Of a stretch of 64,000 bases of DNA, positions 1-64,000 are shown piece by piece; position 1 is the stretch's first letter; each line of letters starts with the position of its first letter. The DNA is from a virus (Duplodnaviria; Caudoviricetes), in IMG/VR virus record IMGVR_UViG_3300011152_000015, positions 1-64,000 of that record, one strand, 5' to 3'. The position numbers were made by a program, and so were the translations under genes. Under the pieces are notes generated by a model, which did no database searches, was not told the origin of the DNA, and saw only the letters and a list, made by a program, of their open reading frames with translations.

Positions 1-13
1 TCAGCGCGAACAT
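1..13 (-). CDS. umuC: Probable start of UmuC-like Y-family polymerase (runs off the left edge)
   Basis: ATG TTC GCG CTG (MFAL, a typical UmuC N-terminus) overlaps the umuD stop; only 4 codons visible. Confidence 0.6.
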
Positions 14-426
14 AGCTGGTGCAAATTGTGCGTGGCCACACCCCAGACATGCAGGGACTCGGTCACGGGGATCGCGCGGTAATCAGGGTTCTCAGGCTGC
101 AGCCAGACACCGGCCGGCGTCACCTGCAGGCGCTTGACCGTCATCCCACCATCGACGTAGGCGACGACGATGTGGCCGGAGCGCGCTTCCAGCGACCGAT
201 TGATCACCAACACATCGCCATCGTAAATGCCTGCACCGATCATGCTCGGGCCCTCGACCCGGGCGAGATAGACATGAGGCGTGCGTAAATCAATCAGCTC
301 ATCGATAGAGAGCGTCAGCTCCTCATAGTCAGCCGCCGGCGACGGGAAACCGGCCGGCACACGGGTGTCGACGTACTGCGAAAAGACAGGGGACGGGCCA
401 AGTTGGCCCAGGATGGTGGCGCGCAT
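1..426 (-). CDS. umuD: UmuD-like S24 peptidase (Pol V subunit)
   Basis: VPAGFPSPAADY cleavage motif, GPSM serine, TVKRL lysine; LexA box upstream; start taken at ATG 426. Confidence 0.92.
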   Translation of the reverse strand: MRATILGQLGPSPVFSQYVDTRVPAGFPSPAADYEELTLSIDELIDLRTPHVYLARVEGPSMIGAGIYDGDVLVINRSLEARSGHIVVAYVDGGMTVKRLQVTPAGVWLQPENPDYRAIPVTESLHVWGVATHNLHQLCSR

Positions 427-442
427 GGTACTGCTCTGCAAT

Positions 443-462
443 TACTGTATATATATACAGTA
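443..462. promoter_or_regulatory. LexA (SOS) box between divergent umuD and SRAP genes
   Basis: Perfect palindrome TACTGTATATATATACAGTA (CTGT-N8-ACAG). Confidence 0.95.
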
Positions 463-526
463 AACAACGAGCGCCGCACGCGGTCAATGTAGAAAGGCAG
501 CCATCCGATAGCAGGCTGGAGGGGAA

Positions 527-1231
527 ATGTGCGGACGCTTTAGCCAGTACCGAACGGCAATCGAATACCTGGAAGCGCTGCGGTATGACAAGCCGATCGA
601 CAGCGGTATCGACCCGGAGCCGATCAATCGCTACAACGTCGCGCCGCGCTCGAAAGTAATGATTTTCTACGAGACGGATGCAGGCCTGCGCATGGCAAAG
701 CTGCCCTGGGGCTATCAGCCGTTTTGGGCAGCAGGAAAACGGCCCCCAGCAATCAACGCACGCGTCGAGACGGCAGCGACCAGCCGATTCTTTCGAGACA
801 TCTGGGCTACCGGCCGCACGCTGGTCGCGGCGGACGGCTGGTTCGAATGGGTAAAGGATCCAGCGGACCCGAAAAAGAAACAGCCCTACTACATTCGCCG
901 CCGCGACGGCGAACCACTATGGTTTGCGGCGCTCGCCCAGCTGGACCGCACCGGGATGGATGAGCGCGACAGCGATGGGTTCGTGATCATCACGGCGGAC
1001 AGCGACCAGGGCATGGTGGACATCCATGATCGTCGGCCAGTCGTACTCGAGGCAGACCTTGCGCGCGAGTGGATGGAGCCGGACCTACCGCTGGAGCGCG
1101 CCGAAGAGATCGTGCGAGACCTCGCGCTACCAGTCGAAGCTTTCGAATGGTTCGCCGTCGATCGCGCAGTCGGCAACGTGCGAAACGAGGGCGCTCACTT
1201 GATTCAGCGGATCAGCGATCCGGTTTTGTAG
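527..1231 (+). CDS. SOS response-associated peptidase (SRAP, YedK/HMCES family)
   Basis: MCGRF N-terminus, INARVET, EW, IHDRRPV, VGNVRN motifs. Confidence 0.95.
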   Translation: MCGRFSQYRTAIEYLEALRYDKPIDSGIDPEPINRYNVAPRSKVMIFYETDAGLRMAKLPWGYQPFWAAGKRPPAINARVETAATSRFFRDIWATGRTLVAADGWFEWVKDPADPKKKQPYYIRRRDGEPLWFAALAQLDRTGMDERDSDGFVIITADSDQGMVDIHDRRPVVLEADLAREWMEPDLPLERAEEIVRDLALPVEAFEWFAVDRAVGNVRNEGAHLIQRISDPVL

Positions 1232-1273
1232 CCGCTGATCTGCGAGCGCTGGATCGGCTTCTTTGCCGCCTGA

Positions 1274-1291
1274 TACTGTATGCATGCACAG
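1274..1291. promoter_or_regulatory. LexA (SOS) box
   Basis: TACTGT-ATGCATGC-ACAG directly upstream of ORF 1307. Confidence 0.8.
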
Positions 1292-1306
1292 AATCAGTGA
1301 GCCGCC

Positions 1307-1600
1307 ATGTATTTCCAAGTCATCCCTCTGCGCGAACGAGGCGCACCCCGCGACAAGAAGGAGCTGCAGCAGGCCAAGCCAGTCTCAGGAGACCTGCGCA
1401 TCGAGCACCAGCCAACACGCGAGTTCGGCAGGCCTTGCCGGGTAGCCTTCATATCCACAGGCTCGCCGGACGACGGGCCGTTGGGGATACTGTTCGACGC
1501 AGAGGTGCATTCAATGGCGCCGAACGGATTCATAGTGACAGGTGTTGAATTGATCGATGGCGTCGCGTATGGCCAGTCATGGTTGTGCCGCGAGCGTTAG
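1307..1600 (+). CDS. Hypothetical protein, probably SOS-controlled
   Basis: 97-aa ORF with natural composition behind a LexA box. Confidence 0.7.
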   Translation: MYFQVIPLRERGAPRDKKELQQAKPVSGDLRIEHQPTREFGRPCRVAFISTGSPDDGPLGILFDAEVHSMAPNGFIVTGVELIDGVAYGQSWLCRER

Positions 1601-1648
1601 CGGCGAGGCGAATTGGCACGAGCCGGAAGTCATCGAGCCGCATCACGC

Positions 1649-1921
1649 TCATTGGCCAGCAGTATCGAAAGCGACAACACCTTCACCGATGGGTATCCAA
1701 TCCGATTCTGGAGTGTTCGGTTTGCAAATCGCCACCCGCACCGTCGCGCCAACCTTCGGCTCGGCCGGCGAGATGGCGGCGTGACGGTACGGGGTATAGT
1801 CCGGGGGGCTCATGAAGGAGCTGACGGATCGATGGAATTCCCAAATACCATGCTTGCCTGAGTTACCGACCTGGCGATCGAGCGTGTATGTCACTCCGCC
1901 TTTCATGCGTAACAGCAGCAT
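1649..1921 (-). CDS. Hypothetical protein
   Basis: ORF with GGGGGA RBS before ATG 1921, co-oriented with the upstream Rsm-like gene. Confidence 0.65.
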   Translation of the reverse strand: MLLLRMKGGVTYTLDRQVGNSGKHGIWEFHRSVSSFMSPPDYTPYRHAAISPAEPKVGATVRVAICKPNTPESDWIPIGEGVVAFDTAGQ

Positions 1922-1974
1922 AAATCCCCCAAGCAAAGCACCGCATCATACCCCTATCGCCCACGGTGAAGGCG

Positions 1975-2199
1975 TTAGCTGCACCCATCGTTTGCTTGCA
2001 GCAGCTCCTCCCGCGCCACATTGACCGCGGGCGGCGCAGTGATGCAAACCACGATCTGGCCGGGCGTTCGACTGTGATACAGCTCAAGCCAGATGCCCTC
2101 CTCTGTAAGCTGACGATACAGCTCGGCCGCATCCGCTTCGGTTTCTGGCGACAGGAATATCCGCTGGCCTGGCTTGCGATTGATGATGAGATTTCCCAT
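1975..2199 (-). CDS. CsrA/RsmA-family RNA-binding protein, RsmN/RsmF-type with internal helix insertion
   Basis: MGNLIINRKPGQRIFLS...(AAELYRQLTEEG)...GQIVVCITAPPAVNVAREEL matches the CsrA L-x-x-x-R-x-x-G and I-x-AP-x-x-V-x-V-x-REE pattern; RBS AAGGAGGA. Confidence 0.85.
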   Translation of the reverse strand: MGNLIINRKPGQRIFLSPETEADAAELYRQLTEEGIWLELYHSRTPGQIVVCITAPPAVNVAREELLQANDGCS

Positions 2200-2260
2200 A
2201 TATCCTCCTTGACTGGGTCACCTCACCATACAGCGGGAGGTGACGGCGTGCTGTGACTTC

Positions 2261-2782
2261 CTACTCGCCAGCCCGAACCGCCCTCGCCCACTCTTGCAGA
2301 TACTCCAGCTTCTGCCGATCGCTGATCATTCCTCCACGGATATCCCAAACAGCTGATCCAGCTGCTGCACTGAGTTCGACGCTGGTTGCATCGCCCAGGC
2401 TGCTGGAGCCGGTGGCGGCGGACACGATGGCGTCGGCGCGGGCGACGCGGACCTCGATGCGCAGCCGGCGGCGCTCATCATCAGCAGCAGAATACTCGCG
2501 GCGCAGGCGGTCATTTTCAGTTTGTGCATGGGTCAGTTTCTCGGTTGATGTTGTGTCGAGGGCAGCCAGGCGCGCCTCCAGCACAAGGCGGTCGGTCTGT
2601 TGTTTGCGAATGACATCGGCATTGGCCTCGGCGGTGAGGCGCAGGCTCTCGGACCATTCCAAGCGCGACTCCACCAAATCGCGATTGGAGTCCATCACGC
2701 GGTACTGCTGCGCGCCGGCGACCACCACCAGGGCCAGCAGCCACCAAAGCCAGGACGGGAGCATCTTCAGCCAGGCGGTCAT
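2261..2782 (-). CDS. Rz-like i-spanin
   Basis: N-terminal TM helix, coiled coil, ends LEYLQEWAR; follows the endolysin. Confidence 0.85.
   Translation of the reverse strand: MTAWLKMLPSWLWWLLALVVVAGAQQYRVMDSNRDLVESRLEWSESLRLTAEANADVIRKQQTDRLVLEARLAALDTTSTEKLTHAQTENDRLRREYSAADDERRRLRIEVRVARADAIVSAATGSSSLGDATSVELSAAAGSAVWDIRGGMISDRQKLEYLQEWARAVRAGE
2326..2529 (-). CDS. Rz1-like o-spanin lipoprotein embedded in Rz
   Basis: Signal peptide plus lipobox (SAAGC), Pro-rich CPPPPAPAAWAM, alternate frame inside Rz; start could be either early Met. Confidence 0.85.
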   Translation of the reverse strand: MHKLKMTACAASILLLMMSAAGCASRSASPAPTPSCPPPPAPAAWAMQPASNSVQQLDQLFGISVEE

Positions 2783-3120
2783 TTCCGGCCACCGTGCTCG
2801 AGGCTGAAGTGGTTGCCGTCGTTGAACCGGCCGCCCCAGGTGCCACCGAGGCTTTCCCAGTATTCGCCGAGGGGCGCGTAATCTTCGCTGCGCGTCAGGT
2901 ACTGGCCACCCCTGAAGAGGTTGAAGTCCACAGCCAGCCGCTCCTTGTGCAGCGATCCGGCCGAGCTGTAGGACTTCTTCTCGCCAGCCGCACCGTGCAC
3001 ACGCGGGTCACGGTAGGCATCGCCGAAGGTCAGTTCGTAGCCCTCCTGGTAGGCGTACTCGATCAGCAGGCCGACCAGGCGAGTAAAGCGGCGTTGCTTC
3101 TGTCCGAGCGTTTCGGTCAT
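2779..3120 (-). CDS. Endolysin, M15-family metallopeptidase
   Basis: SLHKERLAVD and DGNHFS zinc-ligand motifs, WGGRF; start at ATG 3120 with GGAG RBS. Confidence 0.9.
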   Translation of the reverse strand: MTETLGQKQRRFTRLVGLLIEYAYQEGYELTFGDAYRDPRVHGAAGEKKSYSSAGSLHKERLAVDFNLFRGGQYLTRSEDYAPLGEYWESLGGTWGGRFNDGNHFSLEHGGRK

Positions 3121-3136
3121 GCGTCTTTCTCCAGGC

Positions 3137-3162
3137 AAAAAAAATCCCGCACTAGCGGGATT
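3137..3162 (-). terminator. Intrinsic terminator-like hairpin upstream of the endolysin
   Basis: AATCCCGC-N4-GCGGGATT followed by a T run on the minus strand. Confidence 0.75.
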
Positions 3163-3247
3163 GAACAGGCTGCGCCGCCCTGTTTGCGTAGAAGTGGGCG
3201 GGCTGCTAGGTTCATGATGCCAATTCGGCATCACAGGGAGACATCAG

Positions 3248-3583
3248 ATGAATAGTGGAATTTTTGAGGTGTCCTTTCGCTCGTCCATTCAGGACTTCGG
3301 CGAAGGTTTAGTGGTGATCAAGGACGGCACGGTCAACGGTGGAGACGCTCACTATCTCTACACTGGCCAGTTCGCAGAGTCCAGCGGCACGACCAATGCC
3401 AAGATCAAGGTCCAGATGTGGAAAGCAGGCAGCACGTCGATTGTGAATATCGACAACTACGAGCTTGATCTCACCGGAACCATAGACTTCGAGCATGGCG
3501 CGCTCCGCCTTAGAGGCCAGGTTGTTGGCCAGCCATCTTTGGTGGTTTCAGTAGAAGGCCGGAAGATCGCCGACGCCGCATGA
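3248..3583 (+). CDS. GrlR-like beta-barrel protein (moron, opposite strand)
   Basis: MNSGIFEVSFRS...DFGEGLVVIKDGTVNGGDAHYLYTG resembles the GrlR-family N-terminal pattern. Confidence 0.65.
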   Translation: MNSGIFEVSFRSSIQDFGEGLVVIKDGTVNGGDAHYLYTGQFAESSGTTNAKIKVQMWKAGSTSIVNIDNYELDLTGTIDFEHGALRLRGQVVGQPSLVVSVEGRKIADAA

Positions 3584-3724
3584 CTCTTCTGCTGCAGCGA
3601 TCACTGCTGGCAGTTCAGCATTGATCCGGTCATAGGCGAGGTTTATCCCGAAGTACGCCCCGGCCATGGCACAAGCCAGGCCGAGGGCGGTCGCTGAAAG
3701 CATGCGGGTGATCGAGATACGCAT
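3548..3724 (-). CDS. 58-aa single-TM protein, absent from the ORF track
   Basis: MRISITRMLSATALGLACAMAGAYFGINLAYDRINAELPAVIAAAEESC...; RBS AAGGA. Confidence 0.6.
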   Translation of the reverse strand: MRISITRMLSATALGLACAMAGAYFGINLAYDRINAELPAVIAAAEESCGVGDLPAFY

Positions 3725-3803
3725 GGTCGCAATTCCTTTTGCGGTTGGTTAAGGCCTGATCCTGCCGGACGCGACCAGATTTGCCTGTGAGGCGCTACGC
3801 AGA

Positions 3804-4223
3804 TCAGACGAACTCCAAGGCATGCGATCCTGCGGGGATTGGGTTTGACGTCAGCCCAGACCGGAGGAAGGTTGAAGCAGTTGCCGTCTGGCCGGCCGAG
3901 ACCCAGCCGGTAAGCGGCGCAGCACCATCGATGCTCACACCCGAGAACGGCGCGCTGCCGTAGATTCCGCGCACTTCCACACTGAGGCTGCGCGCCGCAC
4001 CATCCTGCTGGTAATAGAGCGCCAATATCTGCCCGCTTCCTCCGGGCGCTGGTGGCCCACCCGGTATAGCGGTTGATCCGGGCGGCGATATCGAACCGAG
4101 ATCGCCTGACGATGAGTATGCGGACACATAGCCACCAAAGTTCGCCCCGTCGTACGCGGCGACGAGAGTGATACCAGGAGACGAAGCCTTGCGCGGAAAC
4201 CCCGCCACCACACCGGGCATCAT
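3804..4223 (-). CDS. Tail-fibre-associated protein
   Basis: MMPGVVAGFP start overlaps the fibre gene stop (ATGA); Gly/Ser-rich. Confidence 0.7.
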   Translation of the reverse strand: MMPGVVAGFPRKASSPGITLVAAYDGANFGGYVSAYSSSGDLGSISPPGSTAIPGGPPAPGGSGQILALYYQQDGAARSLSVEVRGIYGSAPFSGVSIDGAAPLTGWVSAGQTATASTFLRSGLTSNPIPAGSHALEFV

Positions 4224-5686
4224 GCTGCCACCGTTTGGCCGATCACGATCCATTCGTTCGCGGCAACTTTTTTCAGGGTTACGGTCATACGCGCCGTCAT
4301 GTTTAGCGTGCCGCCTGATTGCGGCTCAAGCACGACGCCACTGGCGGAAGCCAGAGTGATATTGCCGACCGAGCGAATAGTGATCTCGGTTCCGATCTCG
4401 AAAGCGACAGCCGCGTTGGTTGGAACTGTTAGGGTGATGGCGCCTGTCGTTGCTGGGCGCAGTAAGTTCCAGGCGTCGGTCAGGGCTAGCGTGCGGGTTG
4501 TGGCGGTGCCGATGACGGCGGACTTGTCCTGCTTGGTGGCGGGGTCGAAGTTGCCGGTGTGCCAGAGTTCTTGCCAGTCGGTGAACACGCTACCTGACCA
4601 CGACCGCACTGCAACTCGATTCAGGTTGACCCCCCCGCCCATAAGCATTTGCAGGCCGTATGCCGTGCCTCCGCCAGCCACCAACACAACATGACGACCT
4701 TGCCCCCAGCCGGAGGGCAACGGAGTCAGGCCCGCACCAGGGGTTATGAACCCACCGCCGATCGTGTACAGGTTTAGGTTGGCCTCTGCGCTGACGCTGA
4801 CGCCACCTACCCCAAACAACGCCATCGCAGCCTTAACATGCGCCGTAGTAGCAATCGAGGTGTCTCTATCTTCGGCAGCCGGTGTTGGGGCCGTGGGGTT
4901 GCCCGTGAACGTAGGGCTGTTGAGGTCGGCCTTCAGCCCCAGCTGCGCCTGAATCTTCCCGAACGCCGACAACACGGTATCCACCGCCGTGATCGCCGTC
5001 GACACTGCCATGCTCAGGCCGGTCAGCAGCGTGTTCCGTACCCGATGCTCGCTGAAGTAGAGGTTCGTCGAACCTTCGGCCAGCGCGTCCGTGGTACCTG
5101 GCGAGGGGTTGATCTCGGCGTAAACAGAGCCGGTCCAGCGGTACTGGCGAGTGGGGTTCGCCTGGGTGCCCTGGTTGACGGCGATGTAGATTTTCCCGCC
5201 CTCGCCCGTTGCCGGGAAGTCGTCGCGGGTCGGGAACTCCAGCACGTCGTCGACGTAGCTCGGTAGCTGGCTGGACGGGATGCGCGCGTACTCGTCCAGC
5301 GTGGCCACGCCACCGGATACGCCGCGCTCGGTTGTGTCGATCTTCTCGGCCAGCACCGCCTGTAGGCCGCTGACGGTATCGATCGCCTGGGTACCGGTGT
5401 GCGTGGCGCGGTCGCGCAGCTGGGCGTCGGTGGCGTTGGCCGTGGCGCCCGCCTCGATACCACCGAGCTTCGCGCGCTCGGCATCGGTCATCAGCGATTG
5501 CCCTTCGGCCTTGTCCACCTTGCCGGCCAGGCCCAGCGCCGCGTTGGCGGGGTAGCCCACGATCATGCCCGAGCCGTTGGTGACGTAGACATCGTGCCCC
5601 TGCCCGGCGCGCACGTAGTAGATGGCATCGGGCTCCAGCACGGCCGGCAGCGCGGCCACCACCTTGTGATGTTTTACTGTGGCCAT
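4220..5686 (-). CDS. Tail fibre / receptor-binding protein
   Basis: LRDRATHTGTQ, QLPSYVDDVLEF, SPTFTGNPTAPT and WQELWHTGNFDP fibre motifs. Confidence 0.85.
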   Translation of the reverse strand: MATVKHHKVVAALPAVLEPDAIYYVRAGQGHDVYVTNGSGMIVGYPANAALGLAGKVDKAEGQSLMTDAERAKLGGIEAGATANATDAQLRDRATHTGTQAIDTVSGLQAVLAEKIDTTERGVSGGVATLDEYARIPSSQLPSYVDDVLEFPTRDDFPATGEGGKIYIAVNQGTQANPTRQYRWTGSVYAEINPSPGTTDALAEGSTNLYFSEHRVRNTLLTGLSMAVSTAITAVDTVLSAFGKIQAQLGLKADLNSPTFTGNPTAPTPAAEDRDTSIATTAHVKAAMALFGVGGVSVSAEANLNLYTIGGGFITPGAGLTPLPSGWGQGRHVVLVAGGGTAYGLQMLMGGGVNLNRVAVRSWSGSVFTDWQELWHTGNFDPATKQDKSAVIGTATTRTLALTDAWNLLRPATTGAITLTVPTNAAVAFEIGTEITIRSVGNITLASASGVVLEPQSGGTLNMTARMTVTLKKVAANEWIVIGQTVAA

Positions 5687-5690
5687 GCGA

Positions 5691-6257
5691 TCACCAGTTA
5701 GTGGTTGCCCAGCGGCTGCCCACACCTACGCCGTTGAACAGCAGGCCCTCGGCGTCCTCGCCCAGCTTGTCGAGCGTGGCCTTGTTGGTGTGGCTGTGGG
5801 CCATGCTGACGGCGTTGTCGATCTGCGCCGGCGTGCTGGTGGGCCCGCCCTGCAGGTCGCTCCACTGGAGCACCACGTCCATGGATTCGTATTCGGCGAT
5901 TTTGTAGATCGTCTCGGTATCGAACGCGTAGGCGTAAAGCGCAGATCCGGCGGTCACGGTCGGGTCACCGGTGGCGTCCACCACCAGGATCATGGCGTTG
6001 GCTTCGAGGGTGGCGATCAGGGCGTCACGGGCGGCGATGTCCGGCACGATGGAAACGGTGCTGGCGGCACCGGACCAGTTCGCCAGCGCTGCGTCGATCA
6101 GCGCATTGATCATCGCGGTGTTGCCAACGGCGCGCGCCTCGCCTGCGTTGTTGGTGAGGTAGCTTTCCGCGTAGCTGCCGTTTTCGACGTAGTAGAAGGC
6201 GTTGGGTTCGAGGCTGCCGGGCAGTGTGGTGACTTTGTAGAACTTGACCTGGGCCAT
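5691..6257 (-). CDS. Virion/tail accessory protein
   Basis: 188-aa ORF in the tail operon with strong RBS (AGGAGG). Confidence 0.8.
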   Translation of the reverse strand: MAQVKFYKVTTLPGSLEPNAFYYVENGSYAESYLTNNAGEARAVGNTAMINALIDAALANWSGAASTVSIVPDIAARDALIATLEANAMILVVDATGDPTVTAGSALYAYAFDTETIYKIAEYESMDVVLQWSDLQGGPTSTPAQIDNAVSMAHSHTNKATLDKLGEDAEGLLFNGVGVGSRWATTNW

Positions 6258-6269
6258 GTGGCCTCCTGT

Positions 6270-6527
6270 TTACCAGTGGTTGATTTCCCACGAATGGGGA
6301 GGTGCGTAGAGGCCGTTGTCGCTGCCTTGGGTAAGGGTGTTGCCGGGGTCGGCGCTGATGACGGGGGAGCCATCTGAGCCTGGGGCGTCTTTGCCGGGTG
6401 GCCCTGGCGGCCCCTGCTCGCCGGCGGTAACGACGAGCGTCTCGGCATCCGGCTCCAGCGCGACGGCGTATTCGCTGCCGGCCTCGATGACCAGCACCTC
6501 GGGATCGCCGCAGATGGCTACGCTCAT
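6270..6527 (-). CDS. Small virion protein with a short collagen-like Gly-X-Y tract
   Basis: GEQGPPGPPGKDAPG; ISADPGNTLTQGSDNGLY. Confidence 0.75.
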   Translation of the reverse strand: MSVAICGDPEVLVIEAGSEYAVALEPDAETLVVTAGEQGPPGPPGKDAPGSDGSPVISADPGNTLTQGSDNGLYAPPHSWEINHW

Positions 6528-7099
6528 GCAGTCACCTCGCGGCTGACGGTGACGGCTCCCTGCAGGTAGCGCTGCACAGTGCCGTCGGCGTACTCGACTT
6601 CGAGGTCATAGACGCCCTCGGTCCAGGTGAGCGCGGCGGTCTGTTCGGCGCTGAGGGTGCGGCCGAGGGTGCCGGGCGCGGTGATTTCCAGTCCGCCGTT
6701 CTCGGTCGTCAGCTCCAGCAGCACCGGCCCGCCGATTTGCGGGCGGATCTGCATGCGCGCCTTGGCGCCTGTCAGGTCAACGGGCGGCTTGTAGATCAGC
6801 TGCCCGCCGCTGGGCGTGAGGCCGAATGCCGACAGCGCGTTGATCTCCAGCGTGGACTCATCGATTACCGTGACACGGTGCGGACGCTCACGCTGGGAGC
6901 GGTTTAGGCCCTGCATGCCGGTGACGCCCTCTACCCAGGCGAGCCAGTTGCCCGGCAGGCCGTGGTCAACGGTGAGGTGCAGCGGTGACCCGCCGATGGC
7001 GGTAATGGGCCGGTACTCCAGGCGCGGCTGCATCAGCCGCAGGGTGTCGCGCAGGGTCGCGCCCTGCACGATGTGCAGATCGAGTTTGGCGGGTTGCAT
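6524..7099 (-). CDS. Virion structural protein (tail)
   Basis: PVDLTGAKARMQIR...YDLEV motif seen in phage tail adaptor-type proteins. Confidence 0.75.
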   Translation of the reverse strand: MQPAKLDLHIVQGATLRDTLRLMQPRLEYRPITAIGGSPLHLTVDHGLPGNWLAWVEGVTGMQGLNRSQRERPHRVTVIDESTLEINALSAFGLTPSGGQLIYKPPVDLTGAKARMQIRPQIGGPVLLELTTENGGLEITAPGTLGRTLSAEQTAALTWTEGVYDLEVEYADGTVQRYLQGAVTVSREVTA

Positions 7100-7115
7100 G
7101 GAAAACTCCGGGCGT

Positions 7116-7138
7116 AAAAAAGCCCACCGGAGTGGGCT
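7116..7138 (-). terminator. Intrinsic terminator-like hairpin
   Basis: AGCCCAC-N4-GTGGGCT plus T run on the minus strand. Confidence 0.7.
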
Positions 7139-7164
7139 GGGGTTGTACGCGAGCGCTAAGTCAG

Positions 7165-8700
7165 TCAGATCACGCCCAACAGCGTCTTGTCCAGGTGGTC
7201 GACTGAGCGGGTCACTTCAAGCGTCAGAGGGTTGAACACCACAAATGGAACATGTGGCAAGGCAACAACCTTGGGTGCCATTTCGCTGCCTTCTGGCGTG
7301 ATCACAGCCGACATGTAAAGGTCGGTCGCGGTTCTCGCCACGATGGTCCATGCCTTCTGGCAGGTTGCCGATACAGAAGCCTGAACGCCGGTAGGCAACG
7401 AGAGTGGTTCAGGCGCGTAGGTCTTCGTCATGTCCGGCGGCGCAGTGGCGGTGATCGAAAGGATCGCGAGCTCCTGGAAGCTCAAGCCGCTGTCGTCAGT
7501 GGACTCGACGGAATGATCGACCAGTCCCTCCACCAGTTCTGAATCAGCATACTCGACGGACCCCAGATAGGTTGGGGAGCCACCCGATATCGGATTCGAA
7601 TCGACCGCAGCCACTCGGGATCGATCGTCCCTGCCGCTCAGCGTTAACTCATCAGTATCACTGTAAAGCCGGATCTCATACTCACGCTCGCGCGCATAAG
7701 CGACTCGCCAGTGCTGGTTTTCATAGCTGGTCGAGGATGGCGACCACTTCTCCGCGTAGGTACCGGATGGGTCGCCGCTCTGCGTGATGCGCTGCGTGTG
7801 GTCACAACGAACGAGCACCACGCCGCCCGGAGTGAGCCAGCCGCCCATGACCCTGCCCTTGCGCTCGGTCTCCTCGAGCATTGTTCCGGTGTGCGGATGA
7901 GCATAGATGCCGGCGCCGGTCGAGTAGTCGGGGGGAATCGGCGTGAGCTCGAGACTGCCGCTACTGGCGTTGATCCTGGCAGAGTAACGATCCGAATTAC
8001 GGGAGTAGGTGTGCGCACCCAGACACTCAGAGGTTGTCGCAGCCACTGCATAGGTCAGCGTGAGGCTGCCATCTTCAGCCTGGCCGATGGTGACGAGCAC
8101 AACGCCGACAATGAAGTATTGCCGCCCTGCAGGCGAGGTGTAGCTGTTGCTGTGGGTTATCAGCCTGCGCGTGCCATCCGCTGAGCGGTCGATCTGCCTG
8201 GTGACTCCGAAGTCGAGCGGGCCAGGCATTGTGTTGAAGTCACCTCCATAGGGGCTGGTCAGGATATTGACCCCTGCTGTGACGTCCTGCTGGTCGTACG
8301 GGGTAGAGGCGACAACCACGCCATCCTCGACAAGTCGCAACTCGCCGGTGCGCCCATATTCAGCGCTCCACCTGACGTCCAGCTTGCGCGTGACACCGCC
8401 AACCCGCGTCTCTGTATCAGTCACGCGCAGCAACCCCCGGCCGAGCGACTCGCCGCCCGCGTCGTACAGGCACTGCGAGTACGGCGGGTCAGGATTGCCG
8501 ATGTCCCACAATGCAGGGTCGGCCAGGTAGTTCGGGAATTCCTGAAAACTAAGCGGGCTTGGCGGTAGCGGAACGGCTGGGCGCCCTTCGCTGGGCTGCA
8601 GCCATCGGTTATCGGCCTGCTGATACACGAGCCCGTGCCAGGGGTACGGGTCGAAAGCCTCGATCCACAGCGGGGACGGCCAGTAAGCTTCACAGGTCAT
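7165..8700 (-). CDS. Tail-tip/virion protein (probable start MTCEAYW at 8700)
   Basis: ATGA overlap with the stop of 8697..9164; the upstream part of the 737-aa ORF is shadow sequence. Confidence 0.75.
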   Translation of the reverse strand: MTCEAYWPSPLWIEAFDPYPWHGLVYQQADNRWLQPSEGRPAVPLPPSPLSFQEFPNYLADPALWDIGNPDPPYSQCLYDAGGESLGRGLLRVTDTETRVGGVTRKLDVRWSAEYGRTGELRLVEDGVVVASTPYDQQDVTAGVNILTSPYGGDFNTMPGPLDFGVTRQIDRSADGTRRLITHSNSYTSPAGRQYFIVGVVLVTIGQAEDGSLTLTYAVAATTSECLGAHTYSRNSDRYSARINASSGSLELTPIPPDYSTGAGIYAHPHTGTMLEETERKGRVMGGWLTPGGVVLVRCDHTQRITQSGDPSGTYAEKWSPSSTSYENQHWRVAYAREREYEIRLYSDTDELTLSGRDDRSRVAAVDSNPISGGSPTYLGSVEYADSELVEGLVDHSVESTDDSGLSFQELAILSITATAPPDMTKTYAPEPLSLPTGVQASVSATCQKAWTIVARTATDLYMSAVITPEGSEMAPKVVALPHVPFVVFNPLTLEVTRSVDHLDKTLLGVI

Positions 8701-9164
8701 ATGATTGGCGGCGCCTGAAGGGAGTTGAACACAACTTCGTTTCCGTTGGCGTCGACTATGGTGATGGATTCCACCCGGCGAATGCGCCAGTACCCTCGCC
8801 CGTCGATCGACTCGATGAACTCTGGTGTCGACGCGTAGGTGCGCGAGGTTTCCTGCAGCGGGCCGGCAATGCCCCCGCCCGTTGTTGGCGGCGCCTTGTA
8901 CACGCCCCGGCCGCGCGAGGGCGGTAACGCACCAACGGGCTCGACCGGCCGCAACGTCCTGCGCGGCGGACGAGGGTCGGTGAGGCGGTTGATGTCGGCT
9001 GCTACCGATTGGCCGGTGCGCTGCTCTATCATCGCCTGGCCGGCGCCGCGTCGATTTCTCTCCATTGCCTGGCCGGCGGCTTGCCGCTCGGCCTGCCCGG
9101 TTGGGGCCCGACTGGCCGCCATGCCCGCGGCGATCGCTTGTCGCTGCTGTTGTAGTGTGGCCAT
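8697..9164 (-). CDS. Hypothetical tail-region protein
   Basis: Tightly packed, co-oriented ORF. Confidence 0.75.
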   Translation of the reverse strand: MATLQQQRQAIAAGMAASRAPTGQAERQAAGQAMERNRRGAGQAMIEQRTGQSVAADINRLTDPRPPRRTLRPVEPVGALPPSRGRGVYKAPPTTGGGIAGPLQETSRTYASTPEFIESIDGRGYWRIRRVESITIVDANGNEVVFNSLQAPPII

Positions 9165-9167
9165 GAA

Positions 9168-9476
9168 TCACACCTCGGGCGCTACCGTTGCCAGCTCCAG
9201 CCATTGCCAGGTTTCGCCACCCGGGTTGTGCGTCACCCATACGCGGTACGGGCCAGTACGGGTGGTGCACATTGCGCCACCCTGCGGCGCCGGCTCCGGG
9301 GGGGTGTCGATCGTGGTCAGGTACTGCATGCTTTGCGCGGCATCTGCCACCTCGAACCAGTCGAAGCCGCCGCGGCACAGGTACTGCCGGCCTTCGGCAT
9401 CTGTGCAGTGCGAACCGGCATCCGCCATGAAGTCAGGGAAGCCTTCCGATTGATAGGTGTGCTGAACCGTTGCCAT
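9168..9476 (-). CDS. Hypothetical tail-region protein
   Basis: TAATG coupling, GGAGG RBS. Confidence 0.7.
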   Translation of the reverse strand: MATVQHTYQSEGFPDFMADAGSHCTDAEGRQYLCRGGFDWFEVADAAQSMQYLTTIDTPPEPAPQGGAMCTTRTGPYRVWVTHNPGGETWQWLELATVAPEV

Positions 9477-9868
9477 TACGCGACCTCCGTCGTCAGAAAA
9501 TTACCCTCGCCATCGACGAGGGAGCTGCCGTTTTGATCCACCAGCGCGCCATCGGGAACGCTGCCGCCCTCCAGGGCCGAGACCCGCTGTTCCAGGTCGT
9601 CGATGCGCGCCAGCAGATCGTTGAGCTGCCCCGCCGTGACGGCGCAGTAGATGCTGCTGCCGACCGGCCAGTCCTGATCAGCCGTGCCCTCCTGCGCGCG
9701 TGTGAGCGTGGCGGCACCAGCGGCCACCACGGCGTCGACGATTTCCCAGCGGTCGCCCTCGGCGCTGGTGAGTGTCAGCCGGTATTCGCCATCCGGCAGT
9801 GACAAGGCGGCATTCGTCGCCCCGGCCGCGAGCTCGATCGCCTCGCGGTAGTTGTTGACGTATCTCAT
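9476..9868 (-). CDS. Hypothetical tail-region protein
   Basis: LTRAQEGTADQDWP motif; TGATG coupling. Confidence 0.75.
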   Translation of the reverse strand: MRYVNNYREAIELAAGATNAALSLPDGEYRLTLTSAEGDRWEIVDAVVAAGAATLTRAQEGTADQDWPVGSSIYCAVTAGQLNDLLARIDDLEQRVSALEGGSVPDGALVDQNGSSLVDGEGNFLTTEVA

Positions 9869-11583
9869 CAGAGCTCCAGGGTGTTGTTCGGGATGCCGAC
9901 GCGGTAGAGCGTGTCGCTGGAAAGCTGCCGCTCATCGCGGTCCTCAGCCGGTATTTCGTCGGTCACCGCATCGATCCGCCGCGGGTACATCTCGGCGCCC
10001 GGCGCGGTGGTGGAGTAGTTGCCCGCGAAGCCGTCCAGCTCCTCGTCATAGGGCGGTGAGGTGAGGTGCCCGCCTAACTGCGTGGGCAGGTTGTTGGCAT
10101 AGCCGTTCTCGCCATCGTCTCCACCCCCGTTGCCGCCGGCACCGAGCCGAGGCGGCAAGGTCAGCGGGTCGCTCACACCGCCGCCGCGCATCACCGCAAT
10201 GCTGATCGTGGTAATCGCCTGGCCGGCGCCAAGGTCGAACGAATCCACGATGCGCCGGCATTTGCCCACGGCATGCGCGCCCTGGTCGGCCAGTTCCAGC
10301 GTGTGCACCAGGTCCACGCCCAGCGCCAGGCTGGCGGGCACCTGCCAGTTCAGGGTGGTTTCCCGGTGGGCCGCGATGATCTCCGTCTGCCCGGTGCGTA
10401 GCGCCACCGTCAGCGCCGCATCACGCCGAACGCCGTCATCGAGATCGCTGAACCCGCTGTTACCGCCAAGGATGGGCTCGTCCGTCCACTCTTCGGCGCG
10501 ATCATCCTCGATCTCGACGGTGTAGCCGGCACGCTGGACGATCCGCGACTGCTCGCCCTCGCCTGCGGTGGTGGCCAGGGTCAGCCGATAGGTCTCGGTC
10601 ACGGTCTGAACCCAGCGCCGTGCGCCGATCCAGCTCACGCCGAGCAGCAAGCCCTCCTCGTTGTTGATCCAGGGGCTGCCGTCCAAACAGGGGTCTGCCA
10701 TGGACGGCGGCAGGTCGTAGTAGACCGGGCTCAGCAGGGTTTCGCCGTTGCCGGATGCGGCGTCGGCGATCATTTCCTTGTTGGGCAGTTCGTGGCTGTT
10801 GCGCCGCCAGTTGCAGAACCCGCCGATGCCGGTCGAGCCGTCCGTTTCGGGCGAGACCCAGCTGTAGTTCTTGTTGCGCTGCCAGAGCCGGCTGTAGCGG
10901 TAGCTGAATTCGATCTCGATGCGGTTGGTGGTGCGATCGAGGTCGGCCTGCTGCAGCTCGACGGATTGGTACAGCGTGGTGCCCGGGCCAAACACGAAGT
11001 GCGGCGCGGTGGCGTACCAGCTGGTGACACGCAGCTGGCCAGTGGGCGAGCAGTCGAGGCTGACCGGGCGGGTGCCCAGGCGCTCCAGGGCATAGTCCCA
11101 TCGGCTGCGCCCTTCGACGGGCTCGAACACGTCCGCCGACCAATATCCGCCGACCAGCACATCGATGGCCGGGACGCTCAAGGCCTCTACCCGCTGCTGC
11201 AGCTGGTCGGAGCATTCGCAGCTCAGTACGCGGCTGACGGGGTCCCATGTGGCCTGGCTGATGCTGCCGGTGTAGCGCCGCGTCTCGGTGGTCTCACCCT
11301 TGGCGGTGCTGATGTAGTCGATGGTGACGGCGCGGCCCTTCCAGTCCGGGGGCGCGACAGGCGTACCGGGCGCGATGAACAGGTCGAACCCGGCGATGCC
11401 GGCGGCGCCCTCTTCCCGGTCGACGGTGACGGTACCGGTGAGCTGGGCAGTGACGTCGGACCCGGCCACCATCAGCCGCAGTGCCCACACGAAGGCCTGG
11501 CCACGCACCACGTACTCAGGCTCGCCAGCGCCGCCCGGCAGGCTGTTGAGCGGCCCGGAGTTGAGGGGCGATCCGTTGAGCAT
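9868..11583 (-). CDS. Tail tip/hub protein
   Basis: 571-aa ORF two genes after the tape measure, translationally coupled. Confidence 0.75.
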   Translation of the reverse strand: MLNGSPLNSGPLNSLPGGAGEPEYVVRGQAFVWALRLMVAGSDVTAQLTGTVTVDREEGAAGIAGFDLFIAPGTPVAPPDWKGRAVTIDYISTAKGETTETRRYTGSISQATWDPVSRVLSCECSDQLQQRVEALSVPAIDVLVGGYWSADVFEPVEGRSRWDYALERLGTRPVSLDCSPTGQLRVTSWYATAPHFVFGPGTTLYQSVELQQADLDRTTNRIEIEFSYRYSRLWQRNKNYSWVSPETDGSTGIGGFCNWRRNSHELPNKEMIADAASGNGETLLSPVYYDLPPSMADPCLDGSPWINNEEGLLLGVSWIGARRWVQTVTETYRLTLATTAGEGEQSRIVQRAGYTVEIEDDRAEEWTDEPILGGNSGFSDLDDGVRRDAALTVALRTGQTEIIAAHRETTLNWQVPASLALGVDLVHTLELADQGAHAVGKCRRIVDSFDLGAGQAITTISIAVMRGGGVSDPLTLPPRLGAGGNGGGDDGENGYANNLPTQLGGHLTSPPYDEELDGFAGNYSTTAPGAEMYPRRIDAVTDEIPAEDRDERQLSSDTLYRVGIPNNTLEL

Positions 11584-12092
11584 CAGGCTTCTTCCCAGTT
11601 GAGCGACCAGCCGTGGGTGGCGGTACCGGCGCTTTGCGTTTCCGAAGGCTGCTCGGCGAACACCGAGAACACCGGCATGTAGCAGGCCTGGTACAGCGCG
11701 GCGCCGGGCACGGGCGGAATGGTCACCACCCCCTCCTCATAGCTGCAGGGCACGGTTACCCACTCCCCACCTACCAGGGCCTGCGCCCAAGGCGCTACGT
11801 CGGGGCGCGGCGTGCCCATCAGCGTGAAAGCCGGGCCCTCGCCGACGAGGCTCACGGTCTTGGTGCTGCGCAGCTCCAGCGGCTGCGAGTAGTCCAGGCC
11901 TGACAGCCCGGGCGGCATCCAGCCAGAGCCGGAAATGCTGCCGGCCGAACGCTGCCAGTGCTGCATCTTCACGCCCGCGCCATCGCTCATGCGCAGCACG
12001 GTGGAACCACCAATGGGCCCGATACTTTCCTCAGGCGCACCGGCGTGCAGCACGATCGGCACGCCGCCGAGCATGATTCGTGGTTTGGGCAT
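11583..12092 (-). CDS. Distal-tail-like protein
   Basis: First gene after the tape measure; start MPKPRIML with CTGGAG RBS. Confidence 0.7.
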   Translation of the reverse strand: MPKPRIMLGGVPIVLHAGAPEESIGPIGGSTVLRMSDGAGVKMQHWQRSAGSISGSGWMPPGLSGLDYSQPLELRSTKTVSLVGEGPAFTLMGTPRPDVAPWAQALVGGEWVTVPCSYEEGVVTIPPVPGAALYQACYMPVFSVFAEQPSETQSAGTATHGWSLNWEEA

Positions 12093-12135
12093 TCGAGGCT
12101 CCAGAAACAAGAAGCCCCGCGGGTGCGGGGCTGGT

Positions 12136-14958
12136 TTAGCCGTTGCGGTGCGTGCGGCCGAACTTGCGCGCGGCCAATCGCAGCGGGTCGACCTGGCTTT
12201 GGTTGACGAACACCTGGAAAGACTCGCCGCCCAGGTTGAAGTCCACCGAACCCAGGTGAGGCATCGATGGCCCCGCCGCCGCATCCAGCAGCGCCTGGCT
12301 CGGTGCCGGCACGTTCGGGACGAAGCGTGGCAGCGGCACCACCGGCCCGCCGTTGGCGTAGCCGCGGCGCTGGATCTGCTCCAGCGTGGCGCGGAAGCCG
12401 TTGCGGCGGATGCGTTCGAGGAAATGCAGCGCCCCCGGCTCGCGCACCACCTCCTGCGGCTGCACATGCTCGCCGGCGTGCACGATGCCGGCTGGCTGGT
12501 ATTTGCCGCCTGGGCCGGTGTATCCGCCGTAGGCGAAGCCGGACGGCGCCGGGCCGGGGTCCTGCAGCGTGTACGGCTGGGTGAAATCGTACTGCGCGCC
12601 TACCTGCACCATGATCTTGGTGTCAGCCAGGGCCGAAAGTGCCTGTTTCACCTGCTCCAGCGCCGCGTCATCCATCTTGACGCTGACCGGCATATCTGCC
12701 AGGGCCGCCGCCTTCGCCTTCAGGTCGATCATTTCGGCCTTGATGGCTTCGATCTTCTGCTCGGCATTGGTCTGCTCGATGTCGTTGGCGGCCAGTTCAA
12801 TGTCGCGCAGCTCCCCGATGAAACCGGCGAAACCGTAGGTACTCTCCCCTGCGGCCTGCAGCTCCTGCAGCATCTTGAGGGCAGCCTGGGCCTGGGCCTT
12901 CGCCCCCTCGACATCGCCAGCCTGTAGCGCCTGGCGGGCCGCCACCTTGAGCGACTGGGCCGCCCCGTAGGAGGCCGCGCCGCCGCCATTCATGCTGGCC
13001 AGGGCTTGCTGGTACCGCTCTTCGATCTTCAGGCGATCCGCGCGGACCTTTTCGAGGTCCTGCGTTGCCTTTTTCTCGGCGGCGGCCAGTTGCTTGCCCG
13101 CAGCTTCGGCGGATTTCAACAGGCGCTCCTGCTGTGCCTTCGTCTCATTGATGTAGGCGTTGCGGCTCTTTATCTCCTTGTCACGCACGGCTTCCGCAGC
13201 AGCGGCGCCAACCTCGGCGAGGAACTGCATTTCGGCGTTCAGGCCGTTTTGCTGCTCAACCAGAGCTTCGCGGAACTGCACCAGTGCCTGGCGCTTGGCT
13301 TGCAGCTCTTCTTCGGTGAACCACAAGCCACCCAGGGTTGTTTTAAGACCTGTGCCCTGAAGGCTGCGGTCAATATCAGCGATCTGCTGATCAACCTCCT
13401 CCAGCTCCGTAGTAAGACCGCGTGCTGCCGCAACGGCAAACTGCGTGCGCTTCACCAGGTCGCCGAACTCCGAGGCGCCATCAACCGCAGCGCCCGCAAG
13501 CAAGGCGATGGCAGAGGCGAGCTTGACGAGGTTGTCCATCACGACTGGATCGGAGACTGTCTCACCCAATCCGTTGATCGCATCGATCAGCGGCTTAACG
13601 TCCGCCTGACCGATGGCCTTGTTCCATCGATCAGTGAGGTCTGTCATGGCGCCGCCGACGGTATCAGGCAGCGTCTCGGCCTCCTTGCGCAACACATCAA
13701 GCTGACTGGTCAAGGCATCCGTGACGATATCGCTGGTGAGCTGGCCTTGGGCGGCCATCTCTTTCAGCGCACCAACCGGCACACCAATGCCGTCGGCCAA
13801 CGCCTGCATCAAGCGCGGCGCCTGCTCGGCGACGGAGTTGAACTCATCCCCGCGCAGCGCGCCAGCACCCAGGGCCTGAGCAAACTGGATCACCCCATTC
13901 TCGGCTTCTGTCGCACTCGCACCCGACACCCGGAACGACGTGGCCACGGCCTCGGTAACCTGCAGAATTTCCGATTGGCTCCGCCCCGCCTCTTTCAGCG
14001 GACGGCTGATTCGGCCATACAGCGTCACGAGCGAAGCAACCGGGGTTTCGGTACGGCGGGCGATGCTTTCAAGGCCAGCCTGGGCAGCGTTGAACTCTTC
14101 CTGGGATTCGGTGGCAAGCTTCAGGCGGGCATTCATCAGGGTGTAGGCGTCTGACATTGCCGCTACGCCGCGAGCTCCGCGATAAAACGCATAGACAGCA
14201 GCAAGCACACCGCCCACTGCCCCCATGGCTGCGACTGCAGAAGAACGCATGCGACCTTGCTCAAGCAGAAGACCCCGCAACTCCGCGCGCGTCTCCCTGA
14301 TACGCTGGGCCATCGCCAGCTGGGCCACCGCCAACTCGCGCCCAGTCAGGTTGCCTGAGCGACGCAACAGCTCGTAGTTGCGGCGGGTCTGGGCCAACTC
14401 TGCCTGAAGCGCCCGGTACCGGTTTACGCCCAGGTCAGCGCGCGCGGCTTCCAAGTTGGCAATGCGCTGCTCACGCGCCACCTGGCCGAGCGCTGCGGCG
14501 CGGGCTCGAATGCCGGACACCGCCTGCTGGTTGCGCTCAGCGCCTTGCGCAGCTTCAAGTTCACGAGCCAGGCGCTGTTGCTCTGCCGCCAGATTGCGCG
14601 TGTCAACTCCCGCTGCCTGAAGCTCGCGGCGCCGTCCAACCAGCCGACTTTGCGCAACGCTTTCTGCTCGCTCCAACCGCCGCAGCTGATTAACGGCATC
14701 CCGGTACGAGGCGGTGAGAGCCGCGCTCGGGCGCTCCGTGCGCGCCATCTCATTGCCGAGGTCGCGCACACGCTCCCGGGCCGCCCGCGCTTCGCGGCCA
14801 GTGCTCTCAAGGCCTGCTTCTAACTCACGAAATGCATTGACCTGACGCAGCGGCTTTTCGATCGCCTTGACCAGTTCGGCGTACTGCTTACGAAAGCCGC
14901 CTACATTCTTGGTCGCCTGGTCCACATCAGCCGTCAGGCGCAGTTCTACGTCAGTCAT
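12136..14958 (-). CDS. Tail tape measure protein
   Basis: 940 aa, Ala-rich helical; QFAQALGAGALRGDEFNSVAEQAP; C-terminal GGYTGPGGKYQPAGIVHAGE. Confidence 0.95.
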   Translation of the reverse strand: MTDVELRLTADVDQATKNVGGFRKQYAELVKAIEKPLRQVNAFRELEAGLESTGREARAARERVRDLGNEMARTERPSAALTASYRDAVNQLRRLERAESVAQSRLVGRRRELQAAGVDTRNLAAEQQRLARELEAAQGAERNQQAVSGIRARAAALGQVAREQRIANLEAARADLGVNRYRALQAELAQTRRNYELLRRSGNLTGRELAVAQLAMAQRIRETRAELRGLLLEQGRMRSSAVAAMGAVGGVLAAVYAFYRGARGVAAMSDAYTLMNARLKLATESQEEFNAAQAGLESIARRTETPVASLVTLYGRISRPLKEAGRSQSEILQVTEAVATSFRVSGASATEAENGVIQFAQALGAGALRGDEFNSVAEQAPRLMQALADGIGVPVGALKEMAAQGQLTSDIVTDALTSQLDVLRKEAETLPDTVGGAMTDLTDRWNKAIGQADVKPLIDAINGLGETVSDPVVMDNLVKLASAIALLAGAAVDGASEFGDLVKRTQFAVAAARGLTTELEEVDQQIADIDRSLQGTGLKTTLGGLWFTEEELQAKRQALVQFREALVEQQNGLNAEMQFLAEVGAAAAEAVRDKEIKSRNAYINETKAQQERLLKSAEAAGKQLAAAEKKATQDLEKVRADRLKIEERYQQALASMNGGGAASYGAAQSLKVAARQALQAGDVEGAKAQAQAALKMLQELQAAGESTYGFAGFIGELRDIELAANDIEQTNAEQKIEAIKAEMIDLKAKAAALADMPVSVKMDDAALEQVKQALSALADTKIMVQVGAQYDFTQPYTLQDPGPAPSGFAYGGYTGPGGKYQPAGIVHAGEHVQPQEVVREPGALHFLERIRRNGFRATLEQIQRRGYANGGPVVPLPRFVPNVPAPSQALLDAAAGPSMPHLGSVDFNLGGESFQVFVNQSQVDPLRLAARKFGRTHRNG

Positions 14959-14964
14959 GATGGC

Positions 14965-15123
14965 TCACTTCTTCGACGCCGCCCTCAGGGCAGCCAGGAA
15001 ATACGTCCAGGGGTAAAAAGGGGCGTTGGCGTGGCCGATGCGAATCATCGCGTCCAGCGTACGGTCGAGGCTGGCTACTGCTGAGCCGGGATCGCCGCCA
15101 CCCTGCCCAGCAGCCCGAAAAAA
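14965..15123 (-). CDS. Frameshift extension of tail assembly chaperone (gpT-like)
   Basis: The -1 frame is open from slippery T TTT TTC (15117-15123) to just before the tape measure gene. Confidence 0.65.
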   Translation of the reverse strand, partial: FFRAAGQGGGDPGSAVASLDRTLDAMIRIGHANAPFYPWTYFLAALRAASKK

Positions 15124-15383
15124 TGCGGGTTCAACTCCTTGCAGACGGCAATGACCTGTTCGAGTTGCGACGGGCGCATGGCATTGATGCGGTCGTCGCT
15201 TAGGTCCGTCATGCGCTTGATTTCTGCCAGGCCGCAATCCTTGAACAGCGCCCCCTCAAGCGGGTCAGTCTGCGTTGGATTGATCATCTCACTGAGCCAA
15301 TCACGAACCTGCAGCACCGTCAGTTCGCGGCAGATGACCGCCTGACCATCTACGATGACTTCGCGGCTGTTTGTTGTTTGCAT
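15075..15383 (-). CDS. Tail assembly chaperone (gpG-like)
   Basis: Position before the tape measure; CRELTVLQVR...KELNPHFF. Confidence 0.8.
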   Translation of the reverse strand: MQTTNSREVIVDGQAVICRELTVLQVRDWLSEMINPTQTDPLEGALFKDCGLAEIKRMTDLSDDRINAMRPSQLEQVIAVCKELNPHFFGLLGRVAAIPAQQ

Positions 15384-15398
15384 GCTTTTCTCCGGTCG

Positions 15399-15424
15399 AA
15401 AAAAAGCCCGCTTCAGCGGGCTTT
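15399..15424 (-). terminator. Intrinsic terminator after the moron
   Basis: AAAGCCCGC-N4-GCGGGCTTT with T run on the minus strand. Confidence 0.75.
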
Positions 15425-15431
15425 GGCAAAT

Positions 15432-16031
15432 TCATCTGGCGCATAGCTTTTGCCATGTCGCCTCAAACTGGTCGTCTGGCATGTCACCTTCCATGAAGGC
15501 GAGCCCTCCGCCCGATGCCACATAACGTACGAAACCGTTATAAGCACCGAATGAGTTTTTTGCATTTACTTCCCCGCAGGGAATTCCAGCCGGTCCGACA
15601 AATTGGTTTCTGAACCTGGCTGACTCTGCATCCTTGAGCCTGTCCTCAATGGCGCGCTGCCCGACACGATTAATCGCGTACTCATTGGGCGGCTCAGCCT
15701 TCCGTGCTGAGGCGGGCTGCTCGTCACCGCGCTGAGTGAGCATCACAATTCCTGCAACCACTGCAAATACTAAAACCGCGCGCGCAAAAAAATGGCTTCG
15801 GAAGAACGCTTCTAATAGCGACCAACTCAGTGATACTGACCGTGCCACGGGCTTGGAAGCCGCACCGATCTTGCGCTTCCGCTCATCCCGCTCCGCAGCC
15901 CGATAAAGGATCTCTGCCTTTTTTGCCCGGGCTACCACCGCCTTTTCATAGTAAGCCCCGCATGATGGGCACTGAAGCGGGCTGCCAAATGCAGCTTCAT
16001 CCTCAATGTGATTACAGGCCGGACACTGCAT
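15432..16031 (-). CDS. Moron: Zn-ribbon plus TM plus periplasmic domain protein
   Basis: CPAC...CPSC, one TM helix, CGEVNAKNSFGAYNGF motif; flanked by hairpins; less GC-biased than neighbours. Confidence 0.8.
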   Translation of the reverse strand: MQCPACNHIEDEAAFGSPLQCPSCGAYYEKAVVARAKKAEILYRAAERDERKRKIGAASKPVARSVSLSWSLLEAFFRSHFFARAVLVFAVVAGIVMLTQRGDEQPASARKAEPPNEYAINRVGQRAIEDRLKDAESARFRNQFVGPAGIPCGEVNAKNSFGAYNGFVRYVASGGGLAFMEGDMPDDQFEATWQKLCAR

Positions 16032-16120
16032 CTGGTTTCCCTCCCATGTGATCTGGCCGGGACTGTACCAAAACGCCAGCACCAAAGCCCAGCGCGGGGC
16101 TGGGCTTGGATTCGGGCGCT

Positions 16121-16915
16121 CTAAGCCGCCACCGGCAGTTCCTTCTTGATGCGGAAGTACTTCGACTTACCCGCGCCGACCTTCGACGGATCGCTGATCA
16201 CCTTGCAGGTGGATTCGGCGCCCATGAAGTCGTCGACGTTGAGCCAGTCCTGGCTGGAAGCCGGGTTGAGGCGGCATTTCCAGAAGCGGGCCTCGATGCG
16301 CTTCTTGGTGCCGGCGGCGTTCTCGCCCTCGAACAGCAGTTCCAGCTCCAAGCCGGAGTTGGTCAGCGCTTCGACCACATCGACCGCAGCGGACTTGTAG
16401 TCGACCGACACGCTGTAGGGCGTCCCTTCCGGGGCGGCAAGGATGGCAGTCTCCAGCGCGCCGCCGGCGACGACCTCGATCCCGGAACCGGTCATGACCC
16501 AGTCGTCGAACTCATCGAAGACTTCCGTGCCAGGGGCGCCATCGACCACGTTGGTCACGCCATCGATCTCCAGCGGCATGTTGTCGAGGGCAATGGTGCC
16601 GTCGACAGCGGCGACGTGCTGTTCGTCGGTGTGCGTGGCGGCCGGTACGGTGGAGACGTCACCCCAGAGAATGCCAGCCAGGATCGCCGTGAAGAACTCG
16701 CGGAAGTTGATCGCCAGACCGACCGAGGTGATGCGGTCCACCGAGTCGTACTCGCCACCCTGCGGAGTGGTGGTGTCGCTCAGGGTCAGGTTGTTGGTTT
16801 CGATGGTGGTCTGGATGCTGGAGACCAAGCCACACTTCTGGAAGGGCAAGCCGCTGCCGGCGACGCGCATCTTCAGGTGGCCGCCGATTACGAATGTTTC
16901 TTTCAGGACTGCCAT
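16121..16915 (-). CDS. Major tail tube protein
   Basis: 264 aa, located after the tail terminator; ELLFEGENAA. Confidence 0.8.
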   Translation of the reverse strand: MAVLKETFVIGGHLKMRVAGSGLPFQKCGLVSSIQTTIETNNLTLSDTTTPQGGEYDSVDRITSVGLAINFREFFTAILAGILWGDVSTVPAATHTDEQHVAAVDGTIALDNMPLEIDGVTNVVDGAPGTEVFDEFDDWVMTGSGIEVVAGGALETAILAAPEGTPYSVSVDYKSAAVDVVEALTNSGLELELLFEGENAAGTKKRIEARFWKCRLNPASSQDWLNVDDFMGAESTCKVISDPSKVGAGKSKYFRIKKELPVAA

Positions 16916-16918
16916 GGG

Positions 16919-17119
16919 TCAGACCTCCTTGGGGCCGGCGACGATGCCGCGGACGATGAGGGTTTCGCGCTGTGCAGGGGTGACCTTGATCTTGTCGCCC
17001 TTCTGGAACGCTTTGCGCTTGTGGGTATGAGCCTGTTCGAGCTTGACCTCGACCAGTTCGGCGGCTTTCTTCGGGGCGGCCGAATCCCCTGCCTTGGCGG
17101 CAGTCACGTTGTGCGTCAT
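16919..17119 (-). CDS. Small hypothetical virion-operon protein
   Basis: 66-aa ORF with AGGA RBS. Confidence 0.7.
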   Translation of the reverse strand: MTHNVTAAKAGDSAAPKKAAELVEVKLEQAHTHKRKAFQKGDKIKVTPAQRETLIVRGIVAGPKEV

Positions 17120-17122
17120 GGG

Positions 17123-17587
17123 TTATGTCCTTTCGATGATGGTGTGCAGGTGCACCGGGATCAGCACGCTGGCGGCTCGCTCGCCGTTGCCAGGCGGAAA
17201 TTGCTCGGGCGCGCCGACGGTGATGCCTTTGATGCCTCTGGGTAGCCAGCGGGGAAACTGACCCTCTGTTGGCATCAGCGCCAGCAGCAGGTCGTGCTCC
17301 AGCTCGTCCAGGGCGTCTTCGTAATCGTCCAGGCCAACATCGACCGCGCCGACAACGTAGAAGCCGCTGAACTTGAGCAGCGCCGCCGGCCCGGGCTTGG
17401 GCGCCAGGTCCTTGCCCTTCTGCAGGCAGATGAGCGGGAAGCTGACGTCATCGGTCTTGAGCACTTCGTTGAACCAGCCGGTGCGCACGTTGGTGCCTGC
17501 GTTGGTTGCGTAGCCGTTGGCCACGGTGACCGTACCCAGGTGCTGCACCAGGCCCTTGCGGCCCATGGTAAGGGGGTTGCGGTTCAT
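17123..17587 (-). CDS. Tail terminator-like protein
   Basis: TVTVANGYATNAG motif and position. Confidence 0.75.
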   Translation of the reverse strand: MNRNPLTMGRKGLVQHLGTVTVANGYATNAGTNVRTGWFNEVLKTDDVSFPLICLQKGKDLAPKPGPAALLKFSGFYVVGAVDVGLDDYEDALDELEHDLLLALMPTEGQFPRWLPRGIKGITVGAPEQFPPGNGERAASVLIPVHLHTIIERT

Positions 17588-17901
17588 TTCATCTCCATGC
17601 AGGCGGCGGTGATGACGTGCCCGTCGTTGCTGAGCACAAGCTCGACGGCGTAGCGCTTGTAACCGACGATGAACAGGTCCCCGCGGTCCACGTCTGGGAC
17701 TTGCTCACATCTGCATGAGATACCGAGAGCGTCGGTGGCGTGCAGACCTTGCGGGCCCACCTGCTGCAGGTTGTGGTCGATGATCAGTTGCACATCGCTC
17801 CGGGGTCGGCAGCCCGGGCGGCGATGTTCGCCAACGGCGGTGGACAGCGCGTCGAACAACGCGCTGTCCATGTCATCGACCAGTTGGCTGAACTCACTCA
17901 T
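17584..17901 (-). CDS. Head-tail joining protein (FII-like)
   Basis: Start MSEFSQLV overlaps the capsid stop; ~105 aa. Confidence 0.7.
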   Translation of the reverse strand: MSEFSQLVDDMDSALFDALSTAVGEHRRPGCRPRSDVQLIIDHNLQQVGPQGLHATDALGISCRCEQVPDVDRGDLFIVGYKRYAVELVLSNDGHVITAACMEMK

Positions 17902-18902
17902 TGCTTGGTGAGCTTGATGATGGCTCGCGGCAAGGTCACCAGGCTGAGTGGGTTGCTCTGCGCCTCGAGGTCTACGCCCTTGTTGTGGCTCAGCGGCTCT
18001 TGGCTGGCGTAGTACGGCAGGCCCTCGGTGTTGACCGTTTCCATGTAGTTGGCCGGGGCGAAGCGGGTGATGAACATGCCATCGACCCCGATGGGGATCA
18101 GGTAGGCGACGTCCGGGTCGATGAAGGTGATGTCGCCGACTTTGCCATAGAACTCTTCCCAGGCGACACCGCCGTAGCTGAAGCCGGGCCAGCCGCCTTC
18201 GCGCAGGAATTGGCCGTCGCTCCAACGGTCGTAGGCCTTCAGGACGCTGTCGTGTTGGACGAAGGCGTCGAACCAGTTACGGCCCGCCAGGCCGAGCCAG
18301 CCGGCGATGATGCCGCTACCGCCGACGACGTCCTCAGCCTTGCGCTTGGCGGAGTTGATGGCGCCGAGCAGACTGGTTTCCTGGGCGGTGAGGTTGAACT
18401 GTTGCACCTGCTCCTGAATACCGAACTTGGCGTGCAGGTCGAGCAGCAGGCGGGTGCCGTTGGCGTCGTACACCTTGCCAGTGATCGCGCCCACGCGCTG
18501 GTAGCGGATGGTGGCGTCGAGGCGCTTGCGCATCTTGGCCAGGCGCTTCTCGACCCGGGCCTGCACGGTTTCCAGCTCGGACTCGCTGCCGAAAGCGCGA
18601 ATGCCCTGGACTTCATCGGCCATGATGGTGGCGCGAGTCGGCAGGTGGATGGTGCTGAAGGGAATGAGGTCACGCGGATCGCCCGAGGTGGGATCAGCCG
18701 GTGCGCCGCGGTCAGCGGCCGGCACCAGTGTCAGCGTGTCGTGTTCACGCTCGATGAATACCGAGGTGGTGGTGATGCCTTCTTCTTCGAAGAGGGAATC
18801 CAGGCGGGTGGGCTGGGCCTGGCCTTCCTGGGGCTGGTTGATGGTTGCGGTGAGGCCGGTAACGCTGAAGGCGTCATCGTTGAAAATGTCGAGCGATGCC
18901 AT
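17898..18902 (-). CDS. Major capsid protein (lambda gpE family)
   Basis: DIFNDDAFSVTGLTATIN...ADEVQGIRAFGSE...LEAQSNPL. Confidence 0.95.
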   Translation of the reverse strand: MASLDIFNDDAFSVTGLTATINQPQEGQAQPTRLDSLFEEEGITTTSVFIEREHDTLTLVPAADRGAPADPTSGDPRDLIPFSTIHLPTRATIMADEVQGIRAFGSESELETVQARVEKRLAKMRKRLDATIRYQRVGAITGKVYDANGTRLLLDLHAKFGIQEQVQQFNLTAQETSLLGAINSAKRKAEDVVGGSGIIAGWLGLAGRNWFDAFVQHDSVLKAYDRWSDGQFLREGGWPGFSYGGVAWEEFYGKVGDITFIDPDVAYLIPIGVDGMFITRFAPANYMETVNTEGLPYYASQEPLSHNKGVDLEAQSNPLSLVTLPRAIIKLTKQ

Positions 18903-18977
18903 TTGTTCGTCTCCAGAAACGAGAAAACCGCCAGCGGCGGTTCGGGATGTCATGTTGAGCCGCCGGGCGGCAGAGCG

Positions 18978-19337
18978 TTATGCGGGGCGGATGATGATGC
19001 CCTGCGCGATCAACGCGGCTTCGGCGGTTTCATCGAGACCTATGAGCAGGCTGCGGTCCACTTCGGCATCGCGAACGATGGCGGCCGCCAGCTGAGCGTC
19101 TTCACTCGCAGGCTTGTTGTTGTATAGGATGGCCAGTGCCGGGGCTTCGGCCGGGTTCTCCGGGTCCGGCTCGACAGGCTCATAGGGTGCATAGCCTGCG
19201 CCGGACAGCGCAACGATGGTGCCCGCGGAAATCGCCACCGCTGTGGCAAGCAGGTTGATCTGGGCGCGGGAGCGTTCGCCGGAAGCTTCACTCAGCAGGA
19301 AGTCGGCGCTACGGGCGCCCTGGGTAACGATGCTCAT
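18978..19337 (-). CDS. Head decoration protein (gpD-like)
   Basis: FLLSEASGERSR...IVRDAEV; located between protease and capsid. Confidence 0.85.
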   Translation of the reverse strand: MSIVTQGARSADFLLSEASGERSRAQINLLATAVAISAGTIVALSGAGYAPYEPVEPDPENPAEAPALAILYNNKPASEDAQLAAAIVRDAEVDRSLLIGLDETAEAALIAQGIIIRPA

Positions 19338-20563
19338 TGCTTGGCTCCTTTACGGGCTGCCCAGATGGACGAGGTAGAGATTTTGGGGGCCTTGTCGCCG
19401 CCAGGCGGCGTGCTGGCCTTGGCTTTAGTGGCGTCGCTCTTGATGGCCTGCAGGGTAATGCCGCGATCCTGCGCAGCCTTGTAGAGCGAGAGGCCGGCCG
19501 CTTCTACGGTGAGGCCGTCATCGATGGCGGCCTGGACTTCGGCCTCAAATCCCTTCTGGGCCAGGGCGTGAATACCGGCGATGCGATCGCGCTCGGTCTT
19601 GGCGCCCTCGGTACGGGCGGCGGCTTTGATGGCCTCGATGTCGGGTTGATTGGCTTCGGCGATCTCGATGGTCTGCGGGTCAGTGCCGGCAGCCAGGGCC
19701 GCCTGCAGCTCCGCGGTGGTGCTGACTTTCATGCTTCTGTTCCTTGGGTTGGTTGAGGCCGGCTTGGCCAGTTCGGCGATTACCCCTTCGAGGGAGCCGA
19801 TTCGATGTGCAAGGCCAGCCTCAACAGCGGCGGCCCCTACGCGCAGCCCGCCATGGTCACCCATGCCAGGTACTTGCTCTGCTGTTACGCCCAGGTTGCG
19901 GGCCACCTTGCTGACAAAGACCTCTTCGAGCGCATCGATGGTCTCTGCGACTTTGGCGCGGCCCTCTTCGGTGCTGACATCGGGGCGCTTGTTCGGCGCG
20001 TTGCGGCTGACGATCTGGTAACGCTTGCGGCCATTGGCGGATTCGCCATCGACCACTGCTTCCACCACTACGCCGACGCTTCCGGCGATGCCGGTTTCGT
20101 CGATGACGATTTCGTGCGCGGCGGACGCGAGCCAGTACGCGCCAGAGGCGCCGCTACCTCCGATGTAGGCGACGATGCGCTTCTGGCTACGGCCGGCGTG
20201 GATCACTTCGGCCAGTTCGTTGATGCCGCTGGCGACGCCACCGGGGCTATCGATGTTGAGGACGATGGCTTTCACCGCCGGGTTGTCGAGCGCCTCGCGA
20301 ATGTCGGTAGCCAGCACCTGGGTACTGGTGGCACCGCTGATCTCGGTGAACAGGTTGGCGTAACGGAAGATGGGCCCGACCACTGGTACAACGGCGACGC
20401 CGTCTCGCAGGGTGACGGTGCGGCTGTTGTCCAGCCGTCGACCCAGCTGGGTTTCGAGCGCGACGGGGTCACCCATGCGCTCGGCGATCGCCAGCAGGTT
20501 GTCCAGGCTGTCGGGCAGCATCAGCCAAGGCTGCGCGGCGGCCAACTCGAATGCGCGGGGCAT
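19334..20563 (-). CDS. Prohead protease (S49) with C-terminal scaffold region
   Basis: LNIDSPGG and ASGAYWLASAA motifs. Confidence 0.93.
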   Translation of the reverse strand: MPRAFELAAAQPWLMLPDSLDNLLAIAERMGDPVALETQLGRRLDNSRTVTLRDGVAVVPVVGPIFRYANLFTEISGATSTQVLATDIREALDNPAVKAIVLNIDSPGGVASGINELAEVIHAGRSQKRIVAYIGGSGASGAYWLASAAHEIVIDETGIAGSVGVVVEAVVDGESANGRKRYQIVSRNAPNKRPDVSTEEGRAKVAETIDALEEVFVSKVARNLGVTAEQVPGMGDHGGLRVGAAAVEAGLAHRIGSLEGVIAELAKPASTNPRNRSMKVSTTAELQAALAAGTDPQTIEIAEANQPDIEAIKAAARTEGAKTERDRIAGIHALAQKGFEAEVQAAIDDGLTVEAAGLSLYKAAQDRGITLQAIKSDATKAKASTPPGGDKAPKISTSSIWAARKGAKQ

Positions 20564-20565
20564 GG

Positions 20566-22155
20566 CTATTCCTCTTCTTTCGGTTCGGCGGGGGGTTCCG
20601 CCTGCTTCGAGTTGGGCAGTTCCAGGCCATCGGCGCGGCGCTGCTGAACTTCACGCTTGCGCTGCCGGTAGATCTGCAACCAGGTTTCACCGGTCATGGC
20701 GGCGGCTTCGATGGTCTCGTTGCTGAGGCCAGCATCTATCCGCGCCTGGGCGGCCTTGGCTTCCTTGAGTTCGTCGATGGCACCCCGGGCAGGGCCGATC
20801 CAGACGGCGCGGGTGTAGGCGCGGCGGCGGGCGGGGTCGAAGTAGCCAGGCAAGCGCAGGCGGCCTCTGGCCACGGCTTCGTCAACCAGCAGTTCATATG
20901 ATGGCTGGCAGAAGTCACAGACCAACCACCACCGCCGCAGGTTGTACATGCGCCATGCCTGCAACATCGCAGCACGCGCCGCGCTGTAGCTGCTGCTGTA
21001 GTAGAGCAGTAGCTCTTCTACTGGCATTTCCAGGGCGGCGCCGATCTCCTTGGCCACAGCCATGAAGAAGGGGTCGAACTGCGCGTTGGGTCTGGCCGGG
21101 TTGGCGGTGATCGGTTCCTCACCTGGAGCCAGGTCTACGACTGCACCTTCGCCCAGCTCAACCGGAGGCAGTTCTTGGGCGAGCCCTTCAGGCTGCTCGT
21201 TGCCCAGCGCCGCCATTGGCAGGTTGCTCTGGTTGAATTCGCTGCCCTTCTTCAAGAACACCGTGAACATGGCTGAAATGACGGCGGCCATCAGCTCGGC
21301 GCTGCTGTAGCGTTCAAGCTTCTGCAGGGGCTCCAGCACGGGCGCAAGATAGGGAGCCCCCCGTTTCTGCCCGGGCCGTTCCTTGTCGCACCACACCTGA
21401 AGTACGCGACGGCGGCCCGTCTGCTCGCCGAATACCTCAAGGCGTTCCCAGGTGAGCGGTTTGGCGAGACGCTTGTCGCCGGGGTAACCGCTGCATACCC
21501 AGACGGCGATGGGGGCGCCTGTTTGCGTATCGAATTCGATTCCCTCCGACAGGCTGGCCGTGTCCGGCTGCCCGTTGGGATTGCTGATGCGGTCCGTTTC
21601 GAGCAGTTGCAGGCGTGTACTGAACAGCGTGCCGTCGCGCTCGATGTCAGGCGTGGCGACGAACAGGTCACCACCTGTGAGCGCGGACATCAGCGCGATC
21701 GCCTGTTGCTGGTAATGGGTGCTGCTGGCCTCGGCGTCGCACTCGCGAGGATCCTCGGCGTAGAGCGTCCATTCCCGCTCAAGATGTTCGTTGAGTTGTT
21801 CTCCCTCCTCCTCGCTGATGCCAAGGGCTTCGTAATCGACCTGCGGTCTGCAGATGAGCCCGGTGCCCACCACGCTGGTTCTGACCCGCACGATGGCGGC
21901 GCGGCCCAGCAAGTGGTTCCGCATCGCATCGCGGGAGCGGGCAATCAGGGTGCTGCGCTCTATCTTGCTAAGGTCGCGAGACGGACTGCCAAGATGCGGC
22001 ACCCAACTGGCCATGCTTCGCAGCATTCGCGAGGCGCCGCGCCAACGCGTTTCGCTGCCGCCGCCCCCGCCTTGTGCCCGAGGCTGGCTCTGCACCAGAT
22101 CGAGCGCCGCGCGAACGGCCTTCTCTTCCGGCGTCTTTCGATTGAACCAGGCCAT
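20566..22155 (-). CDS. Portal protein (lambda family)
   Basis: ARSRDAMRN, RPGQKRGAPYLAPV, SSYSAARAA. Confidence 0.95.
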   Translation of the reverse strand: MAWFNRKTPEEKAVRAALDLVQSQPRAQGGGGGSETRWRGASRMLRSMASWVPHLGSPSRDLSKIERSTLIARSRDAMRNHLLGRAAIVRVRTSVVGTGLICRPQVDYEALGISEEEGEQLNEHLEREWTLYAEDPRECDAEASSTHYQQQAIALMSALTGGDLFVATPDIERDGTLFSTRLQLLETDRISNPNGQPDTASLSEGIEFDTQTGAPIAVWVCSGYPGDKRLAKPLTWERLEVFGEQTGRRRVLQVWCDKERPGQKRGAPYLAPVLEPLQKLERYSSAELMAAVISAMFTVFLKKGSEFNQSNLPMAALGNEQPEGLAQELPPVELGEGAVVDLAPGEEPITANPARPNAQFDPFFMAVAKEIGAALEMPVEELLLYYSSSYSAARAAMLQAWRMYNLRRWWLVCDFCQPSYELLVDEAVARGRLRLPGYFDPARRRAYTRAVWIGPARGAIDELKEAKAAQARIDAGLSNETIEAAAMTGETWLQIYRQRKREVQQRRADGLELPNSKQAEPPAEPKEEE

Positions 22156-22156
22156 G

Positions 22157-22381
22157 TCAGATACTCAGGTAGTTGATGCGGTTGCGCCCGCGCCCGGCCT
22201 GCCGGGCTTCTTCGGAAGCGACTTCTTTCGCGTACTGCTGCTCGAGCATGCGCAGGGAAGCGAGCTCGGCGCGATTCACCTGCCGATCACCAAAGCGCAC
22301 GGACTGAGCGCCATTGACGATCTTGCTGATAGCCGCGCGCACTTCGTCGAGCCGGATGCGGGCTTCTGTTGTCGGTTTCAT
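22157..22381 (-). CDS. gpW-like head completion protein
   Basis: GAQSVRFGDRQVNRAEL; located between terminase and portal. Confidence 0.8.
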   Translation of the reverse strand: MKPTTEARIRLDEVRAAISKIVNGAQSVRFGDRQVNRAELASLRMLEQQYAKEVASEEARQAGRGRNRINYLSI

Positions 22382-22389
22382 GGGATTCC

Positions 22390-24399
22390 TCAGCGGACAC
22401 GGCTTCGCGTTCCGCGCGTTTGTTGGGCACGGCGCGGTACATTGGCCACGGGTTGGTCGCTGGTGAACAGGGCCGGCTGCATCAGCTGCTGCTCGAGCTG
22501 ATCCCATTCGCTGTCTCGCAGCAGATGAGTTTTCAGGCTGCGAGCGGCATGCAGGGCGTATACCTCGCAGTCGAGCGCTTCGTTGCGGCGGCCGGCCTTG
22601 CGCTGCCATACCATCTTGCTTGGCTGTCGCGGGTGCGGCGCCAGAACTTCGTTGGTGACCTGCTCGTAATAATCGGCACGGATCTCGCTGTACCAGTGCA
22701 TACGGCCTGGACCTGCACCCGTAAGCCTGAGCCTGTTGTCGATCAGTGTCTTGGCCTTATGGGTGCCGACGATGTTGACCCGCAGCCCGTACTTCGCGGC
22801 CTTGGTGTTGTCCTGGGTGGTATCTACCGAGGTTGGCGGCTTGGAGTAGATCTCCTTCTCGCGACTATCGATGGACGCGCCTTTGATCGCCATTATGTTG
22901 TAGCGCAGGCGATCACGGACGTAGGTGTAGACGGCGTCACTGGTGTTTCCGTCAGAGCTGTCTACGCTCGCTGCTGAGACTGCCAGGCGAGTGCCTCCGG
23001 CACCCGGAATGGATGTAGCCAGCAGGCGATCCAGCTCGCGCCATACGCCATCGCTGGGGTCCTTAGGATTTCCAGCCAATTCCCCCCAGTACAGACGCCA
23101 GGATTCCTCACCACGGCCCCAGCCGACTATCACCACAGCCAGACGATCGCCTTGCACATCCACGCCAGCAGTGATCAGCAATACGCCGTTCGGGGCGGTC
23201 AGTTCCTGATACGGCTCTGCGCGCTTTTCCAGTTCGTCGGTCTTGGGCGCATCGCTCTTGTATTCGTAGCTTTCGCCCATGGAGCTGTTGGTAAAGGCGA
23301 TCATCGGGCCGATGTTGCCGCGCTCGGCGGCATATTCGGCCTGAAGCTTCTTCTCCATCAGCACGGCGAAGCGGGAGCCGTAGAACGTTGCGTAAAGCTC
23401 GTTGAGGATGTAACCGGCTATGCCTCGGAACTCAGCGGTCGCCTGCCATCGGCCGCGCTTTAGGTTGGCGTTCTTCTGGTTGTCATCCCAACTTGAACCA
23501 CAATGCGGACAGGCGTAGTAGGTCCGCTCGGGACGCTTGTTACCGTATACCTCGTGCTGATAGTCCGGGTCGTCCGGGCAGTGGAGATTGTCGAAGCTGA
23601 GCGCGTGCTCCTCCCCACAATCATGACAAGGCACAAGGCCTACGCGCTTGTCGGACAGCTCCAGCTCGGCATCGATGGCCGAAAGCCCTTTGATCGTGGG
23701 CGTACCGCCGATGATGATCTTAGAGCGACGAAAGGTCTTCAGGCGCTCCTTGGCCAGCTTGATGCTGTCACCCTGCCCGCGCAGGTTGAGGTTACAGTCA
23801 TCCGGTTCTTCCACCGCCACGCGAGGCACCGGCGTGGACTTGACGCTGGCCGGACTATTGGAGCCGACCATCTTGAGAAATCCGCCAGGGAATTTCTTGA
23901 AGTCCTGCCGCTGCTGAAGCCTGCGGCTGCGCAAGTCCACTTTGCGGCGAAGGCGCGGAGTGGCTTCGATCATCGGTTCCAGCTTTTCGCCAACGTACTG
24001 CTTGACCGATTCGGCCTTGGGAAACAGGACCAGGATGGGCGAAGGGTCGATATCGATCCACTTGCCGATGGCGTTACCCATCACGCCTGATGTCCATGCC
24101 ACCTGGGCGGACTTGCGACCGACAATCTCGGTCACGCTGGGGTCATCCAGCGCTTCCAGCGGATTGCCCGGCCACGTCAGGTGGGGGGTGACTTCGAAGC
24201 GGTACTTGCCGGGGCGGGCCGCTTCTTCGGGCGCCAGCCAGCGGTACCTGTCGGCCCACTCGATAATGCTCATGCGAGGCGGCGGGGACCATTTGCGGCT
24301 CGCCTGCCGGATGGCTTTACGGGCCGTCTTCTTCAGCATCCTCCGGATCGTCCGATCCGTCATGATCCCCGTCTGACGGGTCATCGTCATCGGGGTCAT
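22390..24399 (-). CDS. Terminase large subunit (GpA family); start uncertain
   Basis: KSAQVAWT, GGTPTIKG, AGVDVQGDRL, RNEALDCEVY. Confidence 0.95.
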   Translation of the reverse strand: MTPMTMTRQTGIMTDRTIRRMLKKTARKAIRQASRKWSPPPRMSIIEWADRYRWLAPEEAARPGKYRFEVTPHLTWPGNPLEALDDPSVTEIVGRKSAQVAWTSGVMGNAIGKWIDIDPSPILVLFPKAESVKQYVGEKLEPMIEATPRLRRKVDLRSRRLQQRQDFKKFPGGFLKMVGSNSPASVKSTPVPRVAVEEPDDCNLNLRGQGDSIKLAKERLKTFRRSKIIIGGTPTIKGLSAIDAELELSDKRVGLVPCHDCGEEHALSFDNLHCPDDPDYQHEVYGNKRPERTYYACPHCGSSWDDNQKNANLKRGRWQATAEFRGIAGYILNELYATFYGSRFAVLMEKKLQAEYAAERGNIGPMIAFTNSSMGESYEYKSDAPKTDELEKRAEPYQELTAPNGVLLITAGVDVQGDRLAVVIVGWGRGEESWRLYWGELAGNPKDPSDGVWRELDRLLATSIPGAGGTRLAVSAASVDSSDGNTSDAVYTYVRDRLRYNIMAIKGASIDSREKEIYSKPPTSVDTTQDNTKAAKYGLRVNIVGTHKAKTLIDNRLRLTGAGPGRMHWYSEIRADYYEQVTNEVLAPHPRQPSKMVWQRKAGRRNEALDCEVYALHAARSLKTHLLRDSEWDQLEQQLMQPALFTSDQPVANVPRRAQQTRGTRSRVR

Positions 24400-24844
24400 A
24401 GTTGGCCAGCTCTCTCAGAATCGCTTCGATGGGGTCCCGGATCAGTTGGTCATCAATCTCCACGCCATAGCGAGCGGAAAGCTCACTGGCAAGATTCTCC
24501 GGAAGGGTGTTCAACAATTCGATCTTGGCGGCCTGGATCATCGCCTCGAAACGCTCGATCAGTTCGGCGGCGATTACGACTTCGCCGAGGTCTTTTGCCA
24601 GCGCCATTTCTTCGCGGTCGGCTCTCACCCGGTCGAGGCGGTCACGTGCGGATTCTTTTTTGCCGTTCAGCGCAGCTTGCTGCACGAGCCATTCGATCAC
24701 CTCTTGGGTGTCGTACAGGTTCTCGTTGCCCCGGCCGAGGCCAAACTCCTGAACCGGCATGCCAGCGTTCTGCCAGCGGCTCAGTGTTCGCTCATCGCGG
24801 CCGACCAAGTCACCCAGCTCTGACTTCGTTACTTGCCGGCCCAT
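24317..24844 (-). CDS. Terminase small subunit (Nu1-like)
   Basis: N-terminal winged HTH (VTKSELGDLVGRDERTLSRW...YDTQEVIEW). Confidence 0.9.
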   Translation of the reverse strand: MGRQVTKSELGDLVGRDERTLSRWQNAGMPVQEFGLGRGNENLYDTQEVIEWLVQQAALNGKKESARDRLDRVRADREEMALAKDLGEVVIAAELIERFEAMIQAAKIELLNTLPENLASELSARYGVEIDDQLIRDPIEAILRELANYDPDDDDPSDGDHDGSDDPEDAEEDGP

Positions 24845-24879
24845 ACCTAACCCTTTGAAAGACGGACATCTCTGTCCAG

Positions 24880-24944
24880 ATTTCAGCTAGAGAGAAAACG
24901 CGGCTCGAATTACCCGTGTAAGGGTGGGCCGCCAGGAAGGACCC
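24880..24944 (-). other. Lambda-like cos packaging site
   Basis: Minus strand GGGTCCT (identical to lambda cosQ, 24938-24944), then TTACACGGGTAATTCGAGCCGCGTTTTC, just upstream of the small terminase. Confidence 0.75.
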
Positions 24945-24957
24945 ATTGACCGCCCCT

Positions 24958-25707
24958 TCATTGCCTGCGAGTAGCGAGGGCTCGAGCCAGGGCCTTCTCG
25001 AACTCAATCGGCAACGCGTCCTGAGCAACACGCTCGGCCGTTCCGTAGAAGTCGAACAGCTTGCTATAAGCGGGTCGCCGAGCAAAAACCAATACCATGC
25101 GGATGTTGTTGCGGCTGCCTTTGCCACGGCTAAGCCGCTCGGCAATCCCAATAGCTGTTCGGCCTTTCTTGATCAGGAAGTAGCGCCGATTGCCTTTGCG
25201 CATACTGCGGGCGCTATCGGTCGCGTTTGCATCGTAACCTTCCTCGGTGAACAGCCCCGCGCCCGAGAGAATCTTCGTCAGCCTGCCCCGCCCTATGTTG
25301 CCGTGAGCGTCGAGCTGCAGCTTGTCGCCGGGCAATACGTACTGGCCGGAGCTCAGCGCGCCCCGGCGATACAGCATCTTCTCGGTTCCCTTGTAGTCGC
25401 GCGGACCGCCGTATATCTGAGGTGAGAGATATTCCGCAGCCGCACTCCCGCCGCTACCGGGGTCCTGGTCTTTTAACCAGACCCTGGCCTCCATGCGGGC
25501 TTTGGTGGCTGGCTCGATGAACACGCTGTTCAGTGTCCAGCGCGTCGGTCGGTCGAAGACCGAGCTCATCTCCTCCACCAGGGTCGCCTTCACCTCCTTC
25601 GCAGTCGCCGTTAGCGTCAGCGCTGCAGCAAACGGCAGCTGCTCACGCTCAAGACGATCAAGGGTTTGCAGGCGCTCGCGCATGCCGCTGAACGTCACCT
25701 TAATCAT
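24958..25707 (-). CDS. Probable tail completion/neck protein (gpZ-like), displaced upstream of cos
   Basis: Basic 249-aa protein with QLPFAAALTLT...VFDRPT; no such gene between the joining and terminator genes. Confidence 0.55.
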   Translation of the reverse strand: MIKVTFSGMRERLQTLDRLEREQLPFAAALTLTATAKEVKATLVEEMSSVFDRPTRWTLNSVFIEPATKARMEARVWLKDQDPGSGGSAAAEYLSPQIYGGPRDYKGTEKMLYRRGALSSGQYVLPGDKLQLDAHGNIGRGRLTKILSGAGLFTEEGYDANATDSARSMRKGNRRYFLIKKGRTAIGIAERLSRGKGSRNNIRMVLVFARRPAYSKLFDFYGTAERVAQDALPIEFEKALARALATRRQ

Positions 25708-26048
25708 CGCCGCCTCGCCTGCCCCAATGCATCGCGCCGCTCATGCTGCCGCCGCTCGACGCCATCCCACCCAGCCGGCCGGAACGCACCGGCCAGGTTG
25801 CCGCCGCTTTGCCACACCGCCCAGGCGAACACCGCCAACAGCAGCACCAGCGGCCAGGCAGGCGGTGGGATCAGCAGCTTGCCGATCAGGATGTAGATCA
25901 CCGCTGCACCGGCGCTGCCCATCACCAGCATGGCCAGGCAGGACACCCCACGGCGAAACCGCGCTGCGCCACGCCGATAGGTGAACAGCCGCGCGAACAG
26001 CACCAGGCAGATCAGGAAAGTCGCCTGAGTTAGCAGAGCACTAGCCAT
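25704..26048 (-). CDS. Holin-family membrane protein (3 TM)
   Basis: Three hydrophobic segments, YRRGAARFR, GGNLA. Confidence 0.8.
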   Translation of the reverse strand: MASALLTQATFLICLVLFARLFTYRRGAARFRRGVSCLAMLVMGSAGAAVIYILIGKLLIPPPAWPLVLLLAVFAWAVWQSGGNLAGAFRPAGWDGVERRQHERRDALGQARRR

Positions 26049-26406
26049 CCGCACCTCCGTCACTGCCCAGAGATGGCGCGGCACGGCGGCGGATGGCGGC
26101 CAACGCCACCGTCACCACCAGCACCGCCGCACCGAACGCAGCCGGCCCAGGGTAAGCGAACGGGCGGATACCCCAGAACTCGGCCTCAACGATGGCGGGC
26201 GAGAACTGGTAGCCCATCACGAACGAAACCATGAAGAACAACAGCCGCTTCCAGATGGGCAGATCGTGGGTCGTGGTCACATACACCAGCGCACCCAGCA
26301 GCGCGCCAACAGCCGCGTCGCCATTCACGCCCGCCATGAATCCAGCCAGCCCGACGCCCGCCGCACCGGCGACAACAATGCCCGCAGTGCTCGTCGGCTC
26401 GCCCAT
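26041..26406 (-). CDS. Putative holin/antiholin membrane protein
   Basis: MGEPTST start, several TM helices, first late gene. Confidence 0.75.
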   Translation of the reverse strand: MGEPTSTAGIVVAGAAGVGLAGFMAGVNGDAAVGALLGALVYVTTTHDLPIWKRLLFFMVSFVMGYQFSPAIVEAEFWGIRPFAYPGPAAFGAAVLVVTVALAAIRRRAAPSLGSDGGADG

Positions 26407-26442
26407 GCCTGCTCTCCAACCGTTGAATGATTCAGAAAAGAC

Positions 26443-26468
26443 AAAGCCCCGCACGATGGCGGGGCTTT
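26443..26468 (-). terminator. Terminator-like hairpin ahead of the late operon
   Basis: AAAGCCCCGC-N6-GCGGGGCTTT with a T-rich tail on the minus strand. Confidence 0.7.
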
Positions 26469-26684
26469 GAGGGGTGACCGGCAGGGGGACCGGCCGTTGC
26501 CTGACACAGCAAGTAAGGCTCGTTTCGGTCATCGCCTTGGCGCTGCTCTGACCTGTTATGCGCTTTGTACCCCTCGAACCCGGAGGCGTAAACAGCGAAT
26601 TAACGCCAATGGCTCACCACGGGTTCTACACGGGGTCTGCACGGGCTCGCCACGGGACGACGGCGGATTTCTGAAAGCGATTTT

Positions 26685-27176
26685 TTACGCGACGTACCTC
26701 CCGCCGTGCACCCGCTGCATACGCGCCCGGCGGTCCAGCTCAGCCTGCACCAGTTCATGCAGCCGCTGGACCCGTGCGTCATACGTGCTAGTCGAATTGA
26801 TGCGCACCCGCCGCATCTGCTGCGCAACAGTCGGGATCGGGTCCGGCAGGTAGCGCACCATTGCCAACTTCACCAGCTGCGTCTCCAGGCAGTAAGGCGC
26901 CCGCCCCTTGTTGCCAGCCAGGCGCCAAGCCCTGGCCAACTTGCGGTCCTCACGCAGGCCGGCCTGCTTGATGCTGCCGATGGCTGCATCCACCTCCTCA
27001 GCCACACGATCCACCGCGCCCGCCAGCCCCATCGAACCGCGACCAGATGAGGGCACCATCCCGCCGTACTGCATCGCCACTGCCAGCGGCGTCGAACCGC
27101 CCTCGCCCGGGGCGCCCAGGCCACGCCGGCAACGCTCCCCCCAGTGCTGCATCAACGCTTCCACTGCCTCGATCAT
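26685..27176 (-). CDS. Probable late-gene regulator (Q-position antiterminator/activator)
   Basis: MIEAVEALMQHWG N-terminus, C-terminal HTH-like segment, located between replication and late genes. Confidence 0.6.
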   Translation of the reverse strand: MIEAVEALMQHWGERCRRGLGAPGEGGSTPLAVAMQYGGMVPSSGRGSMGLAGAVDRVAEEVDAAIGSIKQAGLREDRKLARAWRLAGNKGRAPYCLETQLVKLAMVRYLPDPIPTVAQQMRRVRINSTSTYDARVQRLHELVQAELDRRARMQRVHGGRYVA

Positions 27177-27198
27177 GGCCTCACCTCCCCTGCAAAAC

Positions 27199-27495
27199 GC
27201 AACCCAACACAAAAAGCCCAACCCAACACAAACCCAACACAGCCAAAAGCCTTATAAATCAATGCCTTCAAAGCACCTGTGTTGAGTGTGTTGGGTTTGT
27301 TGGGTTTTTCAGCCCTCGCATAGAGAAATTTCACGCCTCCGATCAAAGCGCCGTACAAAAACATTGCGCATGCGCGCGCGCGTGGCCAAACCCAACACAC
27401 CCCGCACACCGCCCGCAAAGCCCCGCCATTCGCGGCCTCGGCCTGTGCTGGGTTACGAAAACCAACCCGACACAACCCAACACAACCCAACACAC
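27199..27495. repeat. Cluster of direct and inverted CCCAACAC repeats; probable replication origin
   Basis: About a dozen exact or near copies of (AA)CCCAACAC / GTGTTGGG directly downstream of the primase-helicase. Confidence 0.75.
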
Positions 27496-27507
27496 ATTCA
27501 TGCGCAT

Positions 27508-30207
27508 TCATGCTGCAGCCGCCTTCAGGTGCTCCCACCTGTCCACGTCCCAGCCCGCCAACCGCGCCTTTCCACGCCACTCCGTCACATGCTGGCCGAG
27601 CGCAGCGGCTGCCAGAGATGGGGGCAGGGAAGAGTCCGGGTCACCGGGAAAGAAAAACGCCCCGAAGCGCCGCGTCGCGCCATCCGTCCAGGGGATCGAG
27701 CGCGTCTTCTCCACCTCCGCACTGATGAACAGACTGAACTTCGTCTGGCTCATCGCATGCTCACGGTTGCGCTGGCACCACTCCAGAAACATCGCATACA
27801 GGTCCGTTGACAGGCACGCGCCCCAAAGCCCCTGGCCAAGGTCACCCGTCTGCCACTGATGCAGGAACGTCTGCCACCCCGCCCTGCTCAAAGCCACCAG
27901 CCGCTGCCGCGCCTCGGTGCGCGGCGGGCGCGTGCGCTGGTTGAACTCGCCCAGGTCCAGCGACAGCAACCAGCCATACAGCGCCGCCACCCCATTGCCG
28001 GCCAACTCCGCGCCGATGGCCTTCTGCCGCGCCTCCGGCAGCGTCTCCTGCGGCCAGATCACCAGCATCCGCCGATCGCTGTCACTGATCGGCCACGGCA
28101 GAATCTCGTTCGAGAGGAACACCGCATTCATATGGTTGGCTTCCTCCCAACCATTGATGAACTTGCTCTCCATCCGCACCGTCTTGCCCGTGATCAGATG
28201 CTTGATCTTCCCCACCTGGTTGTAGCGCTGGTCCCGGCTTACAACCTCCTCGAACACAGCCCACAACTTGCGGCTCTGCCACGCGTTGAAGCTCGATTCC
28301 AGCTGCGTCTGCCCCACCGTCGCCGCATAAATGCCGAACAACTGGCCGAATGCATCGGCGAACAACAGGCTCTTGCCCGAGCCCTCCATGATCGAGTGGG
28401 CCAGCACCGCCGTGTCCATCTTCGCGCCCATGTGCTGCAACGGGTAAGCCAGCCACCTCGTCAGCCAGTCGCGCGCCTGCTCGTCGTGATTGCACAGGAA
28501 CGAGATCAACCACCGCAGGTTCTCGCACGCCGCATCATCTCGAATCGGCTCCAGCGGCAGCCCCTCGAACGTATTGATGTAAACAGCCGGGTCCTTCGTC
28601 ATCGCCGGGTCGAACACAATGTGGTCCACATCCACCGTGCGCCGCTCTGCCGAGTTCAGCCACAACGCATACGCATCGCCCAGCGCCATCTTCACCGCGC
28701 CCTCCGGGATGCGCCGCTTCTTCTCGCGGTCCCACACATCCTTCGTGCCGTCGATGTACACATAGCGGTCGATCGGCGTCATCCCCAGCGCCGTCGCCTT
28801 CTTGCCCGCCATGCGCCGCGCCTGCTCGATCTCGCGCACCGCATCGGCGCCGATCAGCTTCTTCTCCGCGTCATCCATCCAGGCCTTCGCCAGCGGCTTT
28901 GTCACCAGGGCCTCGAAGGCGGTCTTCTTCATCACCGTCTTCTTGTCCTGGTCCCAGACGTGCGTCGTACCCTCCACCAGCGCAAAGCGCCGCAGCACCT
29001 GCTCACCCGTCAGCCCCGCCCCCTGCCCCCCGTTTTCGGAGGAGCCGGCCGGCGCGGCGGCTTCGGTTTCGGATGGGGCCGGGGAAGGCTCACCAGCGGC
29101 CAGAGCAGCCTCCAGCTGCGCCGCCACGGCCTCGAGCCCGTCGCACGCATGCAAGTCATTCCAGTCCCCGCCCTGCTCGCCCTCAGGCAACAGCGGGAAG
29201 GCCGGCACACCGCCCACCTGCCCCGCCGCCGCCTCGGCCTTCGTCCTGCCCGGGTTGCCCGCCACGGTCGGGTCATCATCCCCGGCGATCACCAGCGGCA
29301 CGTCTGGGCACTGCGCCCGCAGCGCCGCAGCCACCGCCGGCACGTTGCCCGAATCGATCGCCACTGCCACCGGCCAACCCTTGGCCATATGCACACTGGC
29401 CGCCGTGGCATAACCCTCCGCCTCGGCAACGACATCGGCGCCGGCCAACTCGCCCAGCACATGAAAGCAACCCGCCTTGCGCCCGTACTTCGGGAACAGC
29501 TTCGTCCCCTGCTCGTTGATCGCCTGCAGGCTCCACAGCTTGCCCGCCGCATCGCGCAGCGGCACCGCAATGGTCCCGGCCTTGAACATCAGAAAGCTGA
29601 TCGAATCCGGCCGCGGCTTCGGCAGGTTCGCGAAGAATTCCCGCGTCTCGCTGCCCACCCACACATCGCAACGCTGCCGCGCATCGTCGATGGCCAGCAC
29701 AACCGTGTAATGAAAAAACCCAACACCAAAAGCCCCCACCTGCTTGCGCTCCAGGTAGGGGCTCACGCCTTGCGGCTTGCAATGCTTCTCCCAGATCAAC
29801 TGGCACGCGCTCGCAACCGCCTCACGCATCACCGCCAGCCGTGCCTCATCCGCCTCGATCTCCGCCTGGCGCACGGCGCGCCGGGCTTCCGCCTCGGCAT
29901 TCAACCGCCGCTTCTCCTCGGCCGTCATCGGCTCGCGGCGAGGCGTCCAGCCGTTATCCTTCGCCAGCTTGATCACCGTACCCATGCCGGTCCCGCGCTT
30001 GCGGCAGCTCTTCCACACGCTGCGCGCATCGGCGGCCTTATAGCCGTCACCGGTCTGGCTCCAGCCATCCCAGGCATCGAAACCCGCCTCGCCAAACTCG
30101 GCCTTCACGCCCATCGCCACCGCCAACCAGGTGTCGCGGTCGTCGGCGTGAATGAAGGTAAGCAGCTCGGCGAGGTCTGTAAGCGTCAGCGGGACTTGTT
30201 CAGACAT
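27508..30207 (-). CDS. Primase-helicase (PriCT-2-like, TOPRIM and SF3 helicase domains)
   Basis: DDRDTWLAVAMG..WDGWSQ; AEGYATAAS..IAGDDD; EGSGKS Walker A; FEEV. Confidence 0.92.
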   Translation of the reverse strand: MSEQVPLTLTDLAELLTFIHADDRDTWLAVAMGVKAEFGEAGFDAWDGWSQTGDGYKAADARSVWKSCRKRGTGMGTVIKLAKDNGWTPRREPMTAEEKRRLNAEAEARRAVRQAEIEADEARLAVMREAVASACQLIWEKHCKPQGVSPYLERKQVGAFGVGFFHYTVVLAIDDARQRCDVWVGSETREFFANLPKPRPDSISFLMFKAGTIAVPLRDAAGKLWSLQAINEQGTKLFPKYGRKAGCFHVLGELAGADVVAEAEGYATAASVHMAKGWPVAVAIDSGNVPAVAAALRAQCPDVPLVIAGDDDPTVAGNPGRTKAEAAAGQVGGVPAFPLLPEGEQGGDWNDLHACDGLEAVAAQLEAALAAGEPSPAPSETEAAAPAGSSENGGQGAGLTGEQVLRRFALVEGTTHVWDQDKKTVMKKTAFEALVTKPLAKAWMDDAEKKLIGADAVREIEQARRMAGKKATALGMTPIDRYVYIDGTKDVWDREKKRRIPEGAVKMALGDAYALWLNSAERRTVDVDHIVFDPAMTKDPAVYINTFEGLPLEPIRDDAACENLRWLISFLCNHDEQARDWLTRWLAYPLQHMGAKMDTAVLAHSIMEGSGKSLLFADAFGQLFGIYAATVGQTQLESSFNAWQSRKLWAVFEEVVSRDQRYNQVGKIKHLITGKTVRMESKFINGWEEANHMNAVFLSNEILPWPISDSDRRMLVIWPQETLPEARQKAIGAELAGNGVAALYGWLLSLDLGEFNQRTRPPRTEARQRLVALSRAGWQTFLHQWQTGDLGQGLWGACLSTDLYAMFLEWCQRNREHAMSQTKFSLFISAEVEKTRSIPWTDGATRRFGAFFFPGDPDSSLPPSLAAAALGQHVTEWRGKARLAGWDVDRWEHLKAAAA

Positions 30208-30940
30208 CGCCCGCCTCCACCCGCTTGAACTCGACGACCCAGACCCAAGGGTTAGCATCCCATGACTCAGCGCCGTTCATATCCGCCCAAAGGCGCTTAA
30301 ACCGGTCACGGGGCTGGTTCATCGCATTGAACAGCTCACGTTCGGCTCCGTCCCAAACATCAACATCACGGATGCCCTCAGGCCGCTCGACGCCCTCAGC
30401 AACTGCCTGATCCTCGCTGATGTCATGTAGGCGCTCGACGTGCACAGCGGTGATCTCCAGCAGGATGCGCGAGGCCCAGCGGGGCATGTGGATGCTGGGC
30501 TTCCAACGACACTGCATGTTGCCGTCCGGATCAGTGAATTCGCACGAATCACCGCTAGCACGATAGGAGCAATGCGCCGTGTTCTGGTAAGGCGACATGT
30601 CCTTCCACCAACTTGGGTCGGCTCGCATCTCGTCATCGTCGACAAGGGGGCCTTGCCACGCCTCCCGCACCCATAGCCGGTCGCCTGGCCGGCCATAAGG
30701 GCATGCTCCGAACTCGCCGAGCTCCATTGCGCACTCTTCCTCTGTCTCGCCAAACACGCAGAATCCATAGCGGGGATGACGCTGCCCGACCGCGCTCCAG
30801 CGATGGCGGGTTTCCCCTTTTGAGGGATCTTCCTTTGGAATCTGTAGGCCCTTTACTGGCCGCCGCGTCACCGTCTTACGGCCTTCAAGAATCGCGCGAA
30901 CCATGGCGCTATCGAACAGAATCGGACGCTCTTTAACCAC
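30200..30940 (-). CDS. ASCH/PUA-like phage protein
   Basis: KERPILF..MVRAILEGRKTVTRR, WKPSIHMPRWASRI, NPWVWVVEF. Confidence 0.85.
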   Translation of the reverse strand: MVKERPILFDSAMVRAILEGRKTVTRRPVKGLQIPKEDPSKGETRHRWSAVGQRHPRYGFCVFGETEEECAMELGEFGACPYGRPGDRLWVREAWQGPLVDDDEMRADPSWWKDMSPYQNTAHCSYRASGDSCEFTDPDGNMQCRWKPSIHMPRWASRILLEITAVHVERLHDISEDQAVAEGVERPEGIRDVDVWDGAERELFNAMNQPRDRFKRLWADMNGAESWDANPWVWVVEFKRVEAGDV

Positions 30941-31154
30941 GACGCACCCCCGCATCCAGTTTATCCAACAAGGTCTGGCAGTCGATGCACGTCTGGCAGC
31001 CCGGTGCTGCTTCGCGTCGAGCCTGCGGAATCTCTACGCCGCACTCCTCGCAATGCGTAGCACTCGGCCCGGTCGGCAGCTGCGCGCGGCGCGCCAAGGC
31101 CACCTCCAGCAGATACTCGGCCTGCTCATTGCCGCGGTCGATTACATCAGCCAT
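30933..31154 (-). CDS. TraR/DksA C4-type zinc finger protein
   Basis: MADVID, CEECG..IPQARR..PGCQTCIDCQ. Confidence 0.92.
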   Translation of the reverse strand: MADVIDRGNEQAEYLLEVALARRAQLPTGPSATHCEECGVEIPQARREAAPGCQTCIDCQTLLDKLDAGVRRG

Positions 31155-31650
31155 GGGTCACCTCCCCTTCTGCAACGGCCTCGAGCATCGCCAGCTCCGC
31201 CCCGGCCACGATGCCCAGCAGCTGAGCCACCACCTGGTTGGCGTGGTAGCGCAGCGCCTCCACCTCGTGGGGCAACCAACGGTCGTCGGCCACCCCCTCA
31301 TGCAGGCTCTGCACGAAGTCGCCCTTAGCGCGCATCACCTGGGCCAGCCCCTTCAACGCCTCGCGCGAGGCGCGAACCGGCACCGGCACATACGCCACCG
31401 CACCGGCCGGGCGCACCAAGGCCGCCAGCAGGCGCGGGTCCCGCGTGGCGGCCACGATCTCCTCCAGGAACTCAGGGTGGATGGGGCGGTTGTTGTTCGG
31501 GCTGACGCGCTTGTTCAGCTCGTCCGGGTCCATGCCGATGGTCAGCGCCACCGCATTCTGGCCCCCTGTTGCGTCGCGCGTGGCGCGGTACAGCGCCTGG
31601 CGGGTGTTCAGCACCGGGCCAGCGCCCGGTAATAGATCCTTGCGACTCAT
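31147..31650 (-). CDS. Phage regulatory CII-family protein
   Basis: GGQNAVALTIGM..LNKRVSPN HTH; located downstream of cro. Confidence 0.75.
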   Translation of the reverse strand: MSRKDLLPGAGPVLNTRQALYRATRDATGGQNAVALTIGMDPDELNKRVSPNNNRPIHPEFLEEIVAATRDPRLLAALVRPAGAVAYVPVPVRASREALKGLAQVMRAKGDFVQSLHEGVADDRWLPHEVEALRYHANQVVAQLLGIVAGAELAMLEAVAEGEVTHG

Positions 31651-31710
31651 AGCGTTAATGCCCCCTTAACGCTGTAGCCAACCGCAGGGCGATTGCCCTA
31701 CAGTTCGCTT

Positions 31711-31879
31711 ACAGCTCGCGACCCTCCCGATACGTGCTGTGTCCTCGGGTCGCGGGTTGAGGCGGTCGGGGTGGTACCCGACTACCGGACCGCAGGAACC
31801 AGGGCTGACGCTTTGGTGAGTGAACTGCCCTTGGTTCCTGCCTCTACACAAGCCTGCCGCCGTAGCGACAGGCTTTTTT
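31711..31879 (+). ncRNA. Candidate structured antisense/trans-acting sRNA
   Basis: TACAGT -10 at 31699-31704; stems 31712-24/31747-59, 31764-83 and 31792-805/31827-41; plus-strand terminator 31851-31879; loops complementary to repeated early-leader motifs. Confidence 0.7.
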
Positions 31880-31995
31880 GCTTCTGGGCTGCTTGCCCGG
31901 CGCCGGCCCGATGGCGCTGGTGAGGCTCTCGGGCCGGCTCCCGCCGTGATACTTGGTTGTTGCTGTGCTGTGTCCTGTCGGCGGGCTGTGATTCG

Positions 31996-32256
31996 TTATG
32001 CGCGGCGCTCGCCTTGTCGGCGTTCGTTCTGACGGCGATCCCCATCGCGTCGCTCAACGCGCGGATCCGCCGCAATACCGCCTTCCGCCAGCTCTTGTGC
32101 GTAAAGAGCCTCGATTGCCTTTCCAGTGGTGTATCGGATATCCGCGCCATTAAGCGCCCGATGAATCGTCGGCTGGGTGGTTCCCACCGCGTCGGCGATC
32201 GAGCCTTGCGAGTAGCCAAGTTCCACCAGTCGCTCAATCATCTTTTTGATTTTCAT
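31996..32256 (-). CDS. Cro-like HTH repressor with Arg-rich ERR/DRR tail
   Basis: SQGSIADAVGTTQPTIHR HTH; divergent from cI. Confidence 0.9.
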   Translation of the reverse strand: MKIKKMIERLVELGYSQGSIADAVGTTQPTIHRALNGADIRYTTGKAIEALYAQELAEGGIAADPRVERRDGDRRQNERRQGERRA

Positions 32257-32268
32257 CGCCTCTATACC

Positions 32269-32346
32269 TATGCGCATTCGCATTAAACTCGATAATACGC
32301 GGACGTATTAAATGAATCAATACACTTGCCTATACGTTTACGAATC
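32269..32346. promoter_or_regulatory. Three operators between cro and cI
   Basis: TATGCG-CATT-CGCATT (32269), AATACG-CGGA-CGTATT (32294), TATACG-TTTA-CGAATC (32331). Confidence 0.8.
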
Positions 32347-32356
32347 GGGCACGGAC

Positions 32357-33022
32357 ATGAACATAGGCAAGCGGCTTGCAGCCATGCTGGAGGAGCTCGA
32401 CTGGTCCGAAGGTGAGCTCAAGCGACGATCTGGCGTGCCGCAGCCCACCATCCATCGGATCATTACCGGCGAGTCTCAGGACCCCCGGCAAGGCAACGTT
32501 GAAAAGATCGCCAAGGCGCTTGGAGTAACTGCTCATTGGCTCCGCCATGGCGGCTCGAGGGACCAGAGCGTCAAGGAGGATATTGCGCTCTATGCTTCCA
32601 ACGTCGAGCCCGGCCCACCGATCACCAGCCCGTATCGCGCCATTAAGATCGTAGGCACAGCACAGATGGGCAACGAAGGCTACTGGTACGCCCTGGACGA
32701 GGCGGAAGGTTATATCGACGTACCGTCGCGTGATCCTGATGCCTACGCGCTACGGCTGAAGGGGCACAGCATGGCCCCAGCGATCAAAGATGGATGGCTG
32801 GCAGTAGTTGAGCCGAACAGCCCTCTGGTTCCGTTTGAGTACGTGATGATCCGCCTGCATGACGGCGAGTCCATGGTGAAAGAGCTTCTGCGCGCTACCG
32901 AAGATGAGGTGCTTGTAGGCTCCGTTAATAGCGAGTACGGGCGGCGCACGATTCCTACCGATCAGATCGAGCAGATCCACTATGTCGGCGGCATTGCTCC
33001 GCCCAGCAAGATTAGGCTTTGA
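32357..33022 (+). CDS. CI-like repressor (HTH plus S24 autopeptidase)
   Basis: ELKRRSGVPQPTIHRI; KGHSMAP serine; MVKEL lysine. Confidence 0.95.
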   Translation: MNIGKRLAAMLEELDWSEGELKRRSGVPQPTIHRIITGESQDPRQGNVEKIAKALGVTAHWLRHGGSRDQSVKEDIALYASNVEPGPPITSPYRAIKIVGTAQMGNEGYWYALDEAEGYIDVPSRDPDAYALRLKGHSMAPAIKDGWLAVVEPNSPLVPFEYVMIRLHDGESMVKELLRATEDEVLVGSVNSEYGRRTIPTDQIEQIHYVGGIAPPSKIRL

Positions 33023-33063
33023 TGTGGCGCGCCGGCGGCTAGTCCGCCTACTACGTTGGATGC

Positions 33064-33088
33064 AAGCCCCGCACCTAGCGGGGCTTTT
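33064..33088 (+). terminator. cI terminator
   Basis: AAGCCCCGC-N5-GCGGGGCTTTT. Confidence 0.8.
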
Positions 33089-33103
33089 GATAAGCGATAC
33101 GAC

Positions 33104-33121
33104 TGTAAGCCATCACCTACA
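33104..33121 (+). promoter_or_regulatory. GacA-box-like upstream activating sequence
   Basis: TGTAAG-CCATCA-CCTACA versus consensus TGTAAG-N6-CTTACA (one mismatch), ~60-75 nt upstream of the GGA-rich RNA. Confidence 0.75.
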
Positions 33122-33177
33122 GCTGGCGTCATGATCAAGCCGTATCCGGCTCCGATCATTTCGATCATAGTTCGCTC

Positions 33178-33294
33178 GCAATAGCGCAGGACGCGCCCCG
33201 GGCCTGGAGGGCCGATGGACCACCGCGTGGATCGCGGAGCTTGGAGCACCGGGACAACAGCATCAATTCAGCCCCGCCTCGTGCGGGGCTTTTT
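33178..33294 (+). ncRNA. RsmX/RsmY-like CsrA-sequestering sRNA
   Basis: Seven GGA in ~70 nt, three in hairpin loops (GCGC-AGGAC-GCGC, GGCC-TGGAG-GGCC, CCGCG-TGGAT-CGCGG); terminator 33270-33294; 5' end estimated. Confidence 0.8.
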
Positions 33295-33420
33295 ACACCC
33301 ACGATACCCATCCCCCGGCACGACTCGCTGATTGCTGATCAACCTGCTGCCCGCCATCGAACGCATTATTCAGGCTTAGCCATACGACCAAGGCGACTTG
33401 TTCTGTCGTGCATCCTTGCA

Positions 33421-33440
33421 TACTGTATGGACATACAGCA
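33421..33440. promoter_or_regulatory. LexA (SOS) box
   Basis: TACTGT-ATGGACAT-ACAGCA upstream of ORF 33455. Confidence 0.88.
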
Positions 33441-33454
33441 GTAAGGAGCTTCTA

Positions 33455-33715
33455 ATGCCTTGGACACAGGCTCGCGCCATCACCCACCAGAGACATATTT
33501 CCAGCTACAACCGCCTGCTCCGGCGGGTGAACCATCTAATCACCACGCCACGCGCCAGGGCTGAACGCCAGGCGAACCTAGCCCGCCATCCTGACGACCG
33601 GCCCGAAGATTGGGAGCGCCTCTTGGATGAGATTCAGCAAACCGAAGGCGTCTCGATGACGCTTCGGTCGGACGGCAGCATCCATGTCCGATGGTTATCA
33701 GTCGAAACTTGTTGA
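33455..33715 (+). CDS. DUF1654-like protein
   Basis: SSYNRLLRRVNHLI...DWERLLDEI...DGSIHVRW; AAGGAG RBS. Confidence 0.75.
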   Translation: MPWTQARAITHQRHISSYNRLLRRVNHLITTPRARAERQANLARHPDDRPEDWERLLDEIQQTEGVSMTLRSDGSIHVRWLSVETC

Positions 33716-33734
33716 GCCAGCCCAGACGTCCTTG

Positions 33735-33797
33735 AATTCGCAATCGAATAAAGTAATGCGCTGACGTATTGACTGGAATAATACGTTGACGTATTGT
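33735..33797 (+). promoter_or_regulatory. Early promoter with three operators
   Basis: AATTCG-N4-CGAATA (33735), AATGCG-N4-CGTATT (33755), AATACG-N4-CGTATT (33780); TTGACT-N17-TATTGT at 33769-33797. Confidence 0.8.
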
Positions 33798-33831
33798 CTG
33801 TCGCGTACCCACTCACCAAGGGAACGCGACA

Positions 33832-34038
33832 ATGGACACAGCACGTCACAACACCACCCGCTGCCCGGTGTTCCTGCACCCGGCAGCCGCAACAAACCCC
33901 CGCACCGTCGCAAGCATCCAGCAGGCCACCGGCCAACTGATCGTGCTCGCCGGGGGCCGCCCGCAGCTCAAGCGCAACACCCTGCCCGCCCTTGATGATT
34001 ACCAAGGCTTTGGGCCGTTTGACGGAGGTGCGGCATGA
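33832..34038 (+). CDS. Hypothetical protein, first early gene
   Basis: 68 aa, AAGGGA RBS, ATGA overlap with the next gene. Confidence 0.75.
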   Translation: MDTARHNTTRCPVFLHPAAATNPRTVASIQQATGQLIVLAGGRPQLKRNTLPALDDYQGFGPFDGGAA

Positions 34039-34613
34039 ACCATCTCCTCATCGGCCTGCACGGCCTCGCTCGCACCGGCAAGGACACAGCTGCCGCCTAC
34101 CTGACAGCTCAGTTCGCGCTGTACAGCTACGCCTTCGCCGACCCACTCAAGGCCGCCATCGCCCAGCTTTTCAACCTCACCCATGAACACATGGAAGGCA
34201 CGCTGAAAGAGGCCCTGCTGCCGGGAATCGGCAAGTCGCCTCGGCAACTGATGCAGCTGCTCGGCACCGAATGGGGCCGCCAGCAAGTACACCCTGAGCT
34301 CTGGCTGCTGCTGGCCCAGCAGAACATTGGCTACCAGCTGGAAGTCGACCAGAGCCACTACAACGGCGTGGTGATCCGCGACGTGCGCTTCGAGAACGAG
34401 GCCAAGTGGATTCGCCGCCAGGGCGGGCATGTGGTGCACATCCTGCGCCCGGATGCACAAGCCGTAGCACTGCATTCCAGTGAAAGCGGCATTGCCATCC
34501 ACGATAACGACTCCGTCGTGCACAACGAAGGCACCCTGGACGATCTCTATCGCCAGCTCGACCGCATCATGTGCGCCGCCGCATCCGCGCACCGCCATCG
34601 GTCGGTAGCCTGA
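34035..34613 (+). CDS. Deoxynucleoside monophosphate kinase
   Basis: LIGLHGLARTGKDT P-loop, FADPLK, RQLMQLLGTEWGR, DVRFENE. Confidence 0.9.
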   Translation: MNHLLIGLHGLARTGKDTAAAYLTAQFALYSYAFADPLKAAIAQLFNLTHEHMEGTLKEALLPGIGKSPRQLMQLLGTEWGRQQVHPELWLLLAQQNIGYQLEVDQSHYNGVVIRDVRFENEAKWIRRQGGHVVHILRPDAQAVALHSSESGIAIHDNDSVVHNEGTLDDLYRQLDRIMCAAASAHRHRSVA

Positions 34614-34624
34614 GGCTCGCCGCC

Positions 34625-34897
34625 ATGAACCGCGACCTGACCCAAGCCGCCGCCGTGCTCGGCCTCGGCCCGCGCAAGCTGCGCCGCCAGCTACGCGCGC
34701 TGGGCATCCTCGACCACGAGGGCAAGCTCGCCCCGGCCTACCGCGACAAGGGCAACCTGTACGTGGACACCCGCCAGCGCTGGAACGCATCCATCAGCAG
34801 CTGGACGAGCTACGGCGTGGTCATGAGCACTGAGCGCGGCATCGAGTGGCTGGCCAAGCAACTGGGCATCACCATCACCCGGAAGGACGTCGCATGA
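34625..34897 (+). CDS. Antirepressor KilAC-like DNA-binding protein
   Basis: LTQAAAVLGLGPRKLRRQLR...TERGIEWL. Confidence 0.65.
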   Translation: MNRDLTQAAAVLGLGPRKLRRQLRALGILDHEGKLAPAYRDKGNLYVDTRQRWNASISSWTSYGVVMSTERGIEWLAKQLGITITRKDVA

Positions 34898-35289
34898 ACA
34901 CCTGCATTGATGACGCCATCGGCGCGCTCAAACTCGTGCCGCTGCACTTCAGCCACCCCAGCATGATCAGCCGCGCCACCGTCATCGGCGCAGCCTGCGA
35001 GGCCCCGGCCCGGCTGGAGGCCATGCCCGCGCGCAGCAACGAACTGCTGGAGGCCTACCGCAAGGTGCGCCAGGTGCTGCGTGAGGGCGATACCGCCTAC
35101 GTCACCCCTACCACCTGCCCCGAGCGCCCGTTCGGCGCCGTCGTGGTGGATGCCTCCGGCCGGCTTGCCGCCTCCGCCACTGGCAAAACCATTGAAGGCC
35201 TCGCCGAACTGATCCGCCTGCGCCTCCCGGAGGCGAACCCGGCACACACCGCAGAGGGGCGCGGGGAGAAAGGAGGGCCGCAGGCGTGA
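34894..35289 (+). CDS. Hypothetical protein
   Basis: ATGA/GTGA coupling on both sides. Confidence 0.7.
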   Translation: MNTCIDDAIGALKLVPLHFSHPSMISRATVIGAACEAPARLEAMPARSNELLEAYRKVRQVLREGDTAYVTPTTCPERPFGAVVVDASGRLAASATGKTIEGLAELIRLRLPEANPAHTAEGRGEKGGPQA

Positions 35290-35549
35290 CCAGCACCTAC
35301 CAACAACTCCAGCGCCGCTACGACCGGCCCTGCCTGCCGCTCGACGATGTGCGCCGCGAATACCTGCCCCACATCAGCAGCGATGAATACCTGATGGAGG
35401 CCATCCGCACCGGCACCATCCGCCTGCGCTACGTGCGCCTGGGCGGCTCCCGGCTCGGCCCCCCCGTTGTTTACCTGCGTGACCTGGCCACCTGGCTGGA
35501 CGCGCACGACCCGAGCAACACCAAACCAGCCACTGACCCGGTGGCGTAA
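35286..35549 (+). CDS. PrtN-family protein
   Basis: LPLDDVRREYLPHIS...VYLRDLATWLD. Confidence 0.75.
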   Translation: MTSTYQQLQRRYDRPCLPLDDVRREYLPHISSDEYLMEAIRTGTIRLRYVRLGGSRLGPPVVYLRDLATWLDAHDPSNTKPATDPVA

Positions 35550-35574
35550 CCACTGCAAAAGGACACAGCACGTC

Positions 35575-35922
35575 ATGAAACCTACCGATACCAGCGAGTT
35601 CATCAACAGCCTCAACGCCGGCGTATTCGCCCAGCAAGTGGGTCGCGCCCTCTCCGACGTCGCCGCCGGCGTGGTCGAGCACGGCAAGAAGGGCAAGCTC
35701 AGCATCACCTTCGAGCTGAGCCAGATCGGCGAAAGCAACCAGGTGAAGATCAACCACAAGCTGGATTTCACCCAGCCCACCAAGCGCGGCAGCAAGCGCG
35801 AGGACACCGCCCTCGACACGCCCATGTACGTCACCGCCAACGGCCTGGAACTGTTCCAGACGGACCCGACCGCGCAGATGTTCAGCCGCGAGGAAGCGCC
35901 CGTAATCGCCCGCGAAGTCTGA
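35575..35922 (+). CDS. Conserved phage protein (partner of the DUF2303 gene)
   Basis: LNAGVFAQQVGRALSDVAAGV...TPMYV. Confidence 0.8.
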   Translation: MKPTDTSEFINSLNAGVFAQQVGRALSDVAAGVVEHGKKGKLSITFELSQIGESNQVKINHKLDFTQPTKRGSKREDTALDTPMYVTANGLELFQTDPTAQMFSREEAPVIAREV

Positions 35923-35973
35923 GCCGGCGCCTGACCCAGCAACACCCAAATCACTCACCAAGGAATCAACGCA

Positions 35974-36789
35974 ATGTCACTGACGAAAGAAACCATCCAG
36001 CACATCGAAGCCAACGCTATCGCCGCCCTTGGCGTCATGCCACACCAGCAGGTGCCGACGATTGCCCTGCCGGATGACATGAGCATCCACAACCTCGAGC
36101 GCTACGCCGAGTACCGCGCCCGCTTCCGTGGCGCGCTCAACACCCACGCCCTGGCCGACTTCGCCCGCTACGTCGAGGCCCGCGACGGCGACGGCGCCCG
36201 CGGCTTCATCGACCAGGACCGCATGTCCTGCAGCATCATTTTCAACCTGGGCAATGACCAGCTGGCCGGCCACGGCGACGACACCGCCACCCTTACCCTC
36301 AAGCCCACCGCCGCCTACAAGGCCCTGCTCGCCGCAGTAGGCCAGCGGCTCGACCAGCAGCAGTTGGCCGAATTCCTCGAAGACTGGGCGCCCAACATCA
36401 CCGCCTTCGCTGGCGATGAAAAACTGAACACCGCCCAAGCCATCACCGGCATCCGCAAGATGACCATCAAGGCCACCAGCCAGCGCGACAGCACTGTTGG
36501 CGACCTCAACCACGCCCGCAGCGCCATGGATGAAATCGAGGCCCGGAGCCAGGAAACCCTGCCGACCCGCTTCGAGTTCACCACGGTGCCGTTCGAGGGC
36601 CTGCAGCCCGCCACCATCACCCTGCGCCTGTCTGTCATCACCGGCAGCGATGCGCCCGTGCTCAAGCTGCGCTGGGTGGCCGAAGAAGCCCAGCGCGAAG
36701 AGTTCGCCCGTGAGTTCAAGGGCGTGCTGGAGCAGCAGGTCGGCGGCTTCGTTCCGCTCACCATCGGCACCTTCCAGCTCGGCGCCTAA
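35974..36789 (+). CDS. DUF2303/YfdQ-family protein
   Basis: RFRGAL, IFNLG..GH, AEFLEDW, RSAMDEIEA. Confidence 0.85.
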   Translation: MSLTKETIQHIEANAIAALGVMPHQQVPTIALPDDMSIHNLERYAEYRARFRGALNTHALADFARYVEARDGDGARGFIDQDRMSCSIIFNLGNDQLAGHGDDTATLTLKPTAAYKALLAAVGQRLDQQQLAEFLEDWAPNITAFAGDEKLNTAQAITGIRKMTIKATSQRDSTVGDLNHARSAMDEIEARSQETLPTRFEFTTVPFEGLQPATITLRLSVITGSDAPVLKLRWVAEEAQREEFAREFKGVLEQQVGGFVPLTIGTFQLGA

Positions 36790-36845
36790 GCCACCACCCG
36801 CCGGCCTCACCAGCCGGCGGGCACTCACAACAGGGGACACAGCAC

Positions 36846-37364
36846 ATGAACCTCACCACCTTCCAAACCATGGCCTTCATCGGCATGGTCGCCGGCATCG
36901 CTATCGTATTCGGCATGGGCTACCTCGAAGGTCGCCGCCGCTCGCTCAACGACTGGCAGCAGTACGCCGAGGATTCACGCAACCAGGCCAACCAGCTGCG
37001 CGCCACGCTGCACCAGGTACGCCACGACCTGGACATCCAGCGCCACAACGCCGCCCAGGCCCTGGAGGCCATGACCGAGCAGCACGACCGCCTCGCAAGC
37101 GAGGCCGCCACCCTGCAGCTGCGCCTCATCACCGCCCAGGAGCGCACCGAGGCCCTGCAAGCCACCGCCCTGAACGATGAAGCTGCCGAGGACCTGGCCG
37201 CCATGGCCGGCAAGCTCAGCCTGGCCGCCACCCAGTTCAGCCTCATGGGCGCCACCGACCAAGCCAGCAGCGCCCGCCACCTCGCCGCCAAGGCCCGCGA
37301 CCTCAGTCAGCGCTACTACAACGCCACCCCCGTGCCGGCCCAGCAGCAGGAGCGTGCAGCATGA
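36846..37364 (+). CDS. Hypothetical TM plus coiled-coil protein
   Basis: N-terminal TM helix followed by heptad-like region. Confidence 0.75.
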   Translation: MNLTTFQTMAFIGMVAGIAIVFGMGYLEGRRRSLNDWQQYAEDSRNQANQLRATLHQVRHDLDIQRHNAAQALEAMTEQHDRLASEAATLQLRLITAQERTEALQATALNDEAAEDLAAMAGKLSLAATQFSLMGATDQASSARHLAAKARDLSQRYYNATPVPAQQQERAA

Positions 37365-38254
37365 TCAACGCCACCCATTACGTCATCGACCTGGAAACCA
37401 TGGGCACTGGCCCAGCCGCCGCCATCGCCGCCATCGCCTGCGTGGAGGTCACCCAGGGCGCCATCGGGCGCGAGCTGTACCACCGCGTGACGCTGCAGAG
37501 CAGCCTCGATGCCGGCGCCGGCGGCTCAGTCGATGCCAGCACCATCCAATGGTGGCTGCGCCAGAGCGAGGCCGCACGCGCCGAGGTTAACGGCACCCAA
37601 GCGTCCGTGAGCCTGTTCGATGCGCTCGGCAGCCTGAGCCTGTTCATGGCCCAGCAGGGGCACCCGAGCGAGATTCTGGTGTGGGGCAACGGCGCCACCT
37701 TCGACAACGTCATCCTCGGCAGCGCCTTCGCCGCCTACGGCATGCAGCTGCCCTGGCAATTCTGGAACGACCGCGACCTGCGCACCCTGCTCGCCCTGTA
37801 CCCCCAGGCCAAAAAGCTCCCGTTCGAGGGCACCAAACACCACGCCCTGCACGATGCGCGGCATGAGGCCAAGCAGCTGATCGCGGCGTTGCAGCAGCAC
37901 GTGGCCTGCACACGCTCTTACGACCGGCCAATCCGCCCAATGACCATCGTGCGCGACGAGCTCGGACACTGGACCCACCCCGCCTGGCCGCAGGATGGAG
38001 AGGAAGACGCTATCCCGAAAACCTGGTTCGCGGCCCAAGAGCTTGAGTTGTTCATCGTCGATTTCGAGACCGACGCTTCTGAAGAACTGAACGATGCCTA
38101 CTTCGAGCAAGGCAACCCTGACTGCAGCGCATGGCAGCCAAGCACGCCACCCGGCGAAGGGTGGTTCGTCTTCTCCCTCCACGATACCGAAGACGGTCCA
38201 GTGTGCATTTGGGTCCGTCCTGCGCAGCGTGCAGCAGAAGGAGCCGCAGCATGA
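37361..38254 (+). CDS. DEDDh 3'-5' exonuclease with an extra C-terminal domain
   Basis: IDLETMG, WGNGATFD, HHALHDA; extra IVRDELGHWTHP...HDTEDGP domain. Confidence 0.85.
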   Translation: MINATHYVIDLETMGTGPAAAIAAIACVEVTQGAIGRELYHRVTLQSSLDAGAGGSVDASTIQWWLRQSEAARAEVNGTQASVSLFDALGSLSLFMAQQGHPSEILVWGNGATFDNVILGSAFAAYGMQLPWQFWNDRDLRTLLALYPQAKKLPFEGTKHHALHDARHEAKQLIAALQQHVACTRSYDRPIRPMTIVRDELGHWTHPAWPQDGEEDAIPKTWFAAQELELFIVDFETDASEELNDAYFEQGNPDCSAWQPSTPPGEGWFVFSLHDTEDGPVCIWVRPAQRAAEGAAA

Positions 38255-38832
38255 AGATGGCCAAGCCTTCAGCTCAAGACATTGAAGCCGCAGAAGAACT
38301 GCACCAAGTGCTGCAGCTGATCGACGCCCGCTTCGGTGGCCCGCTCCAGAACCACGAGGCAGGCGACGACCTCGCCGTGTTGCTGGACAACGGCACCAAC
38401 GCCTTCGACAGCGACGACCTGCAGCACCTGCAGACGCTCTACAACCACTTGGCCCGCCTGCATCGCAACGCGCCCAACTACTACGGGCGCGTAATCGGCG
38501 GCATGCTGTGGGTGATCATGAACGAGGCCAATCAAATCCTCGATCCGAAGTCGGACTGCATCGACCTGCACCCACGCTTCCAGGAGATGGCTGACCAGCT
38601 CAAAGAGGCCGAGCGCGGCATAGCTGCATTCAACGCAGTGATCAGCTACATGCTCGGCGAGGGTCGATGGGAAGAACCCTTGGAGTTCCTCCGCCTGTGG
38701 AACGAAGGCGACTTCGACGCCTTGCGAGCAGAGTGGCCAGACGCCCCGCAGGCCATCTACTACGCCGACCCACTGGCCGACCACGCGGCCATTGACGCAG
38801 CCCTGGACCGCGCCGACGAGGTATTGCCATGA
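38251..38832 (+). CDS. Hypothetical protein
   Basis: Coupled by ATGA overlaps. Confidence 0.75.
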   Translation: MKMAKPSAQDIEAAEELHQVLQLIDARFGGPLQNHEAGDDLAVLLDNGTNAFDSDDLQHLQTLYNHLARLHRNAPNYYGRVIGGMLWVIMNEANQILDPKSDCIDLHPRFQEMADQLKEAERGIAAFNAVISYMLGEGRWEEPLEFLRLWNEGDFDALRAEWPDAPQAIYYADPLADHAAIDAALDRADEVLP

Positions 38833-39428
38833 CCTGGATTCTCACCCGCACCGGCCAGCGCTTCGATCTGCTCCAGCCACGCGCGTCCCAGATTGCAGTG
38901 CTCGACATCGCCCACGCCCTGGCGCACCTGTGCCGCTTCAACGGCCACGCCAGTCGGCACTACTCCGTCGCCCAGCACAGCCTGCTGGTTGCCAGCATCG
39001 TGCCGCCGGAGCACCAACTGGCCGCCTTGCTGCATGACGCCACCGAAGCCTACGTCGGCGACATGGTCCGCCCGCTCAAGCAGGTGATGCCCGAGTACCA
39101 GCAGATCGAACAGCGCATCTGGCTCGCCATCTGCGAGCGCTTCGACATCGCCCCGGAACTGCCGGAATGCGTGCGCGAGGCCGACATGATCGCCCTGGCC
39201 ACCGAACGCGCCCAGCTCATGCCTCACCACCCTGGCGAATGGGACTGCCTGGCCGGCGTTACCCCGCTGCCCGACGCGCTGGATCACTGGACGCCCCAAC
39301 AGGCCCAGACCCAGTACCTCGATCGCCTGCTCGAACTGCTACAAACCACCCACCGCGCCCACGACCGCCACACCTGGGAGCGGGTCGACGAAGCGCACGC
39401 AGGCCAGCCTGCGCCGATGTGCATGTGA
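38829..39428 (+). CDS. HD-domain phosphohydrolase (YfbR-like)
   Basis: CRFNGH..HYSVAQHS, LLHDATEAYVGD. Confidence 0.9.
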   Translation: MTWILTRTGQRFDLLQPRASQIAVLDIAHALAHLCRFNGHASRHYSVAQHSLLVASIVPPEHQLAALLHDATEAYVGDMVRPLKQVMPEYQQIEQRIWLAICERFDIAPELPECVREADMIALATERAQLMPHHPGEWDCLAGVTPLPDALDHWTPQQAQTQYLDRLLELLQTTHRAHDRHTWERVDEAHAGQPAPMCM

Positions 39429-39432
39429 GGGC

Positions 39433-40218
39433 ATGGCCATGAGCGAAGAACTGAAGCCGTGCCCGTTTTGCGGGCAGCAAGAAGCGTTCGTCGAGCAGCT
39501 GGATTCCGATGCCTCGGTGGTGATCTGCCAGGGCATGGTTGACGAGCACAGCGCCTGCCTGGCGCGAGGGCCTGTCGGCGTGCAGGAAGACGAGCGTGAA
39601 GATCAGCCCGGCAAGGATGCTGCCATTCGGGAGTGGAACCGGCGAGCCCAGCCAGCAGAGGCGGAAGGGGTTAAGACCTGGCGGGAGCGAATCGTTGCCG
39701 CCCACCCCAAGAGCGAGCCCGGTTACTGGCCTGACGCGCTGCTGGTTGAGCACATGCAGCCAGAGATCGAAGAGCTTCGCGCCGCCCTGTCTGCCGTGAC
39801 CGCCGAGCGGGATAGGCTGGATGAACTCAGCGAGTCCCTAGGCCGGCAAATTGTTGATGCCGGAAAGCGTGAGATTGCCTATCGAGACGAGCGCGACCAG
39901 CTCCGCGCCGAGGTTGAGGCGCTGCGGAAGGATGCGGATCGCAAAGGAATGCGCATCAAGGAACTTGATCTGCTGTTCGGTCGCTACCTGCTAGCCATGA
40001 AGGCAGCGCTCATCGACGCGGATTATCGCGGAGACGAGGAAGGGATGCGGTGGATCTACAACAGCCTGGCAGGCCCTGGCGAGCTTCCGCCAGAAAACGA
40101 GAGCGACGCTCAAGCGTTCTTCGACCGGGAGATTAAAGCCGTGAACGACGGAATGGCTGAGGTTCTAGCGTGGCACAAGGCCGAGCGAGACGCCGCCATG
40201 GCTGCGAAGGAGGCGTAA
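39433..40218 (+). CDS. Lar-like Zn-finger plus Ead/Ea22-like mosaic protein
   Basis: LKPCPFCG...AIREWNRR followed by coiled coil. Confidence 0.7.
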   Translation: MAMSEELKPCPFCGQQEAFVEQLDSDASVVICQGMVDEHSACLARGPVGVQEDEREDQPGKDAAIREWNRRAQPAEAEGVKTWRERIVAAHPKSEPGYWPDALLVEHMQPEIEELRAALSAVTAERDRLDELSESLGRQIVDAGKREIAYRDERDQLRAEVEALRKDADRKGMRIKELDLLFGRYLLAMKAALIDADYRGDEEGMRWIYNSLAGPGELPPENESDAQAFFDREIKAVNDGMAEVLAWHKAERDAAMAAKEA

Positions 40219-40400
40219 TGCAACCAGGCCGCCGCTCAGCCACCCGCAGCAAAGTCCCCGGCACGCTGCAAATGGGCCTTATGAAAGGCACCTGCGATAT
40301 CTGCAAACGCCACCGTCTCGTTGGCAACCACACCGCCTGCTCTCGCCAGCGACAGGCCAAATACCGACACCTCTGGGAGGCGCCCAACCAAGGCGCCTAA
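40218..40400 (+). CDS. Small Cys/His-containing hypothetical protein
   Basis: CDICKRHRLVGNHTACS; TAATG coupling. Confidence 0.65.
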   Translation: MQPGRRSATRSKVPGTLQMGLMKGTCDICKRHRLVGNHTACSRQRQAKYRHLWEAPNQGA

Positions 40401-40447
40401 ACAACACCCGCCGCCTCACCAGCGGCGGCAGCACGGACACAGCACAC

Positions 40448-42130
40448 ATGAACAACCTCTACCGCATTCACCCCCAGGCCGGCATGAATTTCCACGGCCT
40501 GGTCATCGACAACTTCGCCGGGGGCGGCGGCGCCTCCACTGGCATCGAGCTGGGCCTCGGCCGGCCGGTGGACATCGCCGTCAACCACGACCCCGAGGCC
40601 GTGGCGATGCACGATATCAACCACCCGCACACCCGGCACTACTGCGAATCCGTATGGGAAGTGGACCCGCGCGTGATCGTCGACGGCCGCCCCGTCGACC
40701 TGGCGTGGTTCAGCCCCGACTGCAAGCATTTCAGCAAGGCCAAGGGCGGCGCACCGGTGAAGAAGGAAATCCGCGGGCTCGCCTGGGTCGCCATCCGCTA
40801 CGCCGCCACGGTCAAGCCCAAGGTCATCATGCTGGAGAACGTCGAAGAGTTCGTGACCTGGGGCCCGTTGGCCACTGACGGCCGCCCCTGCCCGAAGAAC
40901 AAGGGCCGCACCTTCGCCAGCTTCACCAACGCTCTGCGCCGCCTCGGCTATCAGGTGGACTGGCGCGAGCTGCGCGCCTGCGAATATGGTGCTCCGACCA
41001 TCCGCAAGCGCTTGTTCCTGATCGCCCGTTGCGACGGCCAGCCGATCGTCTGGCCCGAGCCCACCCACGGGGACCCGGCGAGCGAGGCGGTAAAGGCCAA
41101 GCGCCTGAAGCCCTGGCGCACCGCAGCGGAAATCATCGACTGGTCGCTGCCCTGCCCCTCGATCTTCGAACGCAAGCGCCCGCTGGCCGAGGCCACCCTT
41201 CGACGTATTGCTCGGGGCATCCAGCGCTATGTGCTGGAGTCGGCGAACCCCTTTCTGGTCAAGGTCAACCACGGTTACGACTACTTCCGCGGCCAGCCGC
41301 TGGACGAGCCCCTGCAGACCATCACCAGCAAGCTGGGCACCGGGCTGGTCGTGCCGACGCTGGCACCTTTCATCACAGAGCACGCCAACGGCAGCACCCA
41401 GCGCAACATGCCCGCCGACGCGCCGCTGCGCACCATCTGCGCCCAGGTTAAGGGTGGCCACTTCGCATTGGTCGCCCCGACACTGGTACAGGTCGGCTAC
41501 GGCGAGCGCAAGGGCCAGGCGCCACGCGTGCCCGGCCTAGATAAGCCGCTGGGCACAGTCGTCGCCGGCGGGCAAAAACACGGCCTCGTCGCCGCATTCC
41601 TCGCAAAACACTACGGCGGCAACTACACCGGCCCAGGCAGCAGCCTGGAAAACCCACTGCCAACCGCAACCACCGTCGACCACAACGCGCTGGTGACCAG
41701 CCACCTGGTGAAGCTTCGCAACAACCAGCACAGCCAGGCCGTGACCGAACCCATGCCCACCCTCACAGCCGGCGGCGGGCACGTCGGCGAGGTCCGGGCG
41801 TTCCTGCTGAAGTATTACGGGCATGGCGACGGTCAGCCCCTGCAGGAGCCGCTGCACACCGTCACCACCAAGGACCGCCACGCCCTGGTCATGATCAAGG
41901 GCGAGCCCTACCAGATCGTCGACATCGGCATGCGCATGCTCGAGCCGCACGAACTGTTCGCCGCCCAGGGCTTTCCCGCCGACTACATCCACAGCCGCAC
42001 CGGCGGCGGCAAGAAACTCAGCAAGGCCGCCCAGGTGCGCATGTGCGGCAACAGCGTCTGCCCACCGGTCGCCGCCGCCCTCGTCCGCGCCAACCTCGGC
42101 CAGCAGCAGATTGGGGAGGAAGCGGCATGA
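40448..42130 (+). CDS. DNA (cytosine-5) methyltransferase, orphan
   Basis: FAGGGG, SPDC, ENVEEF, RKRLF, CGNSV motifs. Confidence 0.95.
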   Translation: MNNLYRIHPQAGMNFHGLVIDNFAGGGGASTGIELGLGRPVDIAVNHDPEAVAMHDINHPHTRHYCESVWEVDPRVIVDGRPVDLAWFSPDCKHFSKAKGGAPVKKEIRGLAWVAIRYAATVKPKVIMLENVEEFVTWGPLATDGRPCPKNKGRTFASFTNALRRLGYQVDWRELRACEYGAPTIRKRLFLIARCDGQPIVWPEPTHGDPASEAVKAKRLKPWRTAAEIIDWSLPCPSIFERKRPLAEATLRRIARGIQRYVLESANPFLVKVNHGYDYFRGQPLDEPLQTITSKLGTGLVVPTLAPFITEHANGSTQRNMPADAPLRTICAQVKGGHFALVAPTLVQVGYGERKGQAPRVPGLDKPLGTVVAGGQKHGLVAAFLAKHYGGNYTGPGSSLENPLPTATTVDHNALVTSHLVKLRNNQHSQAVTEPMPTLTAGGGHVGEVRAFLLKYYGHGDGQPLQEPLHTVTTKDRHALVMIKGEPYQIVDIGMRMLEPHELFAAQGFPADYIHSRTGGGKKLSKAAQVRMCGNSVCPPVAAALVRANLGQQQIGEEAA

Positions 42131-42429
42131 CCTGCTCAATCTTCTTCAGCACCGAGCTCCCCAACGACCGGCCCCAGGTCAGCGGCGCCCTGCCCCGCGC
42201 ACCGCAGCGCTGGACAATGGAATGGCTCGTCAAAACCCCAGACGGCCGCACCCACGTCAACAACTCACGCACCATCCAGCGCGCCACCGTCGCAGAGGTC
42301 AACGCCATCATGGCCACCACCATCGCCGACATCAAAGCCGAAATCGGCGAGCTGGCCACCTTCATCAGCTGGCGCCTCACCAGCCACGGCGGCACCAGGA
42401 AAAACCGCAAGGGAGGGAAGCGGCGATGA
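42127..42429 (+). CDS. Hypothetical protein
   Basis: ATGA coupling on both sides. Confidence 0.65.
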   Translation: MTCSIFFSTELPNDRPQVSGALPRAPQRWTMEWLVKTPDGRTHVNNSRTIQRATVAEVNAIMATTIADIKAEIGELATFISWRLTSHGGTRKNRKGGKRR

Positions 42430-42704
42430 ACACCGCATTTCTGCTGATGGCGCAGTACAACGGCCAGGCGATTATCCCGCTGGAGCGGGTGTGCGCGGAC
42501 TATTTCAGCCACCTGACGCCGGACAAGCTCCAGCGCAAGGTGGCCGCTGGCGAGGTCGATCTCCCGGTGGTCCGCATCGAGGGCAGCCAGAAGGCAGCCA
42601 AGGGCGTGCACCTCACCGACCTGGCGTCTTACCTCGACGAGCAACGGCGCAAGGCCGTGGCCGAGAATGACAAGCTCCACGGCCGATTCAAGCGGGCCAG
42701 CTGA
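42426..42704 (+). CDS. PrtN-family protein next to the integrase (possible directionality factor)
   Basis: MNTAFLLMAQY..IPLERVCADYF..SQKAAKGVHLTDLASYLD. Confidence 0.85.
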   Translation: MNTAFLLMAQYNGQAIIPLERVCADYFSHLTPDKLQRKVAAGEVDLPVVRIEGSQKAAKGVHLTDLASYLDEQRRKAVAENDKLHGRFKRAS

Positions 42705-43838
42705 TCACCGTTCCGCACGATCCACCCTGGCGCCCAGCTCAACGGGCGCCGCAATTATCTTCTCCAACCAATGCCAGCCGGCATATGGGTCGCCCCGCCC
42801 CCGCAGATGGGTATAACGCCGCAGCGAATTCCAATCCCGATGGCCAGACACGCTGGCCACCCGCGGGATATCCCAGTCCATCTCGAACAACCGGCTCACG
42901 CCATCATGTCGAAGGTCGTGAAACCATAGGTCGTCCAACTCCAGGAACTGGCCCGCCCGGGTAAACGAAGCGGAGATCGAGTCGCTGTTGTACGGAAAGA
43001 TTTCTTCACACTGCCTCGGCATGCTGTGCAGAATCGCCCAGGCCTCATCCGGCAGATGGCACCACACATCGTTGCCGATCTTCTGGCCAGGGTTCTTCAT
43101 ATCGCGAACCAGTACCGCCTGCCTCTTTTCATCCAGGTCGGCCCATCGGATACGCGTTATCTCCTCCTGACGCCGCGTGGAGAAAATGGCGAAACCGATG
43201 ACCTTCGGCATGTTGATGGAGGTCGGGCGACGCTTCTGCATCTCGAAGAAATGCTCGAGCAGCCTGTCCAGCTCATCCGCCGTGGGCCGGCGCTCGCGCT
43301 CTTCGCTCTTGGTGCGCACCCCGAGCTTGCGCAACACCTTGCGCGCATCACCAACCGCGTGCGGGTCGACGTCATAGCCCCAGGCCGGCTTGGCCACCGA
43401 TAGCACCGCCCCGAGGTGAGCCAGATCATTGCCAACGGTCTGCCCCTTCACGCCGCCGCCCTCTGGCCCCATCCGCCAGGTCGCGAACTCCACCAGCCGC
43501 TGGCTGTTCACCTCGGCATCGGTCAAGTCACCCAGCCAAGTGCTACCAATCGCTTTCAATGTTGCACGCTTGGTCTTGCCCAATGGCCGAATCCGTTCGT
43601 ACTCCTCAAGGTACTGATCGATGATATCTCGCAGTATCAGCGCCTTGCGATTCGCCCGCTCGAGCGCACCGGGCTCGGCCAGCTCCGTCTCCCGTCGCTT
43701 TACCCAAGCCTGGGCAGTCTGCTTGCGGTCGAAGGTCTGGCTTTCTTGGTAGACTACCTTTCCTTCGCGCTTGATCCTGATCTGCGCGGTATACCCAACC
43801 CCGCCGCCTTTGCGCGGCCGCGCCGTTATCGTCGCCAT
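42705..43838 (-). CDS. Tyrosine integrase, dusA-associated type
   Basis: STRRQEEI (R), MKNP (K), HDLRH, SGH..W..LRRYTH; divergent from the dusA 5' end. Confidence 0.95.
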   Translation of the reverse strand: MATITARPRKGGGVGYTAQIRIKREGKVVYQESQTFDRKQTAQAWVKRRETELAEPGALERANRKALILRDIIDQYLEEYERIRPLGKTKRATLKAIGSTWLGDLTDAEVNSQRLVEFATWRMGPEGGGVKGQTVGNDLAHLGAVLSVAKPAWGYDVDPHAVGDARKVLRKLGVRTKSEERERRPTADELDRLLEHFFEMQKRRPTSINMPKVIGFAIFSTRRQEEITRIRWADLDEKRQAVLVRDMKNPGQKIGNDVWCHLPDEAWAILHSMPRQCEEIFPYNSDSISASFTRAGQFLELDDLWFHDLRHDGVSRLFEMDWDIPRVASVSGHRDWNSLRRYTHLRGRGDPYAGWHWLEKIIAAPVELGARVDRAER

Positions 43839-43848
43839 CCTTTTCCCC

Positions 43849-43887
43849 GGTGCTACACGCCAAAACGGCGTCCTACAATGTAGCACC
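43849..43887. repeat. 9-bp inverted repeat upstream of the integrase
   Basis: GGTGCTACA-N21-TGTAGCACC. Confidence 0.6.
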
Positions 43888-43943
43888 GCCCCTGAAAAAA
43901 TGGGCAAAAACAGGCGAAAACGAGCAACAATCAGACAGCCGAA

Positions 43944-44063
43944 ATGCCAGAGAAAACCGCCTCCACGCCAGCAACCACGCGCCATGCACTGTCCCGCCGC
44001 TTCAGCGTGGCGCCGATGATGGATGGGATCGACTCAAAGCTCTGCAAGCCCCGTATTTCCTGA
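43944..44063 (+). pseudogene. dusA: 5' fragment of dusA containing the att junction
   Basis: MPEKTASTPATTRHALSRRFSVAPMMD, then GID and a premature stop where DusA continues WTDRHCR. Confidence 0.85.
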
Positions 44064-44314
44064 CGCTAAGCCCTTTTATAAAACCTTCCGTGTGCACTGT
44101 GTGTGCAATTTTGCGACCGCTCGTCATACCCTTTACGCGTACCGGCCATACCCTTTTCGTGGCCAAAGCGAAAAATCAGTCCAATCACTAGGTTTGCCAG
44201 GATGAGAAATATGGGTAGTGCCGGTCTGTCCAATACATGGCACTGCAGACATCAGCCCGCACCTTCAAACCGTCCGAAAGCCCCTCTCTGGATCGCACAC
44301 CGTTAAAGCGAATC

Positions 44315-44430
44315 CGCACTCATCGCCTGCGACATCATTCGGTTTCACACTCACCGACTGCGACAAATTTAAAGTTCGCACTCATGGTCTGTGACATCCA
44401 ATACTTGTCGCATTGACACTCTGCGAACTC
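44315..44430 (+). repeat. Four imperfect ~22-bp direct repeats with 31-32 bp period
   Basis: CGCACTCATCGCCTGCGACATC (44315), CACACTCACCGACTGCGACAAA (44346), CGCACTCATGGTCTGTGACATC (44377), CGCATTGACACTCTGCGAACTC (44409). Confidence 0.75.
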
Positions 44431-44644
44431 CGCAATATACCGGGTCATTACAGTCACTTTAAATGTCTGGAAAGTCACTCAAGCTGCCTTTTGGGTCACT
44501 TATAGAGTCAGCTCAGTCAATTTTTTTAAATAAACTCTTCCCCCATCACTTGCTCCATAAGCATAATAAAACTGTATCTTGTGGGTGGCCAGTTGTGTCT
44601 ATGATAGACATTTAATGCTGCTCACTCTCCTTCGGAGGTTGCGC

Positions 44645-44968
44645 GTGGAAAATAATAATAAGAAAGGCAGGCCAAGCATTAGTGAATCTGCTCGCCGTAA
44701 CAAACCACTGATTATTCGCCTTAACGACAAAGAGCGCGAGACAATTAAGGCTAAATGCGAAGAGGCAGGCTACCAAGCCGCAGGGGCATTTGTACGGGAC
44801 TTGCTAATAAAGGGTAAGCCAGGCCAAAAGCAACGCATCCCCCTGAGTCACCTCCAGCTTTCATTGGAGCTGCAACGTATCGCGAGACTAATCCAGAAAG
44901 GCAATGACTCAGAACATGTAGTTCGAGAGCTATTCGCACTAAACAATAAGCTTCTAACTGGAGAATAA
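44645..44968 (+). CDS. mobC: MobC-like ribbon-helix-helix relaxosome protein
   Basis: KGRP..RNKPLIIRLNDKERETIKAKC..GAFVRDLL; GGAGG plus GTG start; precedes the relaxase. Confidence 0.75.
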   Translation: MENNNKKGRPSISESARRNKPLIIRLNDKERETIKAKCEEAGYQAAGAFVRDLLIKGKPGQKQRIPLSHLQLSLELQRIARLIQKGNDSEHVVRELFALNNKLLTGE

Positions 44969-44972
44969 TAAT

Positions 44973-46163
44973 ATGATTGGTAAAATCACAGAAAAAGGCA
45001 TCGGCTCGTTTAGAAATCGCATTGAGTACATCTTTGGATTGCGCAAGCATGAGCACGCCCTGACAACAATAAGAACTATCGGACGGAACTGCTTTTCTCC
45101 CGATCCTCTTCGCCATGGCCACGACAAAGACAAGATCGATGTAGAAGGCATGATTGCCGAGTTTGATGCTGTCGAAAAACTTAGGAATAACTCGATCGAC
45201 AGTGACAGAGTTGTAAAGCCCGTCTGGCACGCAATCCTCGCACTGCCCCCAGGAGAGCATCTGGACGACCAGCAATGGCACGAAGCGATCGAGATGTATC
45301 TTGCCGACCTGGGTTTCAGTGACCTGAACAAGTGGGTTGCGGTGCTCCACGGGGACACAGACCACGAGCATGTCCACATCGTAGCTAATCGCATTCGTTT
45401 AGATGAAGAGTTTTCCATGGTCAAGGACTCAAACGAGCGCTCACGCAGCTGCGACAGCACGTCTCGGATTGAGGATCACTTTGGCCTCAGCAAAGCCCCG
45501 GCTCCCACTGAAACCTGGGGAACGGCGATCTCCCGTGCGCAAATTGAAGCCGCTGAGCGCGAAGGAACGATCCCTCTGAAGCACCGCATGATCGCAAAGA
45601 TCGCGGGAGCTGTTGAAGCCACCCAGCAAGCCCAAGGCGACATGTTTATGCTTATCCGCCTACTCCGCAAACAGCAGGTCTACGTTCACTTCACGAAAAA
45701 CCAGGATGGTCAGCCCACCGGCATTGCCTACGAATATGCGGGCAAGATCATATCTGGACGCAAGCTAAAACGCAGCCGCCTCACATTCCAAAAATTAACA
45801 ACCCAGGAGCAAATTTCATATGACCCCGAAACCTTTTGCGATCTTGAGAGAGAAGCTTCTCGAAGAGATAGCGAGCGCGAAGAACGAGTGCGAATCTACT
45901 ACTTGGTTCTCAGAGCCAAAAATAGAAGACCCCTGCGTCTTAGCTTCAAGGCGCGCCAACAAAAAGAGCTCGAAGACACCATTAAATTGATCGTAGCCGC
46001 CATATTAGCTCTGTTTGGAATTCGAGCAAATTGGGAGTTTGAAGACAAAAAGGAAGGCGAGCACTACCACCAGCTCCGGAGCAATTGGGTAACGCTACCT
46101 CAAGCTGAACAGCAACAGGACTTATCAATGGCTTGGGACGACCACAGAGAACTAGCACTTTAA
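44973..46163 (+). CDS. Relaxase / mobilization nuclease (MOBP/VirD2-like)
   Basis: N-terminal Tyr (RIEYI), VWHAILALPPGE, HGDTDHEHVHIVANRI HUH motif. Confidence 0.92.
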   Translation: MIGKITEKGIGSFRNRIEYIFGLRKHEHALTTIRTIGRNCFSPDPLRHGHDKDKIDVEGMIAEFDAVEKLRNNSIDSDRVVKPVWHAILALPPGEHLDDQQWHEAIEMYLADLGFSDLNKWVAVLHGDTDHEHVHIVANRIRLDEEFSMVKDSNERSRSCDSTSRIEDHFGLSKAPAPTETWGTAISRAQIEAAEREGTIPLKHRMIAKIAGAVEATQQAQGDMFMLIRLLRKQQVYVHFTKNQDGQPTGIAYEYAGKIISGRKLKRSRLTFQKLTTQEQISYDPETFCDLEREASRRDSEREERVRIYYLVLRAKNRRPLRLSFKARQQKELEDTIKLIVAAILALFGIRANWEFEDKKEGEHYHQLRSNWVTLPQAEQQQDLSMAWDDHRELAL

Positions 46164-46164
46164 T

Positions 46165-46187
46165 AAAAAAGCCCCGCAGTGCGGGGC
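46165..46187. terminator. Terminator between convergent genes
   Basis: AAAAAAGCCCCGC-AGT-GCGGGGC. Confidence 0.7.
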
Positions 46188-46216
46188 AGATAATAAATAA
46201 CGGAAAATTGCCAGAT

Positions 46217-46663
46217 CTAATCAAACTTCAATATCTGATCTACCAATGTTTCTTCGATTACAGCATTGTAGTTCTTGACTATCCCGCCCTCGCCCACGAG
46301 CAAATATGTCGTGTTAGCAGTGATAAATGAGTTGTTGTTTACAAAAAATCTCAGGTAGCTCGTGATGTATACCTCGCCCAGATCTCTTTGTTTCCGATCC
46401 TCAAGAATTTCCCCGCAGAAGAGTTTGAATGGCTTGACGAGGCTGTAATCGGGTACTGGCGGCCACTCCCACTCATCAAAATCATTTGGGATGACGAACC
46501 AGTCTCGGACAATGGCCATGGACTCAACGCCGGAATCTCGATAAATGACGCGAGCCTGATCTTCGCTCATTCCGCTGTCGATAATGGGGCGCGAGTGCTT
46601 TCGGAGGGCAGCAACTTTTTGCTCTTGATTGCCGCCTGGGTACAGCATAGGTCGCCTTGTCAT
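46217..46663 (-). CDS. Hypothetical protein
   Basis: GGAGGTGA RBS before ATG 46663; TGcTATGAT extended -10 upstream. Confidence 0.7.
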   Translation of the reverse strand: MTRRPMLYPGGNQEQKVAALRKHSRPIIDSGMSEDQARVIYRDSGVESMAIVRDWFVIPNDFDEWEWPPVPDYSLVKPFKLFCGEILEDRKQRDLGEVYITSYLRFFVNNNSFITANTTYLLVGEGGIVKNYNAVIEETLVDQILKFD

Positions 46664-46708
46664 GCTCACCTCCCAAATACTAATCATAGCATTTACTGTG
46701 AGCTGAGC

Positions 46709-49075
46709 TTAAACCGCCACTGGTCTATTCACTTTTACTACGACCGGCACTGACGATACACCGGAAGCATAGGTACTGACCCGAAACTCCAGTTCATCCC
46801 GCAACACCCCTCCATTGCTTGACGCCTCGCCATCAAATCTCCAGCTGTTTCCAGTCAGGTTGTCTGCCTGTCCGACCTTGGCGCCTGCAGACCAAACCCC
46901 AATTGAAACGGAGCCAGCGAAAGCCTGATCACGATCATCCCCATAAAACACGACCGCTTGCTCAGCACCGCTCCGATACCTCCAGGAAACCTCAGCAACC
47001 CCAGAAATCTCCCCACCCCCAACACCATTGACCAAAACCCTCGCTGGCGGAAAAACTTGGTCATTGGTGCCTTTGACGACAAAGCTTTGCTCTGCTGCCT
47101 CGGCTTCGGTTTGGCGGCGTGTCTGGGTTTTGACCAGGGTTTTGAGGTACACAGCGCTGCCGGCGTTGAACTGGCTTTGGGTGATGCCGTGACCTTCGGA
47201 TACCGCCCAGGTTTTGGTACCGACCAGGTGTGCTTTTGCGGTGCTACCGAAGAGAGCGCGGCGGACGTTTTTGAGCTGGGCGGTGGTGCTGGTCAGAATA
47301 GTGAAGGTCTCGTAGGACATCCATTCGCCGTTGATGTACAGGATGCCCAGGGCCTCGCGGTTTTCATTTGTGCTGTAGTTGTCGAGCAGCTCGATCGGGC
47401 CTGAGATGATGGGGCCGGTGGCCAGGGTTGTGGGGCTTGCCGGCAGGGCTTCAGTGAGCTGGAAAACAGGGGTGAATGGGTAGACGCCCTGATCACTCCA
47501 GGACTCTGCGCCTTGCCTGGTGATCAGCTTGTAATCTTGGCCTGCTGGTGGCTGCTCAATTAGGGTCATGAGCGTGCGTGTAAGGCCTGCGGTGGCGTTA
47601 AAGATTGCCGGGGCTTCAACGATTTGGACGTCTGGCGGATCAACAGGCTCAAACGTGGGCTTTGTCCAAGCGTGCTCACCACCGTCGCTGTACACAGTGT
47701 TTTGCACGCCAAAGACGTCTTGGGTGAGTGTAAGCCTGATTGCGCTGTCCAGCATGTTACCGACGTCGACCCCCATTACGCGCATAACAAGGCCTTCGAC
47801 TTGCAGCGGGGGCCAGTCGAGACGGACTACGTCTAGCATCTCGATATCGAACATCGAACGGTTGCACTCAACAATGCAGCTGGCCAGTGGCACGGACAAA
47901 GGCCGAAGCTCACGCTGAGCAATCATCGCGGCCAAGGCCCCCGTCGAAACGCTCATAAAGTCGTAAGTGACGCCGTCCGTATCGCCTTTGTGGATGCGCA
48001 ACCCGAGGTTTTGAGCTGTTGCTGTTCGATCATTAAATCCGTCCGCGATGGACAGGTATTTGACTTTGACTTCGTTTGTCGCGGTATCTAGAGAGCCACG
48101 GTTGAAATTGCTGATGCTCTTGATGTTGCTGGCGTTAAGGACTGGTAAATCAGCAATTGCGTAGTCTTCCCTAGCTAGCTTGAGTTTTAGCTGACCGGTG
48201 GCGGCATCCGTTATTAGCGAGCCGTTTATCACTCTGAGGATGTCATCAATAACGGCTGATGCTGATTTAGCCGAGTCAACCACCCCACTTACGCCGTAAC
48301 CCTCGCCATGCAAAATCTCAGCGCAACTCTCGATGGTACTAACGTCGACCAGCGAGGACGAGATAGAGGCCCCGAATCTCTTATCCGTCAAGAATTCATG
48401 GATGGCATAAGCTGGATTTGCATCGTCTCCAATAATTTCTAAAGCTGTGTTGCCGCCAGGCGACCTAGGGAAGCGACTGCAGACAAAAGAGATCTTGGCC
48501 GGTGTCTCACTATTGCCAATGTAAAAACCTTCCAGAACGGCGTAGCAGAGACCGCGTAGCCCAGCAACGATGTCGATACCAACTACTCGCTGCAGATACT
48601 GATTTGCTAGCTGTGTGAGGCTTCCGCTGTAAAAACGGATTGTTCCAGACACTCCGCCTGAACCATCTTCGCCTCCAAAAAGCTCTGGCTTGTTGATTTG
48701 GATCGCGCCATCCGATATCTGTCCTGACCAAGCCTTGTCGTCATCAAACCAAACTTCTTTGAGCGTTACTCCAGATCCGTGGCAAATACCAAGCTGTACG
48801 CCCATGTAGTACTTGTAACCAACGGTCATTTTTTTTGATGAAAAGCCGGACTTAACTTTTTTGGTGATCGCCTGCGAGCGCAAATCCCCGTACCAAAGTA
48901 CATTGGGCCCACTCAACTTGCGGGTGCCATATAAAACCTGGATTGGGCGTTCAGCTGCTGTTGGGAAAGTAAAGTCTTCGAGCGCTGCAGACTTTCTATC
49001 CTCAATCTTTGGCCCTCTTGACATCATCCATACAGACAAGAGGAACATAACAACGTAGAAAATTGCTAAAACCAT
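46709..49075 (-). CDS. Tail tip / central tail protein (D3112/GTA-like)
   Basis: LEDFTFPTA..GPNVLWYGD, VGYKYYMG, INKPELFGG, DANPAY, VRRALFGS. Confidence 0.85.
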   Translation of the reverse strand: MVLAIFYVVMFLLSVWMMSRGPKIEDRKSAALEDFTFPTAAERPIQVLYGTRKLSGPNVLWYGDLRSQAITKKVKSGFSSKKMTVGYKYYMGVQLGICHGSGVTLKEVWFDDDKAWSGQISDGAIQINKPELFGGEDGSGGVSGTIRFYSGSLTQLANQYLQRVVGIDIVAGLRGLCYAVLEGFYIGNSETPAKISFVCSRFPRSPGGNTALEIIGDDANPAYAIHEFLTDKRFGASISSSLVDVSTIESCAEILHGEGYGVSGVVDSAKSASAVIDDILRVINGSLITDAATGQLKLKLAREDYAIADLPVLNASNIKSISNFNRGSLDTATNEVKVKYLSIADGFNDRTATAQNLGLRIHKGDTDGVTYDFMSVSTGALAAMIAQRELRPLSVPLASCIVECNRSMFDIEMLDVVRLDWPPLQVEGLVMRVMGVDVGNMLDSAIRLTLTQDVFGVQNTVYSDGGEHAWTKPTFEPVDPPDVQIVEAPAIFNATAGLTRTLMTLIEQPPAGQDYKLITRQGAESWSDQGVYPFTPVFQLTEALPASPTTLATGPIISGPIELLDNYSTNENREALGILYINGEWMSYETFTILTSTTAQLKNVRRALFGSTAKAHLVGTKTWAVSEGHGITQSQFNAGSAVYLKTLVKTQTRRQTEAEAAEQSFVVKGTNDQVFPPARVLVNGVGGGEISGVAEVSWRYRSGAEQAVVFYGDDRDQAFAGSVSIGVWSAGAKVGQADNLTGNSWRFDGEASSNGGVLRDELEFRVSTYASGVSSVPVVVKVNRPVAV

Positions 49076-49094
49076 TTTGTTCTTCTTATTGTTT

Positions 49095-49895
49095 TTATAT
49101 GAACGGGTTTTGTTCTGGGATCGTCAAGCAGCCTGAGAAGTTCTCAAAATTATTAAAGGAGTGACAGGCACTTGATGAGCGATCACAGCCTTTTGCTAAT
49201 TTGACCGAGCTACCAGCTTTGAGGGAATCGATACCCGAAATTAGAGTAATGCTCTTTTCGGCAGCATTTGCTTCCAAAATCATCCTATGGTCAGTTTCGT
49301 CAAACGAACAAAGTCCCGCCAGATAGTACTCGGGATCATGATCCAAACTGGTAAGATAGATTTTAGCCCCACCGCCCTCCACTTTGATTACCGTTTGTGT
49401 TTCCTGATAGTTTGTAATATCAAGGCTACACATATCGTCATACAGGTGGTGGTTGCATTGACTATGATATCCAAACCTCAGAATTTGACGTCTAACCAGC
49501 GCGCTTGAGGGGTTGCAGGTGAGAGTTGCAATCGAGTTATTCCACGCTACAGCACTTACTTCGCCGCCAAAAACGTTAACAAAAAGGTTTTTGTTGTCGC
49601 GCTGACTTCGGAACACTTTGAGAGTTACGTGCTTCGCAGGGAGGTGTGAGCGAAACAGCAGAGGGACAGGGCTGTCGCCAGGAAGGTCGATGTCGAGGCG
49701 ATTTTTGTAGTCTTCAGCAGTGCGCTGCACCTTCCCACGCTTAATGGCAATCGGCTGGTAAACGATGCCGTCTGTGTGCAAGTGCTGACGAGTGCCAGAG
49801 GTGTAGGCAAAGTATTGCGATCCGAACTCAAAAAGATAGAGCTCAACGGGCTTATTGAGAGATAGCGACCTCTCTATCGATTTCAGAGTCAACAT
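49095..49895 (-). CDS. Phage BR0599-family baseplate hub protein
   Basis: PVELYLF, QCNHHLYD..C, GCDRS..C..FNN..NFSG..IP..NPF. Confidence 0.88.
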   Translation of the reverse strand: MLTLKSIERSLSLNKPVELYLFEFGSQYFAYTSGTRQHLHTDGIVYQPIAIKRGKVQRTAEDYKNRLDIDLPGDSPVPLLFRSHLPAKHVTLKVFRSQRDNKNLFVNVFGGEVSAVAWNNSIATLTCNPSSALVRRQILRFGYHSQCNHHLYDDMCSLDITNYQETQTVIKVEGGGAKIYLTSLDHDPEYYLAGLCSFDETDHRMILEANAAEKSITLISGIDSLKAGSSVKLAKGCDRSSSACHSFNNFENFSGCLTIPEQNPFI

Positions 49896-51534
49896 ACAGG
49901 AGCTGCTTTATTATTTTAGTTATCGAGCTGTCTACAGGCGTATCGAAGATGTAATTAAACTCATCGGATTCGAAACGCCCCAAAAATAGTGGTGCTATAT
50001 ACTCAACGTCATCTTTATTAATATTTTCGACTGATTCGCGAAGCGTAATTACTTCAGTTTCCTCTAGTCCTTCTTCCACGGATTTGACATTTCGGTATAG
50101 CACAGTCCCATTATACAAGTGAATCGAGATAGCGGGTGCGAATGTACGGGATTTCAGGAAGTTTTTGTAGTTTGCCCTGTTGATAGTGATATCTAGTGTT
50201 GCAGGGCCAATGTCTTTTGCTAATTTCATAGCAGTGAGCGGGCTCTCGATATAAAACTCACCTTGACTGCCGCGCTCAAGGGCGGAAAAGAACTCAAAGC
50301 GCTGGCGATCATACTCTGTAAAAAAACGCCAAGAATATTGCAGGTATTTAACTGCTCCAGAAGTGCGGTCATAAATGTGACGTCTCCCGATGCCGGGGTC
50401 GAGTGTTTCCCGTAACCGCTTGTACTGAATAGTGCAATCTTTTGACCGATCAGCTCTCACATCCAGCACTCGGCGAGAGTTAAAAATGACAAAGTCATCA
50501 ATCGGCGCTGGTGGCTCTACCACATCAAAATCAAAAGATGCCGATGTAAGCTCGACGTCTAAGCCATGAGCAATTGAATTCGCCTCGTCGCTTATCCATG
50601 CTGAGTGAATGGGCACAAGGCGGGAACCGATACGGTAGTTTTTCTTAACCAATTCTTTAAAAGAAACGCCCTCCTCAGAAATCGCATCAATCACAGCAAT
50701 CTCCCATGCGTCACCATCACTCAACATGACTCTGCTACCTGGCGTAACCACTGCACTTAAATTCAAGACAAAAGCCTTGGCATCAAACCTCGACACTGGA
50801 GCGATAAGCTCGGACTGCATTGGCCATACCGGTACCAAAAATTGACCAGAAAAATTCCCTACCAAGCTTCCAAACAGGTATTGGTCAGCATCACTGAGCC
50901 CGTATTGGTACGTAGCCGAGAGCCGGGGTTGGTCGCGAAGAGAGATCCGCTGCTCAGATCCATCCCAAGACTCAATGACTTCCGTGAGGTAGCTTTGCCG
51001 GAGTTCCGGTTGCATGCTCCAGTCGATCGGCCAATGCACGACAAGAGCCAGGCTAGCGGTAAACTTAAAGTCGTAGCTTCCTGCAGCCCCAAAATCAAAG
51101 GTCGCTCGGTAAGCGACATCGCCGCTATTTTGGTTAAGAGAAACTTGGTATGTGGACGGCACAAAGGAAAACACTGAGCCAGATCTATCGCCCGCCAGAT
51201 CTACAGCCTCACCCCCGAACTCCTCAACCCCATGCAGCCCCAAGCTCGATCGATACGAGTGCCAAACTGCAAACTCAAACGTCTCGCCACCAGTAACCAG
51301 CCCAGCATCGATCACAGCTGGCGTGATAAATACATTGTCAAAAAATACATCACCCCAACCACCTGCCTGCAGCCCACCGATGCTCAAATCCAGCCCGCTG
51401 TAGCCTACATACCCATAACCACCGCGAATCATTTTGCGAGCAAAGACAGGCTCAGGCACGAGCTCAAAGTCGTACCCGCAATATCCTGATTCCTTTGCCT
51501 GGATGACCTGGAATTTGGCTGCGATCTTAGACAT
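49852..51534 (-). CDS. Virion structural (distal tail) protein
   Basis: TEVIESWDGSEQRISLRDQPR motif; located before the BR0599 gene. Confidence 0.75.
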   Translation of the reverse strand: MSKIAAKFQVIQAKESGYCGYDFELVPEPVFARKMIRGGYGYVGYSGLDLSIGGLQAGGWGDVFFDNVFITPAVIDAGLVTGGETFEFAVWHSYRSSLGLHGVEEFGGEAVDLAGDRSGSVFSFVPSTYQVSLNQNSGDVAYRATFDFGAAGSYDFKFTASLALVVHWPIDWSMQPELRQSYLTEVIESWDGSEQRISLRDQPRLSATYQYGLSDADQYLFGSLVGNFSGQFLVPVWPMQSELIAPVSRFDAKAFVLNLSAVVTPGSRVMLSDGDAWEIAVIDAISEEGVSFKELVKKNYRIGSRLVPIHSAWISDEANSIAHGLDVELTSASFDFDVVEPPAPIDDFVIFNSRRVLDVRADRSKDCTIQYKRLRETLDPGIGRRHIYDRTSGAVKYLQYSWRFFTEYDRQRFEFFSALERGSQGEFYIESPLTAMKLAKDIGPATLDITINRANYKNFLKSRTFAPAISIHLYNGTVLYRNVKSVEEGLEETEVITLRESVENINKDDVEYIAPLFLGRFESDEFNYIFDTPVDSSITKIIKQLLYVDSEIDREVAISQ

Positions 51535-52471
51535 CGACTTTCACCGCGAACCCTAAACCGAAGTACGGCTGGATGCGGACAGCCGGGATTTCTTTGCCAA
51601 AAAAGGGAAAAATCTTGAACGTCTGGTCACCGACTACGTAGTCCTGGCCCGCAGTCATCAGGTCGCAATTCACAAAGTGCAGGTCATCAAATTCCGCAAA
51701 TGGAGACCAAGCACTTTCATTTTTGACATACAAGTAGATCGGCATTAGAGCCGACATGCCGTTTAATCGATTCGAGCTGCGCGCACTGCTGCCAATTGTC
51801 CCGACCTGTCCAGGGGATGATGGGCTGAAATTGGGCACCCGCACGCCATTGCTAGCTGATAACCCAGATGCATAACCCCTCGTTTCAGAGTCTTGGTATG
51901 AGTACAGCCAGCCGCTGTAATCCGCCTTCGAAACCCACAGTGAAGTGACTGCCCCAGAGTGATCGAAAGGCACTGACTTTCCATCCCCGCTCGCGTACTC
52001 CATTCCCGTGAGCACACTGCCGCCTGCACCAGGAACCACGACCGGCGAATCCCCGAAAAACGCATGGCTATACCGACCATTTTCAAATTCCGAGATCAGC
52101 AACACGCGCTCATCTGCAGTGAACAGATGATATGTCCCTGCCGCCCCGGCTCGAACGTACCGACCATTGTTGGAGTAACCAGGCTGCTGAAACCAAGCCA
52201 GCGAGGCTTCGAACCCAGTGCTGATCCGCATATCGATACCAGATTTCCCGTATCCGCTGCTCCAGCTCGGCCCCGTTGGGTTGAAGTCGTCGAAGCTACG
52301 CAGAGCGATGTATGTGGCCCCTTTGTGTAAGTGCAGCCGCTTCCCAAAACGTGTGTCAGCGCTGTCGACGTATGCGTGTAAATCAACCACCCAGCCCTCG
52401 GCAAAGAGCTTCTCTCTCACCAGCTGCAGGAGGTTTTCGGAGCCCGCAAACGAGCCAGTTTGATATTTCAT
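51527..52471 (-). CDS. Virion structural protein
   Basis: MKYQTGS start; apparent paralogue of the neighbouring gene. Confidence 0.75.
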   Translation of the reverse strand: MKYQTGSFAGSENLLQLVREKLFAEGWVVDLHAYVDSADTRFGKRLHLHKGATYIALRSFDDFNPTGPSWSSGYGKSGIDMRISTGFEASLAWFQQPGYSNNGRYVRAGAAGTYHLFTADERVLLISEFENGRYSHAFFGDSPVVVPGAGGSVLTGMEYASGDGKSVPFDHSGAVTSLWVSKADYSGWLYSYQDSETRGYASGLSASNGVRVPNFSPSSPGQVGTIGSSARSSNRLNGMSALMPIYLYVKNESAWSPFAEFDDLHFVNCDLMTAGQDYVVGDQTFKIFPFFGKEIPAVRIQPYFGLGFAVKVDV

Positions 52472-53340
52472 GCGAGCCTCAGAGCAAAGTATTGGGAGCC
52501 CCTAAAGATGTTGGGGACGAGGAGGTATTGCTCATCGCCGATAGTTATGACGGACTCAGCGGAAGCCCCGGCATTGCTCACTGCAAATACGCCGTCGAGA
52601 TACCCGCACCACAACCCATCATCGACGCCTTCCCCAGCTGTAGGAGCCCCAGAAACCACCATCGCGTTGTAGAGCACATGATCCCCGGCGAGGGTCTTGC
52701 CGAGGTCTGCAACACCGCCGTCAAAGGGCCACACGTAGCCCAGGTCATAACCGTAGTTGGGGGTGAAATTGAGGCTGTCGCCGGAGTCGTTTTTGGCCAC
52801 TGCCTGCCATCCACCGCCAGGTAGACAAACCCTCGGAGGCCTGGAACTGCCGCCATACCAAGGAAAACCAGAGGCTGTTGAAGCAGTGGAAGACCAGACA
52901 TCAGCATCCCCCGAACCCCCAGCAAAACACGGAAACGGATAGCTATCGGTGTTTGCAAATGGCAACAGCAAGCCCAAGTAAAACGAGTGATAAGTGTTCG
53001 AAATCCGGCAGACCCCCGCCAGTCGCCGCTCACTTACTGAGACCCAGCACTCAAAAGACTGGTTATGCAGCGGCACCCGAGGCAGCTTGTACCCGCCAGT
53101 TGGTGTCTTCATGGCTCCAATTTGATCAGCAATACCACGAGCAGGATCGAACGACCGAAACGCCTGCATTTCGATATTCACGCCATCGATCAACAGCGCC
53201 ACGAACCCACCTGCCGGCACGCGCAAGACCTTCGAAGAAACAGTATCCGACTCAACAACCCACCCCTCAGCCTGCGCAGCGGCAAGGAGTTTGGTCACAA
53301 AATCGGTGTGATTTGAGGCAGTAAAAGTGTGAAGAGCCAT
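52468..53340 (-). CDS. Virion structural protein
   Basis: YHSFYLGLLLPFA..YPFPCFAGG; GYLDGVFAV; ends YFALRLA. Confidence 0.75.
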   Translation of the reverse strand: MALHTFTASNHTDFVTKLLAAAQAEGWVVESDTVSSKVLRVPAGGFVALLIDGVNIEMQAFRSFDPARGIADQIGAMKTPTGGYKLPRVPLHNQSFECWVSVSERRLAGVCRISNTYHSFYLGLLLPFANTDSYPFPCFAGGSGDADVWSSTASTASGFPWYGGSSRPPRVCLPGGGWQAVAKNDSGDSLNFTPNYGYDLGYVWPFDGGVADLGKTLAGDHVLYNAMVVSGAPTAGEGVDDGLWCGYLDGVFAVSNAGASAESVITIGDEQYLLVPNIFRGSQYFALRLA

Positions 53341-53378
53341 GTTGTTATTCTTATCGGCCTTTTTATTTATTATAGCAC

Positions 53379-56174
53379 TTACATGTTCTTGATTTCAGAG
53401 CGATTTGCTCTAATGTGGTTCATGATTACTCGCTCTCCATCCGCACCTTCGAGCGCGCTGGCAATGCTTGGGGCGTCGATTACGTTGTTAATAGTTACGC
53501 GAGCTTGATCACTTGCAGAGCTGCTGCCAGATCCCTTGCCGATGTTGTTACGGTGCCTCGGATCGCTAGCAGTAAGCATCTCTTCGCCTTTTTCAGCAAT
53601 GATCGGAACCTCATTTGGCTTGAGTCCGATAACTCCGCCTGTGTGATATTTGAGTGCGCCACCAAACATCCATCCTGGTACTGATCGACTACGGCCACCA
53701 CCAGATCCAATCAGGCCGCCGTCGTGCTTAACTCCACCAGCAACGGCCCCGGCTGCTGTAGATGCCCCGCCACTGACCATCCCCAACATGCTTTGAATTG
53801 CGTACTGGACAAGCATCTGAGCAATGACCTGCATAATTGTGTTGATCATCGCCGCCCCCATGTCAGCAAAGGCCTCCTGTGCTGACTTGCTGCCGCTAAT
53901 GATCGATGTAAACGCGTCGCCCAGGCCATTGCTCATGCTGCCCTGCAGGTCTTGCCATGTTTTTTGAAAGCTGAAGACCTCAGATTTCGCTGACTCTAAG
54001 CTGTCTTTTGTGCGGTCAACATCGGCTTCATTGCCAGTAGTCTCAGCAGCCTTTTGGCCTCGATCCCCCAACGCATTAACCTGAGCAAGGTAATCGCGAG
54101 ACGAAATCTGGTTGTTCTCCAGCTTCCTTTTCAGCGCAGCATATTGCCGGTCGATCTCATCCAACTCGGCCTTTGCCTTTTTCGCGTTTACAAGATCCTT
54201 GGCCGCTGTTGAGTCCTCTCCCATCGCCTCAAGGATGCGCTTGGTGTCCGCAAACTCACGCTCGATCTCTAGTAAATCAGCTTTGTAATCAGAGCCTCTG
54301 ATACGCAGCAGATCGACTTCCAGCTGCTCCTTAATCGCCTCCACCTGCGCCTTTGAATCTGCTAGGGCAGACGCACGCTCAGCTTTGAGCAGCGCTTCCT
54401 GGTTGGCCAAAGCTGACGTCAGGTTGAGCTGCTCCTGCTTCTTCACGCTGATCTGGGCTTCGATATCAGCGATCGCACCAAGCGCAGTGCCGCGTTCCGA
54501 ATCAATAGTCGACTGCCCCAACACTTTTTGCTGAGCACTTAGCTGCGCCTGAAGCACCTTGAGGTCTTCGCCCAGGCTCGCTTTGCGCTGGTCGCTGATC
54601 TCCCTGTTTGCTTTCAAATCTATAGCCAGCCTGGCGTCGGCGATCTCGATAGCAGTCAGGTTCTCGGACTTAGCACGATCTTCCAAGGCTCTGTTATCAA
54701 GCTGCTGCTGTGTCTGAATGCGCTCGATGTTTTTGTCGATTGCCAGTTTGGCCAGGTCGGCTTGGAGCTTGGCCTGGGTAGCAGCCAGGGTGGCCGCAGT
54801 CTGGGTACTTGTTAGGTTGTTTTTTGCGTCACCACCTCGACCCAGGCCCAGCTTTGCGCGCTCCGCATCCTGGGCGACCATGGCTTTGTTTTGCTCAGCG
54901 ATGGCAGCGCCGGCATCGAGCAGTTTGTCGGTTGCGCTTGAGATAGCACCGCTTATGCCGCCCACGCCTGTCAGCGTTGCTTTAATTGCTTCCTGGCCGA
55001 GCTTGTCGAGGGTGCTTGATGCCCGGTCGGCTTGTGCAGCGAAGTCTTTGAAGATGCCGCCGCCGAGGTTGAGGTTGACCGGTTTGTTTAGATCGGCGAC
55101 TGAGCTGTTGATGTAGCTGCGGACGCTGTCGAGGCTCGATGACATGGAGCTTGCGAGGCTGCCGGGGATTTTGTTTAGCAGGCTCTGGATGCCGGGAACA
55201 AAGGTATTGCCCACGAGATTGAGCACGTCAGCAAACGCCCGCCTGTAAAACGTGACGAAGCTGTTTACGAATTTCCCTAGGTACGTGAGGATCTGGTCGA
55301 ATCCTCTGGCAAACACACCTGCAGTGTCTGTAGCGCCCTTGGCAATGGCGAAAAAGATCGCGTATAGGGCATCACCAACCCGGCCAAAGGCGGCAAAGGC
55401 CTGGCCAGCAGCGTACACAATCCCCCTAAACTGCTCGCGCCCAGACACGCCAAGGTCGTCGACACCAGCTTTAACGTTGGTGGTGCCTTGCAACATCATT
55501 TGTATCAGGGCTGTAAATTCAGGTGCAGCGTCGGCCACTGACTTTTTAAAGCTGGTCGAAATCGATGTTGAAAGCTCGTTAAACGTGCGGTTGAGCTGCT
55601 CGACGTTTTTTGTGTCGAGACTGTTTAGGGTGTAACCGGCAGCTTTGGCCTGGGCCATGAGCTCTTTGAACTTGCCAGACCCGTCTTCCAGCAATGGCAG
55701 TAAGTTGCGAAGGTTGTCCGAACCAATCTGGTCAAGAAAAGTGAACTGGGCACTCGACGACATGCCCTTCATTACGTCACTGATTTTTTGCAGCTGCTCA
55801 AGCGGGTTGAGCTTCATGAACTCGGCGCTGGAGACCTGCATAATTTGGAAAAAATCGATCGCGCCACCGCTTTGGATCGAGTTCATCTCTTCGATTTTTA
55901 TACGCACTTCTTCGAGGGCATCAGCAAACTGCCCAGCTTCTACACCGGAGGTTTTAAATGCCGCATATTGAGCTGCAGTAAGGTCTTCAACACTTATCTG
56001 CAATCGTCTGGCAACGATATCTAGCTCGGTCAGTTGGGTGACTGTTTGCTTAATAGCAGCACCGCCAGCAAACGCAGCGATAAGACCTGCAACTTTCCCA
56101 GCTGCGCCTGTCAAGGCATTAGACATCTCGTCCCTTGCACGCAAGACGAGCTGAATTACTGTACTTCCGGCCAT
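53379..56174 (-). CDS. Tail tape measure protein
   Basis: 931 aa, helical; C-terminal HTGGVIGLKPNEVPIIAEKGEEMLT. Confidence 0.9.
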   Translation of the reverse strand: MAGSTVIQLVLRARDEMSNALTGAAGKVAGLIAAFAGGAAIKQTVTQLTELDIVARRLQISVEDLTAAQYAAFKTSGVEAGQFADALEEVRIKIEEMNSIQSGGAIDFFQIMQVSSAEFMKLNPLEQLQKISDVMKGMSSSAQFTFLDQIGSDNLRNLLPLLEDGSGKFKELMAQAKAAGYTLNSLDTKNVEQLNRTFNELSTSISTSFKKSVADAAPEFTALIQMMLQGTTNVKAGVDDLGVSGREQFRGIVYAAGQAFAAFGRVGDALYAIFFAIAKGATDTAGVFARGFDQILTYLGKFVNSFVTFYRRAFADVLNLVGNTFVPGIQSLLNKIPGSLASSMSSSLDSVRSYINSSVADLNKPVNLNLGGGIFKDFAAQADRASSTLDKLGQEAIKATLTGVGGISGAISSATDKLLDAGAAIAEQNKAMVAQDAERAKLGLGRGGDAKNNLTSTQTAATLAATQAKLQADLAKLAIDKNIERIQTQQQLDNRALEDRAKSENLTAIEIADARLAIDLKANREISDQRKASLGEDLKVLQAQLSAQQKVLGQSTIDSERGTALGAIADIEAQISVKKQEQLNLTSALANQEALLKAERASALADSKAQVEAIKEQLEVDLLRIRGSDYKADLLEIEREFADTKRILEAMGEDSTAAKDLVNAKKAKAELDEIDRQYAALKRKLENNQISSRDYLAQVNALGDRGQKAAETTGNEADVDRTKDSLESAKSEVFSFQKTWQDLQGSMSNGLGDAFTSIISGSKSAQEAFADMGAAMINTIMQVIAQMLVQYAIQSMLGMVSGGASTAAGAVAGGVKHDGGLIGSGGGRSRSVPGWMFGGALKYHTGGVIGLKPNEVPIIAEKGEEMLTASDPRHRNNIGKGSGSSSASDQARVTINNVIDAPSIASALEGADGERVIMNHIRANRSEIKNM

Positions 56175-56192
56175 GTTTTGTTCTTCTTATTA

Positions 56193-56531
56193 TTATTGGC
56201 TTAGCTGATCAATCAGAGTCTTAAACTCTTTGCCATCCCCAGTGGCAACTGCAATGCGGGACATATGATCAGCGATGATCTTTGTCACCATCTGATCCCG
56301 TATCCTCTCTTTATTCACTTCAGCGAGGTGTAGCAGGCGCTTAATAGAGTACAAATACGGATTTGAATGCCCGCAAGATACAAGGAGCTCGCAACACTCA
56401 ATTAGTACAAGGCCAAACTGCTCAGGGTCTTGTTCCTCTGTCGACGCACTCTTTTTCCTGCTGGCCTCGAATTGCTTTACTTTTTGATCAGCGGTAAGAG
56501 TATCGGCACCAGTTTTTCCAGACTTTTTTTT
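56193..56531 (-). CDS. Frameshift extension of tail assembly chaperone (gpT-like), absent from the ORF track
   Basis: The -1 frame is open from an A8 run (56524-56531) to TAA 56193: KSGKTGADT...ELLVSCGHSNPYLYSIKR...FKTLIDQLSQ. Confidence 0.75.
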   Translation of the reverse strand, partial: KKKSGKTGADTLTADQKVKQFEASRKKSASTEEQDPEQFGLVLIECCELLVSCGHSNPYLYSIKRLLHLAEVNKERIRDQMVTKIIADHMSRIAVATGDGKEFKTLIDQLSQ

Positions 56532-56884
56532 AGCCCGTCAGGGAAAGTCAAAGAGAATACTGTTGCGAGTAATTCCAGCTGGATAGGGAAAGGCAAGTTC
56601 TGGATATACCCTTCAGCATCGCGCTGCTTACAAGCGCAGGCAACACAAGCAGCCGCAAAACCCGGAAAGCTCAGAAGCACCGTTTTGGAAACATCGGGGT
56701 CAGCCAACGACTCCTTGGCATTACTTAAAAAGATAGCCGCAAGCGCAGTGCGATAGCCGTCAGCAAGGTAAACAAAATCCTCTGTATTAAGACCAAACAC
56801 ATCAATCGTCACCTCGGGCTTGTCGGCAGACGCTTGTGTAATTGTGATGGGACGTGACGGGATGACGAGATCAGAGAGTGCCAT
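56477..56884 (-). CDS. Tail assembly chaperone (pre-tape-measure protein)
   Basis: LPFPIQLELL..LTFPDGLKK; located before the tape measure. Confidence 0.82.
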   Translation of the reverse strand: MALSDLVIPSRPITITQASADKPEVTIDVFGLNTEDFVYLADGYRTALAAIFLSNAKESLADPDVSKTVLLSFPGFAAACVACACKQRDAEGYIQNLPFPIQLELLATVFSLTFPDGLKKSLEKLVPILLPLIKK

Positions 56885-57087
56885 TTTTTATTCTTATTAT
56901 AAGGCTTTTAACTATTATACCGAACCCCGCGACCCCCGTGAGACAAAACCAGTTTGACAACAAAAATAATCGAGGCAGAACAATATTCGCTGCATACCTC
57001 AACTCTCTTCGTTGTCTACTATCGCGATATGGTACTCAGCAGTAATATTGAAACTGTAGCTACACACAACAATAAGAGAGCAGAAAA

Positions 57088-57276
57088 ATGATTACTACAT
57101 CCAAAACAATAGGCGGCATTGCCCTTGAGCTAGCCTACAGCTCAGCAACAGCCGACATGACTCAGTTTATAGAGGAAGTAGCCAGTGAATTGGATCAAAA
57201 AGGCTTTTCGTTATCAGAGTCAGAGCTCGTTAGCCTCTGCAACGAAGTTTGCCATCTTGCGATGGAGGCAGCGTAA
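57088..57276 (+). CDS. Small acidic hypothetical protein (inverted moron, gene 1)
   Basis: 62 aa, TAATG coupling to the next gene. Confidence 0.65.
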   Translation: MITTSKTIGGIALELAYSSATADMTQFIEEVASELDQKGFSLSESELVSLCNEVCHLAMEAA

Positions 57277-57614
57277 TGTTTGATCCACGCACTGATTTGC
57301 CACTGAGCCCTAACGACACCAACTTTGAAGAGATGAGCTACAAACAGCTTATGGACAAGCTGAGCGCTGAATACATTCAAATTCGCACGCCCGGCACGCC
57401 TGAAAACATCGCTTTTGAGCGCAAACAAATTGATGAGTTGGCGGACTTTATTGAGGCGAATCTGTTAGATGAACTGGCGGATCAGGGGTGTGTTGAGGGA
57501 TTTAGGCTGCTTGCGATTGCCGGGCTGCGAAGGGATTTCAAAGGGCTTGAGCGCTACAATAACGGCGTGCGGCATGCGGCTTGTAGCCAGGTTTGGTACA
57601 AGTACAATCACTGA
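57276..57614 (+). CDS. Hypothetical protein (inverted moron, gene 2)
   Basis: GGAGG RBS, start MFDPRTD. Confidence 0.7.
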   Translation: MFDPRTDLPLSPNDTNFEEMSYKQLMDKLSAEYIQIRTPGTPENIAFERKQIDELADFIEANLLDELADQGCVEGFRLLAIAGLRRDFKGLERYNNGVRHAACSQVWYKYNH

Positions 57615-57625
57615 TCAGCAGCGAT

Positions 57626-57658
57626 AAAAAAACCGGCCACCTGGGCCGGCTTTTGTTT
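57626..57658. terminator. Bidirectional terminator
   Basis: A8-CCGGCC-N6-GGCCGG-CTTTTGTTT between convergent genes. Confidence 0.75.
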
Positions 57659-57675
57659 GCCATCAAAATGCTTTG

Positions 57676-58449
57676 TTAGGCAATTTCAACGTGCTCTTCC
57701 TTAAAATACCTCGAAAGTCCGGTGCCTGTCACATGCCTTGCGAGCTGTAGAGTACCTTTGAGCTCCATCTCGCCAAAGTCGCTACCAATCAACTGTCTTT
57801 GCGATAGGGGTGAAAGGCTAACGTTGTACATTGTCACTTTTACTGGAGTGTTTTCGTAAGCAAAGTTGCGACCGTCAAAAACAATGCAAAGTTCGACGTC
57901 CCCAGTAGTCAGCGCTTCGACTCGCTTAGTCGCAGACGTGGAATAAGTTACAGTGACCTCCGTGCCGTCCTCTATGCTAGTGGTTTCTGGAAAGTAGATA
58001 TGGCCATCACTCACCATATAATCTTCACCTTCAACAAGCGCTAGGCCGTCCGCCTCAATTGACTCGACAGAGGCAATAACACCATCAGGCACTATCGATT
58101 TGCCCTTGTAAGCCAGATCCGTAAAGATTTTACCGGTTGCAGCAGCGTCTCTGACTACAGTGCCACTTGTGCCTCGCGCTACGTTTTCGGGGCTTAACGA
58201 TTTTAGATTAAGAGTTACTTCGACAGTCGTCTTAACCGTTTTGGACATCACCACGCCCATAGTGCCTGACATCGTATCTTGCATCTCAACTTTGTCGTTT
58301 GTGATCGAAAAAGACGCGCTGCTCAGCATGCCTAAGTTAGCAAATCCTCCGACAGGCTTTCCGGTAGTTTTCGAAACTAGGGATGCGATAGCGGCACCAT
58401 TCCCTACATAGCCGATTGTGTCCGTTGGGGAATTGAATCCAATTGCCAT
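57676..58449 (-). CDS. Major tail tube protein
   Basis: Start MAIGFN; YVGNG, LKSLSPENVA, FDGRNFA, LIGSDFGEMELKG. Confidence 0.82.
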   Translation of the reverse strand: MAIGFNSPTDTIGYVGNGAAIASLVSKTTGKPVGGFANLGMLSSASFSITNDKVEMQDTMSGTMGVVMSKTVKTTVEVTLNLKSLSPENVARGTSGTVVRDAAATGKIFTDLAYKGKSIVPDGVIASVESIEADGLALVEGEDYMVSDGHIYFPETTSIEDGTEVTVTYSTSATKRVEALTTGDVELCIVFDGRNFAYENTPVKVTMYNVSLSPLSQRQLIGSDFGEMELKGTLQLARHVTGTGLSRYFKEEHVEIA

Positions 58450-58499
58450 TGTTTTCACCTTTATTATTATTTTTGTTGGTGTTTTTTGTTTTGTTAGGA

Positions 58500-58940
58500 T
58501 CAGCCGAAGTAGATCCAGTGAGTCCATGCCAGTTGCCAGGCACTATGATTGTTGTTCGCCGATTCAAAGCCTGACAAAAGCTCTTCAAATGAAACTATTT
58601 GCGGAAGATTTGGGTTTATTTTTGGATTGCCGCGATGCACTGCCAGGGCGTTAGAGATTTCGATACCCAGATCCATTGCGGCCCTGGAAACACCCTTAGT
58701 GTCCTGATCGGATCGACAGATGATAAATGCTCCAAATACCGCGTCACATACAAGCTTTGGCCCTTTACTAACTATTGGCCCACCACCGCACGCAAGCAAG
58801 ACACTCGGCCTTCCGCCATCCAGAGTAATGTTTTTAAGCGTTTTGTCGGCTACGGTGCCAGAGAACAAGTCGACCTTCGGCTTTGATGGCAAAGATTCGA
58901 TCAGGGTTTTGTAGTCTTCAAGGGTTTGTGTGATTGACAT
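58500..58940 (-). CDS. Tail terminator-like protein (Mu gp37 position)
   Basis: RPSVLLAC...AWQLAW; position. Confidence 0.6.
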   Translation of the reverse strand: MSITQTLEDYKTLIESLPSKPKVDLFSGTVADKTLKNITLDGGRPSVLLACGGGPIVSKGPKLVCDAVFGAFIICRSDQDTKGVSRAAMDLGIEISNALAVHRGNPKINPNLPQIVSFEELLSGFESANNNHSAWQLAWTHWIYFG

Positions 58941-58957
58941 AAGTGTTTTTGTTTTAA

Positions 58958-59416
58958 TTATAACACTTGAGCAGTTGGGGTTATGGCTTTATCGATACTT
59001 TCGACAAGTATTTTTTGGTATTCGTCAAGCCAGGCTTTCGGGAGTCCCGATTTGTCTGGAAGAAACCGTCTTTGTTTTACGCTAATGCCATACTGATGGT
59101 TATCTGCATATATTAGGTTGCTTGCTAATTCCAGGTTTGTTCCTCGCACGTTATGTTTGACGCTATTCCGCAGCCGGCCTGTGTCAAGTAGGGGCTGGCC
59201 CTGCCTGTGAGTGATTGGGGCCCAGCGGTTGCCATAGGGGTCTACTCCGCGTTGAAAGCATTGTTTGATCTTTGCGACCCACCTGACCCCAATTGTGTTG
59301 AGGCCTTTACGGACGTGGGGGTTGTTCGGGCCGAGCTGGCGTACACGGCGGACGAGCTCTTCGAGGCCCCTGGTGTCGACCTGGAGCGTTATTGGCTGGC
59401 TTCCGCTTGTGATCAT
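58958..59416 (-). CDS. Phage virion morphogenesis protein (Mu gpG-like)
   Basis: DPYGNRWAP, LLDTGRLRNS, YADNHQYG, RRFLP. Confidence 0.88.
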   Translation of the reverse strand: MITSGSQPITLQVDTRGLEELVRRVRQLGPNNPHVRKGLNTIGVRWVAKIKQCFQRGVDPYGNRWAPITHRQGQPLLDTGRLRNSVKHNVRGTNLELASNLIYADNHQYGISVKQRRFLPDKSGLPKAWLDEYQKILVESIDKAITPTAQVL

Positions 59417-59778
59417 GAGCGAATGAGACGCACGTTGTGGAATCCGGACTTACGGGACTCCTGGGTCGACGTACGAAGGCGGTTGCGGCCACTAGCAAGG
59501 CCCTCCAGCCAACGGACAGCGTCTTCAAAACGCCTCCTCTGCTCATCTGTTGGGTTTTCATTCCACAAGTAGTATCGAGAGATGTCCAACACGTGGCCTT
59601 TAATGTCTTCGATCGCTTCCTGGTCAATCAGTGGTGAGCTGAGGCCACCGGCTCTGATGTAGCTGTCAGCCAGCCGCGATGCCTTCTCGATTGCCCTGAT
59701 GATTCTGGCTTCACCGTCATCATTAGGGATCTGATCGTTTTTGAATTCTTGGGTGTATTGCTCGTAGGTTGAGTACAT
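59413..59778 (-). CDS. Mu gp36-like head-tail adaptor
   Basis: MYST, AIEKASRLADSYI, DISRYYL, FEDAVRWLEGLASG. Confidence 0.85.
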   Translation of the reverse strand: MYSTYEQYTQEFKNDQIPNDDGEARIIRAIEKASRLADSYIRAGGLSSPLIDQEAIEDIKGHVLDISRYYLWNENPTDEQRRRFEDAVRWLEGLASGRNRLRTSTQESRKSGFHNVRLIRS

Positions 59779-59914
59779 AGTTTTTCTTAACCAATCTTCT
59801 TATTGTTATGTCTCCCCTCCAGGATCTTTACCCTCAACGGTCATTTCCTTTTTAAAAGAGAAAGATACCGTTGCGGGTGGAAAGCCAAAAATCTTTGGTT
59901 AAGAGAAACGCTTT

Positions 59915-60859
59915 TTAGGAAAGTGATAAACCTTGCAACTGACTCAGTGGGATTACGTGAGTCGAGTCTTGATCAACGAATCCGTCCAGTGGCATCCCCT
60001 TTTTCCACATCCTGTGTCTAGTCGCACCTAAAATCTTTATCTGATCGTCTTCATCAAGCGATTTCAGATGCTCGTCGAAACTGTCAGGCACTGGATCATC
60101 GTCGTCAAAAATCGCGATCATTGTGGTACGGCATCCTGGATGGAACGGAGGCACTTTCTTTTTCGGGTCGCTGACCTTGAATTTCTTTCCGTTCTGGGAT
60201 GCACAAGTCAGTGTTGTTCGCGTGTCCAAGATCGCACTGAGTTGGTACATCTCGACGCCGGCCTCCTGAAACCCCAGCAGATCTGCATTGGCTGTCACAT
60301 GAGCCGCAGCCGTCCGCACCAATATCTCGATATTTCTACGCGAGGCATTAAACGGATTGACCGGATCTGACACCACAGCATCAACGATTTTGCTCACAGG
60401 CAGCCCGTTAACCACTCCTAACCGCACCGCCCTCTTAACAGCATTCTGCGTGGCCAAGCTCTGCTCGCTGACCCACTCCCGGAGCAATTTGCCATCAAAG
60501 GGATCACTTTCAATAAAAGACCGGATGAAGTCCTCGGACGTCTGCGCACCACCCAGATCAACCTCAAGCGCATCCCCCACCCAATCGGCCTCAGCTTTGT
60601 ACAGCTGCTCAAGCTCGTCGACGAGATCGCGCTCCATTGCGCTGTACTGATCGCTGATTGCTCGATCGATCTTGTCGAGCTTTCTCCTTAGCTTGTACAC
60701 ACTCAGGATCGCACCGCGCTTTACGTCCGCCTGTAGCTCTTCGGCTACCTGAGTCTTCAGTTGCTGCAACTGTGCTACAGCCCCACGGGCAATTCGGGTG
60801 TACTGCCCCCGCAACTGGATCTGCCTGCCGATCGCCTTCTTTGCAGTGAGCTTTGCCAT
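59915..60859 (-). CDS. Head morphogenesis / minor capsid protein (Mu F / SPP1 gp7 family)
   Basis: LVRTA, AILDTRTTLTC, PPFHPGCRTT. Confidence 0.9.
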   Translation of the reverse strand: MAKLTAKKAIGRQIQLRGQYTRIARGAVAQLQQLKTQVAEELQADVKRGAILSVYKLRRKLDKIDRAISDQYSAMERDLVDELEQLYKAEADWVGDALEVDLGGAQTSEDFIRSFIESDPFDGKLLREWVSEQSLATQNAVKRAVRLGVVNGLPVSKIVDAVVSDPVNPFNASRRNIEILVRTAAAHVTANADLLGFQEAGVEMYQLSAILDTRTTLTCASQNGKKFKVSDPKKKVPPFHPGCRTTMIAIFDDDDPVPDSFDEHLKSLDEDDQIKILGATRHRMWKKGMPLDGFVDQDSTHVIPLSQLQGLSLS

Positions 60860-61350
60860 CAGGCTACCCAGAGCTCAGCTTCAGCCCGGCGTCTCTTTAC
60901 AAGCCCCGGAAGCTTCACACCCTTGGCGTAGACCCACCTCATGAGCTGCCCAGGCACAGCCCCAAAATCACCCCGGTTAATCACTCGCCTAAGCGTCGAA
61001 ACCTCGAAATTCCCGGCGCCACAGTTGTAAACAAAGTCGATCAGCGCAGCCAGCTGATTGGCATTGAGCTTGATCTTTACTAGCCTCAAAACCGCATTTG
61101 CAGCCTTCATCAGATCAGCCCTAAGCAACGCTTCCGCACGCTCCATACTGATAGCTGGAAACTGACTCAGCGGAGCCCAAGCTTTGCGCGACAGCAAGTG
61201 CCCATACCCAATTGTTGGAAGGCCAACAGGATCGTGGTAAGGCTCGATCTCCGGTGTACGGCGATCCGGGTCATGCAACCCGTCGAACTCCGGACGACTG
61301 ACCAGCTTGGCCGCGATCTCAATCGCTTGCTCTAGCACAGACCTAGTCAT
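60859..61350 (-). CDS. Lysozyme (GH24 endolysin)
   Basis: YHDPVGLPTIGYGH, ALIDFVYNCG, LPGLVKRRRAE. Confidence 0.93.
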   Translation of the reverse strand: MTRSVLEQAIEIAAKLVSRPEFDGLHDPDRRTPEIEPYHDPVGLPTIGYGHLLSRKAWAPLSQFPAISMERAEALLRADLMKAANAVLRLVKIKLNANQLAALIDFVYNCGAGNFEVSTLRRVINRGDFGAVPGQLMRWVYAKGVKLPGLVKRRRAEAELWVA

Positions 61351-61875
61351 TTACTTGGCCTGCAGATGACGCTGGAGTACTCGACCACCGAACCAAAAGC
61401 TGATGACGGCAGCGAGCATGGCCTCATCAAATTCAGTCCAACTGCCCTTTAACGCCTCGAACCCCGTAAGCCCAGCAGCCTCCAACGCATGAAAAACGGC
61501 AACCTTGTAGCCCATGTAAAACACGACCAAGGCATAGGTAATCAGCGGTCGGCACATCCGGATAACAAAGTCGACATGCACTCCCACCAGCGCCACGTAC
61601 GCCTTTACCCACCCAGGCAAACTCCCACCACCGACCGACGTAATTAGCTTGTCCGCGTAACTCTCTTCCGGACGATGTACTGCGATCGCTTCCTCTATAT
61701 CAGCGCGAGCATTAATTTCTTCCAACCGCCACATATGCTCAGAAGCAGCAGATTCCATTCGCAGTTTCATTAATTCCATTTCTTGCTTGTGGTCTTGCTT
61801 GGCTTGAAATAGATCAAAGACTTTGGGAACAAACGGCCCCAAAAACCCGAAAAAAGCACTTATCATCGCGATCAT
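61351..61875 (-). CDS. Holin-like membrane protein (3TM type)
   Basis: RPLITYALVVFY...ISFWFGGR; next to the lysozyme. Confidence 0.65.
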   Translation of the reverse strand: MIAMISAFFGFLGPFVPKVFDLFQAKQDHKQEMELMKLRMESAASEHMWRLEEINARADIEEAIAVHRPEESYADKLITSVGGGSLPGWVKAYVALVGVHVDFVIRMCRPLITYALVVFYMGYKVAVFHALEAAGLTGFEALKGSWTEFDEAMLAAVISFWFGGRVLQRHLQAK

Positions 61876-62147
61876 TTGGACACCCCTTTTACAATCAAGG
61901 CATCGATGCGCGAGCTGATTCTATCGAGCTTTTCCTCAATGCGGATCGTGCTTTCTTTTCTTTCAATTTGATACGACTGAATCTGAGCTGAAACAATATC
62001 AACACGCTGATCAAGTAGCTCAATCTTCTTGTCTAAACCCGAATAAGCCCAAACGCCACTTACTACTAGCGACAGTAGTGGTATGACTGCGTATAGGGAA
62101 ATAACGAGGCTGCTGGCGTTAGTGGGCGCCGGAGGGGTTGCTGACAT
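61872..62147 (-). CDS. Small TM plus coiled-coil protein in the lysis cluster
   Basis: One TM helix, then RIEEKLDRI. Confidence 0.7.
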   Translation of the reverse strand: MSATPPAPTNASSLVISLYAVIPLLSLVVSGVWAYSGLDKKIELLDQRVDIVSAQIQSYQIERKESTIRIEEKLDRISSRIDALIVKGVSK

Positions 62148-62252
62148 TATTGTTCTTCTTATTATTGTTATTGTCAGAAGGGCTCTATGGCCAATGACTT
62201 ATTATAACATGCGTTACTTTTGCAATGTGGCGAGTACATGCATAAAGTTTAT

Positions 62253-62636
62253 TTACCAGGGCTTTTGCGGCCAAATAACCAATGCTGGATCTGCTGCAAG
62301 CGTAATGTCTCGAAGGGCTTGGCGGTATTCTGCAATAGCCCTCAAGCGCGCTGGATCTGCTGTCGTTTGGGTGATCCGAGCCTCGTCATAGACAATGTTT
62401 AGAGCATAGTCAGCGTCGATTAGCAGCTCATCGCGGCGGGCTCTGATCATCTCCCAAGCTGCCGCTCTGTCTTGTTCCCAAACCAGCTCGCCGGCTACGA
62501 CACGCGGGACAAGGCCCAGGTTGAGCTGTTCCAGGTAGTCTTGGAGGTCTGGGATTTCAAGGCTTGGGAGGTTGGCCAGGCCAGATGTAGTGAGCGCGGT
62601 TACGTATCCAGTGCTCTCGTTGTATGAGATTCTCAT
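62253..62636 (-). CDS. Tail fibre assembly chaperone
   Basis: IRARRDELL...YRQALRDIT...WPQKP. Confidence 0.85.
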   Translation of the reverse strand: MRISYNESTGYVTALTTSGLANLPSLEIPDLQDYLEQLNLGLVPRVVAGELVWEQDRAAAWEMIRARRDELLIDADYALNIVYDEARITQTTADPARLRAIAEYRQALRDITLAADPALVIWPQKPW

Positions 62637-63883
62637 GTCTTAATGTACGCCTTTAAGCCAGCGACCCCGCTGTTGATTTTAGGAGTGCGGAAGACGATGT
62701 CGCTCGGAAAATTCATGGCGTTGTTTTGTATTGCGCCTGATTGCCCGTTTACTGACCCTGCTGTTCCAGCGCCGCCGCATATCACTAGCTCACCAGCAGT
62801 GTGGTCGTAGTCAACACCGCGATAGCTCGACATCTCTGGAACATTTTCCCATGTAGCTCCGCCATCAAAACTCATAGCAGGACGACTGCCGTTTAAAACA
62901 ACAAAGCTTGAACCGTGCGCAACCCCAGTGTAAAAGCCGGAGGGAAAAACTATGCTAACAAACGTGTCGTCCTCAGCGTTTAATCTGTACTCAAGATTCC
63001 CACTACCGAAAAACAAATAGTTAGATTTTCCGCCAACCAATCGCACAAGCGCACCCTCTACAACAAGCTCAGAAACTACAGAGTTGGCACTAAGCGTCAG
63101 TTTGTGCAGTCCCCGGACTCCGTCAATCGTCCCCACAAAATAGGTATTTCCGTTTTCGGCCTGCACAGCCCAAGCAGCCGTATTTCCCTGCGCGTCCAAT
63201 GCTCCGATCGAGACGCCCTGATTTACTGACGTTGTGTCGTACTTAATCAATAAAACCCCTGTCGATGTTTTAACAAATACAACATCGACGACTGGACTGA
63301 TCGAGATCGCACCCAAAACATCAACCAGACCGCTTGCAGTCCAAATGGCAGTTGCTAATCCCTGATGATCGACAAAATATACCGACTCCGACCCTGTGGA
63401 CTTGCGCTCTTTAAAGTAAATGCCGCGTTCGGTTTTAAATACAGATGTGTTGATAGTGCTGTAATAGCTGATTGAGGAGCTCAGCACGTTGTCGACGTAA
63501 ATACGCATGTAGCCAGATTCACTTGCGACTTTAACCCGCCCCAACTGCTTAATGTTGTAGGTAAGAGTCGAGCCGAACCGAGTCCCGCTATTGGCGTTTA
63601 TGGAGATCGGAGTGGTACCAAAAGCCCCGATATTAAGCTTGCCTGCCAACACAGGGAAATCAGCCGTGGGCCTTAGCTTTCCATCACACTCCAAAGCATC
63701 CGGGTACGACCAGTTTGGCCGCAAAACGATATCCCCAACTTGCAGGCCCTCGCCAGTCGTGATCAGGCCAGCGAACTCACTCAGGGTCAGTGCCTGTGAG
63801 CTTCCTGGCTTGTGCACGTGCATCCGCATCGAGGGGTCACCGCCCCAGCTGGGCAGATCAGAAATTGTCTTCTTGGAACTCAT
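62633..63883 (-). CDS. Tail fibre protein with collar-like domain
   Basis: VGDIV..LECDG..DFPVL N-terminal motif, beta-rich body, FRTP..KAYIK end. Confidence 0.8.
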   Translation of the reverse strand: MSSKKTISDLPSWGGDPSMRMHVHKPGSSQALTLSEFAGLITTGEGLQVGDIVLRPNWSYPDALECDGKLRPTADFPVLAGKLNIGAFGTTPISINANSGTRFGSTLTYNIKQLGRVKVASESGYMRIYVDNVLSSSISYYSTINTSVFKTERGIYFKERKSTGSESVYFVDHQGLATAIWTASGLVDVLGAISISPVVDVVFVKTSTGVLLIKYDTTSVNQGVSIGALDAQGNTAAWAVQAENGNTYFVGTIDGVRGLHKLTLSANSVVSELVVEGALVRLVGGKSNYLFFGSGNLEYRLNAEDDTFVSIVFPSGFYTGVAHGSSFVVLNGSRPAMSFDGGATWENVPEMSSYRGVDYDHTAGELVICGGAGTAGSVNGQSGAIQNNAMNFPSDIVFRTPKINSGVAGLKAYIKT

Positions 63884-64000
63884 AACTCAGTAACTCAAGT
63901 TCGTCAGTATGCTCGCCAGTGAACGACCCTGGAGTCATTTCAAACAGGACGGCATCGACAGGAATTGATTCAAATAGGTGTGCTTGCTTCGGCGCCAAGC
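63858..64000 (-). CDS. 3' end of an upstream gene (truncated by the window)
   Basis: Open frame LAPKQAHLFESIPVDAVLFEMTPGSFTGEHTDELELLSYEFQEDNF*. Confidence 0.5.
   Translation of the reverse strand, partial: LAPKQAHLFESIPVDAVLFEMTPGSFTGEHTDELELLSYEFQEDNF

Follow-up and report, generated by a model that had tools for sequence, protein, structure and literature searches.

Transfer by phages is treated as a route distinct from transfer by conjugative or mobilizable elements, and to classifiers a relaxase is the hallmark of a plasmid. The element described here, a Pseudomonas prophage (prophage B), carries a mobC-relaxase pair alongside the genes of a tailed phage, and several described systems share part of this combination. 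Like prophage B, the iMOB IMEs (PMC5704250, PMC11389934) have an integrase and att site, a relaxase with an accessory protein, a presumed oriT and no mating-pore genes, and they depend on a helper T4SS, as we presume for prophage B. IMEs are not viruses, however, whereas prophage B adds head, tail, packaging, lysis and replication genes and comes to about 50 kb. Prophages and islands with DusA-associated integrases (Farrugia et al. 2015, PMC4482086) are alike in their insertion into the 5' end of dusA, their divergent adjacent integrase and the replacement 5' end that they supply. That study does not mention a relaxase, and its Pseudomonas example is Prophage 03 of Pf-5. Vibrio islands that target dusA can be mobilized by IncC plasmids (PMC8409611); these too are mobilizable dusA-targeting elements, yet they are islands and, unlike prophage B, not phages.

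In the phage-ICE tandems of Streptococcus (Sci Adv 2026, PMC13651849), accretion occurs at a shared att site and the prophage exits via a conjugation apparatus. The relaxase and T4SS in those tandems are those of the neighboring ICE, and the authors stress that there is no hybrid element; in prophage B, by contrast, the relaxosome genes lie inside the phage and there is no adjacent ICE. According to a 2025 review (PMC12282955), no integrated prophage and no phage-plasmid is known to be conjugative, and prophage mobilization has been reported only via neighboring ICEs. Phage-plasmids (P1, N15 and SSU5 types; PMC7969092) likewise join phage and plasmid-derived functions in one element, but they are extrachromosomal, whereas prophage B is chromosomal and carries mobilization rather than partition genes. 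Finally, the MOBP/MOBQ cassettes of small plasmids (Serratia plasmid NZ_OW967880; cyanobacterial plasmids) show the same mobC-relaxase order, overlapping or adjacent stop and start codons, a PF03432 domain and an upstream cis region. Their relaxases are only 28–32% identical to that of prophage B, over the first ~285 residues, and the prophage B cassette differs further in that its relaxase falls below the NCBIfam TraI/MobA(P) cut-off and its candidate oriT has no plasmid match.

The window analyzed (64,000 nt, positions 1 to 64,000 of virus record IMGVR_UViG_3300011152_000015) belongs to a 91-kb contig, which holds two prophages, A and B, in tandem at dusA. The first-pass annotation missed both the tandem and the att site in dusA. 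Prophage A (1–42704, or roughly the first 44 kb) lies outside the hybrid element and serves only as context. It is a high-GC (60–69%), lambda-like prophage in which Pfam profiles identify a tape measure protein (12136–14958), an S49 protease (19334–20563), a lambda-type portal (20566–22155), a gpA terminase (22390–24399) and a C5 methylase (40448–42130). We examined Prophage 03 of Pf-5 as a possible described relative and rejected it; it is P2-like, has a GC content of 61% and instead resembles prophage A.

An integrase, which the first-pass annotation proposed to seek in the right flank, does occur inside the window, but it belongs to prophage A. This tyrosine integrase (PF00589; 42705–43985, minus strand) is of the DusA-associated type by position. 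We rejected it as the enzyme of prophage B on several grounds: its GC content is 61%, it lies on the opposite side of the att core, it is accompanied by a mimic of the dusA 5' end, as is canonical for the right end of a dusA element, and it is only 37% identical to the far-end integrase of a syntenic prophage in Pseudomonas shirazensis. Prophage B, with a GC content of ~50%, extends from 44.0 kb to beyond the contig end. The similar composition that had been reported for mob and virion genes was borne out, with 46% GC for mobC, 51% for the relaxase gene and 48–54% for the tail genes, compared to 61–65% left of 44.0 kb. The composition of the mob genes fits phage B and neither the host nor prophage A. 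A and B are unrelated prophages, and B sits directly behind A in the 5' end of dusA.

At the boundary between them, a truncated dusA 5' end, followed by out-of-gene residues and a stop, occupies 43950–44063 (plus strand) and represents the replacement that prophage A provides for the gene's own 5' end. It was recognized by a six-frame motif search and by comparison with the intact DusA of P. shirazensis, the reference for the syntenic prophage. The att core TTCAGCGTGGCGCCGATGATGGA (44001–44023, plus strand), which corresponds to the 23-bp repeat bounding the P. shirazensis element, forms the left boundary of prophage B; it is a hybrid site, with the arm of A on its left and the P' arm of B on its right. 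Paired repeats, GTGTGCAC / GTGTGCAAT (44090–44108, plus strand), are candidate arm-type integrase sites of B's attP. The pair is conserved in att-adjacent loci and occurs once in the contig. A 16-bp direct repeat at 44026 and 69094 (the latter inside umuC) was considered as an att pair and rejected as chance, its flanks being unrelated.

The P. shirazensis prophage provides a complete counterpart. It is 49.5 kb long and bounded by the 23-bp att repeat, with the left core 700 bp left of mobC and an identical core within intact dusA. Enclosed between these repeats are mobC, the relaxase gene, the whole virion set and the prophage's own integrase, which lies at the far end, adjoining and divergent from intact dusA. 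That dusA gene has an AT-rich, phage-supplied 5' end. The element therefore shows the dusA 5' insertion, adjacent integrase and replaced 5' end of DusA-associated-integrase elements. An integrase of the B type was seen only in this syntenic element, the contig ending about 3 kb too early.

Could the mob genes instead belong to a separate small integrative mobilizable element trapped between A and B, or reflect an assembly chimera? dusA is a pile-up site, as the tandem in the window and an integrase remnant left of attL in P. shirazensis attest, and the combination may plausibly have arisen when an IME that targets dusA fused with a phage. Several findings speak against a trapped element: the contig holds a single att core, and it lies left of mobC; the 53-bp gap between relaxase gene and tail operon contains only a G+C hairpin with a T-run, a terminator (46171–46187, minus strand) at which the mob and tail operons converge; and the GTGTGCA arm repeats match on both arms of the P. 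shirazensis element, next to mobC and on the side of the far-end integrase. In P. putida GM4FR (locus L008), moreover, a naive single insertion carries the cassette, with host genes directly left of att. A chimera is contradicted by recurrence: the core and its TGGGATCGAC continuation lie left of mobC in loci L005–L009, L025, L027, L032 and L034–L037, and the whole junction of dusA fragment, core and P' arm is found there in the window and 11 other loci, from independent assemblies. Together with decay of a remnant, considered below, these possibilities are very unlikely and have been largely refuted. The first-pass annotation saw no att-like break, and between relaxase and tail genes there is none. 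An att site does exist, at 44001–44023, but it lies outside the mob-virion pair rather than hidden within it.

The virion genes of prophage B run on the minus strand toward the mob genes. The last gene of the tail operon encodes a DUF6957 protein (46217–46687) and falls within a region that is variable in relatives. Tail-tip and baseplate genes follow together (46709–53340): a 788-aa Phage-tail_3 host-specificity-like protein (46709–49075), a BR0599-type hub (49095–49895), a phrog_1082 tail assembly protein (49852–51534) and two phrog_687 paralogues (51527–53340). Beyond these are the tape measure protein (53379–56174), a pre-tape-measure chaperone (56477–56884), the major tail protein with an Ig domain (57676–58527) and two neck/connector proteins, Phage_tail_S (58958–59416) and a Mu gp36-like protein (59413–59778), the major tail and neck group (57676–59778) also including a 146-aa protein. 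A MuF-like head protein (59915–60859), a lysozyme (60859–61350) and lysis-cassette candidates of 174 and 91 aa (within 59915–62147) precede a tail-fiber assembly chaperone (62253–62636) and a 416-aa fiber candidate (62633–63883). The mob genes indeed converge on an uninterrupted tail, neck, lysis and fiber set, with the terminator hairpin alone between them.

To the right of the window (contig coordinates), the expected capsid, packaging and replication genes are present, namely a P22-type coat (64696–65859), a portal (78799–80127), TerL (80159–81727) and a helicase (84115–86544). This copy of prophage B also carries two insertions, umuDC (68070–69781) and an IS66 element (75232–77248). The reported absence of IS elements thus holds between mob and tail genes, but farther right the IS66 interrupts the phage. 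Prophage B has replication genes of the helicase/primase type and packaging based on TerL, and the terminase, portal, capsid, tail, lysis, replication and integration genes make up the set of a temperate tailed phage (Caudoviricetes). Its nearest cultured phages are only 31–33% identical in portal and tail-tip proteins.

Profile searches confirmed that mobC and the HUH relaxase gene are intact. mobC (44645–44968, plus strand; GTG start at 44645 fixed by alignment) encodes a 107-aa, NikA-like ribbon-helix-helix relaxosome accessory protein (PF21983, 32 bits). The relaxase (44973–46163, plus strand; 396 aa) contains a MobA/VirD2 nuclease domain of divergent MOBP-like type, scoring 81.3 bits against PF03432 (curated threshold 24.6). 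Tyr19 is invariant in 13 elements and conserved in at least 90% of a set of 36 diverse homologues; the three-histidine metal site (H126, H133, H135) is invariant, within the motif HGDTDHEHVH. Against the NCBIfam equivalog NF041893, TraI/MobA(P), the enzyme scored 60.6 bits (cut-off 250), in the nuclease domain only. Judged from these profiles, the enzyme would be a MOBP-like relaxase by type that falls outside this curated family. Its C-terminal half, on which a judgment of coupling-protein recognition would rest, has no functional assignment. The shared A-rich leader reported earlier holds only partly: a leader of the AATAATAAGAAGAACAA type is carried by about 10 genes of phage B, and the relaxase gene has GGAGAATAATAAT, but the A-run of mobC is coding.

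A sequence search of the PDB gave no match for the relaxase, and we turned to a fold search with an AF2 model (pLDDT 84.7). The top 22 rows were all relaxases, led by MobM (Z 12.0, rmsd 3.6, 175 aligned), MobA of R1162 (Z 10.5), NES (9.7) and TraI/TrwC (about 9). HUH relaxases and Rep initiators have fold and chemistry in common, and a circularly permuted viral Rep domain (7kik) also matched, at Z 7.2, below the relaxases. It is thus conceivable that the enzyme acts as a rolling-circle type initiator or a single-strand nickase in phage replication, recombination or packaging. We consider this quite improbable. The tyrosine precedes the histidine cluster, the partner protein is NikA-like and the best structural matches are all relaxase-type. 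Replication genes of the helicase/primase type and TerL packaging are already encoded by the phage; given this separate replication module, no relaxase is required to initiate replication. Moreover, the cassette is kept by defective derivatives that lack virion or packaging genes.

Upstream of mobC, alignment of seven loci revealed a conserved cis region on the plus strand. Degenerate direct repeats, TCGCACTC…CTGCGACA, with a period of about 31 bp and followed by GTCACT/GGCACT repeats, span 44300–44530, and a conserved promoter-like element (TTGACA, 17 nt, TATACC) lies at 44413–44441. Immediately before the mobC start, a 58-nt block (44587–44644) is nearly invariant in the seven loci, whereas flanking coding DNA is 70–80% identical. 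It contains a perfect 7-bp inverted repeat, TGTCTAT-G-ATAGACA (44596–44610), then TTTAATGCTGCTCAC and a small hairpin. In L035 both arms of the inverted repeat have changed but the palindrome is kept, a compensatory pattern. The block's single-strand folding energy is unremarkable (z –1.5), and blastn against plasmids gave no match. The conserved repeat and its covariation are suggestive of a candidate oriT or operator of the mob operon. In the two host genomes checked, the block is unique and occurs in the element only, absent from resident elements.

We then considered how widely this arrangement is shared. At least 13 independent elements, spread over many Pseudomonas species, carry the mobC-relaxase pair beside the same set of tail-tip genes; among them is a subclade at 56–57% relaxase identity. 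When relatives were found via a tail protein instead, all nine informative ones carried the pair. Identities of relaxase and tail protein are correlated (r 0.94; Mantel 0/5000), a signal of co-divergence that reflects three deep branches, the close clade alone giving an r of only 0.34. The relaxase is intact in 13/13 elements, with a median dN/dS of 0.12, compared to 0.08 for mobC and 0.07 and 0.05 for tail proteins. This conservation, together with dN/dS, excludes the reading of the cassette as a decaying remnant. Clustered at 90% identity, relaxases at least 53% identical to that of the window form at least 120 clusters. Megablast of 44000–64000 had no match in phage and plasmid records. In 50,697 phage records, tblastn of the relaxase produced five weak matches only (unannotated gut contigs and one Salmonella record), and a search of sequencing runs turned up none with more than 8% of the words sampled. 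The accessory region next to att contains variable cargo and defense genes in relatives.

Several derivatives are decayed or carry deletions (P. putida GM4FR L008; L006; L036/37) yet keep an intact mob cassette, which we count as independence from virion production. These data show a cassette that is integral to the phage lineage, fixed and under selection, rather than a neighbor, and it very probably belongs to the phage genome. The hybrid relaxosome-phage element proposed in the first-pass annotation is supported both by this linkage, with co-divergence and purifying selection in at least 13 elements, and by the att repeats that enclose mob and virion genes.

Strong purifying selection indicates function but not its kind. 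The cassette might nick or compete for resident conjugative plasmids or ICEs (interference, exclusion), or, while the prophage is integrated, transfer the flanking chromosomal DNA in an Hfr-like manner. The cassette lies in the att-adjacent accessory region, which in phages is the place for genes of lysogenic conversion and competition and where relatives carry cargo and defense genes. However, the conserved inverted-repeat block is confined to the element itself in both genomes checked, so the best candidate substrate of the enzyme is the phage's own DNA. Cis site, accessory protein and relaxase also form the standard layout for self-mobilization. We regard such other functions as unlikely.

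As to conjugation machinery, neither a coupling protein (T4CP; PF02534, PF12696) nor VirB4 (PF03135) was detected anywhere in the 91-kb contig, extending the earlier observation that the window holds no T4SS or coupling protein. Nor were T4CP and VirB4 detectable in P. shirazensis, the one complete host genome with an intact prophage. The contig therefore lacks the T4SS and coupling protein, in or near the element, that mark a phage-ICE tandem or conjugative prophage. Its layout is that of an iMOB element, att-bounded (att and integrase from P. shirazensis) with an integrase and relaxase and without mating-pore genes (T4CP and VirB4 absence from the contig).

On balance, we lean slightly toward a phage-borne relaxosome that enables helper-dependent mobilization. 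The region is the end, next to att, of a temperate Pseudomonas prophage of siphovirus type and roughly 50 kb in the dusA 5' end, with the cassette placed between the P' arm of the att site and the end of the tail operon; the comparable position in lambda is the non-essential b region. The cassette is complete and plasmid-style, made up of a candidate oriT, the NikA/MobC-like accessory protein and the MOBP-like HUH relaxase, whose active site is intact. Once excised by the integrase, the prophage would form a circle, and MobC and relaxase would come together on its oriT block, where one strand would be nicked. The relaxase-DNA complex would then pass to the coupling protein and T4SS that a conjugative plasmid or ICE in the same cell provides. 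In this way the phage genome, or else a defective derivative, could enter a new cell without needing its receptor and integrate at dusA. Whether the cassette mediates mobilization in trans is about an even call. We propose more tentatively, with somewhat less than even confidence, that a widespread lineage of temperate tailed Pseudomonas phages spreads by two routes, in virions and as a relaxase-piloted single strand via the T4SS of a co-resident ICE or plasmid.

If this is true, the lineage would be the first family of intact chromosomal prophages with a demonstrated working relaxosome of its own. Dual spread would allow receptor barriers to be crossed, and defective copies would persist as mobilizable islands. 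A working cassette would offer a concrete, easily tested system for phage spread beyond receptor range and would bear on the persistence of some defective prophages; phage cargo (umuDC here, defense genes elsewhere) could move by conjugation. Even if its purpose differs, a conserved phage relaxase demands explanation.

The window is the initial 64 kb of a 91,188-bp IMG/VR provirus record, and GC content divides this contig in two, being 60–69% up to ~44.0 kb and 44–58% from there to the contig end, an inserted IS66 excepted. The left block (1 to ~44 kb) is a separate prophage, termed A, with a tape measure, S49 protease, lambda-type portal, gpA terminase and C5 methylase, and its right end is formed by a tyrosine integrase (42705–43985). 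To its right lies another prophage, B, which carries the mobC and relaxase genes. A and B are unrelated and lie in tandem at dusA (window 1–44023), one attachment hotspot with two phages. Prophage A is lambda-like and high in GC, and its C5 methylase and integrase end resemble the described Prophage 03 of P. protegens Pf-5. Within it is a tRNA-Cys(GCA) gene (8553–8635, – strand), possibly a gene of the phage, possibly the relic of an attachment site. An A-type integrase (75% identical) also lies left of a B-type mob cassette in L006, one of the loci compared.

In prophage B, genes for a NikA-like MobC (44645–44968, + strand) and a MobA/VirD2-type relaxase (44973–46163, + strand) are convergent with a – strand operon that runs unbroken through tail tip, hub, tape measure, chaperone, major tail protein, neck proteins, MuF, lysozyme, fiber chaperone and fiber candidate. 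The first-pass annotation had claimed just such a convergence on an uninterrupted virion gene set, and we confirm it, the sole feature between relaxase and tail operon being a terminator hairpin (46171–46187). The head and packaging genes that it hoped to see on the right are present as well: the part of B past the window comprises a P22-type coat, scaffold candidate, umuDC, IS66, DUF4055 portal, TerL, Holliday-junction resolvase and helicase. Given the mob genes, the tail operon and these right-flank genes, the original observation of a relaxosome joined to a phage virion module is therefore correct.

The gene order of B is unusual and is kept in a relative in P. shirazensis, with MuF, the lysis cassette, and the fiber and its chaperone between coat and head–tail connector genes (59915–63883); portal and terminase are ~15 kb off, past a block of unknown genes. 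Between tape measure and tail assembly protein lie two adjoining paralogs of 314 and 290 aa (51527–53340), both phrog_687 'structural protein', which have diverged unequally among relatives (59–87% versus 75–90%). About ten B genes (tail-tip, tape measure, chaperone, o91, p687b, scaffold, portal and others; 46700–64000 and the contig to 88 kb) have in common a AATAATAAGAAGAACAA-type A-rich leader, which replaces a clear Shine–Dalgarno site and was not found before prophage A genes. The umuD/umuC pair (S24 peptidase and Y-family polymerase; contig 68070–69781, + strand) is inserted among the head genes in the opposite orientation and, because it was not found at the matching position in P. shirazensis, represents error-prone-repair cargo of this copy of B. 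The IS66-family element (contig 75232–77248; tnpB and tnpC, 62% GC, ~19-bp terminal inverted repeats at 75232 and 77248) is placed between phage genes, immediately upstream of the portal gene, and hence the sequenced copy of B may be impaired. The replication helicase (contig 84115–86544, – strand) is nearest to the CyRepA1 family of cyanobacterial plasmid replication proteins, with a score of 161 bits that is under the cut-off of 200; cyanobacterial plasmids also carry the nearest plasmid relatives of the relaxase.

The coding stretch to the right of the prophage A integrase is a truncated dusA 5′ end; on the + strand, immediately right of the integrase start, dusA-like residues give way to unrelated ones and a stop. 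This layout agrees with that of elements with a DusA-associated integrase, in which the integrase adjoins the dusA 5′ end and a replacement 5′ end comes from the element (PMC4482086). P. shirazensis contains a low-GC element whose synteny with B extends from mobC across the tail, head, portal, TerL and helicase genes, and this element terminates in its own integrase, 37% identical to that of the window and divergent from an intact dusA. The 23-bp core TTCAGCGTTGCACCCATGATGGA is present there in two copies, one 700 bp left of mobC and one within dusA, at codons RFSVAPMMD, with paired GTGTGCA repeats on both att arms. As core copies lie on either side, MobC and relaxase are inside a 49.5-kb att-bounded prophage. 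The contig of the window ends ~3 kb short of B's own integrase. Its att site has the left arm of A and the right arm of B, TGGGATCGAC…, followed by the GTGTGCAC/GTGTGCAAT pair (44090–44108); B therefore integrated at a resident element's dusA-proximal att site. The same junction is found left of mobC in 11 other loci, and P. putida GM4FR represents a naive insertion, in which it is preceded by ordinary host genes, for a GGDEF protein and Fic, and by dusA's native 5′ end. A hidden att site separating relaxase from virion genes had been named as a possibility to check; the sole core in the contig is the one left of mobC, with no second copy in the contig and none between relaxase and tail.

The linkage of relaxase and virion genes recurs elsewhere, so the reading of the first-pass annotation survives both of the checks that it had set for itself. 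Five viral contigs and two Pseudomonas genomes carry relaxase relatives 81–85% identical, and 10 viral contigs carry relatives of the tail-tip protein; the relaxase follows the tail end in every informative case reached via the tail protein (9/9). A distant subclade (P. putida CP022561, P. kurunegalensis CP167171), with relaxase 56–57% and tail protein ~50% identical, has the same order as the window: att, NikA-like gene, relaxase, 4–5 kb of variable cargo, tail tip. Across 13 elements, relaxase and tail protein are strongly correlated in pairwise identity (r = 0.94; Mantel 0 of 5000), a signal that rests on three deep branches, the close clade alone giving r = 0.34. This lower value fits mosaic exchange among close relatives. 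The relaxase is full-length in 13/13 elements, and median dN/dS for relaxase (0.12) and mobC (0.08) is similar to that for tail proteins (0.07 and 0.05), these ratios being approximate because dS is near saturation. That the cassette is a trapped separate element, a dead remnant or an assembly artifact is very improbable. We consider it highly probable that it belongs integrally to a dusA-integrating Pseudomonas siphophage lineage, as a relaxosome cassette that is fixed there and under selection.

The relaxase matches PF03432, and its N-terminus, MIGKI…RIEYIFG, holds Tyr19. The HGDTDHEHVH cluster is kept across a 36-sequence alignment, down to 24% identity. In fold comparison of the AlphaFold model (pLDDT 84.7), each of the top 22 rows is a relaxase, and residues 1–195 give Z scores of 12.0 with MobM, 10.5 with MobA of R1162, 9.7 with NES and ~9 with TraI/TrwC. 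The nearest profile is the TraI/MobA(P) family, and since the score is far under the curated cut-off, we call the protein MOBP-like rather than a family member. The nuclease domain is followed by a conserved helix-plus-sheet domain (residues 200–300, window 45570–45872; pLDDT >90), which may bind DNA or contact a coupling protein; the last 90 residues are variable. At least 120 clusters (90% identity level) have ≥53% identity to the relaxase; their sources include P. putida, P. aeruginosa, P. chlororaphis, P. brenneri, P. lurida and Stutzerimonas. When clustering is at 50%, the clade stands apart, no more than 19 clusters reaching E ≤ 1e-30.

Upstream of mobC, a 58-nt block (44587–44644) hardly varies among seven loci that share only 70–80% identity in their coding flanks. 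It includes a perfect palindrome, TGTCTAT-G-ATAGACA, which in the distant subclade reads TGTCTGA-G-TCAGACA, both arms being altered with pairing retained; L034, another compared locus, has an intermediate form. Downstream, GCT(G/A)CTCAC…CCTTCGG…GTTGCG keeps its spacing unchanged. Each host genome has one copy of the block, within the element itself. Because MOBP and MOBQ origins usually consist of an inverted repeat with the nic site a few bases further on, we read this block, by analogy, as a candidate oriT, possibly doubling as a MobC operator. That the cassette instead serves the DNA metabolism of the phage itself is quite improbable.

Neither a coupling protein nor VirB4 was found in the 91,188-bp contig. 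At least two T4CP+VirB4 sets are present in P. putida GM4FR, and none is detectable in P. shirazensis; any transfer would therefore hinge on the presence of a helper. Several derivatives with losses of virion genes retain an intact mob cassette. In GM4FR, an OLD/Gabija-like ATPase-TOPRIM gene and a SEC-C protein stand in place of the tail and capsid block, phage middle genes are still there, and the genome has no tail-tip homologue. Around the intact cassette of this locus (L008:6326–8798 and 11971–21162) are the ATPase-TOPRIM gene, the SEC-C-motif protein (717 aa) and a DUF2971 protein, and from its gene content the derivative looks like a phage turning into a mobilizable defense island. L006 is without tail tip and tape measure, L036 and L037 are decayed, and in L004, a metagenome contig, a tail assembly gene is apparently joined to TerL, a junction that may be an assembly artifact. 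Retention of the cassette in defective copies fits a function independent of particles. Competition with conjugative elements, as another role for the cassette, seems unlikely.

Prophages and islands that target dusA are known, and their founding paper is without mention of a relaxase (PMC4482086); its Pseudomonas example is similar to prophage A, not B. In phage–ICE tandems, relaxase and T4SS come from the neighboring ICE, and the tandems are explicitly described as non-hybrid (PMC13651849). Phage-plasmids are kept outside the chromosome, with no conjugative one known, and no integrated prophage is on record as conjugative, only ICE-driven mobilization being cited (PMC12282955). Relaxases of B's type are almost missing from phage records; a viral structure library gave one relaxase match, from an uncultured virome contig, and the nearest cultured phages have 31–33% identity in portal and tail-tip proteins. 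Among the texts covered by a full-text literature search, none described a tailed prophage that itself carries a MobC–relaxase cassette. In its workings, element B would resemble an integrative mobilizable element with its own relaxase, yet it is a complete tailed phage. The best reading of the sequence, to which we give about even credence, is that the excised phage, or its defective derivatives, would be mobilized conjugatively with a helper.
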